Below, piece after piece: positions 1 to 64,000 of a stretch of DNA of 64,000 nt. Every line of letters starts with the position of its first letter. Positions within the stretch are counted from its first letter, which is position 1. The translations under genes were made by a program, and so were the position numbers. A model generated the notes under the pieces. It did not search any database. It worked only from the letters and a program-made list of their open reading frames with translations, and had not been told where the DNA came from. Origin of the DNA: Opitutia bacterium. Its GTDB lineage: Bacteria; Verrucomicrobiota; Verrucomicrobiia; Opitutales; Seribacteraceae. The stretch lies in NCBI GenBank assembly GCA_002721705.1, contig PBLJ01000022.1:4482-68481 (forward strand), given 5' to 3'.

Positions 1-277
1 GGAGGGTTATGACGTCTCCAAAGGACTTGATCCCGTTTCCGTTCAGGTGAAGGTTGGGGGCAATTGCGGAAATCCCGTCGAGAGAGGTCATGCCGCGAGC
101 CTCGAGGTCGCCTCCATCGATCTTCAGGGCATCATCCAAGGTCAACTCTCCGGGGGAACTGGCTTCCACTGCCAATGGAGGCAAGACTGGCGGTGTGGTT
201 CCATTCTTGTCGGCTTGCCCCCAAAGGATGGGAACGCCAGCTAAAAGAAAAAGCGGAAGGATATGGGCGAATTTCAT
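1..277 (-). CDS. TonB-dependent receptor, N-terminal fragment (gene runs off the left window edge)
   Basis: Absent from the ORF track because it is open at position 1. Manual reverse-complement translation from ATG 277..275 gives MKFAHILPLFLLAGVPILWGQADKNGTTPPVLPPLAVEASSPGELTLDDALKIDGGDLEARGMTSLDGISAIAPNLHLNGNGIKSFGDVITL. This is a signal peptide followed by a segment that resembles the start of a TBDR plug domain. The listed 132..383 ORF is in a different frame. Confidence 0.6.
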   Translation of the reverse strand, partial: MKFAHILPLFLLAGVPILWGQADKNGTTPPVLPPLAVEASSPGELTLDDALKIDGGDLEARGMTSLDGISAIAPNLHLNGNGIKSFGDVITL

Positions 278-428
278 ATGAAGATGTATTTAATTTGAGA
301 AAATTACAAAATCTGGTTTTGCCGTATTTATGATACAGCCTAAGTGATCTGCCAGTTACGTAAAGGAGCAGCACAATAAGCAAAGACTTTTCAAATACAA
401 CTGGAAAGCTAGTGGCTGCGGCCTTTCC

Positions 429-2762
429 TCAATCTAGTGGGGCCTTTTCGTAGTCGCTTTGGTTCACCCAGCCCGTGCCAGGCGTCTTTTTGCCGCCTAG
501 GTAGTTTTCATAAAAGTTGTTCCACGGTCCGACGAAGGGGTAGCCGTCGAAAACCTTGCCGTTGCCAAACATGCGCGGATCTCCCTGAGCCGTGAGCTCC
601 TTCGTCATCTGGTTGGAAAGCTTGGACTTCAAGTCGAAATAGGCAGGGTTTTCGGCTAGGTTCTTGACGCAATCGGGATCGGTCTTGAGGTCATAAAGTT
701 CATCGCCGGGTCGCTTGCCGAAGTTCATTTGCCAGAACTTTGCGTTACCTGCCCGGCGTTGGTTGAGAAGAATCGTCTTGGTCGGACTGCCGTCGCAGTT
801 GAGGTAACCGGTCTCAGGGTTGCCCGCTGGCCAGCGCGCGGGTTCGTAATTGCGCAGGTAGAGCATATCTCCCTTGACGATACCTCGAATGGGGTAGCCG
901 CCGTTTTTGGGTCGGCCCACGTCGTGGCGCTCCTTACCAATCAGGACATGGTCGCGGGCAGCAATGACTTGACCCGATTTAGATAAGTTGAAGACATCAA
1001 ACAAACTGCGGCCAGTGGTGGGTTGCATACCAGCCTGCTTGGCGTTGATGCCAGCCACCTCCAGAAAAGTGGGAGCTAAATCTACAAAGCTCACGTAATC
1101 ATCCACCACGCGCTTGCTTCCTTGGATTCCTGCGGGCCAGCGAATGGCGAGAGGAACGTGATTGGAGTAATCGTATGCTTGCCCCTTGCAGCGCGGAAAG
1201 GGCATCCCATGATCCGAAGTGGCGACAACCAAAGTATTGTCTGCCAAACCGCTTTTTTCCAAGGCCTCGAGAATTCGGCCGAGGTGCTGATCGTAATGCT
1301 CCACTTCGACCGCATAATCGAGCATGTCGTTGCGGATCATATCGGTATCCGGCCAGAAGGCCGGCACACGCTCAATGTCGGCTAGTTTCTTTCCACGTTT
1401 CACACCGATTCCATATTCGTATCCGCGATGAGGTTCGCTGGTGCCAAACCAGAAAGCCCACGGCTTGTCGGTGGGCGCGGCCTTTAGGAAATCCTCGAAA
1501 TTACCTGCGTAATCGTTGCCGGACATGGCCCGGGCAGGGGGCTTGGCCTTCCGCTTGGAAAAGGGCTGCCCCGTCAACTGCCGCCTTTTCCCTTCCGCAT
1601 TGTTGGCTATGCCGGGCCCCCACCCTTTCCCCGTGTAACCAACAAAATAACCATTGTCGGCAAGCCCCTCCACGTACCCCTTGAACTTGGCTGGGAAAAA
1701 ATTCATGTGGTTGGCTGCCTGCTCCAGTTGCCATGAGTTTCTGCCGGTCAAAATAATAGCGCGACATGGAGCGCATTTTGCATTGGGAGTGTAAGCTCGG
1801 GTGAAAAGAATACCCTCGCTCGCCAAACGGTCAAAGGCAGGTGTTTTCACCCACTTGGAACCATAGGCACCGGCATGCCCGAATCCCCAGTCGTCTGCGA
1901 TCGCGAAGAGGATATTAGGGCGACGTTGTTTCTTAGGCGCAACGGGCTTCGCGGCCACGAATTTCTCAAGGTAGGCCGAAGCATAGCGATGCCCCAGTTC
2001 ACGAAAGGCGGCCGCCGAAAAATGTACCTTGTCTCCCTTGTGACCCAGTCCATCGGATGAAATGAAGGCGGTCTTGCTGACCTTCTCCGGCAAGTTGCGA
2101 TGGGCGGCATCCACCAGTCTCTTGGCGTCGCTCCAGGGACGCTCGGCGAACTGACCCATTTGACCGGCGATGAATGGTATATCGGGCGCATTCAATTCCT
2201 TGCGGAAACGCCCGATCAATTCGTGCAGTTTCTTTTCGTAGACCTCGGCGGGACCTGACCGCGAATCGGACTCGCCTTGGTGCCAGAGGATCCCTTTCAA
2301 GACACCATCCCTCATGGCGAACTTGGTCCGCTTGATGGCATCGTCCCATGGATGACTCTTGGTCTGACCATGATACCCTCCCGGTTTCCAAGTAGAAATT
2401 GGAGAACCGCCCACGGCGCAGGGAATGAGTCCAACCGTTACCTCCGGATTGTCTTCCGCCATGCGGACGCCGAAAGTCTTCCCAAGACCGGAACCGGCTA
2501 CCGATTTGTCGAAGTGAAGCGGATCGACCGCGGGAACCCATTCGTTCCGCTTGTTCAGCATGAGTAGTCGGGGATGAGGCTTTTTGTCCTCGGCTTCCAC
2601 TTTGCCGCGACCCGCCATGTTCGACTGGCCAACCAAAAGATAAAGGTGAAACTGTTCCTTGGAGGCAGGCTTGCTGGCCTTTTCGGCAAACCCGAATTGG
2701 CTGGCTGCAAGGAACCCCAAGGAGAAAAAGAAGGAGAAGCAGGATCTTGGTAGAGTTTTCAT
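429..2762 (-). CDS. Secreted two-domain enzyme: sialate O-acetylesterase-like (SASA/DUF303) domain fused to an S1 sulfatase domain
   Basis: 777-aa ORF with a signal peptide ([26 protein letters not shown]). The N-terminal half carries SASA hallmarks [12 protein letters not shown] and [10 protein letters not shown]. After the linker [13 protein letters not shown], the second half starts [20 protein letters not shown], has the formylglycine motif CAPCR(AIILTGR), and ends with a sulfatase C-terminus ([18 protein letters not shown]). Confidence 0.85.
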
Positions 2763-2786
2763 GGCAGGTTAGGGTTCAAACGAAAA

Positions 2787-3236
2787 TCACTTCTTTTTCC
2801 AGACGAAAGGAGAAACACGCTGCATGATGTGAATCCTTTCTTTGCCATTTTTCAGCTTGGAACCGGGAGTGCTTCGACCATTGGCAACTTGGGCTCGAAG
2901 CAATTCGATCAGGCGTTTCACGAGATCCGGACGTTTAGTAGCCAAATTACGCTTTTCACCGGGATCGGCTTTCAGATCGTAGAGTTGAATGAAAGGAAGC
3001 TGCAGCAATTCCTCGTGGTTGCGCGGTTTCTTGCCTTGGGAGGCAAGGGCTTCCTTCCAAGCCAGCTCCGACTTGGGTTCATCGGCAAACGGACCGTTGG
3101 ACCCACTGCCAGGAAAAAGACGCAAAAAAGAACCAGAAGTTTCATGACGAAAAAGAATTACGGGGTTTGCAGGTACCGCAAGGGCAATGCTTGAAGAGAA
3201 AAGTTTAATGCAAACGAAGCTTCGCATTGACTCCAA
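2787..3236 (-). pseudogene. Sulfatase C-terminal remnant (no catalytic N-terminal domain)
   Basis: The 149-aa ORF ends with a typical arylsulfatase C-terminal segment (IQLYDLKADPGEKRNLATKRPDLVKRLIELLRAQV). It lacks the DD.G metal site and the CxPxR motif. There is no room upstream for the missing ~300 aa, because the divergent gene starts at 3292. It could alternatively be a small stand-alone protein (MRSFVCIKLFSSSIALAVPA is weakly signal-like). Confidence 0.45.
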
Positions 3237-3291
3237 TCAATTGAATGCAAAAGTTGCGTGCAATCAGCTGAGCAAAGAAAGGTTTTTCACT

Positions 3292-5427
3292 ATGCAGAAT
3301 CAAGCAGGATGGGGGTCGGTACTAATATTCGCTCTTTGCTTTACACTCCCTATCGAGCTGGTTTGCAGCAAGACTCAGGTAGATGACGCAATCGCCTTGG
3401 GCAATGCTGATAAAAAAGGGTTGGTTCATGGAGAACCGATGGATGACTTGGCGTTTCTGCGCAAAGTGAGCGTCGACTTGATCGGGCGCATTCCCAGTGA
3501 TAAGGAAATCAGGCGTTACCTGAAATGGAATGCCTCGGAACGACGAGATCGCGTAGTTGAGCAACTTCTTCTACATGAAAGGTTTGCTGATCGATGGACT
3601 GCTTTTTTCGCCGACATGTTGAGGATTCGATCGGGAGCGACTGGAGGTACCGCCCTCTTGGCCTACGTGCACAAATCGGTGGATGAAGGCAAGCCGTTCG
3701 ACGAATTGGCTAGAGAACTGATTGCCGTAAACGGTAGAGCGAACACCACCCCCGCTGTGGGATTCATTCTCAACGACAACGTGGATCCCATGGCATTGAC
3801 CGCCGCAACGGCTCAGGTGTTTCTCGGCGTTCGGCTCCAATGCGCCCAATGCCACGACCATCCTTTTGATGACTGGAGTCAGCGTCAATTTTATGAAATG
3901 GCCACCTTTTTCGGTAAAACACGCAGAGTCGAAAGCCGCCTTACCCGAGCAGTCTACACCACCGAAGGCAAGGAGAACAAAGTCTTATGGCCACCCGCTC
4001 GCAAGAAACCTTCGGAGCGCGCCAACATCGATGCCAGGTTTCCTTTTCTTATGGAAACCTTCAGCAAGCCACCCCTTCATTTGGCTCGACTGAAAGCAAA
4101 ACGCGCGAAGATCAGCTCAAAGGGCAAAGAGGACCCGGGAGTTGAAATAGAAAACCTGCTCGAGGAAACACAAGCCAACGTCAACGTCGCTGCTAGAAAA
4201 GTAGGCCCTGCCGGATTCGATCCCGAAAGCGACCTGAAGCGGCAAAATGCCTCATTGGACTTATTGGGAGACCTATACAAGAGCAGTGAAATGCGTTCCG
4301 AACTGGCCAAGCTTATCACACACCCTCGCAACCGATACTTTGCCCAGAATTTCGTCAATCGCCTATGGGCTGAATTAATGGGTCGAGGATTCTACGAACC
4401 CATCGACGACTATTCCGAATACCAAACCATTTCGCACCCCCAAACCCTTGATTTCCTTCGCAAGGAATTCGTTGCCGTAGGCTATGACCTGAGGGAAACG
4501 CTTCGTCTGATCGTTAAATCGGATGCCTATGCCCGCAAATCATTGGACGCCTCTCATTCCAACAAGACCCGCATCGATTCGGAGACGGCTTTTGCATCCG
4601 GCACCAGCAGGCGGATGATCGGCGAGGCCCTTTTCGACAGCATCGTCACGGCGGGTCATCTGGAAGACTACAAATGGCCGGCTCAGGCCAACTTGAAAAC
4701 CGTCCGTACCCGCCAACGCGTTTATATCGAGAAAGACGAGAACGGAAAGGAAGTCGAAGTTTCGCCCAAACCGGCGACCGCCTCTCCCGCCTCTCCATCC
4801 ATGGAAAACAATATGATGCCCCGAAAACAAGGCGGGGCATACGATTTGGAAAAAAGCATCGCCTTGGATTTCAAGGCCCTTCTCAGCAACAACCAAGTGA
4901 AGGCGGAACTGGAAGAGATGCGTATGCGCTCCGACCAGGAAATCGAAGCCGTGCGGATGGCTCGCATGGCTCAACAACCAACCCGGCGAGGAAAATACAA
5001 ATACGTTTACGTCGAGGAAGAGGTAGACGACAACCCGAAGTATTCCAGTTCCTACAGGATGGCTTCTCCTGCCGCTCCGGATCACTTCCTCAGAATTTTC
5101 GGCCAACCTGGCCGTGACCGGCTGGGAGACTTTCGAAACTCCTCTGCCTCTATGCGACAGGCGTTGATGATGCTGAATGGGAAACTCACTCACGAAGCTT
5201 CCAGGGTCGGTTTGCTGGAACCTTTGCGAAAACTGCTTGAAGGGAGGACCAAAGACTTGGATGCCGCCATTCGTCAGACTTATCTCGAAATTTTCACCAG
5301 GGAACCGCTGGCCGATGAAGTGCAAGACGCCTTGTCTATCCTTTCTTCCGCCAAGACCCCCTTGGAAGGAATGGCCGACCTACGCTGGGCGATGCTGAAT
5401 AGCCATGAATTCAAGTTTCTCCCCTGA
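3292..5427 (+). CDS. DUF1549/DUF1553 (PSD-type) protein, no N-terminal cytochrome-c module
   Basis: DUF1549-like motif DDLAFLRKVSVDLIGRIPSDKEIRRYL and DUF1553-type motif CAQCHDHPFDDWSQRQFYEMATFFG. Start moved from 3187 to the ATG at 3292 (MQNQAGWGSVLIFALCFTLPIELVCS, signal-like). This removes the overlap with the remnant on the other strand. A DUF1501 partner follows. Confidence 0.8.
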   Translation: MQNQAGWGSVLIFALCFTLPIELVCSKTQVDDAIALGNADKKGLVHGEPMDDLAFLRKVSVDLIGRIPSDKEIRRYLKWNASERRDRVVEQLLLHERFADRWTAFFADMLRIRSGATGGTALLAYVHKSVDEGKPFDELARELIAVNGRANTTPAVGFILNDNVDPMALTAATAQVFLGVRLQCAQCHDHPFDDWSQRQFYEMATFFGKTRRVESRLTRAVYTTEGKENKVLWPPARKKPSERANIDARFPFLMETFSKPPLHLARLKAKRAKISSKGKEDPGVEIENLLEETQANVNVAARKVGPAGFDPESDLKRQNASLDLLGDLYKSSEMRSELAKLITHPRNRYFAQNFVNRLWAELMGRGFYEPIDDYSEYQTISHPQTLDFLRKEFVAVGYDLRETLRLIVKSDAYARKSLDASHSNKTRIDSETAFASGTSRRMIGEALFDSIVTAGHLEDYKWPAQANLKTVRTRQRVYIEKDENGKEVEVSPKPATASPASPSMENNMMPRKQGGAYDLEKSIALDFKALLSNNQVKAELEEMRMRSDQEIEAVRMARMAQQPTRRGKYKYVYVEEEVDDNPKYSSSYRMASPAAPDHFLRIFGQPGRDRLGDFRNSSASMRQALMMLNGKLTHEASRVGLLEPLRKLLEGRTKDLDAAIRQTYLEIFTREPLADEVQDALSILSSAKTPLEGMADLRWAMLNSHEFKFLP

Positions 5428-5463
5428 CCAACCCTAACTTTACTACAAAACAAAAACTCAAAC

Positions 5464-6741
5464 ATGATGAAGAAAGCCACGCATTGCAGTGACTACGCAG
5501 TGACCCGTCGACGGTTCCTGAAGGGAGCAGGGGGAGCAGCCACCCTGTTGGGCATGCCCGTAAGCCAACTCTTGGCGGCGGGAGGTAGCGCCCTGCCGGC
5601 AAAGGCGGAACACGTCATTCTTTTCTGGAACGGTGGTGGCATGAGCCACATAGACACTTGGGATCCGAAACCGGGACGCCCCACACAAGGGGAGTTCGAC
5701 CCCATCAAGACCTCCGCGGACGGCATCCAGATCAGTGAAATCTTGCCGCAACTGGCAAAGCAAATGCATCACTGCGCCTTGGTTCGTTCCATTGCCGGCA
5801 CCAATGGAGACCATGGTCGAGCCACCTACGAATTACAAACTGGTTACGGGCAAAGCGCCAACTTGGTACACCCTGGTCTGGGCAGCATCGTGGTTCATGA
5901 AAAAGAACGACTCGGGGATTTGCCAGCATACGTAACGGTGAGTGGACAAGCACCCCGATCGGGATACCTCGGGCAAAAGTGCGCCGCTTATTTCGTGGGA
6001 CAACCGGGCGAGCCCGATCCCTACCTGAAGTTTCCTGCCGGCATTAGCGAGATCCGCGGAAACAAACGCTTGGAAGTTCTGGCCCGTATGAATCGCAAGA
6101 CATCCTCTCAATTGGGATCCAAAGCGATGCAAGCAAATGAAACCGCGGTGGACGATGCCGTCGCTCTCATGCGGAGCCCTGCCCTGAAAGCCTTTGAACT
6201 AAAGCACGAAAACCCGAAGACCATTGCAAGGTACGGGGATACGGACTTCGGGCGCGGCGCCCTGATGGCCAAACGGCTCGTGGAAACCGGCGTGCGATTC
6301 GTGCAGGTGAACCGCGGTGGCTTCGACACGCACAGCAACAACTTCGAGGCCATGCGCGCACATGGGGAAATAATGGACCCCGCCCTCGCGTCACTGATCG
6401 AGGATCTCGCCAGCAGTGGTCTGTTGCAGAAAACTCTTGTCTTGATGCTGAGTGAATTCGGTCGCACTCCCAGGATAAACGAGAACGCGGGACGCGACCA
6501 TCATGCAAAGGTGTTCAGTTGCTTCCTCGCAGGAGGAGGAGTCCAAGGAGGACAAGTCATTGGAGCCTCCGACGAAGACGGCGTGGCTCCGGCGGAGCGC
6601 CCGGTAAAACCGTATGACTTGCATGCGACGGTTTGTCATGCTCTTGGAATTGATGGGAACAAGGAAATCATGACTCCGCTCGAACGCCCCATGCGACTGG
6701 TTCGCGAAGGGGGCGAACCCGTTAAGGAACTTTTCTCCTAA
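5464..6741 (+). CDS. DUF1501 protein (sulfatase/alkaline-phosphatase-superfamily-like), Tat signal
   Basis: Tat motif TRRRFLKGAGGAATLLG, plus GGGMSHIDTWDPKP and C-terminal SEFGRTPRINENAGRDHH, all typical of DUF1501. Lies 36 nt downstream of its DUF1549/1553 partner. Confidence 0.85.
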   Translation: MMKKATHCSDYAVTRRRFLKGAGGAATLLGMPVSQLLAAGGSALPAKAEHVILFWNGGGMSHIDTWDPKPGRPTQGEFDPIKTSADGIQISEILPQLAKQMHHCALVRSIAGTNGDHGRATYELQTGYGQSANLVHPGLGSIVVHEKERLGDLPAYVTVSGQAPRSGYLGQKCAAYFVGQPGEPDPYLKFPAGISEIRGNKRLEVLARMNRKTSSQLGSKAMQANETAVDDAVALMRSPALKAFELKHENPKTIARYGDTDFGRGALMAKRLVETGVRFVQVNRGGFDTHSNNFEAMRAHGEIMDPALASLIEDLASSGLLQKTLVLMLSEFGRTPRINENAGRDHHAKVFSCFLAGGGVQGGQVIGASDEDGVAPAERPVKPYDLHATVCHALGIDGNKEIMTPLERPMRLVREGGEPVKELFS

Positions 6742-6844
6742 GCGCATTTTCCTCTTTGCATTTCGAACTAATTACTTTGGGGTATGCTCGTGCGTGCGCA
6801 TTATGCGCAGTCTTTTAAGTAATTCCAACCCTCCCTTCCCAGCC

Positions 6845-9211
6845 ATGACTCTTCCACGCCTTCTCAGGATGTGTCTCTTGTCGGCAGCCTTGCTGGCTCC
6901 GATATTCGTAAACGCCCAAGGGGGCCCTCTTCGGGGATCCATCACCGAGGACCGCAAAGCTCGTAAGTTGCTCGAAGCAGGCGATGCTCGCCTGGAAGCA
7001 GACGAGAAGCAAAAAGCCCTTGAGATTTGGCAGACTGTGCTGAACCAGTTCCCACGCAGCAAAGTACGTTTCGACGCCCACATGCGGATTGGAGAACATC
7101 TACTGACCGGCAAAGGCGCTTACGATGAAGCCCGCAAGCACTTCGAGGCCGCCGCCGTGGAAGAAAACCCGGACGACGCCATGAGGGCAACCGCGACGCT
7201 CAAGCAAGGAATTTGCTTTTACGAAGGAAGAATCTATGGGAAATGCTTTAAAACACTAAGGCAGGTGATCGAGGAATTCCCTACCTCGGAAGAAGTCAAT
7301 CGCGCCTATTACTACATTGGTCTAGGCCATTTCAAGCAAGGCCACTACAGCAGAGCCATTGAGTCACTGGAAAAAGTGGGAACCGCCTTCTCCGAGAAAG
7401 ACAAAGGCATGGAGAAGGTCGAGGCTGGCAAAAGGCTTTTCGTTAAAATCGAGGACGCCGATCTCGCCATCCTCAAGTCGGGAGCGATGGTGAAAATCGT
7501 CTGCAAGACGAAGCGAGGTGACGAGGAAACCCTGGACTGTCGTCCAGTTGGGCGCAATTCGCGCATTGTGCTGGGCTCCTTGCCAACCAGCTTGGGAGCA
7601 ACCAACAAAGGCAACGGTATCCTCGAGGTAAGTGGTGGCGACGTCGTGCAAGTAACCTACGTCGACCAACACACAGCCGACAAGAAATTCGAGCAGAAGA
7701 GACTCAAGGAAGTACGAGTGGTGGGCCAAGGCAAGGCCTCCATCATGGACGGTTCCTACAAGGACACCCTGCGCGGCGTGGTCTTGGGAAAGATAGTCAA
7801 CCTGCAAGTCAATGACCCGGATGGAGACGTTTCGGAAAAACCGGACTCAATAATGGCGACAGTAAGTGTGCATCGGCGCAAAACCGCGGATGAAATAGAC
7901 GAGGAGATCGCCGCCCTTGTCGCAAAAGGGGCGATCGCTCCACCCGAAAAGGGAACCGATCCCGTCGATGCGTTGGCATTCGACGGCGAGAACGGACCCA
8001 AAATCGAAAAGTTCAAGCAGGTCGACTCCGTGACGACGTCGTTGCTGGAGACCTTCATCGAGAAAGAAACCTCGTCACTTGAGCTAGGCGAGGAGGAAAG
8101 CGCCAAGGAAGCGCCTGGTCAAGAGGGTGAGGATGAACCCGCTGAAAAAGAAGACGATCCCGAACCCGTCAAGGAGGTCGTTCAGGACAATTCCACGCAT
8201 AGCGGCATTTTTCGAGGAGTCGTTCCGATCGAGAAATCAGAAGAAGTCAAGCAGGACGGCAAGCTCCAAGCCCTCCCCGGAGACGTCGTTCGCATTACCT
8301 ACAGAGACAAGGTAAACGTCACCAAGGACGAGCGGGACGCAACCTCGGAAGCCAAGTGCATCGAAGGCAACGTGGGAGGAGTGAGAGTGACCAAAACTCG
8401 CATCGAGGATGAAGAACTCCGTCTGCGCACCGAAATGAAAACGTCGGCCGCCCTGACGGAAATTGGCAATCACTACAAGGAATTTGGATTAGCTGAAAAA
8501 TCCAAGGTGAAGTACATGGAAGCGCTTGCGCTTGCCGAGGACACGGCGAAGTCCGCCCGTAAATTGAAAGGGCAAATCCTCGAAGACTCTTACGTTGGCT
8601 TGTGGAAAATCTATTTCGCCATGGGCAACTACGGTGCCGCCACGGCAATGAGCAGAAGACTGCAGAACGAATTCCCGGAAAGCCCATACGTCGACGATGC
8701 CATTCTGCAGCAAGCCGACGTCGCGAGAGAACGCGGAGATCTCAAGGCTGCGATCTCTCTATACAAAGGGCTGACCACGCTCAAGAACAGCGAGCTGCGA
8801 GGGGAAGGCCAATTCGGAATCGCGGAGTGTTATGAAAAAATGGCCGCGGATGCAGGTCCCGACAAAGGCCAAGGCTACTCGGATCAAGCATTCCGAGCCT
8901 ACCAAACGGTTTTCGAACGTTATCCGGAAAGCGGAAGAGTGGGTGACGCGGTGGCGAAAATGGCTGAATTCTATTACCGCAAAAAAGACTACCTCCGAGC
9001 CATCGACGTCTTTGAAAACGTTTTGTCGAACCATCCGGACGCAGGCTTCCTTGACGTTATACTCTTCAACTACGGGCGATGCCTTTATCGAGTTAATCGA
9101 AAAGCCCAAGCCCGACGCCAATTCGACCAGATAATAGAGGAATTCCCCGACAGCAACTTGGCCTCCGAGGCCAAACGAATCAGCAGCGCCCTCGTCAAGG
9201 CCGGTTATTGA
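6845..9211 (+). CDS. Secreted TPR protein with two internal beta-module repeats (first gene of the ExbBD-TPR operon)
   Basis: ORF 6794..9211; preferred start is the ATG at 6845 (MTLPRLLRMCLLSAALLAPIFVNAQ signal peptide). N- and C-terminal BamD/YbgF-type TPR signatures are present (FPRSKVRFDAHMRIGEHL, FPTSEEVNRAYYYIGLGHF, FPESPYVDDAILQQADV, YPESGRVGDAVAKMAEFYY, FPDSNLASEAKRI). The central part has modules ending GGDVVQVTYVDQH and PGDVVRITYRDKV. Confidence 0.8.
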   Translation: MTLPRLLRMCLLSAALLAPIFVNAQGGPLRGSITEDRKARKLLEAGDARLEADEKQKALEIWQTVLNQFPRSKVRFDAHMRIGEHLLTGKGAYDEARKHFEAAAVEENPDDAMRATATLKQGICFYEGRIYGKCFKTLRQVIEEFPTSEEVNRAYYYIGLGHFKQGHYSRAIESLEKVGTAFSEKDKGMEKVEAGKRLFVKIEDADLAILKSGAMVKIVCKTKRGDEETLDCRPVGRNSRIVLGSLPTSLGATNKGNGILEVSGGDVVQVTYVDQHTADKKFEQKRLKEVRVVGQGKASIMDGSYKDTLRGVVLGKIVNLQVNDPDGDVSEKPDSIMATVSVHRRKTADEIDEEIAALVAKGAIAPPEKGTDPVDALAFDGENGPKIEKFKQVDSVTTSLLETFIEKETSSLELGEEESAKEAPGQEGEDEPAEKEDDPEPVKEVVQDNSTHSGIFRGVVPIEKSEEVKQDGKLQALPGDVVRITYRDKVNVTKDERDATSEAKCIEGNVGGVRVTKTRIEDEELRLRTEMKTSAALTEIGNHYKEFGLAEKSKVKYMEALALAEDTAKSARKLKGQILEDSYVGLWKIYFAMGNYGAATAMSRRLQNEFPESPYVDDAILQQADVARERGDLKAAISLYKGLTTLKNSELRGEGQFGIAECYEKMAADAGPDKGQGYSDQAFRAYQTVFERYPESGRVGDAVAKMAEFYYRKKDYLRAIDVFENVLSNHPDAGFLDVILFNYGRCLYRVNRKAQARRQFDQIIEEFPDSNLASEAKRISSALVKAGY

Positions 9212-9268
9212 CAAGCCACGCGGCCAACACGACGCAAATAAAGCAACAGCTACTTCAGGAACTTTCCA

Positions 9269-12200
9269 ATGAACCGATCAATCCTACGCAAAACTCTACT
9301 AATCGGCCTGCTTTCATTCTGGTCGATCAACGCCACGAACGGACAAGACGCCGTCGACGAAGTTTCGCGGCAAGCCGCAGACCTCGAGGGACAAATCCGC
9401 AAACTCGACGCTTCTTCCGTCGAAGGAGCAAACACCTTGCTCGCTCTGGTGGACCTATATCATACCAATGCACGGGCATTTGGCCTCATTCGAGCTGGCA
9501 AGGCCTTCGTGAAGGTCCATAGGGATCACCCCAGGCACAAGGAAATCATGCTGAAACTGCTGGACGGCCACCTGCTTGTTTCCCGCAACGAGGACATCGT
9601 CTCCACCGCCCGTCAATTTCTCGAGTTTTACCCAAAGGATGCAACCGCCCCGCAAGTAGCCCGGGAACTAGGTCAGGTCTTGGAACGCCAAAACAAGAAA
9701 ATGGAGGCAGCCAAGGCTTTCGAAAGGGCTTGGAGACTCTCCGGCATGAAAGACCTCACAAGTGGCTTGCAGGCCGTGCGTCACTTCGGTGTCTCCGGTG
9801 CAGAGGGAGCCAAGGAATGCGGTCGCCTTGCCCTTGAAATGCTGGACAAGGTGAATGGCCCCGTGGCGAGTGACCTAGGAAAGTATGCCTTCGACCGATG
9901 CGCGGAGCGCGATTGGGATAGAAAAGGAGCCATCGCCATCGGTGAAAAGCTTCTCCAAAGAAACTTGGTCCGGGATGCAAAGGGCAAAGCGGAAATTCAC
10001 TACGAAATCGCCGAGGCATTGTGGGGTACTGGGCAACGAGTGAACGCCGTCACCCACTTCCGCCGCGCCTGGGAACACCAAAGGGACAACGAATCCTACC
10101 TGCAACAATTGATTGCCCGCTCCTATGACAGTGGAGCCAAGGGTGGTCAGCTCAAGCCTTTCGTGGACGAGTACAAGAAACGTTTCTCGGGAAACCGCAA
10201 GTACCTGGGAATGGCCTTGTCGAACTTGGCTCACGCCTATGCTCGCGAAAAGCAAATGGAAACGGCCCTGAGCGCCGCGCTGGAGGCCATGATTCATGCT
10301 CCTGGCTACCGGGACGTTGCGTCGTACTACGTCCGCTGGTTGAACGAACTGGACAAAAACAGGCTCCCCGAAGCCGAACGGAACCTGCGTGAAGCGTTGG
10401 GCAAAACCCTACCGGAAAGACAGTTCGTAATTCGTTACGCCTTGGCCTTCGATCTATATCGGGATCGGCTCAAGGACGTAAATCGCGCCCGCGCGGAAAT
10501 CCGCCAAATGCTGCGACAACCTCCTACGAACGAAAGCAAGATCAACGCAGCCCTGAGTTGGTACCTGACCTCCGCTCCCGATGAGGGAACTTTCCGTCGC
10601 GATGCCGAGGAACTGGCAAAGTTCGCAGAGGCAAACGGTCACCTCTCTCATTTGAGGACTTGGTTGCAGGATTGGGCGAAGGGAACGGGGAGCGCGGATT
10701 TGGAGAAGGCAAACCGCAAGTGGTTTCGTCAGCGTATCAAGAACCTGAACAATCATCCTGAAGTGGCTGAATGGATCGCTTTCGACAAGGCGATTGGTTC
10801 CAACAAGCCGAAATCATTCATTTCTCTATCAAGGAAACTGAACAGCGAGCAAAAATTCGTACGCTTTCACTACGAACTCGGTTACGATTACCGCCACCAT
10901 GCCGGCAACAAGGACAGGGCCTTGGCCATCTCTCATTTCAAGGATTTGGCCAAGCGTTTCCCCAAGGACGCCACCAGGGCCTCCGACTGGTTGGAAGCTA
11001 CCCGCTACGGCAACGCAGGCGACCGCGTGGAAGCCGTCCGTCACTTGCTCCAGGCCGACCCCGTCGACGATGCGAGCCGCTGGCATGAAGCCTACCGGAC
11101 CGCTCAGGAAGCGGAGGACGATAATTTGCTTCGCCAAGTCCACCAGTACGTAGCCAAAGCCGAGGAGCTATTCGGGAACACCGTCTCTCATCTCAGCAGC
11201 AACGCCACCATACTACTGGACCGCAAAATGATCGCCGAGGCCGACGACTACTTGAAACGCCATGTTGGCGCGGACCCGAACAACGCCGAGTTCCGTAACG
11301 CGATCCACATTCGTCTGCGCGATGCGGATGAAAATGCAAAAGCTCGGGAGTTCGACAAATGGCGCAAGATGGAGAACGACCAGCACGCCGCTTTTGCCTC
11401 CGACTATGCGGCAATACTTTTTGCAAAAAAGGACTGGAATAATTTCATCCGGGTTCTCAAGGAAGCTCGCGACCGTCAGGATCAGCGTCCGTATCGCAGT
11501 TTCACCATGGATGCGTCCAAGCTGAATGGCTGGATCTCCAGCGTCCGTAACGACAACGAGCTTACCGATGTGGACAAGGCCCGGCTGCTACGGTCCCTCG
11601 CTGACGTCGATCTCTGGAATTATTCCCTGCAAGCCACCTTGGCCTTGTTGCAAATCGACTCCCAAAAACCAAAGACGGAAGTGGAACGGCTCAAGGCCAT
11701 GAGGGCCGCCCTCCTGCGCGCGGACAACAGCACGCACGGGTGGAACATTGGCATGGCGTTCGCGCAAGCCGCGCTCACGGCGGGTGACCATGCGGGTGCC
11801 GCCACCCTGATCACCTCCGCCCAGGCCTATGCGAACAACGTGCCAGCCACTTACCAAGACAAAGGTCGCAGCTTGCTCGCCCAAGCTTATTCAAGGATCG
11901 GCGGCATCGGCATGACCATCGACAAGGACAGCCCGCTTGCTCCGCTCATGGAAATACTCCTGCAACTACGGTTGGGTGACAACGACCGGGCCCTCGAATC
12001 CTACTTGGCCAACCGAAAGTTATTCGACAAGCACAGGGATGAAATACCAATGGAGCTTCTCCTCTTCGCCGCCGAAACCCACGTCGCAGCCAGTGGAGAC
12101 GAAAACCACGAGAGAGTGGAGGACATGCTCGCCATGTGGTTGGTGAAAAATGGGGAATCGAAGAATTTCGAGGATGAGGAAAAAGCGGAAGTTCGCCTGC

Positions 12201-15200
12201 TCATGGCTCGCAATTACTTCAAATGGTTGCGTTTCGACGCTGCCCGCAGCGAGTTCACGACCGTGAAGAATTCATTCCCCGAGGGACCGCAGGCAATTGA
12301 GGCCGACTTTGGCATTGGAGAAACCTTCATGGAGCAGAAAAACTATGGGAAGGCCGAGGAAGTATTCGACGCCTTGGCCAACAACCGAGACCCCCAAGTA
12401 GTCATCCGAGCCGAGTTCATGCGCGGCCTCTTGGCCAGCCGTCAAGGCGATCGCGATAAAGCTCGAGATATTTTCAGGTCCGTCTTGGAAAGAGTACCGG
12501 ACGTCAAATTGGCCAATGAAACGCTGTACAACTTGGCCGAGGTGTATGGACTCGAACAACGCTTCATGGATCAGCTTCAGCTCCTACGGGCAGTAGGACG
12601 CTTGGGACAAGAATCCAAGCGCTGGCACGAGCCTGGTGTCGCCCTGTCCATCGTGGTTCAAGACAGCGATCTAGGTATCAGTCGTGGCCACACGAGTATT
12701 CCCGTGAACGTACGTACGGAACCTGGCGGCGACGCTGAAAAGGTCAACCTGATCAGTGGTGGCGCAGGCAAAGGCTTGTTCATGGCGGAAATACCCACCG
12801 CCTTGGGCGTAGTGGCCGAGGGAGATCGCGTGCTTCAACTGAAGGGCGGCGACAAGGTCACGGTCGACTACCCCGAGGAATTCAAGAAGGAATTCCGGTT
12901 TCATATGCTGGGCACCAACGAAATTCACGTCGCGGCCGACGCCACCTTCGCAGCCGCCAGCAGCTTGGTCATCGAGGAAGAGGATGGCGAAACGACCTTC
13001 ACGGAGGAATTGGTGGAAAAGGAAAAGGAAGAAGTAAAACTTGTGTCCGAGGGTCGTCCCTCCAACCAGATAAAACCTGGCAACTTCATCTACCTGCGCG
13101 TACAGGATTTCGATCGCGACCTTAGTGACGAAGCCGACAAGGCATTGGTTAAACTGGAGGCTAACAGCGGTGACGAGGTAACGGTGGAGCTTTTGGAAAC
13201 CGGTCCTAGCACCGGTGTTTTTCTGGGCAAAGCGAAGACCGGCGAACTTCCGGCAGGAGCCTTGGCCAGCGACGTTTCGATCGACAGTAGCCCTCTCATG
13301 GCAATCGACAAGGATGCCGATTCCTCCTGGGTGAGCGAACCCGACGGTTCCGCTCCCAAGTCCCTCACCGTAGACCTCAAGGACGTTTACGACGTCACGG
13401 AGGTCAAGCTGCATTCCCCGGAGCAACCGAAGCCGTCGGCGACTTGGACCTATCAGGATGAAAAGGGTCGAGATCTCGCCCTCAGCTTGCAAGCGGATGG
13501 CAACTTCGAAGCAAAGACCGGAGAGGAAGTAACCAAGGGAAAATGGAGCTACGAAGGCACCAATGATCACTTTACTCTCACGCCTGCGGAAGGCAACGCC
13601 ACCATCTTCACCTTCAATTACCAAAACGGTCGTTTCGAAAAAGAAGCCAATGGCAGTCCGCATCTTCGAGACGGACGACTCGAGCCAGCCAACCAATCAC
13701 CCGTGCGAATACGGATGAAAGGCAGCCATGATGGGCGCTTCTGGTACGAGCTAGCTCGCTGGCCGGCGGCTCCGGAGGCGAATGACTTGGGATTCGCCAA
13801 GGGAGCCATGACGCAAAGAACCTACCTTGCTCCAGGCAACGTACACTTCCATGACTGGAACACCTTGACCGATCGCCTGAAAAAGGGCGAACCGATCGAA
13901 AAGATGGAAGTGGACAAGCTGGAATGGTCACTTGCCCCTGAAATCGAGGAGGCCGGTGGGAAAGGAGCCAAGACGCCGCGCGTAATTATCTGGTCGGGGC
14001 TCTATGCCCAGCATGAGGCTGGTGCCTCCCGCTTCAACGTAAGCGCAGACAACGCTGCCATTATGGTGAATGGGAAACTCGTACTCGCAAGCGACGCAAA
14101 GACGGCTCGTAAGTCACGATCAGTCGACGTTTACCTCGAAGCGGGCTCCCACGAGCTCACCGTGATTGCCTACGTAAACAACCTGAAACAGGGAGCCAGC
14201 GCGCAACGCGCCAGGGAAAACCCGAACGTCGAACAGGTCGCCATGGGTTCTTTTCGCCCCGATGACTTCGGCGAGGTCGTGAAGCAAGCAGGCGCCGCAA
14301 AGGAGGACAAGGATATCGTTGAGGTGATTCAGAAGGGATCCAGCTGGACCTTCTCCACACCCTCCGCTCACGTGCGTCACGTTCAGTTTGTTTTCAACGA
14401 ATTCATCGGCCAGTCGCTCGCCGTCAACCAAGTGACGATCAAGGAAGGCGACAAGGTTCTCGTACCTACGGAAGCCGACGTTCTCGAGATGGCCGAGAAC
14501 GACGTGCTCGAAATCAATGCGGGTGACTTGGTGACCGCCAGTTACCTGGATGAATTCGCCCGCGACGGACGCAAGAACCGCCTCCTTACAAACCAGCTGA
14601 CCGCTACCTATTACAACGCGAGCATCAAGCCCATTGCCTATGAATTCAGCAAAACCGGCAACGGAGCCATCCAGCAGCAAGTCAAGGACTTGATGAGGAT
14701 AGACCCGGGCGAAAGAATCGTCCTCGAAGTGACCGACTACGACATGGACGTATCTTCCGAAGTAGACAAAATCGCGGTTCAATTCGTCCTCAACAACGAC
14801 GAACCTGTAGATGGAGTAGCCGTCGAAACAGGAGAAAATACGGGTATTTTCAGGACGCAGATCGATACCGCGTCCGAGCCTCAGGAAGTGAAGGAAGGGG
14901 AAGCTCCTAAACTAGTGGTCAAGCAAGGTGATCGCGTGAATCTTAGCTACGTCGACCCGCAAAACACCTTTCCGGGGCATTCCCACGCACGCAAGGCAGT
15001 GGTCTTCGTCCGTGAACCCACGGAAGGATCCGTTCGGATCATCGAGACCAGGCATATTCGCGAAGTAGGCGGAAGCGCAAAATCCGTTTATCTGCCCAAG
15101 TCGGAAGAAGCTCCAGAAGTGGTCGGCTTTGCTTACGAGATGCCGCTGACGGTGGAAGTCATTGATCCCGACGCGGCCAAGGACAGTTTGTCCACCACCC

Positions 15201-16798
15201 GCGTTACCGTTGAGGTTGGGGAAGGTAACGCCACCCGCAAAGTGGAACTGGAGTGCCAGCTTTCATCGAGTTTCGGCGAATCAACTACCGCCCCGGACGG
15301 CTTTGGCAATTGGCCGCTTTACGAAGGCCGTTTCATAGGGCAAGTGCTGTTGCATCTCGGTGGGCCCAAGAGCCCGTCGGTGATACCCGTGGACGAAGGC
15401 GGCCCGAAAGGCCTGTCAGGTCGCGTCTTGCCTCCGGAGGGCGCCGAGGAGGAAGAGGAATCGGACTTGACCGTGCGGGTATTGAATCTATCGGGCGCCG
15501 ACGTTGCAACCTCCTCTTATCGGGACGAGTTGGTCCCCGACGGAAATGGCACCTTGCGTTTCGCAAAAGGGAAAATGATCGCTGATGGTGAAATCGTGAT
15601 CACCGATCCTGAATACATGGAACCCGCCGAACTTCTTTACGTCGGCGAGAAGGTTTATTTACGGGTCATCGATCCCGATCGAGACGTTTCGGACGACCGC
15701 GACTTGGTAAAAGTGAAAATCGAAACCAAACTGGGCGAGGAAGAAACCGTCAGTCTGGAGGAAACCCTTGGTCACAGCGGGTTGTTCACCGGGTCTTTCC
15801 GCTTGGATGCGAAGGAGAATCCCACCGCAGGCAACCTGGATGAAAACAGGTCCATTGAAACCTTTTTCGGAGACCTGTTCGCCGCCACCTACGTCGATCC
15901 CACGGCCAACACCTTGGAAGGAAATCGGGAATTGACCGTTGAAAGCGCGGTGTCGATCGGGGCGGATGGCATCGTCTCGTCCTTCAGCAAGATTTTCGCG
16001 GAAGAGGAATTGGCCGTCCGTACACAATTCCACGTTGCCGAAAGTTATTTCGAACTGTTCAAAAGTCATCGCAAACTGGGCCGGAACGAAGAAGCCGAGC
16101 GTGACTTGGAAAACGGCCGTCTCTCGCTCAAGCAGTTGGTGGAGGATTACCCGGATCCGAAATACGCCCCCCGCGTAAATTACCTTTTGGGCCAATTCTC
16201 TCAGGAACTGCAACAATGGAGCGAAGCCATCGAGGCCTATGAAAACATTGTCCGCAACTTCCCGGAGCACCCACTTGCTGCCGACGCCCAATATAAGTTA
16301 GCCCAAGCTTATGAGGAAGCGAAGCGTTTCGACGACGCCCTCGAGGCATACGTCACGCTCGCCTCCACCTACCCCAGGAGCCCACTCATCGCCAATGCCA
16401 TGATTCGCATCAATGAATATTTTTATCGAAGCGAGAATTTCGTCATAGCGGAGCAAGTCGGCATTAAATTCGTTGAACGCTTTGACTCTCATCAATGGGC
16501 CCCGAAAATGGCTTTTCGCGTCGGCCAGTGCCGTTACAAGTCCGAGAAATTCGTGGATGCGGCATCCGCCTTCGACGATTTCGTGAAAAAGTTTCCCGAT
16601 GACAAACTATGCTCGGAAGCCCTGTTCTGGAGCGGTGAAAGTTATCGCATGGGGAAAAATGACTCCCTTGCTTTCCAGCGCTACAACCGCTGCCGCTGGG
16701 ACTATCCTGAAAGTGATGCGGCGAAGTATTCGCGGGGTCGCCTCGCTTTGCCGGAAATGCTCAAGCAATTCGAAAGCAATGCCGAGCTCGAGGAGTGA
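9269..16798 (+). CDS. Giant (2509 aa) secreted protein: about 1100-aa alpha-solenoid/TPR, five beta-module repeats with nested discoidin-like and PA14-like inserts, and C-terminal BamD/YbgF-type TPR
   Basis: Single uninterrupted 7.5-kb ORF with a signal peptide (MNRSILRKTLLIGLLSFWSINATNG). Repeats have the form [IV]xLxVxDxDxD...ETGxxxGxF...GDxVxxxYxD at about 12641-12870, 13082-13250, 14710-14965, 15146-15530 and 15649-15905. A discoidin-like segment is DSSWVSEPDGSAPKSLTVDLKDVYDVTEVKLH. A PA14-like segment is VIIWSGLYAQHEAGASRFNVSADNAAIMVNGKLVL...VYLEAGSHELTVIAYVNN. C-terminal TPRs include YPDPKYAPRVNYLLGQ, FPEHPLAADAQYKLAQAY and YPRSPLIANAMIRINEYF. Confidence 0.85.
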   Translation: MNRSILRKTLLIGLLSFWSINATNGQDAVDEVSRQAADLEGQIRKLDASSVEGANTLLALVDLYHTNARAFGLIRAGKAFVKVHRDHPRHKEIMLKLLDGHLLVSRNEDIVSTARQFLEFYPKDATAPQVARELGQVLERQNKKMEAAKAFERAWRLSGMKDLTSGLQAVRHFGVSGAEGAKECGRLALEMLDKVNGPVASDLGKYAFDRCAERDWDRKGAIAIGEKLLQRNLVRDAKGKAEIHYEIAEALWGTGQRVNAVTHFRRAWEHQRDNESYLQQLIARSYDSGAKGGQLKPFVDEYKKRFSGNRKYLGMALSNLAHAYAREKQMETALSAALEAMIHAPGYRDVASYYVRWLNELDKNRLPEAERNLREALGKTLPERQFVIRYALAFDLYRDRLKDVNRARAEIRQMLRQPPTNESKINAALSWYLTSAPDEGTFRRDAEELAKFAEANGHLSHLRTWLQDWAKGTGSADLEKANRKWFRQRIKNLNNHPEVAEWIAFDKAIGSNKPKSFISLSRKLNSEQKFVRFHYELGYDYRHHAGNKDRALAISHFKDLAKRFPKDATRASDWLEATRYGNAGDRVEAVRHLLQADPVDDASRWHEAYRTAQEAEDDNLLRQVHQYVAKAEELFGNTVSHLSSNATILLDRKMIAEADDYLKRHVGADPNNAEFRNAIHIRLRDADENAKAREFDKWRKMENDQHAAFASDYAAILFAKKDWNNFIRVLKEARDRQDQRPYRSFTMDASKLNGWISSVRNDNELTDVDKARLLRSLADVDLWNYSLQATLALLQIDSQKPKTEVERLKAMRAALLRADNSTHGWNIGMAFAQAALTAGDHAGAATLITSAQAYANNVPATYQDKGRSLLAQAYSRIGGIGMTIDKDSPLAPLMEILLQLRLGDNDRALESYLANRKLFDKHRDEIPMELLLFAAETHVAASGDENHERVEDMLAMWLVKNGESKNFEDEEKAEVRLLMARNYFKWLRFDAARSEFTTVKNSFPEGPQAIEADFGIGETFMEQKNYGKAEEVFDALANNRDPQVVIRAEFMRGLLASRQGDRDKARDIFRSVLERVPDVKLANETLYNLAEVYGLEQRFMDQLQLLRAVGRLGQESKRWHEPGVALSIVVQDSDLGISRGHTSIPVNVRTEPGGDAEKVNLISGGAGKGLFMAEIPTALGVVAEGDRVLQLKGGDKVTVDYPEEFKKEFRFHMLGTNEIHVAADATFAAASSLVIEEEDGETTFTEELVEKEKEEVKLVSEGRPSNQIKPGNFIYLRVQDFDRDLSDEADKALVKLEANSGDEVTVELLETGPSTGVFLGKAKTGELPAGALASDVSIDSSPLMAIDKDADSSWVSEPDGSAPKSLTVDLKDVYDVTEVKLHSPEQPKPSATWTYQDEKGRDLALSLQADGNFEAKTGEEVTKGKWSYEGTNDHFTLTPAEGNATIFTFNYQNGRFEKEANGSPHLRDGRLEPANQSPVRIRMKGSHDGRFWYELARWPAAPEANDLGFAKGAMTQRTYLAPGNVHFHDWNTLTDRLKKGEPIEKMEVDKLEWSLAPEIEEAGGKGAKTPRVIIWSGLYAQHEAGASRFNVSADNAAIMVNGKLVLASDAKTARKSRSVDVYLEAGSHELTVIAYVNNLKQGASAQRARENPNVEQVAMGSFRPDDFGEVVKQAGAAKEDKDIVEVIQKGSSWTFSTPSAHVRHVQFVFNEFIGQSLAVNQVTIKEGDKVLVPTEADVLEMAENDVLEINAGDLVTASYLDEFARDGRKNRLLTNQLTATYYNASIKPIAYEFSKTGNGAIQQQVKDLMRIDPGERIVLEVTDYDMDVSSEVDKIAVQFVLNNDEPVDGVAVETGENTGIFRTQIDTASEPQEVKEGEAPKLVVKQGDRVNLSYVDPQNTFPGHSHARKAVVFVREPTEGSVRIIETRHIREVGGSAKSVYLPKSEEAPEVVGFAYEMPLTVEVIDPDAAKDSLSTTRVTVEVGEGNATRKVELECQLSSSFGESTTAPDGFGNWPLYEGRFIGQVLLHLGGPKSPSVIPVDEGGPKGLSGRVLPPEGAEEEEESDLTVRVLNLSGADVATSSYRDELVPDGNGTLRFAKGKMIADGEIVITDPEYMEPAELLYVGEKVYLRVIDPDRDVSDDRDLVKVKIETKLGEEETVSLEETLGHSGLFTGSFRLDAKENPTAGNLDENRSIETFFGDLFAATYVDPTANTLEGNRELTVESAVSIGADGIVSSFSKIFAEEELAVRTQFHVAESYFELFKSHRKLGRNEEAERDLENGRLSLKQLVEDYPDPKYAPRVNYLLGQFSQELQQWSEAIEAYENIVRNFPEHPLAADAQYKLAQAYEEAKRFDDALEAYVTLASTYPRSPLIANAMIRINEYFYRSENFVIAEQVGIKFVERFDSHQWAPKMAFRVGQCRYKSEKFVDAASAFDDFVKKFPDDKLCSEALFWSGESYRMGKNDSLAFQRYNRCRWDYPESDAAKYSRGRLALPEMLKQFESNAELEE

Positions 16799-16825
16799 GG
16801 TGACACCCATAGTATTTCATCCATC

Positions 16826-17701
16826 ATGAAAATTCCCTCACTCAAAACGGCCTTGTGGCCATTCTTGTTCGTCCAAGTGGCCCATGCTCAGGAAGGCGAG
16901 AAAACAGACGCAGCGGAACAAGCGGAGGACCCTTCCTGGCTGGAAGGCGTGATGAACGAGGGAGCCATCAAGCTTCTCTTGGACGGAGGCTTCTTCATGT
17001 GGCCTCTGCTTATCTTGGCTATCGTGGGCCTTGCCGTGGTAATCGAACGCTGGCGCAGCTTGAAAATGCTGAACGCGGATGGCGAAGCCCTGCGGCAACA
17101 AGTCATCGACTTGCTCTCCGAAGACAAACCCGAGGAGGCCCTCGAGCTATGCGAGAGGGAAAGAGGTCCCGTGGCCGCCATGCTGGCCAATGGTTTGCGG
17201 AAATACCTAGTGCTCCAAAAACTCGGGCACGACCAAGCCCAAATCGAGGAACAAGTCGTCAAGAGCATGGAAAACTACGGCGTGCACGTGGTGGCCGCCT
17301 TGGAGAGGCATTTGCCGATCCTGGCCACCATATCAAGCGTGGCTCCCATGCTGGGCTTTCTCGGCACCGTTCAGGGAATGATCGTGGCCTTCGCCGAGAT
17401 CGTGGATACAATAGGAGAACAAAACATCGTGGAAGCCGCCGCTTCCGGGATTCAAGTCGCCCTGTTGACCACCTGCTTCGGACTTATCGTCGGGATACCA
17501 GCCTATCTCTTCTTCAACTACTTCACCAGTATCATCAACGGCTTCGTGCTCGAGGTCGAGGGCACCGCGGCGGAATTGATCGAGGTAGTCACCATCCGCC
17601 TCACCTTGGACAGGCACGAGGAAAATGCCACCCCGGCAAAGAAACCCGCAGCCCTTAAACGCACCGCTCCCAAGAAAAAGAACACGAACACCAAGGAATG
17701 A
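16826..17701 (+). CDS. exbB: MotA/TolQ/ExbB-family proton channel
   Basis: 291 aa. N-terminal signal-like segment followed by FFMWPLLILAIVGLAVVIERW. Core family motif ISSVAPMLGFLGTVQGMIVAFAEI ... GIQVALLTTCFGLIVGIPAYLFFNYF. Lys-rich C-terminal tail. Lies 27 nt after the giant gene; its stop overlaps the next start (ATGA). Confidence 0.9.
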   Translation: MKIPSLKTALWPFLFVQVAHAQEGEKTDAAEQAEDPSWLEGVMNEGAIKLLLDGGFFMWPLLILAIVGLAVVIERWRSLKMLNADGEALRQQVIDLLSEDKPEEALELCERERGPVAAMLANGLRKYLVLQKLGHDQAQIEEQVVKSMENYGVHVVAALERHLPILATISSVAPMLGFLGTVQGMIVAFAEIVDTIGEQNIVEAAASGIQVALLTTCFGLIVGIPAYLFFNYFTSIINGFVLEVEGTAAELIEVVTIRLTLDRHEENATPAKKPAALKRTAPKKKNTNTKE

Positions 17702-18114
17702 AACTCAAGCGCAACAAACTGCTTGTTGAGCCGCCCGCGGGGGCGTCGAGTGACATTGCTTTCATATTGATCGTCTTCTTTCTCGTATGCGCCTCGGTGG
17801 AACCGGAGCAAGGACGCTCGCAGAACCTTCCCAACGACGACAAGGAGCAAAAGGAACAAGCCGAAGTTCCGGAAGTGAAATTGATGCCCAACGTGGTCCT
17901 GCTGGACGGGGTGGAAATGCCCAAGTCCAAACTGCAAAATAAATTGACCCAGAGGTTTGCTCAAAAAGAAGGAAAGGCGAACCGGATAGTCTCTCTGAAT
18001 GCAGACCCGGCGGTGCGATATGACCGCTGGATCGAATACACCTCCATGATCGAGACAGCGGGAGGCACCATAACTTTGCAAATCGAGGAAACCAAAACGA
18101 AAGTCGTCGACTGA
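17698..18114 (+). CDS. exbD: ExbD/TolR-family biopolymer transport protein 1
   Basis: 138 aa. The N-terminal TM segment contains the conserved Asp (GASSDIAFILIVFFLVCAS), followed by a periplasmic domain of typical size. ATGA overlap with exbB. Confidence 0.85.
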   Translation: MKLKRNKLLVEPPAGASSDIAFILIVFFLVCASVEPEQGRSQNLPNDDKEQKEQAEVPEVKLMPNVVLLDGVEMPKSKLQNKLTQRFAQKEGKANRIVSLNADPAVRYDRWIEYTSMIETAGGTITLQIEETKTKVVD

Positions 18115-18121
18115 ACCAGCG

Positions 18122-18550
18122 ATGAAGATTCCCAAGCGTAGCTTCGAAGCATCGGTGCCGTCCATGGCGATGGGCGACATCGCCTTCCTGCTGCTTATCT
18201 TCTTCGTCATACTAGCCAGGGCCCAGGACGACAGTCATCTCAAGTGGCAACCCGCGAAAGCCGAGGAACTCGAACAAGCCAAGCACCACAAGGCGAGTGT
18301 GGTCATCGACGTGGGCAACAAGTATTACTTGAACGGCAAGGAGCTCGAGAACCCTAGTCAGAAGGGCAAGTTGGACAAGAAGGACTTGACCAACAAATTG
18401 AAGGTTTTGTTGGGAGAGGCCAAGGAGGACCGCACCGTGCTCCTGAAAGTGCACAAGGAAACCAAAGCCGAACGTTTCGAGCCCGTAATCGAGGCGATCA
18501 GCGCCGCAGGCGCCGAAATCCACCATGTCCTCGAACAAGAAAACAACTAG
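18122..18550 (+). CDS. exbD: ExbD/TolR-family biopolymer transport protein 2
   Basis: 142 aa. The TM segment contains the conserved Asp (MAMGDIAFLLLIFFVILA); ...TVLLKVHKETKAERFEPVIEAISAAG is typical of the ExbD C-terminal domain. Lies 7 nt after exbD1. Confidence 0.85.
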   Translation: MKIPKRSFEASVPSMAMGDIAFLLLIFFVILARAQDDSHLKWQPAKAEELEQAKHHKASVVIDVGNKYYLNGKELENPSQKGKLDKKDLTNKLKVLLGEAKEDRTVLLKVHKETKAERFEPVIEAISAAGAEIHHVLEQENN

Positions 18551-18601
18551 CGATCTACAAACGACGACAAGATTTCCAATCAAACAAGAGAACACGTAGC
18601 C

Positions 18602-19030
18602 ATGAGCGACAAACCCGGAACCAAACCCATCGCGAGCCCGAAACGAGACCTCAAGCGAATCAGTGAAAACAGCCAAGCCGTAGTCGGCGAACTACGAGAA
18701 TTCCTTGCCACCCTGAAAGGCAAAAGTCCGAAGGAAATGATGGGATCGGTAGCCGAAAGCAACTTGGCCAAGAGCTTGGTCGTCTCCTGCTTGGTTATGA
18801 TAACCCTCCTTTTTGCCCTCAGTGCCATTCCCTACGCCATGAAGGATGGCGAAGACCAAGCCAACGAAACACCGGAGGAAGAGAGCGAAAAAAGCAAAGA
18901 GGAAAGTTCCGCGACCGATGAAAAAACGGAAGATACCAAGACGCCTGCCGAAGCCTTGGAAATCAACGAGGCAAAACCGGATGAGCCACCTGAGATCGAC
19001 GTACTGGAGCCCGACTTGTTGGATCAGTGA
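18602..19030 (+). CDS. Small single-pass membrane protein with a Glu/Pro/Lys-rich acidic tail (function unknown; possible transducer/linker)
   Basis: 142 aa. About 55 aa of basic N-terminus, one TM segment (LVVSCLVMITLLFALSAIPYA), then about 60 aa of acidic tail: DGEDQANETPEEESEKSKEESSATDEKTEDTKTPAEALEINEAKPDEPPEIDVLEPDLLDQ. No recognisable TonB C-terminal domain. GTGA overlap with the next gene. Confidence 0.6.
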   Translation: MSDKPGTKPIASPKRDLKRISENSQAVVGELREFLATLKGKSPKEMMGSVAESNLAKSLVVSCLVMITLLFALSAIPYAMKDGEDQANETPEEESEKSKEESSATDEKTEDTKTPAEALEINEAKPDEPPEIDVLEPDLLDQ

Positions 19031-20493
19031 ATCGAAATTCAGTTAGCGCCCAATTGGGTTGGCTTCTCGCCGCCTTGCTCAGCCTTGTCTGGCTTTACGT
19101 TTGGCTGGATTGGCAGTACTTCAAATGGTTCTCTTTGGAAAGCCACGACCTCCTTTGTTACGTCGCCCTCCTTCCCGTTGCTTGGGGATTCTGGCAAGCG
19201 CGGAGAAAAATTCTCTTGTTTCGCTACGCAATTTATTCGGCATGCCTGTTGCCTATCTGGCACCTGATTGTCTTCAAGTGCGACCGAAAGGGTTGGGACA
19301 ACCTAGAGGCGATCACTGCCCAAACGGGCTTGGCCATTATCTTCGTCGTTGGCTTGGCTTGGACCGTTTGGTTGGTGGACAGGCAAGCGCAACGCTACCA
19401 AGTGAAACGACTCGAGACATCCGCGCCGAAGGAAGGTTCAAGCCCCCTGCTTGCGATGCACGCATCGATGGCAAACGCCGAGGATGGCCGCCGCATATGG
19501 AATCCCGTGGACATGGATGCCTGGTTCTATGGCAAAAAGAAACCCAAACTGTACCAGTCGCTTTCGGTTTTCTTCGGCTACTTGGTCACTTTTCTGGCGA
19601 TATTCCTTATACTGATCAACCTGACGGGCTGCGAGGATGCTTTCGCCTTGCCCTCGGGCGGAGGCGAGGAAGCCCCGCTACAGCCCATGGTAAAGATACA
19701 GAAAATCATCAAGAAGAAATTCGTCCTCAACCCCTATAGCTCAGTTTATACGCACGCTCCCAACGAAACCCAGTTGCAATTGCTGGAAATCACGAAACAT
19801 GCCTACAAGGCAGGCTCCGGCGAAGGCGCTGGCGCTGGTTTCTCAAGCGGGAACAGCAGGGGAAAAGTGCACTTCATACGCTTGGAATATTCCGGCGGCG
19901 ACTGGGACCAAGGAATCGACGCCGATGAAAACATGCTCATGCAATATCACCTCCTGACGCAACACAAGGTGGCCGACGAACCGCAAACCAGGACAATATC
20001 GCAAGTCAAGAATTTCAAGATCGGGGAAAGCCCTCCCCTGCTTTACTTAACCGGACAAAAGAACATCAACGTAGGCAAGGGAGACGTCGACGTGCTACGC
20101 TCCTACCTACTCGAAAAGCATGGCATGCTCTTCGCCGACAACGGCGGAAGCCCTCACTGGGGCAACCAGTTCAAAAGCCTGATGTCTCGCATCCTGCCGA
20201 GACAACAATACATTGTGGTCCCGCTGGACCACCCCATTCATTACATCCCCTACCCCATTCCCTTTCTGCCCTACGTCGCTCCCCACGGAGGCAAGGAAGC
20301 CTTGGCTTGGGTGGTGGACGGACGAATCGTGGCCTATTATCATCCCGGAGACATCGGGGACGCTTGGGCCGATGATCATGCGGGTGTCGACAGACAAGTA
20401 TGGGAAGCTTGCTATCACTTGGGAACAAACGTCATATTCTATGCTCACGCGGAGTACAACAGATGGCTAGAGAAACGAAAAAAATCAAACTGA
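19027..20493 (+). CDS. Polytopic membrane protein with a C-terminal DUF4159-like domain
   Basis: 488 aa with about 5 predicted TM segments (LGWLLAALLSLVWLYVWL, LLCYVALLPVAWGFW, AIYSACLLPIWHLIVF, GLAIIFVVGLAWTVWLV, SVFFGYLVTFLAIFLILINL). The C-terminal domain (FIRLEYSGGDWDQG...PPLLYLTGQKNINVGKGDVDVLRSYLLEKHGMLFADNGG...VPLDHPIHYIPY) matches my recollection of the DUF4159 pattern. GTG start inside a GTGA overlap. Confidence 0.65.
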   Translation: MNRNSVSAQLGWLLAALLSLVWLYVWLDWQYFKWFSLESHDLLCYVALLPVAWGFWQARRKILLFRYAIYSACLLPIWHLIVFKCDRKGWDNLEAITAQTGLAIIFVVGLAWTVWLVDRQAQRYQVKRLETSAPKEGSSPLLAMHASMANAEDGRRIWNPVDMDAWFYGKKKPKLYQSLSVFFGYLVTFLAIFLILINLTGCEDAFALPSGGGEEAPLQPMVKIQKIIKKKFVLNPYSSVYTHAPNETQLQLLEITKHAYKAGSGEGAGAGFSSGNSRGKVHFIRLEYSGGDWDQGIDADENMLMQYHLLTQHKVADEPQTRTISQVKNFKIGESPPLLYLTGQKNINVGKGDVDVLRSYLLEKHGMLFADNGGSPHWGNQFKSLMSRILPRQQYIVVPLDHPIHYIPYPIPFLPYVAPHGGKEALAWVVDGRIVAYYHPGDIGDAWADDHAGVDRQVWEACYHLGTNVIFYAHAEYNRWLEKRKKSN

Positions 20494-22190
20494 GTGCCTG
20501 GATTCTCTCCTTTGTCGCGCTCGGCACCCTGCTGAGCCCGCATGCGGCGAACGCTCGCTTGCTGGAAGAAGAGCAAATCCAAGTCGAAACCTATGCCAAA
20601 TTACGGGAAATCGAGCGCTACCAGTTGAAGATTGCCCAAAAGTTCTACGAGGCCAAGGACTACGTGGCAGCGGCCTCGGAGTACGAAAAATTCCTCACCC
20701 TTTACGAGCGTAGTCCCGGAGGACCGTATTCCTTGCTCATGTGGGCTCATTGCCAAGTGAAGCTCCGCTTGGTCAACACGGCGATCCGCGATGGCTTTCA
20801 GTCAGTCATCGATTACTGGCCTGAAAGCAACGAGGCGATCATTGCGAATTTCATGATTGGCAGATGTCATGCGCTCAATGGCGAGCCACGCAAAGCGGAG
20901 AAGGCCTTCCAGCAGCTGCTGGAAGACCACCCCAAGCACGTCAATGCCACCAGGGCTTGCGAGGAAATGCTGGTCATCGCGGCCAACCGCGAGGATATCG
21001 AGAAACAGGTGGAGCTTTGGACAAGCCTCGTCTTCCAGACGCCAAGCAACAGGCATACCCCTCATTATGCCAGTAAACTGGCCCAGTACCACTTTCGTGA
21101 ATCCGAATTCGACAAGGGTATCGAGGCCATTGAAAAAATTCATGGTGAAAAAGAACGGGCATTCATTGAAGCGGTTCATAGCAGCGGGAATGCCGTAACG
21201 AGAGAACTCTTTGCCAAGGATGAGTCGCAACCTCGAGCCAAGGCGCTGGGCGCCGAGTTGATATCCTTCCTGGAAGAACGACTGCCCGGCGACGTTTCCG
21301 AGAAAAAGGCGGAAGGAATCGCCCGCGAGACCCTCGATCGGATCGCCCAAGTTCATGCCACCTTGGACCAAGACAAGCAGGTCATCGCAACCTACGAACG
21401 TATGGGGAAAAAGCTCGGCATGGATGACTCCATACTCGGAAGCATGGCGGAATGGCACAAAAGGAAAGACCGTAGAGAACAAGCGCGAAGCGTTTACCGG
21501 CGTTACAAGGACAAGCAGGCCGGTTTGCGGGCCGTCGCCAACTCCTACGTAGAGGAGAACCAATACGGACAGGCCCGAAGCGTCTACGCACTCTATTCCG
21601 ATAAAGTGGAAGGTCGACTCGCCATCGCCAAATCCTACCGCTCGGAAAGGAATTGGAAAGAAGCGGTGAAAAATTATCTCTCCCTCATTGCGCTCGACAA
21701 GGAACGCGAATCCAGCTGGCAAAAAAACGTAGTCGACACTTGGCGAGAGGCCAGTGAATGGGACAAGGCGATCGACACCTATCGCGAACTGCTCAACGTA
21801 GATCCCGATCGCCATTCCGATTGGTACTGGGGAATGGCGGAATGCTACGAAAAAAAGAAAAAGTGGTCGGAAGCGATCCAAGCCTATCGCCAAACCGACA
21901 ATTACCCTGAAGGCTATTTTCGCATGGCGGAATGCAACAAGGAGCTTAAGAAATGGCCTGAAGGTCTGGTGATGTTAAACCAAGCGAAATCCCACAAGAA
22001 CGTGGGAGATCGGGCGCAATTCCGGATCGCACAGTTCTATGAAATGGCGGGACACAAGGAAAAATGCATCAAGGCCTTCCAAATGACCTGCAAGCTATAC
22101 CCTAAAAGCTCTTACGCCAGCCGGGCTCATGCCTACCTTCAAACGGAGTACGGCATAAACGTAACTCTCGGTGGCTCCACCGACAAGTAA
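20463..22190 (+). CDS. Secreted TPR protein (last gene of the ExbBD-TPR operon)
   Basis: ORF 20400..22190; preferred start is the ATG at 20463 (MARETKKIKLSAWILSFVALGTLLSPHAANA signal peptide), which overlaps the upstream gene by 31 nt. TPR-like repeats run throughout (YEAKDYVAAASEYEKFL, YWPESNEAIIANFMIGRCH, HPKHVNATRACEEM, WSEAIQAYRQ, YPKSSYASRAHAYL). Confidence 0.8.
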   Translation: MARETKKIKLSAWILSFVALGTLLSPHAANARLLEEEQIQVETYAKLREIERYQLKIAQKFYEAKDYVAAASEYEKFLTLYERSPGGPYSLLMWAHCQVKLRLVNTAIRDGFQSVIDYWPESNEAIIANFMIGRCHALNGEPRKAEKAFQQLLEDHPKHVNATRACEEMLVIAANREDIEKQVELWTSLVFQTPSNRHTPHYASKLAQYHFRESEFDKGIEAIEKIHGEKERAFIEAVHSSGNAVTRELFAKDESQPRAKALGAELISFLEERLPGDVSEKKAEGIARETLDRIAQVHATLDQDKQVIATYERMGKKLGMDDSILGSMAEWHKRKDRREQARSVYRRYKDKQAGLRAVANSYVEENQYGQARSVYALYSDKVEGRLAIAKSYRSERNWKEAVKNYLSLIALDKERESSWQKNVVDTWREASEWDKAIDTYRELLNVDPDRHSDWYWGMAECYEKKKKWSEAIQAYRQTDNYPEGYFRMAECNKELKKWPEGLVMLNQAKSHKNVGDRAQFRIAQFYEMAGHKEKCIKAFQMTCKLYPKSSYASRAHAYLQTEYGINVTLGGSTDK

Positions 22191-22247
22191 GTGCTCTCCA
22201 TTCGACTAGGCAGGGGATTACTTGTCCAAGGCCTTCGGTTTACGATA

Positions 22248-22946
22248 TCAGGAAGGCAAGGCCTCGCAAAAAGCTTGGGTTAAAGTTTGCGGCCGGGTGA
22301 TGGCCGTGCCCACTACCACTGCGTGGGCGCCGCGCAGCAAGGCCTCGACGGCTTGCTCGGGCGATGCGATTCGTCCTTCCGCGATAACCGGCACGGTATC
22401 CCCGAAATGATTGGCAAGCTGCTCAACCAAGTCCAGGTCAGGGCCGTCGTTTTCAACGATGGACTCGCCAACGTACCCGGACAAGGTGGTACCCACGATA
22501 TCGAATCCCAGCTCGGCAGCTCGAACACCTTCCTCAAAGTTGCTTACGTCGGCCATCAGCAAGACGGGACTGCTTGCACGCGCCGCGTTGACAATTTCAT
22601 GCAAGTTTTCATCTCCGGGGCGCGGACGAGCGGTGGCGTCGAGAGCGACCACTTGGGCCCCTGCGGCAGCAACTGCAAAAAGATCTTCCAGGCGTGGCGT
22701 TATATAAATTTCAGTATCTGGTAGCTCGCGTTTCCAAATTCCAATGACTGGAACCTTCGTTCGCTCGCGAATCGCTCTGACGTTTTCAGGACCATCGGCT
22801 CGAATCGCCACGGCGCCGCCCGCCACCACGGCCTCGGCAATGGACGCCATGACGTCGGGTGACTCGAGGGAAGGAGACGGCGAGGCTTGGCAGGATACGA
22901 TCAGGCCGCTTTTCAACAGGTCGATCAACTCGTCTTTACCGGACAT
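22248..22946 (-). CDS. nanE: N-acetylmannosamine-6-phosphate 2-epimerase
   Basis: 232 aa. GLIVSCQASP near the N-terminus, TIM-barrel-like pattern ...IRADG...IGIWKR...LDAT.R.RP...LLMADVS...GFDIVGTTLSGYV...PVIAEGRI, typical of the NanE family. Confidence 0.85.
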   Translation of the reverse strand: MSGKDELIDLLKSGLIVSCQASPSPSLESPDVMASIAEAVVAGGAVAIRADGPENVRAIRERTKVPVIGIWKRELPDTEIYITPRLEDLFAVAAAGAQVVALDATARPRPGDENLHEIVNAARASSPVLLMADVSNFEEGVRAAELGFDIVGTTLSGYVGESIVENDGPDLDLVEQLANHFGDTVPVIAEGRIASPEQAVEALLRGAHAVVVGTAITRPQTLTQAFCEALPS

Positions 22947-23013
22947 TAGGAAATCAGTCTGGGTCGAACTTTATCGTTGGTCAATGCAAGCCAATGGGTA
23001 ATCCTTAAATCCA

Positions 23014-23928
23014 ATGACGCGTTTTTGGATTTTTTGCTTACCTTTCGTCTCGGTTTTGGGAGACGCTCCGAAACAATTATCGACAACGCAAGCCTCCCCC
23101 GAGCAGATGGCCGCCAAACTGGGCATTCGCTTACCACCTCGGCCATGGCACATGGCGGACGTATGGTGGAGTTTCGAGAAACCAACCTCCAATTTCGAAA
23201 AGCTTGAGGTGGAAGTGACCATCGACCGCGACGTACCCGACTCCTACAACCTCTACGTAGCCCCGGTCGGAATCGCGCGCATCAACGGCATAGACTTCTA
23301 CGGCGGTCTCCAGACAAACGTTAATGGGTGGGCCTCCAAGAAAAGCCGAACGCGGGTACATCCGGGCATGGGGGCCATTTTTTCCAGGTGGGCGCAAGAC
23401 AAGAAGACCCCGTTGAGCTTGGACAACGTTCGCACGGTAAAAAACGGGCTCTGCGAAAGCGCTGGCTACGAAGGCTCGTTCTGCAGTGTCCGCCTCCCAT
23501 TCAAATGGGGGAAGGGCAGCTACGTATACTCCATCGTGAAAGGCAAAAAGGCAGGAGACAAAACATGGTTCGATTGCCGCGTGCTGGTCAAGGAAACCGG
23601 AAAATCAATCGACGTGGGAGGACTTCTCTTCGAGGGAACCGATTTCACCTTTTGGGCGAGTCATGCCGCCTTCGTGGAAATTTACGCAACCTCAAAGATT
23701 CCCCGCTCCGGCATTCCCAAGGTGAACGTCACCTTTGGGTATCCAATCATCAATGGAAACAAGCCCAAGCTTCGATATGCCAGCGCCTACCATCCGACTA
23801 GCGGAGGAGCCGGCAGCCCATCCTGCGCAAAAGCTCGAGCGGCAGGTGACAAGGTGGTGGTGGAGGTAGGACCGATCTTTCATCGCCCCTCTTCCGGAAA
23901 CCGCTATCACCTGAAACTGAAGCCGTAG
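23014..23928 (+). CDS. Secreted hypothetical protein
   Basis: 304-aa ORF with a signal peptide (MTRFWIFCLPFVSVLG). The composition suggests a beta-rich protein. I could not securely recognise a family (there is a weak memory of DUF3472-like proteins). Confidence 0.6.
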   Translation: MTRFWIFCLPFVSVLGDAPKQLSTTQASPEQMAAKLGIRLPPRPWHMADVWWSFEKPTSNFEKLEVEVTIDRDVPDSYNLYVAPVGIARINGIDFYGGLQTNVNGWASKKSRTRVHPGMGAIFSRWAQDKKTPLSLDNVRTVKNGLCESAGYEGSFCSVRLPFKWGKGSYVYSIVKGKKAGDKTWFDCRVLVKETGKSIDVGGLLFEGTDFTFWASHAAFVEIYATSKIPRSGIPKVNVTFGYPIINGNKPKLRYASAYHPTSGGAGSPSCAKARAAGDKVVVEVGPIFHRPSSGNRYHLKLKP

Positions 23929-23946
23929 AAACAGCTAGACAGGCCG

Positions 23947-24648
23947 TCAGATAGGCCCCCAGATCTTGCGCATGAGAGCATAGGTTTCGGGGTCGTGTTC
24001 CTTCAACTCGGCTCGCACGAAGGGATAGAAGTCGTTCACTCCAAGATACGACTCGGTCATCTCGGCGAAGAACTCCTTATGGTTGGTACGGGCGTAATGC
24101 TTCACCTTTCGTCCAGAAAATAAAAGTACCCGCTCGTAGAGCCCCTTTGTCTCGGACGCCTCGTAGACTTTGATGATCTCCTTGTTGTCAAAGCTCAGAA
24201 TCTGGTCGTGATAGGCGTGAGCCAGTTCGTGCAAAATAACGTAGGGATGCTTGGCCCAAGTACCACGACTGATCAAAGACTGCGCCCGCGGGAGATGGAC
24301 TCGCTTCTCGAGCTTTGGATCGTAGCCATTGGCAATGAGCCATCGACGGCTCGGGTGGTATTGCATGTTGCCCAACTCGTGCTTCAGGTCGAGGCGAATG
24401 CGCAAGGTCTGCAGTACCTTCACCTTGTCCTTATGCAAAATGTACTTGATGCGCTGCAGGTGGTTCGCAAGCGCCTTGGTGACCTCCTCGCAAAAGGCTT
24501 TGTTTTCATCCGTCAGCAATTGCGGATCGTATTCTATCGTCCAGCCCTCGACGTCTTTCTCGACGGGGACGTAAAACTTCTTGGCCTCCTTGGAGAAAAC
24601 AGGAAGGACAAGGCAACTGAGAAGAAGGAAGGAGAATAAAGGTTTCAT
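23947..24648 (-). CDS. Secreted putative Zn-metallopeptidase (HExxH plus downstream EFFAE, MtfA/gluzincin-like)
   Basis: ORF 23947..24684; preferred start is M13 (MKPLFSFLLLSCLVLPVFS signal peptide). Contains the motif VILHELAHAYHDQ and, 53 aa downstream, NHKEFFAEMTESY. This resembles the third-ligand Glu region of MtfA-type peptidases. Confidence 0.6.
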   Translation of the reverse strand: MKPLFSFLLLSCLVLPVFSKEAKKFYVPVEKDVEGWTIEYDPQLLTDENKAFCEEVTKALANHLQRIKYILHKDKVKVLQTLRIRLDLKHELGNMQYHPSRRWLIANGYDPKLEKRVHLPRAQSLISRGTWAKHPYVILHELAHAYHDQILSFDNKEIIKVYEASETKGLYERVLLFSGRKVKHYARTNHKEFFAEMTESYLGVNDFYPFVRAELKEHDPETYALMRKIWGPI

Positions 24649-24725
24649 GAGAAACAGGATTATGGCGTGGAGGCAAGCGATCAAGTAAAGACCTTGGCAA
24701 GTGAGAAAAAAATGCAGTGGGGAAC

Positions 24726-26039
24726 CTATTCCAGCTCGTCGATGATTTCCTTTATCCGAGCAACAATTTTGGGATGCTCCTTGGCCACGTCGCTTTCCTC
24801 GCTCAAGTCTTTGCTCAGGTCATAAAGAGCCAAGTCCTTGTTGGTTTGCACCCCTTTCCACTTGCCCATGCGGACCGCCCGGAACTTACTCCAGCGCCAA
24901 AAGAGGTATTCGTGCTTCTTTTGCTGTGCTTTCTGCCCCAGCAATGTCGGGGCAAAGGATATACCGTCGATGTCATCGGGGATTTCCGCTCCCCCCAATG
25001 CACAGGCAGTGGGCAACCAGTCCCAGAAAGCCGAGGGGAGATCCGTTACGCCCGGCTTCACCGTACCGGGCCACCAAGCGATCATGGGAACGCGGATACC
25101 ACCGTCGTGGAGAGATCTTTTGTATCCCTTGAGCTTTCCGTTTGAATCGAAGAAATCCACTTTGTGCCCGCCTTCCTGGTGGGGTCCGTTGTCGGAGGTG
25201 AAAACAACGAGGGTATTTTCATGGATGCCCAGTTTCTTGAGCAAATCCATGATCTTGCCCGTGTCCTCATCCATCAAGGTCACCATGGCGGCGAATCCTT
25301 TTTCAGGATTGGGCCAGTCACGATTCAAGTAGATACCGTAGTCGGGCACTTCCTGCCCGTCCTTCTCCACTCGCCCGGCCTCATTATTAGTGTGCGGAAT
25401 GGTCCAGGTGAGGTTGAGGTAGAACGGCTTGGCCTTGTTACGCTCGATGAAAGCGAGGGCCTCCTCGGTGATCCGGGTATGGGCATAGGTCACTTTCTTG
25501 GAGGAAACGTTTCTCTTCCCACTGTTCACGTTGCCGGGCAAGCGTTCGGCCTTGTCGTTGCGATACAGGAATTCAGGATAATAATCATGAGCGGCGGATT
25601 GATCGAGGTAGCCATAGAAGAAATCAAAGCCTTGGTTGTTCGGGTGACCGCTGGTGCCAACGTCGCCGAGGGCCCACTTGCCGACGCCTCCGGTCACGTA
25701 ACCGGCTTCCTTGAGGAGGGAAGTTACGGACTTGGTACCCTTGGGTAAAACATGCATATTGTTGCCGGCGATCGCGGTATGTCCGGTGTGCTTGCCGGTA
25801 AGAAAGACCAGACGAGATGGGCGGCATACCGTGTGACCGGCATAATGATCGGTGAAACGCAGCCCCTCTTTGGCCATTTGATCGAGTCGTGGCGTCTTGA
25901 CCTCTTTCTGGCCATAGCTTCCCAAGTCTCCGTAGCCAAGATCATCGGACACAATGTATATGATATTGGGTTTGCTGGGCGCCGCATGGAGCGAAGCGAA
26001 CAAGAAGAGAGAAAGGACAAGGCTGATGAACTTTTTCAT
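24726..26039 (-). CDS. Arylsulfatase (S1 family), canonical formylglycine motif
   Basis: ORF 24726..26141; preferred start is M35 (MKKFISLVLSLFLFASLHA). Contains PNIIYIVSDDLGYGDLG, CRPSR(LVFLTGK), GKWALG, SDNGPHQEGGH and LYDLSKDLSEESDVAKEHP. Confidence 0.9.
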   Translation of the reverse strand: MKKFISLVLSLFLFASLHAAPSKPNIIYIVSDDLGYGDLGSYGQKEVKTPRLDQMAKEGLRFTDHYAGHTVCRPSRLVFLTGKHTGHTAIAGNNMHVLPKGTKSVTSLLKEAGYVTGGVGKWALGDVGTSGHPNNQGFDFFYGYLDQSAAHDYYPEFLYRNDKAERLPGNVNSGKRNVSSKKVTYAHTRITEEALAFIERNKAKPFYLNLTWTIPHTNNEAGRVEKDGQEVPDYGIYLNRDWPNPEKGFAAMVTLMDEDTGKIMDLLKKLGIHENTLVVFTSDNGPHQEGGHKVDFFDSNGKLKGYKRSLHDGGIRVPMIAWWPGTVKPGVTDLPSAFWDWLPTACALGGAEIPDDIDGISFAPTLLGQKAQQKKHEYLFWRWSKFRAVRMGKWKGVQTNKDLALYDLSKDLSEESDVAKEHPKIVARIKEIIDELE

Positions 26040-26052
26040 TGGACGATGGCTT

Positions 26053-27525
26053 TTAGGGTTTCCCAAGCCAATTGCGCTTGGTTCCCCCATGGATAAAGAG
26101 TTTGTTGTCGGCGCTGGCAAGCATGAGGGCAACGGTTGCATTGCCTATCGGATGATACCCGAGGTAAGCATCGCCGGCGTAATTTCGCTTACTGCCAAAA
26201 TAAGCCGCCGTGTCAGCCGAGGTTCGGCAAAGCTCCAGATAAGGAATCCATTTCCTCATGACTTCCCGATGAGCCTTGGGGTCGATCACCTTGATTCCGG
26301 CCATGCCGTAAATTAAACCGATGGAAGTCATGGAATGAGCATGTCGCATGCGAGCTTGGTGACGTACCAGCGAGTTAGCGAGCCCCTCGGCCAGCTTGGG
26401 TTCCTCGTCCGCGACGGACAAGGCGACGGTCATGGCGCCGGTTCGGGCGGGAATGTCGGGGTAGTCAGGAACCCGCGAAGAATAACCGATGCCCCCAGTC
26501 TTGGGGCCAACCGATTTTCGTATTTCCACCATCGAGCGATCCCATGCCTTGCGATCCACCTGGTAACCACACTTGGCGGCGAGGGCCCAAGCAAGGTGAG
26601 CCTGCACGTTGATGATAACCAAACCCGTTCCTTCGTAAGGCACGGCATAGTAATGGCCCATCCGGCCGTTTTCAGACACGCGGCCGGCGAGCAGGTCGCA
26701 ACATTTCTTGAGATCCGGAAAAAAAGTTTTGTCCCCCGTGGCCAGTTGGTATTCGGCCAACAGGATGGCAGAGGAGGACGCCTGCCAACTCTTCGGGCCC
26801 ACCTTGGGATCATCCGGCTTGATCTGAGCAATGCTCTTTTTGCGGATGAAGTCGATCGCCGCCTTGACCGTTGGCAAGTACTCCTTCCGGCCAGATGAAA
26901 GTACGGCCAATCCGCAGAAAGCCGACATGTAGACGTCGGCATCGCCACCGACTCCGGGTCTCCAGCTTCCACTGTCTAACTGGACGTCAACGAGATGATC
27001 CACGATTCCGGTGAAGTATTTCCGACTCTTCGGGCATTTCTGAGGAAAGGTCGAGGCAAAGACAGGTGAAGCCGGCACCTTCAGCTTAACGGTCACGTTT
27101 TTCTCTCCGCGCCGCGCTTGGAGTTGGAGCAGCTTTGACTTGGAGGAACAAGCCGCCTCAAGAGCATTGCCAAGCATTTCCTGAGGCCCCTCTAGGCCAG
27201 TGTCGGTGGACATGGAAAATGGCTTTGGCGTTTTGCCGCCAATCGAGAGAATTCGATCGCCGACCTGAAGCCCTCCACTTTCGGCGACGCCTCCCTTTCC
27301 GACGTCGCGCACAACAATTTCCTTTTCCCCTTCGTGCAACCTTCCCGTGGCGGACAACACGCCCATGGGAAAGTCATGAAAGTCCGGACTCTTCCCGTCG
27401 CTCAGCTTGGGCTGATACGGTTTCTCACCATGGCAAACCACGGCAAGAAAGGCGAGGTTCCCGACACACGCCAACAGGAATTGAATTGGTACAAGACGGA
27501 AAACGAGAAGGGATACTAAGTTCAT
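26053..27525 (-). CDS. Secreted PDZ-domain protein with a large all-helical C-terminal region (unknown function)
   Basis: 490 aa with an N-terminal hydrophobic segment. PDZ-like segment: VVRDVGKGGVAESGGLQVGDRILSIGGKTP. The remaining ~330 aa are rich in helical repeats with Gly/aromatic patterns (SGSWRPGVGGDADVYMSAFCGLAVL, SWQASSSAILLAEYQLATG), suggesting an alpha/alpha-toroid. That fold call is tentative. Confidence 0.6.
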   Translation of the reverse strand: MNLVSLLVFRLVPIQFLLACVGNLAFLAVVCHGEKPYQPKLSDGKSPDFHDFPMGVLSATGRLHEGEKEIVVRDVGKGGVAESGGLQVGDRILSIGGKTPKPFSMSTDTGLEGPQEMLGNALEAACSSKSKLLQLQARRGEKNVTVKLKVPASPVFASTFPQKCPKSRKYFTGIVDHLVDVQLDSGSWRPGVGGDADVYMSAFCGLAVLSSGRKEYLPTVKAAIDFIRKKSIAQIKPDDPKVGPKSWQASSSAILLAEYQLATGDKTFFPDLKKCCDLLAGRVSENGRMGHYYAVPYEGTGLVIINVQAHLAWALAAKCGYQVDRKAWDRSMVEIRKSVGPKTGGIGYSSRVPDYPDIPARTGAMTVALSVADEEPKLAEGLANSLVRHQARMRHAHSMTSIGLIYGMAGIKVIDPKAHREVMRKWIPYLELCRTSADTAAYFGSKRNYAGDAYLGYHPIGNATVALMLASADNKLFIHGGTKRNWLGKP

Positions 27526-27549
27526 GCGATAAGCAAGGTGATGACGAGT

Positions 27550-28875
27550 TCACTTCTTTTTACTTTTGCCAGTGTACTTTCCGTCGTCCTTCTGGCTGCG
27601 CGGCTCGCGGTAACCTTCGATGATGTAACGCTTGAACTTGGCCGTAATCTCGGGGTATTTGGCGGACAAGTCGTTTTTCTCCGCCATGTCCTTGCTCAGG
27701 TCGTAGAGGTACATGTGACCGCCCTTCCCTATCCCCTTCCATTTTCCTGAACGGGCGGCCCGCACGCCAAACTGCCAATACATGTACTCGTGCTGCTTTT
27801 GCTCTCCCTTGCCTAGCAAGGTGGGCACAACGGAGATGCCGTCGATGTCCTTCGGCACTTCCTTGGAGACACCAGCGATCTCGGCGAGAGTCGGCATGAC
27901 GTCAGGAAAGTACCAAGGGTGATCACTAACCGAGCCCGGCTTGATCTTGCCAGGCCAACGTACGACCATCGGGACGCGAATGCCGCCTTCGTTCAAAGAT
28001 CTTTTGTGGCCCTGCATGACGCCGCAGGAATTGTGGATGCCGTCAAAACGCTTGGCGGCCCCGTTGTCGGAGGTAAAGAACATCAAGGTGTTGTCGTAGA
28101 TCCCGAGCTTCTTGAGCAAAGCGGTGATCTCGCCGACCTGGCGATCCATCATGGTATCCATGGCGGCCGCAACCTTGGCGTCCTTGCTCTTCCACGGCTT
28201 GTCCTTGTAAATTTGCCAAGCGGGCTCGTCCTCGGGTATCTGGTAGGCAGCGTGCGGCGGGGTCCACGGGCAATACAGAAAAAACGGTTCGTCCTTGTTG
28301 TCCTTGATGAACTTGATCGTCTCGTCGTAGATGGCGTGGTGGGTGTAGCGCCCGTTGAGCTCGACCTTCTTGCTGTTGCGAAAGAGGTGTGTGTAATAGG
28401 TGTGGGCATGCCACTGGTTGTAATAGCCGTAGAAGAGGTCGAAGCCCTGGCGTTCGGCTGCCCCGTCCTTGCCTTGGTTCCCCAACCCCCACTTACCGAA
28501 TCCACCCGTGACGTAGCCGGCTTTCTTGAGTATCTCGGCTACGGTGACGTCCTCGGGAAAAAGCGGTATGCCTCCCGAGTTGCCGCGCACAGGGGTGTGT
28601 CCCTTGTGGTATCCGGTCATCAACGTGCTGCGGGCGGAAGCGCAAACGGTGTCACCCGAATAGCAATCCGTGAAACGCATGCCTTCCTTGGCCATTCGGT
28701 CGATGTTTGGCGTCAGGATGGTCTTGCTGCCGTAACATCCGAGGTCATGGTAGCCCATGTCGTCCACCATGATGAAAATGAGATTGGGCAGCTTGGGAGC
28801 GGCCTGCAAATGAAGGCAGGACAGGAAGCACAAGCAAAGTAAAGAAAGGAAGGAGTGAAGGGAAACAGGTTTCAT
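27550..28875 (-). CDS. Sulfatase (S1 family) with a non-canonical C-A-S-A-R active-site motif
   Basis: 441 aa with a signal peptide. Contains PNLIFIMVDDMGYHDLG, the motif TVCASARSTLMTG (Cys codon at 28644..28642, Arg at 28632..28630), GKWGLG, SDNGAAKRFDG and LYDLSKDMAEKNDLSAKYP. Confidence 0.88.
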   Translation of the reverse strand: MKPVSLHSFLSLLCLCFLSCLHLQAAPKLPNLIFIMVDDMGYHDLGCYGSKTILTPNIDRMAKEGMRFTDCYSGDTVCASARSTLMTGYHKGHTPVRGNSGGIPLFPEDVTVAEILKKAGYVTGGFGKWGLGNQGKDGAAERQGFDLFYGYYNQWHAHTYYTHLFRNSKKVELNGRYTHHAIYDETIKFIKDNKDEPFFLYCPWTPPHAAYQIPEDEPAWQIYKDKPWKSKDAKVAAAMDTMMDRQVGEITALLKKLGIYDNTLMFFTSDNGAAKRFDGIHNSCGVMQGHKRSLNEGGIRVPMVVRWPGKIKPGSVSDHPWYFPDVMPTLAEIAGVSKEVPKDIDGISVVPTLLGKGEQKQHEYMYWQFGVRAARSGKWKGIGKGGHMYLYDLSKDMAEKNDLSAKYPEITAKFKRYIIEGYREPRSQKDDGKYTGKSKKK

Positions 28876-28919
28876 GGTCGTATTAGGATAACTCCCCGGG
28901 CAGAGGAGAAGAAGGCAAG

Positions 28920-31900
28920 TTACTTTGACAGGAAGATATCGCTCTGCACCACCAAATGGATGAGGTCACGCAACCTGTCGTCCTTTTTCGAAAGCTCCGT
29001 CGTGATGCGATCGATTTCTCCGCGATCGACGGCCTCCAAGTGACGTCCCGTTGCGTAGGTGAGCATTTTTTTAGTAAGGCATCGAACGATCAAGTGCTTG
29101 CGCTCCATCAGCATTTTCTTGAATGCCACGATGTCGGCAATCTCATCGCCGTTGGCCATGGTGGCTGAGGTGTCGATGTTGCCCTTGGCTCGCTTGTATC
29201 TGTCCCGCCAGCGACCAACGACGTCGAAGTTTTCAAAGGCGAATCCCATCGGGTCGATTTTCACGTGGCAACTGTAGCAAGCGTCGTTTTTTCGATGCAG
29301 GGCAAGTTGCTCTCGGATCGTGGTGGCTTCGCGAGTGTCGGTAGGCAACGGCTCGACGTCCGGCGGCGGCGGCGACGGAGGCGTGCCCAAGATGTTTTCC
29401 AATACCCACACGCCACGAATCACGGGGGAAGTATCCACCCCATTGGCGGTCGCGGTCATCAATCCCGGCTGGGTGAAGATACCGCCTCGGCGAGGATCGT
29501 CCAACTTCACCTTGCGCAAGCGCTCGCCACGAATGCCTTCGCGCCTGTAGATCCATTTGGCCAAGGTCTGGTTCATGTAGGTGTAATCGGAATCGATGAA
29601 TTGCTCGATCCGGCCATTGGTTTTCAAGATATCGCCGAAATAAGTCGTGACCTGCTTCGCTAACATAGGCTCGATCTTTACGTTCTTGTAGAATTGCAAA
29701 TCTCCACCGGAAGGCGGCATGTCGCCCAGTTTGTCGAGTCGTAACCATGCCGATGGAAAGTGGCGCACGAATGCCTCCGCCTTGACGTCCTTGAGCATAC
29801 GTTCCACTTGTCGACTACGCTCCTTTGGATCATTGAGCTTACCCGAACGAGCGGAAGCGAACAGTTCTTCGTCGGGCATGGAAGACCAAAGGAAATAGCT
29901 GAGACGGGAGGCGATCTCGAAGGCATCCAGGCGACCGGACTTTTCGTGAAGGTAAAGGAATTGCGGGGAGCACAGGATGGCCGAATAGCCATCCTGCATG
30001 GCCCGAACCAGCAACGGGACTTCATTGTCGGGCTTTTTCGTGTTCTTGTTGGGGTCCCGCAAGCTATCCACTGACAGTTGGGCATGGGCCATTCCCGCCC
30101 CACCCCAACCGGCCCGGAAACTGTTGGGCTGACCGTAGGCGAAATACTCCACGCGAATGTCATGCTTGCCCGCCTCAAGCTTGACCGAACCTTTCTTGAG
30201 CTGGGCCCCGTGAAGCCCATCGTGCTCGACTACGATTTTACCGTCGACCATCAGGCGGCCTCCATCGTCCGATGCGATCTCGAAGACGTAATCCCCGGTT
30301 TTCGGAGCTTCCACGTTACCCGTGAAAACCATCCCGTATTTTTCTTTTTTCTTGGACACACGCAGGTCGATCAACCCATTGGGAAGGTCTCCTTGAGCAA
30401 AGGGTTTCAATTTATCAAACTCAGGTAATTTTTCCCACTGGCCTTCGTAAGCTTGGTATTTCAGGTTCTTGATACCACCTGGTAAGATGACGACGGGCTC
30501 AACCTTCTGCTTCAGGACAAGCTGGACGTAGGGCTCGATTAATTCGGGAGCAACAGGCCGCCTGAAGGCGCGCTCGGCGAAGGTGGTCATGAGTTGACGA
30601 ATTTCTTTCTCCTCGCCTATGCCCGAACCGTACAGGGCGGTATGGCTTTGGGGCGGCCATGCATCGAGCAAAGGTTCAACCGTTAGGCTGTAAATGCGAA
30701 GGTGCGGCCCCTTGTAACCATCCTTGACCAAGAGCTTAGCCAAATTGAATTGCCACTGATCATGACCTGGTTTGTCGAGCTTCTTGTCCGGACGCGCGAA
30801 ATAGGCGTCGGGGAGAAACTTCTCCACCATTTTTTCGGCCCGGTAGGTACGATCGTCGGGACCGTTCTCCCAACCAATCCAAGGGACCCATCTCTTGTCC
30901 ATCCACACTTCATGGGTAAAGCTTCTTTTCTTGCCATCGTCAGGAAGTGACCAAATGGCCACGGGCGTGGAAGTCGGACCAGCAATACCACCGTTGCCCG
31001 TGTTCGCGATGTTGAGGCAAAGCTGAAAACCCTTGGCTGGGGCAAAATGGATCATCTCGCCATACGGATGCACTCCGTTGTGGGCGGATGCTTCGATCGT
31101 AATGCGATAGCGAGCGGCAACCCCTACACCTTGCCGAAGCTTGGTGGGCGAAACGCGGCCATAGCGTTCATAGCCCTTTGCCATCATGTCGAAACCCGGG
31201 TTGAATTCCCGAGAAACCGCCTCGATGGGATGCTCTCCTTGCCCCTTGCCCTCGATCAAGTGCCCCGCAAAACTTTTCTTTTCGACATTGGGTTTCGGCT
31301 CAAGGCGAGTGGCTTGGGCCAGCACCTCTTCCACTGCCCCAAGCGTTAGCTTCAAGAGAAAGTCGGACATCACCAACTTGTCGCCCAAATTGAAGAATCC
31401 GTCCTCCTCTTCGTCCTCCGGAAAGAAACGCAGGGGATCATTGCCCGTTCGCTCGACGCTACCGTTCCCGTTGTTGTCGATCAATCTCGAACCAGCGGCA
31501 TCAGGACTGTATTCCGCTCCTTTCAAATACAACAGGTCGCGAAAGGTGTTACGCAATTCATACCGATTAAGCCTTCGAAGTACGGTCTGGCCACCTGTAC
31601 TTTTTTGTTTCGCATACGCCACCTTGAGGCGAGCGGTAAGGACATCGACCACCTTGCCGACTTCAGCCCTTGGGGGTTGTGGTTTCTTTTTCGGCGGCAT
31701 CTCGCCGAGGTTCAACTGGTCCAAGACTTCCTGCCAAATCTCCAAGATACGAGTTTCAGAAAGGTCGGTCCCAAGAGTATCCAAACGAATGTCGTTTTTT
31801 TGCTTTTCGGCGCCATGGCATTCGTAGCAGTGCTGCTTAAGAAAAGGCTTAAGGCCATCGAGCGTTTCGTCTCCGCAGGCCAAGCCGAACGGCAGAAAAA

Positions 31901-31952
31901 CCGCAACCGCTCCCCTGAGAGCGATGGTCAGCAATCGACTCATGCTTTCCAC
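28920..31952 (-). CDS. DUF1592/DUF1595/DUF1587/DUF1588/DUF1585-family protein with an N-terminal CxxCH module and an inserted PA14 domain
   Basis: 1010 aa with a signal peptide. Contains CYECHGAEKQKNDIRLD (planctomycete cytochrome-c-like) and a PA14 segment YQAYEGQWEKLPEF...GDYVFEIASDDGGRLMVDGKIVVEHDG...LEAGKHDIRVEYF (about 30080-30460). The C-terminal CYSCHVKIDPMGFAFENFD is typical of the DUF1588/1585 end. An alternative start ATG at 31943 forms an ATGA overlap with the upstream DUF1552 gene. Confidence 0.8.
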   Translation of the reverse strand: MESMSRLLTIALRGAVAVFLPFGLACGDETLDGLKPFLKQHCYECHGAEKQKNDIRLDTLGTDLSETRILEIWQEVLDQLNLGEMPPKKKPQPPRAEVGKVVDVLTARLKVAYAKQKSTGGQTVLRRLNRYELRNTFRDLLYLKGAEYSPDAAGSRLIDNNGNGSVERTGNDPLRFFPEDEEEDGFFNLGDKLVMSDFLLKLTLGAVEEVLAQATRLEPKPNVEKKSFAGHLIEGKGQGEHPIEAVSREFNPGFDMMAKGYERYGRVSPTKLRQGVGVAARYRITIEASAHNGVHPYGEMIHFAPAKGFQLCLNIANTGNGGIAGPTSTPVAIWSLPDDGKKRSFTHEVWMDKRWVPWIGWENGPDDRTYRAEKMVEKFLPDAYFARPDKKLDKPGHDQWQFNLAKLLVKDGYKGPHLRIYSLTVEPLLDAWPPQSHTALYGSGIGEEKEIRQLMTTFAERAFRRPVAPELIEPYVQLVLKQKVEPVVILPGGIKNLKYQAYEGQWEKLPEFDKLKPFAQGDLPNGLIDLRVSKKKEKYGMVFTGNVEAPKTGDYVFEIASDDGGRLMVDGKIVVEHDGLHGAQLKKGSVKLEAGKHDIRVEYFAYGQPNSFRAGWGGAGMAHAQLSVDSLRDPNKNTKKPDNEVPLLVRAMQDGYSAILCSPQFLYLHEKSGRLDAFEIASRLSYFLWSSMPDEELFASARSGKLNDPKERSRQVERMLKDVKAEAFVRHFPSAWLRLDKLGDMPPSGGDLQFYKNVKIEPMLAKQVTTYFGDILKTNGRIEQFIDSDYTYMNQTLAKWIYRREGIRGERLRKVKLDDPRRGGIFTQPGLMTATANGVDTSPVIRGVWVLENILGTPPSPPPPDVEPLPTDTREATTIREQLALHRKNDACYSCHVKIDPMGFAFENFDVVGRWRDRYKRAKGNIDTSATMANGDEIADIVAFKKMLMERKHLIVRCLTKKMLTYATGRHLEAVDRGEIDRITTELSKKDDRLRDLIHLVVQSDIFLSK

Positions 31953-33238
31953 TCGAGTCCCCGGAGGGTGCTCGTGCTCGGTCCAAAGCGGTCAATTTCC
32001 AGACCCGAGTTTTGCAAGATCGACAGCAACAAGTTGGCCGCCGGAACGCGTTCGCCGTCTGCTTCCGGATACACCTTGTGCTCACCATGCTTGTAACCGC
32101 CACCCGCCAAGACCAAGGGAAGGTTCTTGGTGGAATGCGTACCCGTAGCCATGCCGCAACCGTAAAGGATTGAGGTATGATCGAAGAGGGTACCGCCATT
32201 GATGGGATCTTCCTGTGCCTTCAGCAAGTCGATCAAGTAGGACATCATGGAAACCTGGAACCCTTCGATCTTCTTCAGGGCGGCCACGGGTTCATCGCGC
32301 TCGCCATGGTGGGAAAACCCATGATAGCCACCATTCAGACCAAAGTCGCCATTTGCAAATCCGCTGACACAAGTAATGGCGCGCGTGGAGTCCGTTTGGA
32401 GAGCCAAGGCGATGATCTCTATCATTGCCTTGAGTTGTTCCTCCGTACCGTTCCCGGGCTTGGGTTCGGGAATCGGGGCTTTGGGCTTCGGGCGTTCGAG
32501 CCAAGGCTCCTGTTGCTGGATTTTCTTCTCCAAGGTGCGAACCGAGTCAAAATACTCCTCCAGCTTCTGCTGATCCTGCTTGGCGAGCTCGCCGCTGAGC
32601 GACTTGGCCTGATCCCGGACCACGTCCAAAATACTGTTCTGCCGCTTGAAGCGCTCGGCTTGGGAAATCTTCTTGTCGGCCGTGTCCTCGAAGAACATGG
32701 CCCGATACGCAGCTCGCATGTCGATACTTGGCACTTGCACGCCGGTACGGGTAAAACTCAAGAGGTTCCGTTCACGCACCCCGAGAGTCATGGATGGGAA
32801 GCGCGTGGCTGCCCCATGATGCTCAGCCAATTTCTGATCGAGGCTGATATTCCCCTCGGGATAGTTATGAGCCAGAATGGGACGAACGCCGCTCAGGAAA
32901 ACGGGAACGCCTTGGTGGCCACCGGTGAACCCATGGTCCAGGTTCTGAAACAAGGTGACGTCCTTGCGATGTTTTTCCAACGCCTTCAACGTCTCCGGCA
33001 TATCGTAATCCGTCCCGGGTTGATTCACGTCGGGGAAAAACGCCTTTTGGTAAACGCCATAGTTGTTCGACAGACAGACAAAACGCTTCACTGTCTTGCT
33101 CTTGCCAGCAGCCATGGCAGTAGGCATCCACGACTCCATCATGGGCAAGGCGATCGCTACGCCAGCTCCTTTGAGAAAATTGCGACGGTTCAATTGGTCA
33201 TTCATGGCTGTCTCTCCCTTTTTAGTCGTTGCATGCAA
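31940..33238 (-). CDS. DUF1552 protein, Tat signal (partner of the DUF1592-family protein)
   Basis: 432 aa. Contains MNDQLNRRNFLKGAGVAIALP (Tat-like; alternative start M12 at 33205). Overall pattern and pairing are typical of DUF1552. Its stop overlaps the start of the next gene. Confidence 0.8.
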   Translation of the reverse strand: MHATTKKGETAMNDQLNRRNFLKGAGVAIALPMMESWMPTAMAAGKSKTVKRFVCLSNNYGVYQKAFFPDVNQPGTDYDMPETLKALEKHRKDVTLFQNLDHGFTGGHQGVPVFLSGVRPILAHNYPEGNISLDQKLAEHHGAATRFPSMTLGVRERNLLSFTRTGVQVPSIDMRAAYRAMFFEDTADKKISQAERFKRQNSILDVVRDQAKSLSGELAKQDQQKLEEYFDSVRTLEKKIQQQEPWLERPKPKAPIPEPKPGNGTEEQLKAMIEIIALALQTDSTRAITCVSGFANGDFGLNGGYHGFSHHGERDEPVAALKKIEGFQVSMMSYLIDLLKAQEDPINGGTLFDHTSILYGCGMATGTHSTKNLPLVLAGGGYKHGEHKVYPEADGERVPAANLLLSILQNSGLEIDRFGPSTSTLRGLEWKA

Positions 33239-33323
33239 TCTGCATGAGCAAAGGCATCTTCTATGACAAAGCTGCCTGCTTCAAGCCCAGAAAATAAGTT
33301 TGAGGGAAGTTTTCCGCAAAGGA

Positions 33324-36095
33324 TCAGCGAGCAGGCACTTTGTTGATTGTCAGGTAAACCAGTTCCTCGAAAACGGAGCCGTCGTCAGCCTTCAAGGCGA
33401 GGTTCATCTTCAATTGATTCACGGGTTGGAGATCAGGAATCTCGAGAAACGCCCCCCGTCCGTTGTCCAAGAGTTTCACGGCGGCAACTATCACCTTGTC
33501 CTGCCCTGTCTTGCCTGGATTGCGAAGAGAGTATTGCTTGGAGCCGTAATTGGCCGCCCACTTGTAATTCCATTGCTTGAGCTGGTAGCGTTGGGGTTCC
33601 ATCGAGGACTTGGCATCCAGTTTGAAGTTGAACTTCAGCTCGATGCCCCCGTTCCGCACCTTGAGATCCGTCAACAATTGGGAAGGTTTTCCAGTATACC
33701 GGAAGCGATGAACGTGGCCCTGTGAAAGCCCCTTTCGTCCACCACCGTTCCATCCGTTCAAGCCGGTGGCGTACACTTGGCCATCCTTGGGATTCACGCG
33801 AGCTCGGTGGATGCCGGTCAAGGCATCCATTTTGAGGCGCACGATGGCGGCTTGGTCCTGGCCTTCCACTTCCTGAAGCATCATGTAATACAGCCATCCT
33901 TTGCCGAAGCTGGTGTGGAGCAAGCGGCCGGACAAGGGCCCCCAGCGAGGATCATCGACCCACAATTGCCCTCCGGATGAATTATCGAAGTCTTGGGGCA
34001 TCCAGATAATGGGCTGGTCGAAGGTTTTCGGAGGAATGACCTTTTTGTGGTCTATCCGACCACCGTCGGGCGCCCAAAGACGCTGTCTGTGGACGTGAGT
34101 CTGGACGTATCCGTAAAATCCGCCGGGCCTGCACAAGCTCACCTTGGACGCAGGCATCCAACTCCCTTGGTTGTCGCTCACGGTCACTCGGCCATCGGGC
34201 AGGATACCCATACCGTTGGGAGTACGAAAACCCGTGCAATGCACCTCGCGTTTCTTGCCATCGGGAGAGACCTTGATCACCGAACCAGCCAACGCATAAG
34301 AAGTATACTGGCCCGACTTGGCATAATAGAGGTTTCCTTCAGCATCCCGTTGCAAGTCGAAGTTGAAGGCGTGGAAAAAAGTCGAGACGTCGTCGTCCGC
34401 GCTGAAGCTTTCGTAGAAGTCCGCTTCACCATCGGAATTGAGATCATGCAGACGGGTGAGCCGATCTTTGCAGGTAACGTAGACCAAGCCATCGATCACC
34501 TGCAGACCGAACGGTTCGTACATGCCCACCGCAAAGCGTTTCCACTTCAATTTCGAGAGCGATTCGTCCACACCGGAGACAATCCATACGTCACCTCCAT
34601 GTGTGCACACTGCCATGCGTCCATCCGCAAAAAAAGCGAGCGCCGAAGTACGAAACCACACCTTGCCGGGTTTGTTGGCAGGCAATGTGAGCGTGTCCAT
34701 CACGTAAGCGGCATCGCCCTTCCCCAGAGAACCTTTGGTCGAGGCAACCTCGGGCCAACGAAGTTTGCCGCCGTGAAGCAACTTGCTCGGATCAGGCACA
34801 TCCCTTTTCACTTTCAAATGCCTGAGGTACCCGCCCATGGAAAGCAACTGGGCATCCGTTTGGGCACTGTAACGAATGACTTGAAAGAGCCTAGGTTTCT
34901 TGGAGGCGGGTATAGTGAGAACCACCCGCCCCTTGGCGTCGAAATCCCAATCCAGTCCATCCGTGTCACCAAAAGCAGCAGCAGCCACGAATCTCTCCAG
35001 AGGACCCTTGGACGGAAAACCCATGACGGCCAAGTGATCGGAGGAGCCCTGCTTGGAGGAAGACACATTCACCGTTGAAGCCTTCGGATCAAGAAATCCT
35101 TGGCGAGCTCCCTCCTGTTCGAATTGGGCTACGCTCAGTTGTAACGAGCGCTGTCCCGGAGCAATGCGCAAGGTGTGAACGATAGCCCCGAAGCCAACCG
35201 CTTTGGATGGCGTTTCGAGCACTTCACGCCCATTGATGGCATAGGACAAAACGACTTTTTCGCCGTGAAGGTAGTGACCTCGATATTCCATCCATTTGGA
35301 GGGCATCGGGCCACGGGGGAGCAGGTCTTCGGTAGGATAATCGAAGCCGCCGTCGTGAGCCCATCGCCATGACTGTAAACCGGGAATGGCATCGCCATCC
35401 ATCGTGGGAACCCCCTCGCCTCTTTCCCTGTAGTGCTGGGTACCGGAAAGCTTGAGAAAACCGCCCCTCCAAACACCCACCTGATCCATAGTGTGCAAAT
35501 TGTAGCTTATGCTGCGCCCGTCTCCCAATTTAACGGTCAGGGCACTGGACAGGTCGCGGCCAAACTGCGAAGCCAAGGCCGGACCGAAATCGCGTTCCTC
35601 TTGCTTGGTGACGTCAGCCACAACTTCAACTTCGGGCAAACCTGCCAAGTACTTAGCCGTCACTGCCTGATACTTGGGATGCATCGACTTCATGAACTTT
35701 TCGCGGATATAGTGTATGACGTCGTAACGCTCGTGCGGCGTCATCCAAGTCTGGGGCCCCATCAAGCCATTGCCCTTGGTCAGGGTCTGGAACATGGAAA
35801 AAGGATCGGTTCCAAACTTCAATTCACCCGTTCCAAAAGCCCTCGCAACTGGCAACGCAGGTTTTTTCCCGTCACTACCATGGCAGTTGACGCAGAGGTT
35901 GGCGTAAATCGCCTCGCCCTTGGTGAAGTTACTTGGACCCAAATCCTTCAGTATCCCAGCATGATCCACGGTATTGGGTTCACTGCTTGCCAGTTGCGCT
36001 GTAACCGAAACGGGCAATGCCAAAAGAGTCAGGAGTCCGATTGCCAGACCCCAGCCCATGAGAAAAAATGGATCGAAGTGGTAGGAAAGACGCAT
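33324..36095 (-). CDS. Secreted haem-c (CxxCH) protein with large beta-propeller/dehydrogenase-like body
   Basis: ORF 33324..36125; preferred start is M11 at 36095 (MRLSYHFDPFFLMGWGLAIGLLTLLALPVSVTA), 2 nt after the PhoX-like stop. Single haem motif ANLCVNCHGSDGK near the N-terminus. The rest is long and beta-rich (DGRMAVCTHGGDVWIV, DGLVYVTCKDRLTRLHDLNSDGEADFYE, DGRVTVSDNQGSW), resembling the Pirellula/Verrucomicrobium membrane-bound-dehydrogenase-type proteins. Confidence 0.7.
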   Translation of the reverse strand: MRLSYHFDPFFLMGWGLAIGLLTLLALPVSVTAQLASSEPNTVDHAGILKDLGPSNFTKGEAIYANLCVNCHGSDGKKPALPVARAFGTGELKFGTDPFSMFQTLTKGNGLMGPQTWMTPHERYDVIHYIREKFMKSMHPKYQAVTAKYLAGLPEVEVVADVTKQEERDFGPALASQFGRDLSSALTVKLGDGRSISYNLHTMDQVGVWRGGFLKLSGTQHYRERGEGVPTMDGDAIPGLQSWRWAHDGGFDYPTEDLLPRGPMPSKWMEYRGHYLHGEKVVLSYAINGREVLETPSKAVGFGAIVHTLRIAPGQRSLQLSVAQFEQEGARQGFLDPKASTVNVSSSKQGSSDHLAVMGFPSKGPLERFVAAAAFGDTDGLDWDFDAKGRVVLTIPASKKPRLFQVIRYSAQTDAQLLSMGGYLRHLKVKRDVPDPSKLLHGGKLRWPEVASTKGSLGKGDAAYVMDTLTLPANKPGKVWFRTSALAFFADGRMAVCTHGGDVWIVSGVDESLSKLKWKRFAVGMYEPFGLQVIDGLVYVTCKDRLTRLHDLNSDGEADFYESFSADDDVSTFFHAFNFDLQRDAEGNLYYAKSGQYTSYALAGSVIKVSPDGKKREVHCTGFRTPNGMGILPDGRVTVSDNQGSWMPASKVSLCRPGGFYGYVQTHVHRQRLWAPDGGRIDHKKVIPPKTFDQPIIWMPQDFDNSSGGQLWVDDPRWGPLSGRLLHTSFGKGWLYYMMLQEVEGQDQAAIVRLKMDALTGIHRARVNPKDGQVYATGLNGWNGGGRKGLSQGHVHRFRYTGKPSQLLTDLKVRNGGIELKFNFKLDAKSSMEPQRYQLKQWNYKWAANYGSKQYSLRNPGKTGQDKVIVAAVKLLDNGRGAFLEIPDLQPVNQLKMNLALKADDGSVFEELVYLTINKVPAR

Positions 36096-36097
36096 TC

Positions 36098-37480
36098 TCA
36101 ATTTCCACGCCTGGCGCTGGCCCAAGGTCCCGTGATGGCCAAGGTAATGCCAGGGCGCTGAACATTGACGAAGAGGGTGGATCCATCCGGCGAGAAAGTA
36201 GCTCCTGCAAATTCGCTGTTGCCGCCTGCATTGCGGGCCAACTTGAAGAACTTGCCTTGCGGGGTAATGCCAACTAGGAATTGCTCCCCGCCGCCATCCT
36301 CGCAGAGAATGAGGTCACCCCATGGCGCCACCGTGAGGTTGTCGCAATTGTCGACGATGTCCTTGTCGTTCGGCTCGGCAAAGAGTTCCAGTTCGTCATC
36401 GGTCAACTTGAACACCTGCCCATGCTTTCGCTTGCCTCCGTTGGTGCAGGCAAAATAGATCGAGCCGTTGCCATACCACATGCCCTCTCCGCGGGCAAAG
36501 CGGGCGGCACCTGCGGCAAACCCGCGTTGGCGCAAGTCGTCCTTGGGGGAATGAACGTCTTTCATTTCAATCCACTTCACTTTCATCTTGTCTCCCAAAG
36601 ACACCTCCTGCCCAGTCCAATTGCGGGTGTCCAAGCTTTTCTTATCCACCACCACGAGCGCTTGCAGCTTTCCGCCCTTGATAAGTTTGCCTGGCTCATC
36701 GGGAAGAAAGCGATAGATCAAGCTATCGTGGCGGTCTTCGGTTTCGTAAACGTAGCCAGTCTTGGGGTCTACGGCGACGGCCTCGTGATTGAAGCGACCC
36801 ATTGCCTTGAGAGGCACTGAGTCTGCAAGCTTGGGTTGAGAAGTTGCGGGCACCTCGAAGCACCAGCCATGGTCTTCGGCGCAAAAGCGACCCGCTTTTT
36901 CGACGGTTTCCTCGCAAGTCACCCAACTGTTCCAAGGCGTGGGACCACCGGCGCAATTGCGCAGGCTACCGGCGAGACTGAGAAACTGGCGCACTTTTTT
37001 TTGTTTCTTAGTGTCGTAGACCAAGGTGGTGGTGCCTCCCAGGGGTGGCCCCGATCTGCCGGGATCATACATGGTCTTCCGCAACTCATCCGCAAGCAAG
37101 GCGTTTCGGCTGCCGAAGGGGCCGGATCCGGCCCCGACGCCAGGACTAACTTCATGATTCCTGACCAATAAGGTAAGGCCGTTGGGTCCGGGGAAAGCAG
37201 CCATACCATCAGGGGCAGCAGGCACGAAAAAACCGTCATCCATCTTTTCACCGGATCGCCCCACGATTTGGTAGGAGAAGCCCTTGGGTAATTCCAAGAC
37301 GCGCTTAGGATCCTTTTGGAGAGGCCCATAGCCATGAACGAGAAGATTGTTTTTTTCTTGGGCCCTTGCGCTGAGGTGCCCCAAGCCGGCAAAGCCCAAA
37401 GCTATAGCTGAAGCTTCATGTAAAAAATGTCGCCGGTTTTGCATATGCTCACGGATATACAGTTCTACAGGATTTGTCAT
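36098..37480 (-). CDS. PhoX/DUF839-family secreted phosphatase-like protein, Tat signal
   Basis: 460 aa. Contains NRRHFLHEASAIALGFAGLG (Tat-like). GGPTPWNSWVTCEE, FNHEAVAVDPKTGYVYETEDR and FAGATFSPDGSTLFVNVQ are characteristic of PhoX/DUF839 beta-propellers. Confidence 0.8.
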   Translation of the reverse strand: MTNPVELYIREHMQNRRHFLHEASAIALGFAGLGHLSARAQEKNNLLVHGYGPLQKDPKRVLELPKGFSYQIVGRSGEKMDDGFFVPAAPDGMAAFPGPNGLTLLVRNHEVSPGVGAGSGPFGSRNALLADELRKTMYDPGRSGPPLGGTTTLVYDTKKQKKVRQFLSLAGSLRNCAGGPTPWNSWVTCEETVEKAGRFCAEDHGWCFEVPATSQPKLADSVPLKAMGRFNHEAVAVDPKTGYVYETEDRHDSLIYRFLPDEPGKLIKGGKLQALVVVDKKSLDTRNWTGQEVSLGDKMKVKWIEMKDVHSPKDDLRQRGFAAGAARFARGEGMWYGNGSIYFACTNGGKRKHGQVFKLTDDELELFAEPNDKDIVDNCDNLTVAPWGDLILCEDGGGEQFLVGITPQGKFFKLARNAGGNSEFAGATFSPDGSTLFVNVQRPGITLAITGPWASARRGN

Positions 37481-37712
37481 GTATCATTTCTCAAGGTAAG
37501 GAGAAATGGGCAGAAGATAAAAGACAGAAGGCAAGCTTCGAGATCGTCCGATCATAAAACCAGCGATTGCCTCGCGAGTTGAAGAGGGTCTTCCACCTGA
37601 ATCGACAAGCCATGGAAATAATCTCGACTTCATGGTTCTTCTTGATCAGACGAATCTAGCTCCAACACCGTAAAGCGATCCTTTCCAACTGCCACGAGGA
37701 ATCCTTCCTGTC

Positions 37713-38669
37713 ATGACCATCGATATTGAAAGAGAAAAGATAAGAGTGGTCGATTCCCATACGGGCGGTGAACCTACCCGGATCGTAGTGGAAGGAGGCC
37801 CTGATCTTGGCAGTGGTTCACTCGCCGAAAGACGACTACGCTTTCAGGAACGTCACGATGATTTCCGAGCAGGGATCGTTCTCGAGCCTCGCGGTTCCGA
37901 CGTATTGGTTGGAGGATTGCTCTGCGAACCCACCGAACCCGACTGCTGCGCCGGCGTTATATTCTTCAACAACGTCGGCATGCTCAATATGTGTGGCCAT
38001 GGCACCATAGGCTTGGCCGTAACCCTCGCTCACCTAGGACGAATCAAGGAAGGAAAGCACCGCCTCGACACGCCAGTGGGAGTCGTTGGATTCGAATACC
38101 ACGGCAATGGATTGGTCAGCATGGAAAACGTTGCCAGCTATCGGCATGCAAAGGGGGTCACCATCGAGGTGGAAGGACATGGTTCAGTGACGGGTGACGT
38201 TGCTTGGGGTGGTAACTGGTTCTTCCTCGTAGGTGAACATGGACAAGCGATCCAACCTTCGAACGTGGATCGGTTGACCGATTTCACTCTACGCGTAAGG
38301 GCGGCCTTGGAACGTGAAGGAGTCACAGGATCTGACAACGGCGTGATCGACCATATCGAACTCTTTGCCCCTAGCGACAACCCGCAAGTGGACTCTCGTA
38401 ATTTCGTACTTTGCCCTGGAGGCGCGTACGATCGTTCTCCCTGCGGCACGGGCACAAGCGCCAAGTTGGCATGCCTGATCGAAGACGGCCAAGTCGCTCC
38501 GGGACGTACCTGGAGACAAGAGAGCGTGATCGGCAGCGTGTTCGAGGCAACCGGAAGAATGGAAGGCGACAAAGTCATCCCGACAATTTGCGGATCCGCC
38601 CACGTAACCGCGGAAACCATTCTTCATTTCAGCGACGAAGACCCTTTTCGAGCCGGCATTGGACAATGA
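37713..38669 (+). CDS. 4-hydroxyproline 2-epimerase (proline racemase family, Cys/Cys type)
   Basis: 318 aa. Contains [19 protein letters not shown], plus the first catalytic Cys in [11 protein letters not shown] and the second in [11 protein letters not shown]. The Cys/Cys pair indicates a racemase/epimerase rather than a dehydratase. Confidence 0.85.
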
Positions 38670-39913
38670 AGGATTCCACCGTAATCGTCGTGGGAGGCGG
38701 CGTCATCGGGGCTGCTTGCGCTCATTACTTGGTTAAAGCGGGCCGCAAGGTGACGTTGATCGAGAAAGACCTCTTCGGCCATGCCTGCTCGCTCCACAAT
38801 TGCGGATACGTTTGCCCTAGCCATGCGTTGCCCTTGACCGAACCGGGCGCCGTGGGCACCGCGATCCGTGGCATGTTCAAGTCGAATTCACCTTTCTCGG
38901 TAAAGTGGAGGCTCGACCCAAAACTAGCTCTGTGGTTTTTCCGGTTTGCTCGCCGCTGCAACAAGAAAGACATGTTGCAAGGTGGAAAAGCGATCCACCC
39001 GCTCCTGGTTTCGTCATTGAAACTGTGGAAAGAGATAATCCACAAGGACAAGTTGTCGTGCGAATGGAAAAGCAAGGGCTTGCTCTACGCCTATGCCTCG
39101 AAGAAAGCATTCGAGGCTTTTGCGGCTACCGACGAATTGCTGCGGCACCATTTCAACGAGTCCGCCACCCGACACGAAGGAGACGCTTTACAAGAGTTGG
39201 AACCAGCCCTGAAGCCAGGTCTTGCCGGTGGGTGGCACTACGAGGGAGACGCCCACCTGCGTTCCGATTTACTGATGGCCTCGTGGAAGCAAAACCTTGA
39301 ATCGAAAGGGGTAGAGATTCACGAGAAATGCACCTTGACTGGAATCATCGAGAATCCCGATTCATCGGTAACCGTCAGCACTGACCGCAACCTTTTCGAG
39401 GGAAGCCACCTCGTGATAGCAACTGGCGCAGTCACTCCCCACTTGCGAGAAGAACTTGGTTGGCGAGCTCCCATCCAGCCGGGTAAAGGTTACTCCATCA
39501 CCATGCCAAGGCCTAGGATATGTCCCGAAATTCCGGTGATTTTTCCTGAAACCAAGGTGGGAGTCACTCCCTTCGAGTCAGGTTACCGCTTGGGCTCGAC
39601 GATGGAGTTCGCCGGTTACGACGATAGCTTGAATCCGAAACGCTATGGTCTGCTGCTCAAAGGGGCCGAAGACTACCTGCAGGAACCCCATTGCGAACCG
39701 ATCGAAAACATATGGTACGGTTGGCGCCCGATGACTCATGACAGCATACCTATCATCGGGCCGTGCCCGGGGCGCAAAAACGTAATCCTCGCCACTGGTC
39801 ACAACATGCTGGGGCTGAGCATGGCGCCCGGCACCGGAAAACTCGTCACGGAAATGATCACTGGCTCCAAGCCACACCTCGAGCCAGCGCCGTATTCTCC
39901 CGAACGCTTCTAA
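38666..39913 (+). CDS. FAD-dependent oxidoreductase (D-amino-acid / D-hydroxyproline dehydrogenase-like)
   Basis: The ORF track gives 38411..39913. The preferred start is the ATG at 38666, which forms an ATGA overlap with the epimerase stop. The protein then begins [34 protein letters not shown] (Rossmann GxGxxG), and the C-terminal [19 protein letters not shown] is typical of DadA-like enzymes. Confidence 0.85.
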
Positions 39914-39926
39914 CTGAAAAGTGCCT

Positions 39927-41933
39927 TCAGCGTGGAGGTGATTGCACCACGATCACCCTTTCGTCAGGAAGTTTCTTTGGCAGGTAGCGAACGGGAACCG
40001 TCCTGATTGGCGTCCCGTCTTGCGCGCTTTCCAAAACCAAAAGTCCCTCCGGCGTGAAAAGCTGTGGTTCTTCCTCCTTATGAAAACGAGTCCAGCCCAG
40101 TAATTTGCCCTTATCGTCATAACGATATTCATCACGCCAATTTCTGACGTTGTCGATGAATGGGTCGACGTAATGGTCTTGTCCGTAATCGATCGAGGAG
40201 AGGCGACCATTCTCGTCGAAGACGCGCTTTTGGTTGGCGGGGAAGTATACGCTGTAAATGGCAGGGGCAGACCAATGTTCTCCATTGCCGACGAAAAGCC
40301 CCACGTCCACGCGATTGGACTCAAGGGCGGACCCGGGAAGAACGGGTCGACGATGATGCCAAGGTACGGTAATTTCCACGACGCTTCCATCTTCGTCCAG
40401 TTTGTCGATTTTTATCTCGTCCTCTTTCCCTCTCAAAACAACCCATCGATAAGTCAACTCCTTGCCGGCCAAGTCACGACTTCCTTGGGCATCCAAGGTG
40501 ATGCTGTGAGTGGGCGCGGTGGTCTTGTAGACGCGAGCCACGGCGCAAGGGGTGTCGAACAGTTTTTGGTGAGGCCGGAAATCAAAGAAATCCTGGGCCG
40601 GGATGGGCTGATCCTCATGCATGGCCTTGAACTGAGCGAAGGGAGGGAGCGAATGCTCCTTGATCGCATGCGCTCGCCGTATCATTCTCACGACGTCGAG
40701 GTTCTTGGAATCGAAGACCGTGGGATGGGCCTTGCCGGTGAAATAATCCTGAGCGGTTTCCAAGTGGCTGTTGCTGCGACGAAAAATCATCTGCATGGAC
40801 GGGCCCAAGAAGCCATTTACGGCAAGCTTCTTCTTCACCTCGGGACGGAAGGCCGCCAAGGTGGCCGCAAACGCGTTCATGAACGCCCGGTCGGAACCCG
40901 ATGAACCTTGGCTGATCACTACGTAAGGCACGTTAGCGGGAAAGACGTCGCCGTATCCCCCTCCGTTTTTCCCGTTAAGCCCGACGTCGTGATCGCGATG
41001 CTCGGGGTAAAAATAGAAATGATTACCAACGTAATGGAGGGCAAGGCGGGCAGCCCCGTTCGGTTGCGTCAAAGCGCCGCGAACTTGGCTCCTCCAATAA
41101 ATGCCGCGAGTCAATGCGGTAGAGGAATTCCCCAGCGTGATCCCGCTGTAAACAAAATGCCTCTGCAAACCGTGATGTAAGTTCCTCTCGCGAATTTTGG
41201 GTCCGAACTGGATTCTAGTCAGTTGCGGGTATGCCCTGAAGTTCATGTTGGAATGGGCGTTGTCGTGGTTATCGTAGAGGTCTCCGGCGTTACCGGCGGC
41301 GGATCCCGCTTCATACCATTTACCCAACAGCTTGCCCACTTTGTCGTCCAAGGTGGTCACTGGTTTCTCAGCCAAGCCATCTGCCACTCGAATCAAACCC
41401 ATGAACATCCCGTTTTTCCTACTGTAACCAAGGTTGGACTCGGTCAGGAGCACGGCTCCGTCCTTGCCCGTGGCCACGGTGGCTTTGGCAAATTGAGGCC
41501 ATGTCGGACCATTCAATGGCTGAGCGGCTTCTTCGAGAACTTTCTTGAATCTGGCATCCTTGCGCAAGTTGATCAGGTCGGGATCCTGCTTGATGTGATC
41601 CGGTTTTCTGAAGCCAACCTCCAAGGAACGATCGAGAAGGGCAAAAGACTCATCGATCTTGCCCTTCAAGGAAAGTACGCAGGCAAGGTTGTAATGAGTA
41701 GTGGGAGACTTTGGATAACGCTTCGACATGGACCGTAGCAAGGCTTCCGCCTTGTCCAGTTGCTTGGTTCTTATGAAGGCGATGACTTGGGTTTCCTCTG
41801 CCTGGAATCGGGGATAGTCGAGGATTCCCAAATGCAACGAGTCGTCACTGAACGCGGGAATGACAAGAATCGCAAACGCTACGGCCAACAAGCCTCCCAG
41901 CGATAGTTTTCGAAAACAGTTGGGTGTCGTCAT
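39927..41933 (-). CDS. Secreted protein of unknown function with a short N-terminal TPR region
   Basis: 668 aa with a signal peptide (MTTPNCFRKLSLGGLLAVAFAILVIPAFS). TPR-like segment: AEALLRSMSKRYPKSPTTHYNLACVLSLKGKIDESFALLDRSLEVGFRKPDHIKQDPDLINLRKDARFKKV. I recognised no family in the remaining ~530 aa. Its start forms an ATGA overlap with the upstream sulfatase stop. Confidence 0.7.
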   Translation of the reverse strand: MTTPNCFRKLSLGGLLAVAFAILVIPAFSDDSLHLGILDYPRFQAEETQVIAFIRTKQLDKAEALLRSMSKRYPKSPTTHYNLACVLSLKGKIDESFALLDRSLEVGFRKPDHIKQDPDLINLRKDARFKKVLEEAAQPLNGPTWPQFAKATVATGKDGAVLLTESNLGYSRKNGMFMGLIRVADGLAEKPVTTLDDKVGKLLGKWYEAGSAAGNAGDLYDNHDNAHSNMNFRAYPQLTRIQFGPKIRERNLHHGLQRHFVYSGITLGNSSTALTRGIYWRSQVRGALTQPNGAARLALHYVGNHFYFYPEHRDHDVGLNGKNGGGYGDVFPANVPYVVISQGSSGSDRAFMNAFAATLAAFRPEVKKKLAVNGFLGPSMQMIFRRSNSHLETAQDYFTGKAHPTVFDSKNLDVVRMIRRAHAIKEHSLPPFAQFKAMHEDQPIPAQDFFDFRPHQKLFDTPCAVARVYKTTAPTHSITLDAQGSRDLAGKELTYRWVVLRGKEDEIKIDKLDEDGSVVEITVPWHHRRPVLPGSALESNRVDVGLFVGNGEHWSAPAIYSVYFPANQKRVFDENGRLSSIDYGQDHYVDPFIDNVRNWRDEYRYDDKGKLLGWTRFHKEEEPQLFTPEGLLVLESAQDGTPIRTVPVRYLPKKLPDERVIVVQSPPR

Positions 41934-43774
41934 AGCTTGCCTTTGTTTGAAAGATATGCCGTGCGGCGCGTAAATTCCCCTCTTTTGACCTTCAGCTTAA
42001 CAAGAGAGAGATCGAAAGCATATCCCTTGTGGTCTCGGAGGTAAGTGATGGTATTGAAGGTCAAAAGGACTTCCTGGCTTGATTCGCTTTCATTAAGCAC
42101 GCCAATTAATGCGGGCATGGGATCCATTGCATTTATAGTACCGAGGAATTCAGCCGCTCGCACACGAACCATGAGGTTGTCGTCTTGCAGGAGCTTCTTG
42201 GCCGTCGGGATGAAGGATTTCGCCGCTTCCCCGTGCACGGAGCAACTGATGCAAGCCCAATAGCGTTTCCACGGGTTTTCCGATGCCAGCGCATCCGCAA
42301 GGGGAGCCTTCGCCTTGTTGAACGGAGCGAGCGACAAATCAGCCACCGTCACCAGTTCATTGATTTCTTTGGCATGACGACGGCCATAGGCCACGCCATC
42401 CCCCAAGGCCTCGGCGGTCATATGACTTTCCGGAAAAAAGCTGAGGTCGTGGATGCGCTTTACTTTCTGGCGAAGAGCATTTCGCAATTCGACGAGAGTT
42501 TCTCGGTGTTCGGGATCCCTCGAAAGGTCCGTGACCTCGTGCGGATCGCTGGAAAGGTCGAAGAGTTGTTCGGGAGGTCGGCTTTCGAAAAACTGGCTTT
42601 GAGAGGCATTCAGTTTCCCCGCCTTGTAGAGGTTGCGCCACTCGGTGAAGGCAAGCATCCGGTAACGATAGTTGTTCTGCAACCCATCGGGATAAAACGC
42701 CTGATAATTTCGGACGTATTTCCATTTTCCTCTCCGCAAAGTGCGTACGAAGTCGTATTTCTCGTCGAAACGATCGGCATAGCCGAATGCCTCGTTTCGC
42801 TCCGCGAGTTGCTCTGCGGTGATCCCCTTCCCGAGGAAAGCTTTGCCGTCCATTTGCTGTGGGACCTTGAGACCTGCCAAATGAAGAACGGTAGGTCCAA
42901 AATCGATGAAACTGACGAATCCGTCCGTGCGGGAACCCTTCTCGTGATCCACCAGATCCTTGAAATTCTCGGGTATGCGAATCACCAAGGGCACGTGAAG
43001 GCCACTTTCATAGGCGTACCCCTTGCCGCGCGGCAAGACCCCGCCGTGATCTCCGAAATAAAAGATGAAGGTGTCCTCCAACAAACCATCCGCCTCGAGG
43101 CTAGCCACCACCTTGCCGATGAGTTCGTCGACGACTTTCATGCGATCAAAATACCGGGCATGCGTGTATCGGAAGGTAGGAGTATCTGGATGATAAGGGT
43201 GCAACTTCACCTTGTCCTGCGGCGTCTTCGTTCGTTCAGTCTTCATTAGCTTCGCAGGGAAATGCAGCGAGCTTTCATGGCACTGAGCAAAAGACTGCAT
43301 ATGGAAAAAGGGCATGTCCTTGTTCGGACGGCTTTTCCATGAGGCCTTGTTGGAAGAAAGGTTCCAAATTTCTTTCCCGTTATGGTAGAAATTGTAGTCC
43401 GTTTTCCGGTTGTTAGTACAATGGTACCCCGCTTTCTTTAGAAGAAAGGTCCATGGCTTGAAGCCCTTGGGCAAGTTGGCCAAAGCCGACTTCCGATGGT
43501 ATTGAAATCCTGCTCGCGGGGCAAGCAAGCCAGTGGCCAAGGTAGAACGAGCAACCGAACAAACGGGGGCATTGGAGAAGGCGTGATTGAAAGTTAAACC
43601 GGAGGCCGCAAGTTTCTCGACGTTGGGCATGGCCCCGAACTCAGCTCCATAATGGCGCAGGTAGTGGACGGAATTATCCTCGGAGACCAAGAACACCACG
43701 TTGGGGCGCTTGGCGGCATGCAGGATTCCAGCGAAGAACGAGGAGACGAGAAGACCTAGGGCGAGTTTTTTCAT
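41930..43774 (-). CDS. Sulfatase (S1 family) with non-canonical C-S-V-A-R motif and a C-terminal HEAT-like repeat extension
   Basis: 614 aa with a signal peptide. PNVVFLVSEDNS replaces the usual DD. The motif is APVCSVARSTLATG (Cys 43561..43559, Arg 43549..43547). Also FGDHGGVLPRGKGYAYESGLHVPLVI and LFDLSSDPHEVTDLSRDPEH. The C-terminal ~150 aa are HEAT-like (DDNLMVRVRAAEFLGTI). Confidence 0.85.
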   Translation of the reverse strand: MKKLALGLLVSSFFAGILHAAKRPNVVFLVSEDNSVHYLRHYGAEFGAMPNVEKLAASGLTFNHAFSNAPVCSVARSTLATGLLAPRAGFQYHRKSALANLPKGFKPWTFLLKKAGYHCTNNRKTDYNFYHNGKEIWNLSSNKASWKSRPNKDMPFFHMQSFAQCHESSLHFPAKLMKTERTKTPQDKVKLHPYHPDTPTFRYTHARYFDRMKVVDELIGKVVASLEADGLLEDTFIFYFGDHGGVLPRGKGYAYESGLHVPLVIRIPENFKDLVDHEKGSRTDGFVSFIDFGPTVLHLAGLKVPQQMDGKAFLGKGITAEQLAERNEAFGYADRFDEKYDFVRTLRRGKWKYVRNYQAFYPDGLQNNYRYRMLAFTEWRNLYKAGKLNASQSQFFESRPPEQLFDLSSDPHEVTDLSRDPEHRETLVELRNALRQKVKRIHDLSFFPESHMTAEALGDGVAYGRRHAKEINELVTVADLSLAPFNKAKAPLADALASENPWKRYWACISCSVHGEAAKSFIPTAKKLLQDDNLMVRVRAAEFLGTINAMDPMPALIGVLNESESSQEVLLTFNTITYLRDHKGYAFDLSLVKLKVKRGEFTRRTAYLSNKGKL

Positions 43775-43818
43775 GGAACGGCAGATCGGGGGAAGAATAT
43801 TTCGGGAAGGGATAGAAT

Positions 43819-45078
43819 TTATTTCAAGCCAATGGCATAAAGATTTTCGTATCCTCTCAAATAAAGACGTTCGTCTACGATCACGGGAGAGGCCGTAAAT
43901 TGGTCCTTCAGCTTGTTCTTGGCAATGATTTCATAAGACCTTCCGGCGTTCAGCACAGTGAACGTTCCATCGCGGGCGGTGAAGATAACCCGACCGTTCG
44001 CGGCGACCGGAGATCCGCGATAGGTTTGGCCATGAAAACGCTCTTGGTAGAGTTGCTCGCCAGTGATTGCATCCAAGCAAAGAACGGTGCCGTTTTCTTT
44101 GCAAAAGTAAACGACGCCTTGGTAGACCAACGGAGAAGTAACGTCGGTAGTTCCCTTGTCGGTTCGCCACAGTTCACTCTTGGCTCCTTTCATGATGAGC
44201 CCCTTGGCCTCGGAAAGTCGAACCCCCACCATGCCACGCCCCTTCGCCGAGGGAGCGATTACCAAGCCGGCATGAACCACCGGAGAAGCAACGAATCGCA
44301 ACGTACGGTTGTATCGGTCCTTGGGATTGAGTCCTCCGATCCGCCAAAGCTCCGTGCCGTCAGCGGGGTCGTGCCCGATGCAATAATCGTTGCCATGCGT
44401 AATCACGACGTTCACTTCGTCGTGACGATGAGCCGTGGGAGAGGCATAGGAGTGCAAACATTCCGCAACCCCATCACTCTTGCGCTCCACTTTCCAAAGC
44501 TCGGCCCCGGTTTCAGGCGATACACAAGCCAGCAAGGCGGCCCCGGCATGAATTAGTTGCAAATAAAGCCGGCTTTCGTGAAGTATCGGCGTGACGTGAA
44601 AGCCGAACCCAAGACGAAATTTTCCGTAGCGTTCCTGGGCGTTGAAACGCCAAGCCTCTTTGCCATCGAGTGAAAAAGCCACGACCTCTCCAGTCCCAGT
44701 CATGACGATCACTCGCTGACCATCGGAAACCGGAGAAGGCGAAGCGTTTGTGCGCTCCCCATTCCCTTTGCCGTTGGATTCACAAACCTTGCGTCGCCAA
44801 CTCTCCTTGCCATCTTTGTCAAAGCAAAGAAGCAAGACCTGCTTCTCGAATTCCAAGGTTAAGAAGACATTACCCTTGATCACGATGGGGGTCGAGGATC
44901 CCGCCGCAGGCAAGGGTGCCTTCCAGAGAACGTTTTTCGTTTCACTCCATTCATCGGGCAAGGTCTTGGCTTGGCCAATGCCATCCAGCAGCGGCCCTCG
45001 CCAATGAGGCCAATCCTCGCCAAGAAGAGACGTCGCCCAAAAGAGGAGCAAGAGAAGCGTGAAAAGGCGCTGTTTCAT
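43819..45078 (-). CDS. Secreted PQQ-like beta-propeller repeat protein
   Basis: 419 aa with a signal peptide. EDWPHWRGPLLDG is the typical N-terminus of PVC PQQ-like propeller proteins. Repeated W-x-motif blades follow (VLWKAPLP, ESWRRKV, EAWRFNA, ELWKVER, ELWRIGG, ELWRTDKG). Confidence 0.8.
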   Translation of the reverse strand: MKQRLFTLLLLLFWATSLLGEDWPHWRGPLLDGIGQAKTLPDEWSETKNVLWKAPLPAAGSSTPIVIKGNVFLTLEFEKQVLLLCFDKDGKESWRRKVCESNGKGNGERTNASPSPVSDGQRVIVMTGTGEVVAFSLDGKEAWRFNAQERYGKFRLGFGFHVTPILHESRLYLQLIHAGAALLACVSPETGAELWKVERKSDGVAECLHSYASPTAHRHDEVNVVITHGNDYCIGHDPADGTELWRIGGLNPKDRYNRTLRFVASPVVHAGLVIAPSAKGRGMVGVRLSEAKGLIMKGAKSELWRTDKGTTDVTSPLVYQGVVYFCKENGTVLCLDAITGEQLYQERFHGQTYRGSPVAANGRVIFTARDGTFTVLNAGRSYEIIAKNKLKDQFTASPVIVDERLYLRGYENLYAIGLK

Positions 45079-45089
45079 AATATGAAGTG

Positions 45090-46580
45090 TCAGGTGATGA
45101 TGTCTTTGACCACGTGCCCGTGCACGTCGGTAAGACGAAAGTCACGGCCTTGGTAACGATAAGTCAGCCGCTTGTGATCGATGCCAAGGAGATGCAGGAT
45201 GGTGGCGTTCAGGTCATGTATGTGCATGGTGCCCGGTGTCCATTTATCCTTGTTGGGCTTAATTGGATTTCCGTCAGCGTCGGCGATGTTATAGGCGTAG
45301 TCGTCGGTCTGCCCATAAGTGATTCCCGGTTTGACTCCGCCTCCTGCCATCCAGGTGGTGAAGCAACGCGGATGATGATCGCGTCCATAATTCTGGCGAC
45401 TGAGCTTTCCCTGACAATAGGCAGTGCGACCGAATTCCCCGCCCCAAACGACGAGGGTGTCGTCCAACATATTGAGCCGTTTCAAGTCCTTGATTAGGCC
45501 GGCGCAGCCTTGGTCTATGTCCTTGCATTGGGACTGGTGTTCACCCGGCAAGTTGCCATGAGCATCCCACCCGCGATGGAAGATCTGAATATTGCGAACC
45601 CCACGCTCGGCCAAACGCCTCGCATTGAGGCAACAAGCTGCGAAGGTGCCGGGGGTACGGGCGTCTTTACCGTACAACTCGAAGACTTTCTCGGGCTCCT
45701 TGGACAAATCCATCAACTCGGGAACCGAAGTTTGCATGCGATAGGCCATCTCATGCTGCTTGATACGGGAGAGCACCTCCGGGTCGGCAAACTTTTCATG
45801 ATGTCTTTTGTTGATCGTGGCCAAGGCATCAAGTTGAGCCCTGCGGTCATCGGATGAAACACCCTTCGGGTTGCTCAGGTACAAAACAGGATCACCTTGA
45901 CTGCGAAGCAGAATGCCTTGGTGGTCGGATGGCATGAATCCCGTACCCCACAAGCGGCTAAACAAGCTCTGTTCGGCGAAGCGGGTACGGGCATGCATCA
46001 CGACGTAACTGGGAAGGTCTTCGTTCAAGGTGCCCAAGCCATAGCTTAACCAAGCTCCCAAGCTCGGGCGACCAGGCACTTGGCTGCCGGTTTGTATGTA
46101 GGTGATCGCGGGATCGTGATTGATGGCCTCGGTGAAGGTGCTCTTTATCACGCACAGTTCCTTCGCCACGGTTGCGGTGTGAGGAAGCAACTCGCTCACC
46201 CAGACACCCTTGTGGTTGTTGTCGTGTTTGGTGAACTTGTATTTACTGGGAGCAAGCGGCAGGGTCTTTTGGCGAGACGTCATGCCGGTGATGCGCTGAC
46301 CGTCACGCACGTGCTTCGGCAAGTCCTTGCCGTAATCCTCCGACAATTTCGGCTTGTAGTCCCAGAGGTCATGATGACTCGGACCTCCGCTCATGAAGAG
46401 ATAGATTACTCTCTTGGCCTTTGCGGGATGATGCATGCCGGCTTTGTTGCCCGCAGCGGCAAGCAAGTCGGAGCCCAAGAGATTGGCCATGGCGGCAGTG
46501 CCTAACCCAAGGGCGGCTTTCCCGAAGAGTTGCCGCCGCGTCATCATCAGCTCGAGGTCCCGATAGTGGTTGTTATTCAT
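45090..46580 (-). CDS. DUF1501 protein, Tat signal
   Basis: ORF 45090..46652; preferred start is M25 at 46580 (MNNNHYRDLELMMTRRQLFGKAALGLGTAAMA). Contains YLFMSGGPSHHDLWDYKP and GGEFGRTAYCQGKLSRQNYGRDHH. Lies 34 nt downstream of its DUF1549/1553 partner. Confidence 0.85.
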   Translation of the reverse strand: MNNNHYRDLELMMTRRQLFGKAALGLGTAAMANLLGSDLLAAAGNKAGMHHPAKAKRVIYLFMSGGPSHHDLWDYKPKLSEDYGKDLPKHVRDGQRITGMTSRQKTLPLAPSKYKFTKHDNNHKGVWVSELLPHTATVAKELCVIKSTFTEAINHDPAITYIQTGSQVPGRPSLGAWLSYGLGTLNEDLPSYVVMHARTRFAEQSLFSRLWGTGFMPSDHQGILLRSQGDPVLYLSNPKGVSSDDRRAQLDALATINKRHHEKFADPEVLSRIKQHEMAYRMQTSVPELMDLSKEPEKVFELYGKDARTPGTFAACCLNARRLAERGVRNIQIFHRGWDAHGNLPGEHQSQCKDIDQGCAGLIKDLKRLNMLDDTLVVWGGEFGRTAYCQGKLSRQNYGRDHHPRCFTTWMAGGGVKPGITYGQTDDYAYNIADADGNPIKPNKDKWTPGTMHIHDLNATILHLLGIDHKRLTYRYQGRDFRLTDVHGHVVKDIIT

Positions 46581-46614
46581 GACAGATACCTTTGGGAAAT
46601 AAAGATCGAGGGGT

Positions 46615-49380
46615 TTAATAAATGAACAGGGCAGCGTCACTTGCCAATACAATGACCGCCAACTGTGTCCATGCAGCGACTTCCGCCGCCTTCAATTTCG
46701 GGTCACGGGGAATATCTCCAACCGAAAGCAAGGCCAAGGCGTCGCCCTCCGCATCCATGTATCGCTCCCGCATGACTGCCAACAGTTTGGCGCAAGCCGC
46801 TCGCTCGACCTCGCTAGGCGCCCGAGAGGCCAGTAAAGTAAAGAGATGGTTCAAGCGGGCGTCGTCATCCTTGGCTTGGCGAACCAATCGTTCGGCCAAC
46901 TTGCGAGCCGTTTCCACTCTTTGGGTTTCGTTGAGAAGGGCCAAGGATTGCGTGGGCGTGCTGGTGCGTGAGCGTTGAACGCAACTGGACTCCCGGCTAG
47001 GCGCGTCAAACAAGGTCATCATGGGATGAGGACTGGTACGTTTCCAGTAGACGTAGAGACTGCGGCGGTAAAGTCGTTCTCCTTTGTCGGCCACGTAGTT
47101 CTTGGTGTTGCTGCCGGGATGCATGAGAGCCTTCCACATACCGGAGGGTTGATACGGCTTTACGCCTTCGCCACCCATGAACGGATCGAGCAATCCCGAG
47201 GACCACAGCGCAATGTCCCGAAGGACCTCGGCGTCCAGGCGGTGACTTGGTCCGCGTCCCAAGAGACGGTTTTCCGGATCAGGGAGATCCGCGCGCCGAG
47301 CGGAACTTTGCCTGAAAGAACGACTAGTGACCATGGATCGGAGCATTCCCTTCAAATTCCAGCCACTTTCCCGAAGCTCGACGGCCAGCCAATCCAAAAG
47401 CTGCGGATGGGTGGGTTGTTCCCCTTGGAGACCAAAGTCAGCGGGCGTGCGCACGAGCCCTTCGCCAAAGGTTCGCTGCCAGATTCGGTTTACCAAGACG
47501 CGGGCGACCAATGGTTGCTCGGGAGAAACCAACCATTGGGCCAAGCCCAGTCTGTTGGCAGGGGCATCCTTGGGCAGGATGCCCAAAGCTGCCGGAACGC
47601 CTGGTTGCAGAGGCTCTCCTTGCGGTTGGTCGTATTCACCGCGATGCAGGAGCTTCGTCACGCGAGGCTTGGGCAACTCCTTGGCAACCAAGGTGGTGGT
47701 GAATTTCTTCTCCGCTGCAGCGATTCGACTCGCCAAGTCGGCCGCTTTCTTCTGCAACTCGGACATCGGATTCGCCTTGCCGGCAACTTCCGCTGAACCA
47801 AGGGGCGCCTTCCATGAAACCTTCAGGACTTCGCCACCGGTGTTTTCAAAGAAACGCACTTCAAGACGGTGTTTCCCGGCCTTCAGTGTAACCTTACCCT
47901 CGCGTGTCACCTCAGGATGAAGGCCGTCATTGTCGACCACCTTCTTGCCATCAATGAACAACTGCGAACCATCGTCAGAACTTGTCGCAAAGACATACTC
48001 TCCGTCCACGGGGCAATGGAAGTCCCCGTTGAACACGAAACCGAAACCATCGTCTCGATCGCGAGCGGAAAGGTCGAAGCGTCCGGTGGAAAGTTTGCCT
48101 TCCTTCTTGGGCTTGAGCTTGGAAAAATCGGGCATCTTATCCCAAACCCCATGATAGAACTTGTAACTCAGGTTGGACACGGGATAAGCGGGATCAGGAG
48201 GGGACGCAGTCTTGTTCCGCTGCTCCAGTTTCTCGAGAATCACGGCTTGCTCAGCCTTCAGCTCCTCCCATTCCTTCCAAGCCTTTTGGTCGGAGGGCGC
48301 CCTGACGTTGGGGGCATATTCATACCGGTTGCCGTCCATGGGCCCTTCGGCCGTGCTGTTGAAGAAAGCCAGCAGTTGAAAGTATTCGGTCTGTAAAATG
48401 GGATCGTACTTATGGGTATGACACCGGGCGCAGATCAAGGAAAGCCCCAGCATCGAAATGCCCAAGTTCTCCACCCGATCGAAATTGTTCTTGGCCTGAA
48501 ACTCAGCAGGAATAGCTCCTCCTTCCGCCGTACTCGGGTTCATCCTGACGAAGCCCGTGGCCACCTTTTGTTCCAAGGTGGACTTTGGAAGAAGATCGCC
48601 AGCAAGTTGCCAGGTAATGAATTGATCCAAAGGCAAGTTCTCGTTCAACGCCCTAACCACCCAATCGCGATAGGGATAGATGCCCCGCTTGTTATCGAGA
48701 TGCAACCCGTGCGTGTCCCCGTAACGCACGGCATCGAGCCAGTACCTCGCTTGGTGTTCGCCGAAGCGTGAACTGGCAAGTAATTCGTCTACGAAACGCT
48801 CATAGGCATCCTGTTTCCCATCATCCAGAAAAGCCTGAAGGCGCTTGGGCTCGGGTGGTAGCCCGGTGAGCACAAGGGAAGCCCGGCGAGCCAGCACGGC
48901 CCGCTCCGCATCGGGGGCAAAGTCCTTTCCTTCCGCCTGCAGCTTGGCACCAACGAAATAATCAATCGCATTGCCCTTGGCTTCTGGTTTCTGGGGTTTC
49001 ACGAAGGCCCAATGTTTGGCGTACTTGCCACCTTCCTTGACCCAGCGTGAGAGGAGGTCTCGTTCTTGGTCGGTCAATTTCTTCTCCGCCTTTTCAGGGG
49101 GCATGGGGTCATCGGCGTCGTGCAGACGGGCGAGAATTTCACTATCCTTGAGCGAGGCGACGTCTATGGCCCGGTATCCCCCGAGGTCGCGAGTAGCTCC
49201 CTCGAATGAATCAAGTCGAACAAGATCTTTCTTCTTGGTGTCCGGACCATGACACACAAAACATTTGTTGGAAAGCACGGGCAACACCTCGCGTGCAAAA
49301 TCAACCTTCTTGGCAGATAGAAAAGAGGTCAATGAACCAAGCAGGAGGAGGACGGGGAATGGCTTCATATTAATTGTCAT
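46615..49380 (-). CDS. PSCyt(CxxCH)/DUF1549/DUF1553 protein with an inserted PA14 domain
   Basis: 921 aa with a signal peptide (alternative start M5 at 49368). Contains CFVCHGPDTKKKDLVRLD, a DUF1549 region and CARCHTHKYDPILQTEYFQLLAFFN (DUF1553 type). The PA14 insert is YKFYHGVWDKMPDF...GEYVFATSSDDGSQLFIDGKKVVDNDG...LKAGKHRLEVRFFENTGG (about 47800-48165). Confidence 0.85.
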   Translation of the reverse strand: MTINMKPFPVLLLLGSLTSFLSAKKVDFAREVLPVLSNKCFVCHGPDTKKKDLVRLDSFEGATRDLGGYRAIDVASLKDSEILARLHDADDPMPPEKAEKKLTDQERDLLSRWVKEGGKYAKHWAFVKPQKPEAKGNAIDYFVGAKLQAEGKDFAPDAERAVLARRASLVLTGLPPEPKRLQAFLDDGKQDAYERFVDELLASSRFGEHQARYWLDAVRYGDTHGLHLDNKRGIYPYRDWVVRALNENLPLDQFITWQLAGDLLPKSTLEQKVATGFVRMNPSTAEGGAIPAEFQAKNNFDRVENLGISMLGLSLICARCHTHKYDPILQTEYFQLLAFFNSTAEGPMDGNRYEYAPNVRAPSDQKAWKEWEELKAEQAVILEKLEQRNKTASPPDPAYPVSNLSYKFYHGVWDKMPDFSKLKPKKEGKLSTGRFDLSARDRDDGFGFVFNGDFHCPVDGEYVFATSSDDGSQLFIDGKKVVDNDGLHPEVTREGKVTLKAGKHRLEVRFFENTGGEVLKVSWKAPLGSAEVAGKANPMSELQKKAADLASRIAAAEKKFTTTLVAKELPKPRVTKLLHRGEYDQPQGEPLQPGVPAALGILPKDAPANRLGLAQWLVSPEQPLVARVLVNRIWQRTFGEGLVRTPADFGLQGEQPTHPQLLDWLAVELRESGWNLKGMLRSMVTSRSFRQSSARRADLPDPENRLLGRGPSHRLDAEVLRDIALWSSGLLDPFMGGEGVKPYQPSGMWKALMHPGSNTKNYVADKGERLYRRSLYVYWKRTSPHPMMTLFDAPSRESSCVQRSRTSTPTQSLALLNETQRVETARKLAERLVRQAKDDDARLNHLFTLLASRAPSEVERAACAKLLAVMRERYMDAEGDALALLSVGDIPRDPKLKAAEVAAWTQLAVIVLASDAALFIY

Positions 49381-49494
49381 AAAGGGCTAACCGCCATCTC
49401 GGCAACAAACTCTTTGCGCAAAAGTGAGATTCCATAAGACAACTATGGCATCACAAGAATTTGACAAAGCCGTTTTGCCTGCAAGTCTCACCGC

Positions 49495-50517
49495 ATGCAG
49501 GCTTTAGTAAAAAGTAAAGACACCGAAGGGCTTTGGCTTGAAGAAGTACCGGAGCCCGAACTCGGTCATGACGACGTTCTGATCCAAGTTCGGAAGGCGG
49601 GTATTTGCGGCACCGACCTCCATATATACAACTGGGATGATTGGGCCAGCAAGACCGTGCCGGTACCTTTGGTGGTGGGTCACGAGTTCGTCGGCGAAAT
49701 AGTCGAAATCGGTCCTGGGGTGACTGATTTTAGAGTGGGAGAAATCGTCAGCGGCGAAGGTCACGTGGTATGCGGGCGATGCCGCAACTGCATGGCGGGT
49801 CGCAGACACCTCTGCAACGACACGGCGGGTATCGGGGTGACTCGTCCCGGAGCCTTCGCCGAACGAATTGTCCTCCCCATGACAAACGTCTGGGCCCACG
49901 GATCCGACGTGGACGAGGAGGTGGCATCGATCTTCGATCCATTCGGCAACGCCGTGCACTCCGCCCTCTCCTTCCCCGTTCTGGGCGAAGACGTGCTGAT
50001 CACTGGAGCAGGCCCCATCGGCTTGATGGCTGCGGCCGTGGTTCGCCATGCAGGCGCCCGTCACGTAGTGATAACGGACTTGAATCCCTACCGCTTGGAA
50101 CTGGCGGAAAAAATGGGGGTGACGCGAGCCGTGGATGCATCAAGGATTTCTCTCGAAGACATACAGAAAGAGCTTGGAATGGAAGAGGGGTTCGACGTCG
50201 GTCTCGAGATGAGTGGAAACCCCAACGCCTTTCGAGATCTCCTCGCCAACATGTGCCATGGCGGCAAAATCGCCATGCTCGGCATACCGGAAAAGGAAAT
50301 GGCCATCGACTGGAATCTGGTCGTCTTCAACATGCTCACCATCAAGGGCATTTACGGACGCGAAATGTATGAAACCTGGTACAAGATGACGGTCATGCTG
50401 CAAAGCGGGCTCGACGTGGCCCCCGTCATCACGCACCGGTTTCAGTTCCATGAATTCGAGAAAGCCTTCGCCACCGCGAACTCCGGACAATCGGGCAAAG
50501 TGATACTGGAGTGGTAG
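49495..50517 (+). CDS. tdh: L-threonine 3-dehydrogenase
   Basis: 340 aa. Contains [51 protein letters not shown], a zinc-ADH GHE motif ([14 protein letters not shown]) and a CGRCRNC structural zinc site. The kbl gene follows immediately. Confidence 0.95.
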
Positions 50518-50519
50518 CC

Positions 50520-51707
50520 ATGTATGCCGAGAAGTTGAAAGATCATCTTAGATCCGAACTCGAAGATATTCGAGAAGCCGGGTTACATAAGGCCGAACGC
50601 ATCATCGAAACCCCTCAGGCCGCCCGCGTGGAAGTCGGCAATGAATCACCGGTCCTGAATCTTTGCGCAAACAACTACCTGGGGCTTGCCAATCATCCCA
50701 AGGTGGTCGAGGCAGCCAGCAAAGCGCTGGACGAATGGGGCTACGGTCTAGCCAGCGTGCGCTTTATTTGCGGCACGCAAACCATCCACAAGCAACTAGA
50801 GGACAAGCTGACCGAATTTCTCGGCACGGAGGACACCATTCTCTACACCTCCTGCTTCGACGCCAACGGCGGATTGTTCGAAACCCTGCTGGGAGCCGAA
50901 GACGCCGTTTTCTCCGACGAACTCAATCATGCCTCCATCATCGATGGCATCAGGCTCTGCAAGGCTCAACGCTTCCGATACAAAAACAACGACTTGGCCG
51001 ACCTCGAAGAAAAACTGCACGAAGCCACCAGTGCTCGACGCAAGCTGATCGTGACGGACGGAGTGTTTTCCATGGACGGCACCCTCGCCAATCTGGCCGA
51101 ACTCTGCGACCTTGCCGACAAACACGAAGCTCTTGTAATGGTGGACGACTCCCATGCCGTCGGCTTCATGGGAGAACGCGGTCGTGGCACGCATGAATAC
51201 CAAGGAGTGTTGGGCCGGATAGATATTATAACGGGGACCTTGGGCAAGGCCCTCGGTGGAGCCAGCGGTGGATACACCAGTGGAAGAGCCGAGATCATCG
51301 CATTCTTGCGGCAACGCTCCCGACCCTATCTTTTTTCCAACAGCGTGGCTCCTCCCATCGTGGCGGCCTCCATTGCAGCCATTGACCTATTGCAGGAATC
51401 CACGGAATTAAGGGACCGACTCGAACGCAACGTTCGCCATTTTCGTCAAAGTATGACCGAAAGCGGCTTCTCCATCATCGAGGGCGAGCATGCCATCGTT
51501 CCCATTATGTTGGGCGACGCCGCCCTTGCCTCGCGTTTTGCAGACACCATGCTTGAAAAGGGAATCTACGTCATTGGCTTCTCTTACCCAGTGGTACCCA
51601 AGGGGAAAGCCCGTATTCGAGTTCAGGTATCCGCTGCTCACACCTTGGAGGACTTGGATTTCGCGGTGGAAAAATTTCGTGAAGCCAAAACCGAACTTGG
51701 GATTTGA
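50520..51707 (+). CDS. kbl: 2-amino-3-ketobutyrate CoA ligase (glycine C-acetyltransferase)
   Basis: The ORF track starts at the GTG at 50511. An ATG at 50520 lies 2 nt after the tdh stop. Contains [20 protein letters not shown] and the PLP-lysine region [15 protein letters not shown]. Confidence 0.95.
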
Positions 51708-51712
51708 TCGAC

Positions 51713-52693
51713 ATGCCCGAAGAAAAAAACAATTCCGGTGTCTGCGCTTCCGTGATCGATGCCATAGGCTACGCTCCGGTAGTCGACCTGTCTCGACTCG
51801 CCGCGAACTTCGAAGGGCGTATCCTGGCCAAGCTGGAATACCTCAATCCAGGTGGATCCAAGAAAGATCTTATATCGAGAGCAATCATCGACTCGGCCGA
51901 GCAAAAAGGCCTTTTAAAACCAGGCCAAACCGTGCTGGAGCTAACAAGCGGCAACACAGGGAACGGGCTGGCCATGATTTGCGCCGTCAGAGGGTATCCT
52001 TTCATTGCCGTGATGTCTCGCGGGAACACTCCCGAGCGAGCCGCCATGATGCGAGGAATGGGCGCGACCGTCGTCTTGGTCGACTTGGATAACCCCAGCC
52101 AAGGCATCACGGCCGAAGACATGAAGCGAGTGGAAGATACCGCCGCCAGCCTGACGGAAAAACACAACGCCTTTCGGGCGGACCAATTCAACCGGCAGGA
52201 AAACGCCGAGGCTCACTACCAACACACCGGGCCTGAATGGATCCGGCAAACCGACGGAAACATCGATGCCTTTTGCGATTTCGTCGGTACCGGCGGAGGG
52301 TTTGCCGGCGTGGCTCGCGCCTTGAAGGAACATAATCCTGCCATCCAATGCTTCGTGGTGGAACCGGATGGAGCCGCCAAACTGGCCGGACAATGCATCA
52401 GTTGCTGCGCTCACGTCATCCAAGGCGGAGGCTATGCCAAGGAGCTAGTTCTTCTCAACCGCGACCACGTCGATGGCCACCTGACGGTCAAGGACGAGGA
52501 CGTCGCAGAAATCACCAGACGTCTTGCCAGCGAAGAAGGTATTTTCGCAGGCTATTCCTCGGGCGCCAACGTATCGGCTGCGATACAGTTGCTTCAAGGA
52601 GAATTCAAAGGCAAAACCATCGCCGTGACCATTTGCGATTCCGGACTCAAGTACCTAAGTACGGACTTGTGGCGCGATGGCGCCGAAGACTGA
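51713..52693 (+). CDS. PLP-dependent cysteine synthase / beta-replacement family protein
   Basis: ORF 51704..52693 (TTG at 51704 overlapping the kbl stop; first ATG at 51713). Contains LEYLNPGGSKKDLISRA (PLP-lysine region, variant of S-x-KDR), ELTSGNTGNGLAMICAVRGYPFIAVM and GTGGGFAGVARALKE. Confidence 0.8.
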   Translation: MPEEKNNSGVCASVIDAIGYAPVVDLSRLAANFEGRILAKLEYLNPGGSKKDLISRAIIDSAEQKGLLKPGQTVLELTSGNTGNGLAMICAVRGYPFIAVMSRGNTPERAAMMRGMGATVVLVDLDNPSQGITAEDMKRVEDTAASLTEKHNAFRADQFNRQENAEAHYQHTGPEWIRQTDGNIDAFCDFVGTGGGFAGVARALKEHNPAIQCFVVEPDGAAKLAGQCISCCAHVIQGGGYAKELVLLNRDHVDGHLTVKDEDVAEITRRLASEEGIFAGYSSGANVSAAIQLLQGEFKGKTIAVTICDSGLKYLSTDLWRDGAED

Positions 52694-52719
52694 TCCCATA
52701 CCTTACGGAAGCAAGGAGC

Positions 52720-54189
52720 TCAAAGCCCGGGTATCGGGTCGCTAGGCTTGATCTCATCCCCCTGCCAGATGACCTTGCCTTTGCCGTCTCTGGTCAGAAT
52801 GCGAGCTGAACTGCCTGGGGCAGGCTTGCGGTTTTCCTTGGGAAGAAAGCTTTGATGCTCCTTGATGACGTCGGCGTATTTCGGATCGTTGGCGAGATTG
52901 TTCCACTCGTGCGGATCTTTACGCATGTCGTACAACTCCTGAGCGCCATCGGCATATTGAATGAAGCTCCAATGTTCGGAACGCACTCCGTGGTTGTCAT
53001 GATTGTGGGTGGTGATGGCAGGCCACTTTCGAGGAGCGTTGGCGTCCTTGAGCTGAGGAACCAAGCTGTGGCCTTCCAGTTTCTTGTTCTTGGGAAGACC
53101 ACAGAGTTCGAGGAGGGTGGGATAAATATCAAGCAGCTCGGCGGGTTTTCCGCAAAGTTGCCGTGGTTTAACACCGGGTCCGGCGAAGACAAGGGGAACG
53201 CGGGCCCCGTCGTCCCACAAGGTGTTCTTTCCCGTAATGAGTTTTTCGCCGAGGTGCCATCCGTGGTCGGACCAAAGCACCACAATGGTGTTTTCCTCCA
53301 AATCATTGCGTTTCAAGGCAGCCAGAACGCGTCCGACTTGGCTGTCGACGAAACTAGTGCATGCCAAATAGGAGCGCACTATATTGCGCCATTCGTTGAC
53401 CTCCTCGAGGAACTTGAGTCGAACCTCGGGAAGATACCAATGCAAGTACCATGAAAATCGCGGGGTGTCTTCTCGATCCTTGCGGAGAATCTTGGGCAAG
53501 ACGGAATCATCATCCGGATATAGGTCGAACCACTTTTGGGTGGCGTAACAGGGAACGTGCGGAAGAAAGAAACCAACCGAAAGAAAGAAAGGTTCCTGAG
53601 GCTTGGCGTCGAGTTGCTCGATCGCCCAGGACGCCACTTGCCAGTCTCCCTTGTCCTCTTCTCGGTGAGGGAAGGTGCCCCAATCCACGAGTCGATGGTT
53701 ACCGAAAGGGGTGGTCACCAGCTTTTGCTTAGGACGAACACGAACCCCGGCGCGAGGCCCGATGACGTCGAACTCCCTGTCCGTTTTTTTGCGTCCGTAA
53801 CCACCGTGGTAGATTTTACCAGTGGAGTAGCTTTTGTAGCCTCCGTGCTTCTTCAGGTATTGAGGCAAGGTGACGTGATCCTTGAACTCAGGGAGAGTAC
53901 GAAACCAAGGAGCGAGTCCGTAGATGCCCGTGCTCGAAGGGCGCAATCCCGTCATTAAGCTGGTCCTGGAGGGATTACACAAAGGCGATTGGCAATGGGC
54001 GTTGGTAAAGGCAGTCCCCCGCGCGGCGAGTTTATCGATATGCGGCGTCTTGACCATGGGATGACCACCAAGGTAGCCGATCCAATCGTTTTGGTCGTCA
54101 ATGGCGATAAACAAGACGTTGGGTTTGGTTGCGTTAACAGTCAACGTCACCGGCAACAGGATGGAGAGAAACAGGAGAGACAAACGCAT
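52720..54189 (-). CDS. Sulfatase (S1 family; iduronate-2-sulfatase-like), canonical motif
   Basis: 489 aa with a signal peptide. Contains PNVLFIAIDDQNDWIGYLG, CNPSR(TSLMTGL), WSDHGWHLGEK and LYDMRKDPHEWNNLANDPKY. Confidence 0.9.
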   Translation of the reverse strand: MRLSLLFLSILLPVTLTVNATKPNVLFIAIDDQNDWIGYLGGHPMVKTPHIDKLAARGTAFTNAHCQSPLCNPSRTSLMTGLRPSSTGIYGLAPWFRTLPEFKDHVTLPQYLKKHGGYKSYSTGKIYHGGYGRKKTDREFDVIGPRAGVRVRPKQKLVTTPFGNHRLVDWGTFPHREEDKGDWQVASWAIEQLDAKPQEPFFLSVGFFLPHVPCYATQKWFDLYPDDDSVLPKILRKDREDTPRFSWYLHWYLPEVRLKFLEEVNEWRNIVRSYLACTSFVDSQVGRVLAALKRNDLEENTIVVLWSDHGWHLGEKLITGKNTLWDDGARVPLVFAGPGVKPRQLCGKPAELLDIYPTLLELCGLPKNKKLEGHSLVPQLKDANAPRKWPAITTHNHDNHGVRSEHWSFIQYADGAQELYDMRKDPHEWNNLANDPKYADVIKEHQSFLPKENRKPAPGSSARILTRDGKGKVIWQGDEIKPSDPIPGL

Positions 54190-54406
54190 CGATTCATCCT
54201 GCGACTTTTTGAGGACAATTCAAGAAAGAGCGAAAACCATTTTTCAAGTTTGCCATGAAGGTAAAGACCTGCATTGTCAGAGGTTGTAATTGCTTTGATC
54301 AGGAGGGAGTACGCCAAAATCAGTTGATATACCACCTAGGTGTTGTTGGTTTTACTTATTTCAACCAAACTCAAAGCTTCTTCAAGAAAACCTGTTAGAT
54401 AGTACA

Positions 54407-54679
54407 ATGGATATATACGTAGGAAACCTTCCGTGGTCAGCCTCGGAACAAGAACTATCCGATTCTTTCGGAGAATTCGGAACGGTTGAAAAAGCTACCA
54501 TCATAGTGGATCGCGAATCCGGACGCTCCAAAGGCTTCGGTTTCGTGACAATGAACGATAACGAAGAGGCCAACAACGCCATCGAAGCCTTGAACGGCAC
54601 CGATTTTGGCGGCCGCGCTCTTAAGGTAAATGAAGCTCGTCCCCGTGAGGAACGTCCTCCTCGCCGCGACAACTGGTAA
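54407..54679 (+). CDS. RRM-type RNA-binding protein
   Basis: 90 aa. Contains RNP-2 (IYVGNL), RNP-1 (KGFGFVTM) and a short Arg/Pro-rich tail. It is preceded by a 217-nt AT-rich non-coding region. Confidence 0.9.
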   Translation: MDIYVGNLPWSASEQELSDSFGEFGTVEKATIIVDRESGRSKGFGFVTMNDNEEANNAIEALNGTDFGGRALKVNEARPREERPPRRDNW

Positions 54680-54699
54680 GAGTTAATCATCACCTTCAA

Positions 54700-54717
54700 G
54701 CCGCCTTTCTTGGCGGC
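54700..54717 (+). terminator. Candidate hairpin downstream of the RRM gene
   Basis: GCCGCC-TTTCTT-GGCGGC (6-bp GC stem) lies 21 nt after the stop. The trailing U-tract is weak (AGCTTTCATT). A second hairpin, CCTCTTT-TCACC-AAAGAGG, lies at 54736..54754 between the convergent genes. Confidence 0.35.
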
Positions 54718-54773
54718 AGCTTTCATTCGCCAAAGCCTCTTTTCACCAAAGAGGAAATAGTTTTACATGCAAT

Positions 54774-55601
54774 TTATGGCTTCATGTACTTCCCGTCGGG
54801 AAGACGTGACGGCAACTTGTACTTGGGGTTGGTGATGAGCTTGTAGATGGAGGGGTCACCTGCCTTGACCATGTCGCGATTGAACAGTCGCCACTCATGG
54901 GAAATATCGCGTTTCCGGCGAGGAGAGTCCTGGGCTCCCAACACGGAAGTGATGGCCCAATACAAGTATTCGGTGCATTGGCATCCATAATCGCATGAAC
55001 GATCGTCGTAGGTAAACCACGATCCCTTGGGGTAACGTCGTGGCACGCGACGGAAATGCCCGCCGCGGGCGCGATCGAGGCAATTGCCCAAGGCAGTGCC
55101 GGGTTTTTCACCGAAAACCTTCGGGTAGGCGTGGGCATAACCTTCGTGGGTGATTAAGTGCAATACCTCTTCAAGGGAGGCATCGAACTCATCCCCGCCG
55201 GGATTGGTTTCGGTCGCGAACTGCCCCTGACCATGATGGAACCCGGCGTCTTGGAAAACTTCGTGGTCCAATCTTTCCAAGGCTCGTTCGTTAGCCGTCA
55301 TGAACAGGAAAGCGTCCCTTTCGATCATGATCTCCAGCACCTTGGGATTATCCGGTTCGCCATCCTCGTCGTTATCGAGATATTCAGCCAAAATAATGGC
55401 AGCGTGGCGCAGCTTGGCGGGAGGTACCTTTGCGGTTCCAAAAAGGTGGATGCCGAAAACGTTCATGTGCTGGGTGAATTGCTTCTTGAAAACAGCGAGC
55501 TTGCCCTCGGGGATGGGGCCTATTTTGAAATCAGGGGGGCGAGCCTCCACCATTGATGCAAGCAAGCATAGGACTGGAGGGAAAAGAATTCGGGAAAGCA
55601 T
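54774..55601 (-). CDS. Secreted hypothetical protein
   Basis: 275-aa ORF with a signal peptide (MLSRILFPPVLCLLASMVEA). Four Cys in the C-terminal half and an EEVLHLITHEGYAHAY His-rich segment. No family recognised. Confidence 0.6.
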   Translation of the reverse strand: MLSRILFPPVLCLLASMVEARPPDFKIGPIPEGKLAVFKKQFTQHMNVFGIHLFGTAKVPPAKLRHAAIILAEYLDNDEDGEPDNPKVLEIMIERDAFLFMTANERALERLDHEVFQDAGFHHGQGQFATETNPGGDEFDASLEEVLHLITHEGYAHAYPKVFGEKPGTALGNCLDRARGGHFRRVPRRYPKGSWFTYDDRSCDYGCQCTEYLYWAITSVLGAQDSPRRKRDISHEWRLFNRDMVKAGDPSIYKLITNPKYKLPSRLPDGKYMKP

Positions 55602-55657
55602 ACCAGCAGGGAAAGAAGCGATCTTGGATCAAGGCAATCGAAAACAATTGCTCCCGT

Positions 55658-57187
55658 TTATGGTCTTATCGGTGCGCTGCGCCCATTTTTCTTGAATTCC
55701 TCCAGCTTGCCCTTGAGTTCCTTAACGATCTGAGGACGCTTGAAGTAAAGGTTGTTGGTCTCGCCCGGATCGGTCTCTAGGTTGTAGAGTTGCCCCGGGG
55801 CATCGGGAGCTTTGTCAGGCAAGGCATATTGCTTGAGACCCCATTCGCCATCACGACTATAGTTGCTGCCTCCGGATCCCTTGTGATCGAGGTACTTCCA
55901 TGGACCGCTTCGGATGGCCATGGCCAAACTGATTGTCTGGTGCAAAGTATATTCGCGAATCGGTTGGTCCAGCTGTTTGCCGAGCAAGGCGGGTAAGAAA
56001 TTATAGCTGTCCTCGGCCGCCTCATTGGGTAATTTCGCGTCCACTATCTCGGCGCAAGTGGCCATGACGTCAGTCAGGCAAATGGTTTGATCCGAAGTGC
56101 TTCCCGCCGTTACTTTACTGGGCCACCGAGCGATGAAAGGCACACGGTGTCCACCTTCCCAGTTATCGCGCTTCACACCCCTCCAAGGCCGAGCGCCGTC
56201 ATGCTTGTGGGTTTTGCGCATATTGATCACGGTAGGAACTTCAGGTCCGTTGTCGCTCGAAAACATAACCAAAGTGTTTTCTGCGAAGCCGTGTTTCTCG
56301 AGAGCCTTCATCAATTCACCTACGATGTAATCCAGTTCGAAGATGAAATCGCCGTGGGGACCCGATTTGGTTTTTCCCTTGAAGGCATCGCCGGGAAAAG
56401 ACGGCAGATGCACTGCTTGGGTGGAGTGTAACAGGAAGAAGGGCTTATTCGGCGAATTCTCGGCATGATCCTTCAGGAAACGTAGACTTTTATTCATGAA
56501 GGTGACGTCGACTTCCTCCAAGTCGAACCCCGGCGCGATCATGCCCGGCCGATTGTCTCTTGAATAGGGATGTTTGGGCAGGGGGCCGCGATCAACGATA
56601 TGGGTCGGTGGTATCGGAATGCGGTCGCCATCGATGAATGCGTAGAGCCAGTCCGTGGTGGGGCAGCAGACTGTGCCGAAGAAATGATCGAAGCCCCGAT
56701 GGATAGGGGCGTCTGGAATAGCTCGTGAATAATCAATGCGTTTAACCGCCGCCAGCCCGTTCTGGTTGATGGCCTTGCCCTCCTTGTCATGAAAGGTCAT
56801 ACCGACGTGCCACTTGCCGAAAAGCGCCGTCTCGTATCCTTTACGCTGAAACATGGCACCCAAGGTGAGTCGTCCTTTCTCGATCATGCAGGGACCACCA
56901 GCGCCAGTAAAAACTCCACGCATCCCGGTTCGAAAGGCCATCCGACCGGTCAGGAGGCTGTATCGCGTGGGAGTGCAAACCGTGGACGGGCTATGGGCAT
57001 CGGTGAAAAGCATGCCTTCTCGAGCCAATCGGTTGATGTTGGGGGTGGGTATTCGAGATTCAGGATTGTAGCAGGCAACGTCCCCATAACCGAGGTCATC
57101 GGCCAAAATGAAAACGACGTTGGGAGGTTTCGCGGCCAAGCAGCAAGGAAAGAGCGCGATGCGAAGGATCGATATGAGGGTTTTCAC
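55658..57187 (-). CDS. Arylsulfatase (S1 family), canonical motif
   Basis: ORF 55658..57241 (TTG start). The preferred start is the GTG at 57187, giving (M)KTLISILRIALFPCCLAA as a signal peptide. Contains PNVVFILADDLGYGDV, CTPTR(YSLLTGR), GKWHVG, SDNGPE and LYNLETDPGETNNLY. Confidence 0.9.
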   Translation of the reverse strand: MKTLISILRIALFPCCLAAKPPNVVFILADDLGYGDVACYNPESRIPTPNINRLAREGMLFTDAHSPSTVCTPTRYSLLTGRMAFRTGMRGVFTGAGGPCMIEKGRLTLGAMFQRKGYETALFGKWHVGMTFHDKEGKAINQNGLAAVKRIDYSRAIPDAPIHRGFDHFFGTVCCPTTDWLYAFIDGDRIPIPPTHIVDRGPLPKHPYSRDNRPGMIAPGFDLEEVDVTFMNKSLRFLKDHAENSPNKPFFLLHSTQAVHLPSFPGDAFKGKTKSGPHGDFIFELDYIVGELMKALEKHGFAENTLVMFSSDNGPEVPTVINMRKTHKHDGARPWRGVKRDNWEGGHRVPFIARWPSKVTAGSTSDQTICLTDVMATCAEIVDAKLPNEAAEDSYNFLPALLGKQLDQPIREYTLHQTISLAMAIRSGPWKYLDHKGSGGSNYSRDGEWGLKQYALPDKAPDAPGQLYNLETDPGETNNLYFKRPQIVKELKGKLEEFKKNGRSAPIRP

Positions 57188-57338
57188 TTGAGGTAGAAAT
57201 ATTAGGTTAAAACTTAGGTTCTTCAATTCGGGAGATCGCAAAACGACAAGGAGAATTTTTCATGGACGAGAAAGTCGTACTCCCTACTCTCTTTCAGAAT
57301 AAACACGACAGCAACCATTTCGCCCCTAAATTCCCGAT

Positions 57339-58754
57339 ATGAGTTCTCCCGCCGAAACCTCTTTCCTCGATAACGTCAACCTTGCCTTTGATCGAGCTGC
57401 AGAAGCACTCGACCTAACCAATGGTTTGGCCCAGCAGATTCGCACTTGCAACGCAATCTGTGAAGTCAAGTTCGGGGTGGAACTTCGTGGTGGCTACGAA
57501 GTGTTCACGGGATGGCGAGCTACCCACAGCGAACACGCCCTTCCAGTCAAGGGCGGCATTCGTTATGCCACCTTTGCCGATCAGCAGGAAGTCGAAGCCC
57601 TGGCCGCGCTGATGACTTACAAGTGCGCCATCGTAAACGTACCGTATGGAGGATCGAAAGGCGCTCTCAAGATAGACCCCAAGAAGTACAACGCCGATGA
57701 GCTCGAGCACATCACTCGGCGCTTCACCCAGGAACTCGACAAGCGCGGTTTCATTGGGCCAGGGCTCAACGTACCCGCGCCGGACATGGGAACGGGGCAG
57801 GAAATGATGGCATGGATCGCGGACGAGTACCAAAAACTTCACCCAAACGACATCAACGCCAGAGGTTGCGTCACGGGAAAACCCGTGCACTTCGGAGGCA
57901 TCCAAGGCCGAACCGAAGCGACAGGCCGAGGCGTGCAGTACGGGTTGCGTGAATTCTTTCGCCATCCCGATGATCTCAAGGCAGCCGGAATCGAGGGAAC
58001 GCTCGAAGGAAAAACCGTCATCGTGCAAGGACTTGGAAACGTCGGCTATCACGCCGCCAAATTCCTGCAAGAGGAAGATGGATCAACAATAACCGCCATC
58101 CTGGAGCGAGACGGAGCCATCGTTAACGACGAGGGGCTCGAGGTGGAAGCAGTCGCTGCCCACAAGGCGAAAACGGGTGGCGTAAAGGATTTCCCGGGAG
58201 CCGAGCATTTCGATGATGGAGAGGCCTTGCTGGAAAAGGAATGCGACATTCTGATACCGGCAGCGATGGAAGGAGTGATTCATCGTGGAAATGCGTCCAG
58301 CATACGAACCAAGGTCATCGCGGAGGCAGCCAATGGCCCGGTGACCTTCGATGCGGACAAGATACTTCGCGAAAAAGGAGTCACCATCATTCCGGACGCC
58401 TTCCTGAACGCAGGCGGGGTGACGGTTTCCTATTTCGAATGGCTCAAGAACCTGTCCCACGTCAGGTTCGGACGACTGGACAGGCGATATGAGGAAGCCC
58501 AAGGAAAAGCTATCCTGGACGTACTGGAGGAAGCTCTCGGCAAACCCGTGGAAGGCGCCGCCAGGGACAGCTTGATGGTGGGACCAAGTGAACTAACTCT
58601 CGTCAGGTCAGGCCTAGACGACACCATGCGGGAAGCCTATGGCGAGCTAAGGGAATTGTTTGCCTCCAACGAAAAGATCGAGGACCTGCGCACCGCCGCC
58701 TACGGACTCGCTATCAAGAAGATCGCCGACATCTACGAAAGCATGTACCTCTAA
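57339..58754 (+). CDS. gdh: Glutamate dehydrogenase (Glu/Leu/Phe/Val dehydrogenase family)
   Basis: 471 aa. Contains LPVKGGIRY, the catalytic-Lys region NVPYGGSKGALKIDP, VPAPDMGTG and the Rossmann motif VQGLGNVGYHAAKFL. Confidence 0.88.
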   Translation: MSSPAETSFLDNVNLAFDRAAEALDLTNGLAQQIRTCNAICEVKFGVELRGGYEVFTGWRATHSEHALPVKGGIRYATFADQQEVEALAALMTYKCAIVNVPYGGSKGALKIDPKKYNADELEHITRRFTQELDKRGFIGPGLNVPAPDMGTGQEMMAWIADEYQKLHPNDINARGCVTGKPVHFGGIQGRTEATGRGVQYGLREFFRHPDDLKAAGIEGTLEGKTVIVQGLGNVGYHAAKFLQEEDGSTITAILERDGAIVNDEGLEVEAVAAHKAKTGGVKDFPGAEHFDDGEALLEKECDILIPAAMEGVIHRGNASSIRTKVIAEAANGPVTFDADKILREKGVTIIPDAFLNAGGVTVSYFEWLKNLSHVRFGRLDRRYEEAQGKAILDVLEEALGKPVEGAARDSLMVGPSELTLVRSGLDDTMREAYGELRELFASNEKIEDLRTAAYGLAIKKIADIYESMYL

Positions 58755-58768
58755 GGAGTGTCCAGTCC

Positions 58769-60184
58769 GTGGCGAAGCCTTCTTTTCCGGACGCATCCAG
58801 CGAGCAAGTTTCTTCCGCGTTAAGGGCTGCGGAAAAAGCATTTTCCGTCTATCGCCAATTACCGGGTGAACGGCGGGCCCGATTTCTGGAGGCCATTGCC
58901 GACGGATTGGAACGGGATGCCGAGAAGATCATCGAGTTGGCGAACTCGGAAACCTCCTTGGGCCTGCCTAGACTACAAGTTGAACTGCAACGCACCGCGG
59001 AACAAGGACGCTTGTTCGCAGAACTAGCTCGCACCGGAGCGTGGCTCGAGCCACGCTCCGATGAGGCCGAGCCGGAACGGAAACCATTACCCAAGCCTGG
59101 GTTGCGAAGCCACAACATCCCCTTGGGACCTGTTGTAGTGATGGGTGCCTGCAACTTCCCCCTAGCTATTTCGGTAGTCGGCACCGATACCATGTCCGCC
59201 CTCGCCGTGGGATGCACCGTGGTGGTAAAGGCTCATCACGGACATCCAGCAACCTGTGAGAAATTAAGTACCTTGATCCATGAAGCCGCCAAGGAAACGG
59301 ACATGCCGGACGGCGCCTTCTCACTTCTTCATGGGGAAAGTCATCGGGTAGGCCGAGAGCTTGTGCAAAACCCTTCAACCAAGGCAGTGGCCTTTACGGG
59401 ATCCCTGAAAGGAGGCAAGGCCTTGGCCACCGTCGCGGCGAACCGCCCGGAACCCATTCCTTTCTACGCCGAAATGGGCAGCCTGAATCCGCTTTTCGTT
59501 TTGCCGGGAGCTTTGCGTGAACGCAGTGAGGAAATCGCCACGGGTTACGTCGCGGCAGTCACCTTGTCCGCCGGGCAAATGTGTACAAAACCGGGCATGC
59601 TCGTGACCATCGAAGGTCCTTCGCTGGAACGTTTCCTCAAACAATCAGTTCTAGTCACCCGTGAAAGTTCACCCGTCGCCATGCTGAATGCCGGGATCCG
59701 CGATAATTTCGAGGCCAACGTCGAGAGATTCACGAAAAGCGCAAAACTTATCGCCGCATCCGAACAAGCCCCCAACTCATCCGCCAACGAAGCATCCTGC
59801 CAACTCTTCGTCACCGATGCCTCCGATTTCCTGGGCGATCCTAACCTGCAAACCGAAGCCTTCGGACCCTCGTCCATAATCGTTCGCGTGAAGGACGAGA
59901 AGGCATTGCTGAAATTGGCCAACAGCCTGGAAGGAACTCTGACTGCCAGTCTGCACGTCGGGGAGGGCGACTGCGCCATCGTGGACAAACTGCTTCCCAT
60001 CTTGGAAAGCAAGGCGGGCAGAGTGCTTTGGAACGGCTTTCCTCCTGGAGTGGTCCCAACCCACGCCACCCACCATGGAGGCCCTTGGCCCGCCACTACG
60101 GATTCGCGTCATACCTCCATTGGAATCTTCGGTTACCGTCGCTTCGTAAGGCCCATCTGCAGGCAAGGATTTCCATCGCCATGA
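58769..60184 (+). CDS. Aldehyde dehydrogenase, alpha-ketoglutarate-semialdehyde (2,5-dioxovalerate) dehydrogenase-like
   Basis: 471 aa with a GTG start. Contains ERRARFLEAIADGLE...ETSLGLPRLQVELQRTAEQGRLFA, typical of KGSADH-type enzymes, plus the catalytic Glu region YAEMGSLNP and catalytic Cys region SAGQMCTKPG. Confidence 0.8.
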   Translation: MAKPSFPDASSEQVSSALRAAEKAFSVYRQLPGERRARFLEAIADGLERDAEKIIELANSETSLGLPRLQVELQRTAEQGRLFAELARTGAWLEPRSDEAEPERKPLPKPGLRSHNIPLGPVVVMGACNFPLAISVVGTDTMSALAVGCTVVVKAHHGHPATCEKLSTLIHEAAKETDMPDGAFSLLHGESHRVGRELVQNPSTKAVAFTGSLKGGKALATVAANRPEPIPFYAEMGSLNPLFVLPGALRERSEEIATGYVAAVTLSAGQMCTKPGMLVTIEGPSLERFLKQSVLVTRESSPVAMLNAGIRDNFEANVERFTKSAKLIAASEQAPNSSANEASCQLFVTDASDFLGDPNLQTEAFGPSSIIVRVKDEKALLKLANSLEGTLTASLHVGEGDCAIVDKLLPILESKAGRVLWNGFPPGVVPTHATHHGGPWPATTDSRHTSIGIFGYRRFVRPICRQGFPSP

Positions 60185-60251
60185 ATCCAGTGTCCGTTTG
60201 ATTAGTTCAAAGTGGCCGATCAGATGAACGCTCCCGAATCAAAGCCAAGCA

Positions 60252-61061
60252 ATGCAACCTGAGGAAGAACGCCCTTCACCTGATGCTCCAAGGACGGGCC
60301 TCGAACCCGTTGGTAAGCTTTGGAAATCATGGGCTCCACTTTGGCGAAGGCGAAACGATTGGAACGGTTATTTTTTCCCTGTTGGGACGGTATTTAGCCT
60401 ATCGTTGCTCTTGTCGCCTTATCTATTGACTAATATGATCGCCCCGTCCTGGGCCATCGCGCATTGGGACCCAAAGACCCTTTTTACTTTGGAGAATGGA
60501 ACCTACCTCGACCACACCATACCTTTCGTCGACTGGAGCATCCTAATCTATTACACTATATTCGCCTTCTACGTCGTCCTTCCGTTCAGCGCCCCAAAAA
60601 CCGACGTCGGGCGTCGCGAGTTATTGGTAGCGGTGCAATTCATCGCGATTTCCAGTTGGCTGGCTTATCTGATCTTCCTTTTCCTGCCTGCCGAAGTGGA
60701 CCTGCGAAACCAAGCTCAAGCAGCGCAAGCGACCCCAAGCTGGACAGACCCGTTGTATGGTTGGTTTTATTGGTTGGATCGACCTTACAACGCGTGGCCC
60801 AGCCTGCACGTCACCCAAACTTTTCTCGCTGCAATCGCCATTTCCAGATGGTGGAAGGCGAGAGGTCTCCATCTTCGCATCGTTGTCATGTGGATACTGT
60901 GGGTCGCGCTCACGATCAGTACGCTAACTACCAAACAGCACTTCCTCTGGGACGCCTTAAGCGGTTTGGTTTTAGGCTTGTTGACTTGGTGGTTCGGGTT
61001 TCGTCTTGCCATGCGCACGCAAAATATTTTCGGTAATCGAAACGCATCAGTCCAAACCTAG
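60252..61061 (+). CDS. PAP2-superfamily (AUR1/sphingomyelin-synthase-like) integral membrane protein
   Basis: 269 aa, polytopic. Contains LDRPYNAWPSLHV (RP ... SxH) and TKQHFLWDALSG (HxxxD), which fit the C1-C3 motif order of the PAP2_C type. Confidence 0.65.
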   Translation: MQPEEERPSPDAPRTGLEPVGKLWKSWAPLWRRRNDWNGYFFPVGTVFSLSLLLSPYLLTNMIAPSWAIAHWDPKTLFTLENGTYLDHTIPFVDWSILIYYTIFAFYVVLPFSAPKTDVGRRELLVAVQFIAISSWLAYLIFLFLPAEVDLRNQAQAAQATPSWTDPLYGWFYWLDRPYNAWPSLHVTQTFLAAIAISRWWKARGLHLRIVVMWILWVALTISTLTTKQHFLWDALSGLVLGLLTWWFGFRLAMRTQNIFGNRNASVQT

Positions 61062-61068
61062 CAAAACC

Positions 61069-62007
61069 ATGAAAAACATACTGTTCTGCCTATTACTTGG
61101 ATTCTCGATTGGAAACCTTTGGGCCCAAGACGACCCAGCTCCCGCAGCCCCGGACCCGGCACCTGCCGCAGCCGAGGAAGGTGAGAGTCGCTGGTCCGAC
61201 TTCCTTCCGCTCAACAAGGAGGTTGCCGGTGACGCCGACCTGCCATTGCCCTTGGGCATAGGGGTGACCGTTTACGACCAAGAGCAGGACATGAAATTAA
61301 AAGGCAATATTTCACTAACGGCGGCCACCGCTCTCCTGCAGGGACTGGATCCCGCTGCCTACGGCGCGCTGTCCGGCGCAACTTCAACGGTTACTGCAAC
61401 TGCAGACAGGGTGGAATCCGACGTGGAGACCAAACTAGTCAAAGTCGATGCATGGATACTTCCCTTCCTGAACGTTTACGCTATTTTCGGAGAAATCGAA
61501 GGAGACAACAAAGTGGTGAATGCAGCTATGATTAATCCGACGTCGGCAGCAGCCACCGCCGTAGTACAAAGCGCATTCGGGAACGTAACTTACGATGGAG
61601 ACATCCACGGGTTTGGAGCCGTTCTCGCTTACTCCAAGGATCGCTGGTGGGGAACCTTGGATTACAGTTATACCGAAGCGGACCTGAGCATTAGTTCTTC
61701 CGAGATCAAGACCTACACCTTGAGTCCTCGTATAGGAACCATTGGTGAATTTGGCGATTTCAAAGGGGCCTTTTGGGTTGGGGGGATGCACCAAGACGTC
61801 GATGAACGACAAACCGGTTCCGTCACGGCAACGATCCCTGGCTTAGGCTCCCAAACGATCAGCTACGACGTCCAACAAGAAGCGGAGGAAGAATGGAACT
61901 GGCTGGTCGGCGGTTCGCTCGACTTGTCCGAACAATTGAACCTTGCCATCGAAGCTGGTTTCGGCGACCGCGAACAAGTGATGGGCTCGCTTACCTTCCG
62001 TTTTTAA
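61069..62007 (+). CDS. Putative outer-membrane beta-barrel protein
   Basis: ORF 61006..62007; preferred start is M22 at 61069 (MKNILFCLLLGFSIGNLWAQ signal peptide). Pro/Ala-rich linker (DDPAPAAPDPAPAAAEEG). The body has alternating beta-strand patterns and ends with a C-terminal aromatic residue (GSLTFRF), as in OMP sorting signals. Confidence 0.6.
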   Translation: MKNILFCLLLGFSIGNLWAQDDPAPAAPDPAPAAAEEGESRWSDFLPLNKEVAGDADLPLPLGIGVTVYDQEQDMKLKGNISLTAATALLQGLDPAAYGALSGATSTVTATADRVESDVETKLVKVDAWILPFLNVYAIFGEIEGDNKVVNAAMINPTSAAATAVVQSAFGNVTYDGDIHGFGAVLAYSKDRWWGTLDYSYTEADLSISSSEIKTYTLSPRIGTIGEFGDFKGAFWVGGMHQDVDERQTGSVTATIPGLGSQTISYDVQQEAEEEWNWLVGGSLDLSEQLNLAIEAGFGDREQVMGSLTFRF

Positions 62008-62031
62008 GCTGTAAATTAAATCTTTTCAAAA

Positions 62032-62065
62032 GGCGGTCGCTTTCGGGCGGCCGCCTTTTGTTTTA
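62032..62065. terminator. Bidirectional Rho-independent terminator between convergent genes
   Basis: AAAA-GGCGGTCGC-TTTCGG-GCGGCCGCC-TTTTGTTTT. This is a 9-bp GC-rich stem (one G-U pair), arms 62032..62040 and 62047..62055. It is flanked by an A-run upstream and a T-run downstream, so it reads as a terminator on both strands. Confidence 0.75.
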
Positions 62066-63199
62066 TTTGATTTCGACGAAGCGCACGCAGACCGGCTTGG
62101 GACTCTCGATCGAGCTGCCGGCAGGGGTAAGGGCACCAGTATTGGCGTCCACCCGGAAGACCGCCACGTTGTTGCTGTTCTGGTTGGCCGCGAGAAGGAA
62201 GGCTCCCGATGGATCGAGGCAAAAATTGCGGGGTGTCTTGCCGCCCGATGGTTCCTGCTCGACCAAGGTGAGCTCGCCCGTCTTATCGTTTATGGTGAAC
62301 ACCGCAATGCTGTCGTGGCCGCGATTGGAGCAATAGACGAACTTGCCAGTCGGATGGACACGGATCTCGGCGGTCGAGTTGTTGCCCTTGAAACCTTTGG
62401 GCAAAGTGGAAACCGTCTGGATGGGTTTCAATGCTCCGGTCTTCACGTCATGGGCGAAAACGGTCACCTTGGAGGTCATTTCCAAATTCAAGTAGGCGAA
62501 CTTGCCCGAGGGATGAAAATTGAAGTGGCGTGGCCCACCACCCGCCTCGGTCTTGGCGAAAGGGGGATCGTTCGGCTTCAGTCTGCCATTCTTGCTAAGC
62601 TTATACACGAGCACCTTGTCGAGACCGAGGTCGGCCACATAAGCCCGCTTGTTGGCTGGATCGACGTTGATGGAGTGGGCATGCGGTCCCTCCTGCCGTC
62701 GTTCGTTCACGCTCGACCCCTCATGCTGGATAAAGGAAACGGTCTCGCTCAAGGAGCCGTCCTCACCGATACGATAGGATGCCACGCTGCCTCCTCCGTA
62801 GTTCGCCACCAGCAAGGTTTTGCCTTTCGCATCGATGGTTATATGGCAAGGTCCAGTTCCTTTGGAGGAAACTTGATTAAGCTGAGTGAGATCACCCGTC
62901 TTGGAATCGATGGAAAACGAGGTGATGGATCCCGCATCCCCTCCCTTGAAATCACGAATTTCGTTGGAAGCATAAAGAAACTTCTTGGAAGGATGGATCG
63001 CGAGAAAGGCGGGGTTGCGGTGCCCTCCGAACACCTTGACCTTCTCCAGTTTTCCTTTCTTTCGGTCGAGCTTGCACAAGGTGATTCCGCGATCGTCCCC
63101 GTTGGCATAGGATCCGAGAAATACCCAGATGGGATCGGCAGCGTTGAGAACAGACGCGGTGGACAAGGCAAGGGCGGTCATGAGGGTTTTCAAGGTCAT
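62063..63199 (-). CDS. Lactonase-family 7-bladed beta-propeller (6-phosphogluconolactonase-like), secreted
   Basis: 378 aa with a signal peptide. Contains GTGPCHITIDAKGKTLLVANYGGGSVASY, EGPHAHSINVDP, DLGLDKVLVY and GGGPRHFNFHPSGKFAYLNLEMTSKVTVF, typical of the lactonase (YbhE/Pgl-like) family. Confidence 0.8.
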   Translation of the reverse strand: MTLKTLMTALALSTASVLNAADPIWVFLGSYANGDDRGITLCKLDRKKGKLEKVKVFGGHRNPAFLAIHPSKKFLYASNEIRDFKGGDAGSITSFSIDSKTGDLTQLNQVSSKGTGPCHITIDAKGKTLLVANYGGGSVASYRIGEDGSLSETVSFIQHEGSSVNERRQEGPHAHSINVDPANKRAYVADLGLDKVLVYKLSKNGRLKPNDPPFAKTEAGGGPRHFNFHPSGKFAYLNLEMTSKVTVFAHDVKTGALKPIQTVSTLPKGFKGNNSTAEIRVHPTGKFVYCSNRGHDSIAVFTINDKTGELTLVEQEPSGGKTPRNFCLDPSGAFLLAANQNSNNVAVFRVDANTGALTPAGSSIESPKPVCVRFVEIK

Positions 63200-63259
63200 G
63201 GAGCTTTCAGGTTGGATGAAGAAAGTGAAAGAAAAGCTCTAAGGGTGAAGCGAAAAGGA

Positions 63260-63994
63260 TCAATCGGGAAACGCCTCGTGTACGATGCGACACTTCGGGA
63301 GGGCGACCTTCAACCGCTTGGCTCCCTTGGCCGAGATCTTGGTCTCGTAAACATACAACTCACGCAACTTCTCCATCGTGGACAAGGCCTCGATGCATGC
63401 ATCGGAGATGGGCAAATCGTGCAACCAGAGCTTCTCCAGCTTGGACAAGACAGCCAATTGCCGCACCCCCTTGTCGGTGACCTTTGTTTCACCGAGATGC
63501 AATCCTTCCAGATTCTCTAGTTTCACGAGATGGGCAATACCCGCATCGGTGATCTTGTTGCCCCGCAACCCCAAGTAGGTCAATTGGGTCATACCGGAGA
63601 GGTGGGAAAGTCCTAAGTCGGTAACGTTGGTCTCCCCCATGGGCAGCAGCCGAAGAGACTTCGATTCGGACAAGCTCTGGGCTCCCTCGTTTCCCACCCA
63701 TGTACGGTAGAGGTTGAGCCATTCCAGTTTGGGCATTTTCCCGAGGTGAACCATGCCCGCATCACCGACCCGAGAATTCTCAAGCGAAAGGTCGGTCAAC
63801 TGATTCAAGGTAACCAAGGCGGCTAAGTCATTGTCCTCAACCTGAGTCGAGTTGAGGATGACCTCTACCACCTTCCCTTGCTTGGCGAAGAACTTTCCCT
63901 TTAATGCCAACACGCGTTGCTTGGCTGCATCATCGTCTGCATTCGCTAAAAAAAGGAGCGAGAAGAAGGCCAATGGATACCCCAGAGGTCGCAT
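63260..63994 (-). CDS. Secreted leucine-rich-repeat protein
   Basis: 244 aa with a signal peptide. About seven 24-residue LRRs follow (L..L..L.L..T.V.D.G...L). Confidence 0.8.
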   Translation of the reverse strand: MRPLGYPLAFFSLLFLANADDDAAKQRVLALKGKFFAKQGKVVEVILNSTQVEDNDLAALVTLNQLTDLSLENSRVGDAGMVHLGKMPKLEWLNLYRTWVGNEGAQSLSESKSLRLLPMGETNVTDLGLSHLSGMTQLTYLGLRGNKITDAGIAHLVKLENLEGLHLGETKVTDKGVRQLAVLSKLEKLWLHDLPISDACIEALSTMEKLRELYVYETKISAKGAKRLKVALPKCRIVHEAFPD

Positions 63995-64000
63995 GGCGCG

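What the first reader, a model, noticed from the sequence alone, without database searches (positions are those of the whole stretch)
6845..22190. Eight-gene ExbB/ExbD/ExbD operon embedded among giant TPR proteins, with no TonB, TolA, TolB or Pal: candidate uncharacterised PMF-driven envelope machine
Seen in the sequence: eight same-strand ORFs are separated by 57, 27, -4 (ATGA), 7, 51, -4 (GTGA) and -31 nt, so co-transcription and translational coupling are likely.

The products, in order, are:
- a secreted 788-aa TPR protein
- a secreted 2509-aa TPR/beta-module giant
- an ExbB-like channel
- two ExbD-like proteins, each keeping the TM aspartate (SSDIAF, MGDIAF)
- a 142-aa single-pass protein with a Glu/Pro-rich tail
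- a protein of about 5 TM segments with a DUF4159-like domain
- a 575-aa TPR protein

All three TPR proteins carry repeated [FY]P-x-[SHP]-x(2-4)-A-x-[YF] signatures of the BamD/YbgF(CpoB) type.

Established knowledge: ExbBD, TolQR and AglRQS stators work through a dedicated transducer (TonB, TolA, GltG/J). CpoB is the TPR partner of Tol-Pal. The myxobacterial Agl-Glt/Nfs machines combine a TolQ/2xTolR-like motor with very large TPR proteins (AgmU/GltD, AgmK/GltI).

Inference: I can see no TonB C-terminal domain, TolB propeller or Pal/OmpA domain in or next to the operon. The locus may therefore be either a strongly derived Tol-Pal analogue or a Glt/Nfs-like surface-transport or envelope-remodelling machine of PVC bacteria. 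The giants would be its periplasmic or surface track or cargo.
Basis: partly seen in the sequence, partly recalled or inferred. Interest (0 to 1): 0.82.

Follow-up and report, generated by a model that had tools for sequence, protein, structure and literature searches.

The report
Conserved PVC proton-motor envelope gene cluster
A marine verrucomicrobial genome carries a ten-gene cluster, conserved across Planctomycetes, Verrucomicrobia and relatives, that joins a TolQR/ExbBD-type proton-driven motor to unstudied membrane partners and giant periplasmic repeat proteins instead of TonB or TolA, so it is probably an undescribed energised cell-envelope machine.

Summary
All eight ORFs, their spacings (57, 27, -4, 7, 51, -4, -31 nt) and their domain calls were reproduced. 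No TonB_C, TolA, TolB or Pal domain was found in the cluster, or in any ORF of 220 aa or more in the 64-kb window.

The gene order giant TPR, ExbB, ExbD, ExbD, small TM protein, DUF4159 protein, TPR is kept in roughly 80-90% of 80 species-level genomes. These come from Opitutia, Verrucomicrobiales, Planctomycetia and Phycisphaerae. More distant copies occur in a Lentisphaeria MAG and in one MAG labelled either Kiritimatiellia or Omnitrophota.

The unit is larger than reported. An orthologous PSCyt2/PSD1 protein and a TAT-exported DUF1501 protein (3292-6741) travel with it.

The DUF4159 domain has a glutamine-amidotransferase-like fold, not vWA. It therefore differs from the vWA "force transducers" reported next to PVC tolQ-tolR-tolR genes in 2025. 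The small protein has TonB-like topology but carries only a conserved acidic C-terminal peptide.

Best reading: a PMF-driven 5:2 stator is coupled through these two dedicated partners to a CpoB-like TPR/beta-sandwich scaffold. The physiological output is unknown; a Tol-Pal-like envelope role is my favoured guess.

No paper in the searched library describes this cluster. I rate it a new variant of a known kind, interest about 0.7.

The parts
3292..5427 (+). PSCyt2 (DUF1549) / PSD1 (DUF1553) protein. The ORF opens at 3187; the probable start is 3292, just before a signal-peptide-like segment. It is a co-conserved upstream member of the cluster.
   Evidence: Pfam PF07583 (E 1e-37) and PF07587 (E 6.5e-41). 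Orthologues at 44-52% identity lie in the same position in L088, L089 and L090, and in the permuted loci L035 and L052; the two other matches (L010, L020), which lie outside the cluster position, reach only 25% (full length) and 30% (over a quarter of the query).
5464..6741 (+). DUF1501 protein with a twin-arginine signal (TRRRFLKG). Co-conserved upstream member.
   Evidence: Pfam PF07394, E 1e-105. Orthologues directly upstream of TPR1 are 65-71% identical in L088, L089, L090, L035 and L052. All other DUF1501 paralogues are 38% identical or less, including the second copy in this window at 27%.
6845..9211 (+). TPR1: a 788-aa secreted protein built as TPR, three beta-sandwich modules, then a CpoB/YbgF-like TPR. 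It is a co-linear mini-paralogue of the giant.
   Evidence: TIGR02795, 115 bits against cut-off 90.1. AlphaFold2 model with pLDDT 75. 55-59% identity even to Planctomycetota and Phycisphaerae orthologues. Co-linear BLASTP match to the giant.
9269..16798 (+). Giant 2509-aa secreted protein. Residues 1 to about 1120 form a TPR solenoid. Residues about 1130-2240 are beta modules, including a discoidin-like module (about 1340-1440) and a PA14-like module (about 1565-1626). Residues 2241-2509 form a CpoB/YbgF-like TPR.
   Evidence: Orthologues of 2405-2683 aa sit in the same position in other phyla. The discoidin and PA14 hits are below Pfam cut-offs here, but F5_F8_type_C passes in orthologue L088.
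16826..17701 (+). ExbB/TolQ-type pentameric stator subunit with an N-terminal signal-peptide-like extension.
   Evidence: PF01618, E 4e-26. About equidistant from solved ExbB (56.8 bits) and TolQ (51.8 bits). The TM2/TM3 motifs are conserved in 53 orthologues.
17698..18114 (+). ExbD/TolR paralogue 1. TM Asp19 is at codon 17752-17754. The start overlaps the exbB stop (ATGA).
   Evidence: PF02472, E 4e-14. D19 is conserved at 95% or more in 60 orthologues. The overlap is confirmed.
18122..18550 (+). ExbD/TolR paralogue 2. TM Asp19 is at codon 18176-18178.
   Evidence: PF02472, E 6e-14. D19 is conserved at 95% or more in 69 orthologues.
18602..19030 (+). 142-aa bitopic protein. It has a conserved cytoplasmic helix (ELREFL..LKGKSPKEM), one TM segment, an acidic low-complexity linker and a C-terminal peptide. 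The family consensus for that peptide is LGIGE.K.ADP..NPLD...DDLLDGLE; it is degenerate in this window.
   Evidence: No Pfam family. Alignment of 70 orthologues. Present in 66 of 72 testable genomes. Some Opitutia copies carry an N-terminal GYF_2 domain.
19027..20493 (+). 488-aa polytopic protein. It has four variable N-terminal TM helices. TM5 (residues 173-199) carries invariant Q177, S178 and Y185 and ends in invariant G201-C202. An approximately 80-residue, very strongly conserved (mean column identity 72% over residues 158-286) but unstructured segment follows (nt 19633-19881). The periplasmic DUF4159 domain lies at nt 19870-20445.
   Evidence: PF13709, E 4e-29. Alignments A1 and A3. AlphaFold2 model. 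Foldseek top hit is 4I66, a DUF4159 structural-genomics entry (E 7e-8, TM 0.79), followed by weak matches that include glutamine amidotransferase (GATase) domains among other alpha/beta folds.
20463..22190 (+). TPR3: a 575-aa secreted TPR protein. Its start overlaps the DUF4159 gene by 31 nt.
   Evidence: Present in 59 of 66 testable genomes. One cluster representative (P0365) is a DUF4159-TPR3 fusion.

Best explanation
This is a vertically inherited, PVC-wide envelope module of ten genes.

Shown:
- It encodes an ExbB/TolQ-type channel and two different ExbD/TolR subunits that keep the proton-binding aspartate.
- These genes are almost always followed by two dedicated inner-membrane proteins.
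- They are flanked by three secreted TPR/beta-sandwich proteins with CpoB/YbgF-type TPR ends.
- An orthologous TAT-exported DUF1501 protein and its PSCyt2/PSD1 partner sit just upstream.
- No TonB, TolA, TolB or Pal is present.

Inferred mechanism:
- ExbB5 with an ExbD1/ExbD2 heterodimer forms a PMF-driven 5:2 stator.
- Work is passed to the periplasm through two partners in place of TonB or TolA.
- The first is the small bitopic protein. It is a TonB-like tether without a head domain, and its conserved acidic C-terminal peptide is probably captured by one of the TPR modules.
- The second is the DUF4159 protein. Its invariant TM5 face and roughly 80-residue extended linker probably dock on the stator, analogous to the SHLS helix and motor box of TonB and TolA.
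- The glutamine-amidotransferase-like periplasmic domain of the DUF4159 protein would be the effector or adaptor.
- The TPR/lectin-like giants would form the periplasmic scaffold that reaches peptidoglycan or the outer membrane.

Most likely output, at low confidence: Tol-Pal-like coordination or remodelling of the outer envelope layers, in lineages where Pal and TolA are missing or unlinked.
For: Domain calls and the absence of TonB/TolA/TolB/Pal.

Translational coupling and spacing.

Synteny:
- Across Planctomycetia, Phycisphaerae, Opitutia and Verrucomicrobiales, plus a Kiritimatiellia/Omnitrophota-labelled MAG and a distant cluster L093.
- Counts over 80 species genomes: TPR3 59/66, small protein 66/72, ExbD pair 57/62, ExbB 50/58, giant 42/52.
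- Rearranged Planctomycetaceae loci still keep PSD-DUF1501-TPR1-giant together next to ExbD-ExbD-small-DUF4159-TPR3.

Motor residues: the Asp in both ExbDs and the ExbB TM motifs are conserved.

DUF4159 protein:
- The TM5 + linker is the most conserved part (mean column identity 72%).
- AlphaFold2 predicts it as disordered when modelled alone, as expected for a segment that folds on a partner.
- This segment is only ever found fused to DUF4159, while the N-terminal membrane part varies.
- A DUF4159-TPR3 fusion exists.

Small protein: its three-part layout and conserved C-terminal peptide are seen.

TPR proteins: TPR1 is 55-59% identical between phyla. CpoB-type TPR scores are above the NCBIfam cut-off.

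Literature: PMC12204202 shows that PVC tolQ-tolR-tolR loci can use non-TonB transducers and reports no pal in Planctomycetes.
Against: - No experiment and no complex prediction links either partner protein to the stator.
- Neither TM helix carries the His of the SHLS motif.
- The only similarity to the published vWA transducers is a 33-column post-TM motif at E 0.067, which is not significant.
- The function of the DUF4159 fold is unknown; the closest structure is an unannotated structural-genomics entry.
- Lectin-like domain calls in the giant are below Pfam cut-offs in this copy.
- Some genomes keep only DUF4159-TPR3 without adjacent motor genes (L060, L063, L071).
- Opitutia genomes also have a second ExbB-ExbD-PD40 cluster nearby, so a Tol-like function may already be covered.
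- Operon status is inferred from spacing only; the promoter/terminator scan was uninformative.
Confidence: 0.6

Rival explanations
1. It is an ordinary TonB or Tol energiser. This ExbB-ExbD-ExbD powers TonB-dependent transporters or a Tol system through a TonB or TolA encoded elsewhere, and the TPR, DUF4159 and small genes are merely neighbours.
For: - ExbB and ExbD are generic family members, equidistant from solved ExbB and TolQ.
- Verrucomicrobia are reported to have TonB (PMC12204202).
- exbB-exbD-exbD arrangements with a tonB are known in other phyla (own knowledge).
Against: - Linkage to the non-motor genes is conserved across phyla in most of 80 genomes, with overlapping start and stop codons.
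- No TonB_C or TBDT gene lies in or near the cluster.
- The same cluster occurs in Planctomycetota. For the representative examined there, PMC12204202 lists only a possible tolB and cites Witwinowski et al. for the absence of pal.
Confidence: 0.12
2. It is an Agl-Glt/Nfs-like surface-transport machine for gliding or coat transport. The giants would serve as a periplasmic track or as cargo.
For: It has the same motor stoichiometry of genes (one TolQ-like, two TolR-like) and large TPR proteins. There is a weak NCBIfam GltE hit. PMC12204202 speculates on gliding for the vWA loci.
Against: - The GltE hit scores 18 bits against a cut-off of 225.
- No TonB_C-type GltG/J, no outer-membrane beta-barrel genes and no cytoplasmic AglZ/MglA-like genes are in the cluster.
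- The cluster is single-copy and housekeeping-like across planktonic marine Opitutales and budding Planctomycetes, which are not known to glide (own knowledge).
Confidence: 0.1
3. It is a PMF-energised system for capture, uptake or processing of macromolecules such as polysaccharides. Lectin-like modules of the giant would bind glycans, and the DUF1501 (alkaline-phosphatase-superfamily) enzyme with its PSCyt2/PSD1 partner would process them.
For: - Discoidin-like and PA14-like modules are present in the giant.
- The DUF1501 + PSCyt2/PSD1 pair is co-conserved.
- The window is rich in sulfatases and further PSCyt/DUF1501 modules.
Against: - No outer-membrane channel gene is in the cluster.
- Sequence conservation is very high and the cluster is single-copy, which is unlike substrate-specific uptake loci.
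- Genomic neighbours differ between genomes: ribosomal genes, lpx genes, ftsK.
Confidence: 0.15
4. It is a member of the published family of vWA force transducers that lie next to PVC tolQ-tolR-tolR genes.
For: The gene order is similar (TPR genes, tolQ-like, two tolR-like, then membrane-anchored proteins with a globular periplasmic domain). A shared VKVQ..KK motif follows the TM helix.
Against: - The C-terminal domain is DUF4159 with a glutamine-amidotransferase-like fold, not vWA.
- The protein has five TM helices and no SHLS histidine.
- hhalign gives E 0.067 over 33 columns only.
- The Tichowtungia ExbB scores 67 bits against ours, whereas orthologues score 270-470 bits.
- The TM5-linker profile finds only DUF4159 proteins among 1.84 billion representatives.
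Confidence: 0.03

Closest known systems
Tol-Pal system (TolQ-TolR-TolA-TolB-Pal-CpoB)
   Same: It has a TolQ/ExbB-type channel and TolR/ExbD-type subunits with the TM Asp. TPR modules score above the NCBIfam tol_pal_ybgF (CpoB) cut-off in two proteins. An envelope location is predicted.
   Different: There is no TolA, TolB or Pal. It has two different TolR-like subunits. The CpoB-like TPRs are the ends of 788-aa and 2509-aa multidomain proteins. It has extra DUF4159, small bitopic, DUF1501 and PSCyt2/PSD1 components.
vWA "force transducer" loci of PVC bacteria (Williams-Jones et al. 2025, PMC12204202; e.g. Tichowtungia aerotolerans)
   Same: The layout is TPR genes, a tolQ-like gene, two heterologous tolR-like genes, then inner-membrane-anchored proteins with a disordered linker and a non-TonB globular periplasmic domain. 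Function is unknown in both.
   Different: The C-terminal domain is DUF4159 (glutamine-amidotransferase-like), not vWA. The anchor is polytopic and lacks the SHLS His. A separate head-less tether protein is present. It has a giant 2.5-kaa protein and the DUF1501/PSCyt pair. The motors are not orthologous (67 bits).
ExbB-ExbD-TonB
   Same: It has a 5:2-type stator gene set. The small protein has the topology of TonB domains I and II: a TM helix followed by an extended, charged or Pro/Ala-rich periplasmic linker.
   Different: It has no TonB C-terminal domain, no SHLS His and no TonB-dependent receptor. The small protein has a conserved ~55-residue cytoplasmic part and ends in a short acidic peptide.
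Myxococcus Agl-Glt / Nfs
   Same: One TolQ-like plus two TolR-like motor genes are associated with large TPR proteins.
   Different: None of the Glt-specific components (GltG/J, outer-membrane barrels, GltD/E orthologues) is detectable. The phyla differ, and no motility is known in these lineages.
DUF1501 / PSCyt-PSD modules of PVC genomes (Kamneva et al. 2012, PMC3542564)
   Same: The two upstream genes are a typical PSCyt2/PSD1 + TAT-DUF1501 pair.
   Different: This particular pair is a distinct orthologous lineage (65-71% identity, against 38% or less for paralogues). It is physically tied to the motor/TPR cluster. That link was not found in the paper: a term search of its text for ExbB, ExbD, MotA, TPR and "biopolymer" returned nothing.

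Membership tests
Tol-Pal | TolQ/TolR-type inner-membrane motor | tested here: met
   PF01618 and PF02472 are above their cut-offs. The TIGR tolQ and tolR equivalog scores are below their cut-offs, so the match is generic MotA/ExbB/TolQ family only.
Tol-Pal | TolA (TM helix with SHLS motif plus TolA_III/TonB_C-like C-terminal domain) | tested here: not met
   No TolA or TonB_C hit at E<=0.1 in any of the eight proteins. No His is present in the candidate TM helices.
Tol-Pal | TolB beta-propeller and Pal (OmpA-like lipoprotein) in the locus | tested here: not met
   None is in the cluster, and none appeared among the 30 other window ORFs scanned (nearly all non-nested ORFs of 220 aa or more; Pal-sized short ORFs were not scanned). 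The rest of the genome could not be tested.
Tol-Pal | CpoB/YbgF TPR protein | tested here: inconclusive
   TIGR02795 is above its cut-off as a domain in TPR1 and in the giant. The full-length CpoB model NF008068 is far below its cut-off (50 and 78 bits against 383).
TonB system | TonB C-terminal domain and a TonB-dependent receptor | tested here: not met
   No PF03544/TonB_C or TBDR hit in the cluster or the window.
Agl-Glt / Nfs | One TolQ-like plus two TolR-like motor subunits | tested here: met
   This is layout only; orthology to AglRQS was not tested.
Agl-Glt / Nfs | Glt-specific periplasmic and outer-membrane components (GltD/E, GltG/J, GltA/B/H/K) | tested here: not met
   The only hit is NF033758 GltE at 18 bits against a cut-off of 225. 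No TonB_C or barrel proteins are present.
vWA force transducers (PMC12204202) | Single TM helix with the SHLS motif and its conserved His | tested here: not met
   The protein has five TM helices. The invariant residues of TM5 are Q177, S178 and Y185, with no His.
vWA force transducers (PMC12204202) | von Willebrand A C-terminal domain | tested here: not met
   Pfam assigns DUF4159. Foldseek's top hit is 4I66 (DUF4159), followed by weak matches that include GATase domains, and there is no vWA among the hits. hhalign against the Tichowtungia protein gives E 0.067.
5:2 ion-driven motors (MotAB/ExbBD/TolQR superfamily) | MotA/ExbB/TolQ channel subunit plus a MotB/ExbD/TolR-type partner with an essential TM Asp | tested here: met
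   The 5:2 stoichiometry and rotation cannot be tested with these tools.
DUF4159 (PF13709) | Match to the family profile and fold | tested here: met
   102 bits against a cut-off of 25.9. TM-score 0.79 to 4I66.

The most novel reading that the evidence does not exclude
The small head-less tether and the TM5-linker-DUF4159 protein together define a new class of transducers for TolQR/ExbBD-type motors. Under this reading the ten-gene module is the PVC replacement for Tol-Pal: a PMF-driven machine, possibly essential, that links the inner membrane, peptidoglycan and outer membrane during growth or division.

A sharper variant concerns the DUF4159 domain of this clade. It has invariant Ser375 and Asp442 and near-invariant His439 at the topological positions of the Cys-His-Glu triad of class-I amidotransferases. 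It could therefore be a periplasmic hydrolase whose access to its envelope substrate is gated mechanically by the motor.
Probability: 0.3. Interest if true: 0.88.

Novelty: new variant of a known kind. Interest (0 to 1): 0.7.

Why it matters
How Planctomycetes and their relatives energise and coordinate their outer envelope layers is open. PMC12204202, citing Witwinowski et al., reports no pal in Planctomycetes and lists only a possible tolB for the planctomycete it examined. Many of these bacteria also lack FtsZ (own knowledge).

This is a single-copy, phylum-spanning cluster built around a TolQR-like motor with its own partner proteins. It gives a concrete set of ten genes to test for that role.

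It would widen the repertoire of proteins that 5:2 motors can drive beyond TonB, TolA, GldM-type and the recently proposed vWA proteins.

It also gives the first functional context for three unknowns: DUF4159, a 2.5-kaa "giant gene" family, and one specific lineage of the very abundant DUF1501/PSCyt modules of PVC genomes.

Tried and rejected
- **Identity with the vWA transducer family.** Rejected on fold, TM topology, hhalign (E 0.067) and non-orthologous motors.
- **A swappable motor-binding module.** I asked whether the TM5-linker occurs on other head domains. A profile search of 1.84 billion representatives found only DUF4159 proteins: 178 clusters, and all 16 checked carry DUF4159.
- **Fold search of the TPR1 model.** It returned only generic TPR matches, so the beta modules remain unassigned. 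Pfam on the beta-module segments gave nothing above cut-off.
- **Promoter/terminator scan.** Not different from shuffled sequence and uninformative. Rfam found nothing in the window.
- **Kamneva 2012 "conserved PVC module".** Checked; it is the DUF1501/PSCyt module and the paper does not mention ExbBD.
- **Literature searches.** Searches for DUF4159, and for Planctomycetes with ExbB/ExbD/TolQ/TolR, found no description of this cluster.
- **Lipobox reading of the invariant G201-C202.** It could not be separated from a C202-C462 disulfide, because these are the only two periplasmic Cys and both are invariant. No model coordinates were available to measure distances.
It is not reproduced beyond one match.

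Full report
**Observation**

- 6845-9211
- 9269-16798
- 16826-17701
- 17698-18114
- 18122-18550
- 18602-19030
- 19027-20493
- 20463-22190

The spacings are exactly as stated: 57, 27, -4 (ATGA), 7, 51, -4 (GTGA) and -31 nt.

Pfam and NCBIfam confirm the domain calls:
- an ExbB/TolQ-type channel (PF01618, E 4e-26)
- two ExbD/TolR proteins (PF02472)
- a C-terminal DUF4159 domain in the 488-aa protein (PF13709, E 4e-29)
- TPR_6/YbgF/BamD-type repeats in the three TPR proteins

The NCBIfam tol_pal_ybgF model is exceeded in the 788-aa protein (115 bits) and the 2509-aa protein (137 bits), against a cut-off of 90.1.

No TonB_C, TolA, TolB or Pal/OmpA domain is detected in the eight proteins at E<=0.1. 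None is detected in the 30 other ORFs scanned in the 64-kb window, which cover nearly all non-nested ORFs of 220 aa or more; short ORFs of TonB or Pal size that fall below 220 aa were not scanned.

One detail does not hold. A version with spacing x(4-6) matches 3, 3 and 0 times in the three proteins.

The window comes from a marine Opitutales-like verrucomicrobium. Supporting observations:
- a 100% identical TPR1 in Tara data
- nearest genome hits in Opitutia
- a neighbourhood rich in sulfatases and PSCyt/DUF1501 modules

**Conservation**

The DUF4159 protein has hundreds of close homologues at 45-63% identity in Opitutia, Verrucomicrobiales, Planctomycetaceae, Pirellulaceae and Phycisphaeraceae.

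Gene context was read in three ways: from called genes, from six-frame ORFs of 80 species-representative genomes searched with the window proteins, and from counts.

| Component | Present / testable genomes |
|---|---|
| terminal TPR | 59 / 66 |
| small protein | 66 / 72 |
| ExbD pair | 57 / 62 |
| ExbB | 50 / 58 |
| giant | 42 / 52 |

Most exceptions are rearrangements rather than losses. In several Planctomycetaceae the order is ExbD-ExbD-small-DUF4159-TPR3-PSD-DUF1501-TPR1-giant.

A much more distant DUF4159 homologue still sits in the order giant (2683 aa), 128 aa, ExbB, ExbD, ExbD, 159 aa, DUF4159, 417 aa (L093). Another distant homologue is from a Lentisphaeria MAG.

TPR1 is the best-conserved component, at 55-59% identity between phyla.

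**The unit is larger than reported**

Two further genes lie directly upstream on the same strand: a PSCyt2/PSD1 protein (about 3292-5427) and a twin-arginine DUF1501 protein (5464-6741). The same pair precedes TPR1 in L088, L089 (Phycisphaeraceae) and L090. It lies between TPR3 and TPR1 in the permuted loci L035 and L052.

These DUF1501 copies are 65-71% identical to the window copy. Every other DUF1501 paralogue is 38% identical or less, including a second one in this window at 27%. This is therefore a specific orthologous lineage that travels with the cluster. One locus, L091, lacks the pair.

Kamneva et al. 2012 (PMC3542564) described DUF1501/PSCyt modules in PVC genomes, but not this link.

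**Anatomy of the parts**

*Motor.* Both ExbD paralogues keep the TM Asp (D19 in each) in at least 95% of 60 and 69 orthologues. The ExbB TM2/TM3 motifs are conserved. ExbB is about equally distant from solved ExbB and TolQ structures.

*Small protein.* The family shares four elements:
- a conserved cytoplasmic helix (ELREFL..LKGKSPKEMLG)
- one TM segment
- a variable acidic/Ala/Pro linker
- a conserved C-terminal peptide (LGIGE.K.ADP..NPLD...DDLLDGLE-COOH)

Some Opitutia copies add an N-terminal GYF_2 domain. The protein thus has the topology of TonB/TolA domains I and II but no head domain.

*DUF4159 protein.* AlphaFold2 (pLDDT 73) gives the following:
- four N-terminal TM helices
- a fifth TM helix at residues 173-199
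- an unstructured stretch at residues 201-278
- an alpha/beta domain

The "unstructured" stretch together with TM5 is the most conserved part of the protein. Mean column identity is 72%. Invariant residues are Q177, S178, Y185, G201, C202, P209 and GGG; VKVQKVIKKKFV.NP is the alignment consensus of the following segment.

Foldseek places the C-terminal domain with 4I66, an unannotated DUF4159 structure (E 7e-8, TM 0.79), and then with weak matches that include glutamine amidotransferase domains among other alpha/beta folds. It does not place it with vWA domains.

A profile of TM5 + linker finds only 178 clusters among 1.84 billion representatives. All 16 that I checked carry DUF4159. Their N-terminal membrane regions vary, and some contain TM2-domain expansions. 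One representative is fused to TPR3.

*TPR1 and the giant.* TPR1 is TPR, three beta modules, then TPR, and it is a co-linear short paralogue of the giant. The giant is a roughly 1100-residue TPR solenoid, then roughly 1100 residues of beta modules, then a CpoB-like TPR end. The beta modules include discoidin-like and PA14-like ones, both sub-threshold in this copy.

**Relation to what is known**

Williams-Jones et al. 2025 (PMC12204202) report that some PVC bacteria lack recognisable TolA or TonB and instead carry vWA-domain "force transducers". [quoted passage not shown] Their function is unknown.

I retrieved their Tichowtungia locus. Its order is TPR, 110 aa, vWA, TPR, 262 aa, ExbB, ExbD, ExbD, vWA, vWA. 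It has no giant and no DUF4159. Its ExbB scores 67 bits against ours, whereas orthologues score 270-470 bits.

Profile comparison of the vWA transducer with the DUF4159 family gives only a 33-column match, over a VKVQ..KK motif that follows the TM helix in both. At E 0.067 this is suggestive but not significant.

The present cluster is therefore an analogous and probably related kind of system, but not the published one. "DUF4159" occurs in no paper of the searched library other than a Pfam release note, and it does not occur in that paper's supplements. Searches combining Planctomycetes with ExbB/ExbD/TolQ/TolR found no description of the cluster.

**Mechanism**

What is shown is the gene content, the conservation and the predicted folds. 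The rest is inference.

I infer that ExbB5 with an ExbD1/ExbD2 heterodimer forms a PMF-driven stator. The 5:2 architecture comes from established knowledge of ExbBD, TolQR and MotAB. It was not tested here.

I infer that the two proteins encoded immediately downstream are its dedicated partners:
- The DUF4159 protein's invariant TM5 face and extended linker are the best candidates for docking on ExbB and ExbD. This is analogous to the SHLS helix and the "motor box" beta-strand of TonB and TolA (PMC12204202).
- The small protein's acidic C-terminal peptide is a plausible ligand for one of the TPR modules, by analogy with EEVD-TPR recognition (own knowledge).

The three secreted TPR/beta-sandwich proteins would be the periplasmic scaffold.

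The output is unknown. I favour a Tol-Pal-like role in coordinating or remodelling the outer envelope layers, for three reasons: the CpoB-type TPRs, the housekeeping-like single-copy conservation, and the reported absence of pal in Planctomycetes. I hold this at low confidence.

The rivals are an ordinary TonB/Tol energiser, a Glt-like transport machine and a glycan capture or uptake system. They are laid out with their evidence in the rival-explanations section.

**Open points**

- The invariant G201-C202 at the end of TM5 resembles a lipobox preceded by a Lys-rich n-region. This would imply an internal lipoprotein signal peptide. However, C202 and C462 are the only two periplasmic cysteines and both are invariant, so a disulfide is an equally good reading.
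- Invariant Ser375 and Asp442 and near-invariant (at least 90%) His439 occupy the topological positions of the amidotransferase triad. They are not conserved in 4I66. This is a lead, not a finding.
- The window's own lineage has degenerate versions of both the YEMPAGGGE motif and the small protein's C-terminal motif. This is compatible with co-variation of interacting motifs, but it is a single observation.

**Verdict**

This is a conserved, apparently undescribed PVC variant of the TolQR/ExbBD-driven envelope machines, with novel candidate transducers. I rate novelty as a new variant of a known kind and interest at 0.7.

Noticed in passing
window 28920-33238 (-) and 45090-49380 (-): There are two further PSCyt/PSD modules in the same window. 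One is a 1010-aa PSCyt1/PSD2-5/PSCyt3 + PA14 protein with a DUF1552 (HXXSHH) partner. The other is a 921-aa PSCyt1/PSCyt2/PSD1 + PA14 protein with a second DUF1501 (27% identical to the cluster-linked one). At least seven sulfatase genes are scattered through the window.
   Followed up: partly
L005/L006 18221-22028 (-), L022 17408-20750 (-): In Opitutia genomes a second, different motor cluster lies about 5 kb downstream of TPR3 on the other strand. It runs TPR protein (over 1000 aa), ExbB, a single ExbD, a 1268-1299-aa PD40 (TolB-like repeat) protein, then a 143-aa protein. It may be a Tol-like system in the same genomes.
   Followed up: no
L005 9195-9911, also L022, L057, L067, L078: Some Opitutia orthologues of the small bitopic protein carry an N-terminal cytoplasmic GYF_2 domain (PF14237). 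This hints at a cytoplasmic interaction or regulatory input.
   Followed up: no
P0365, P0373, P0369 (cluster representatives): P0365 (1001 aa) is a DUF4159-TPR3 fusion, which could be a true fusion or a gene-calling artefact. P0373 (1881 aa) and P0369 (1044 aa) have greatly expanded N-terminal membrane regions with TM2 domains ahead of the conserved TM5-linker-DUF4159 core.
   Followed up: partly
L014 (JBLIND010000003.1) / P0322: The same 64,275-bp contig is labelled Candidatus Omnitrophota in the genome collection and Kiritimatiellia in the NCBI protein name. Its phylum assignment is uncertain, although it carries the full cluster.
   Followed up: no
window 18953-19027 and 19633-19665: The window's lineage is degenerate in two places relative to the family consensus. 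The small protein's C-terminal motif reads LEINEAKPDEPPEIDVLEPDLLDQ against the consensus LGIGE.K.ADP..NPLD...DDLLDGLE. The DUF4159 linker reads DAFALPSGGGE against the consensus E[IL]YEMPAGGGE. The two changes may be correlated.
   Followed up: no
window 429-3236 (-): A 777-aa SASA esterase + sulfatase fusion ORF (429-2762) lies on the minus strand. Just upstream of it on that strand is a 149-aa ORF (2787-3236) whose sequence looks like a sulfatase C-terminal end. This may be a split or frameshifted gene.
   Followed up: no
L087 (Tichowtungia aerotolerans CP047593.1, 3743679-3765109): The published vWA-transducer locus contains more than was described. It has two large TPR proteins (904 and 938 aa), a third 781-aa vWA protein and two small unannotated genes upstream of ExbB-ExbD-ExbD-vWA-vWA. 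Its TPR proteams weakly match the giant (49-57 bits).
   Followed up: partly
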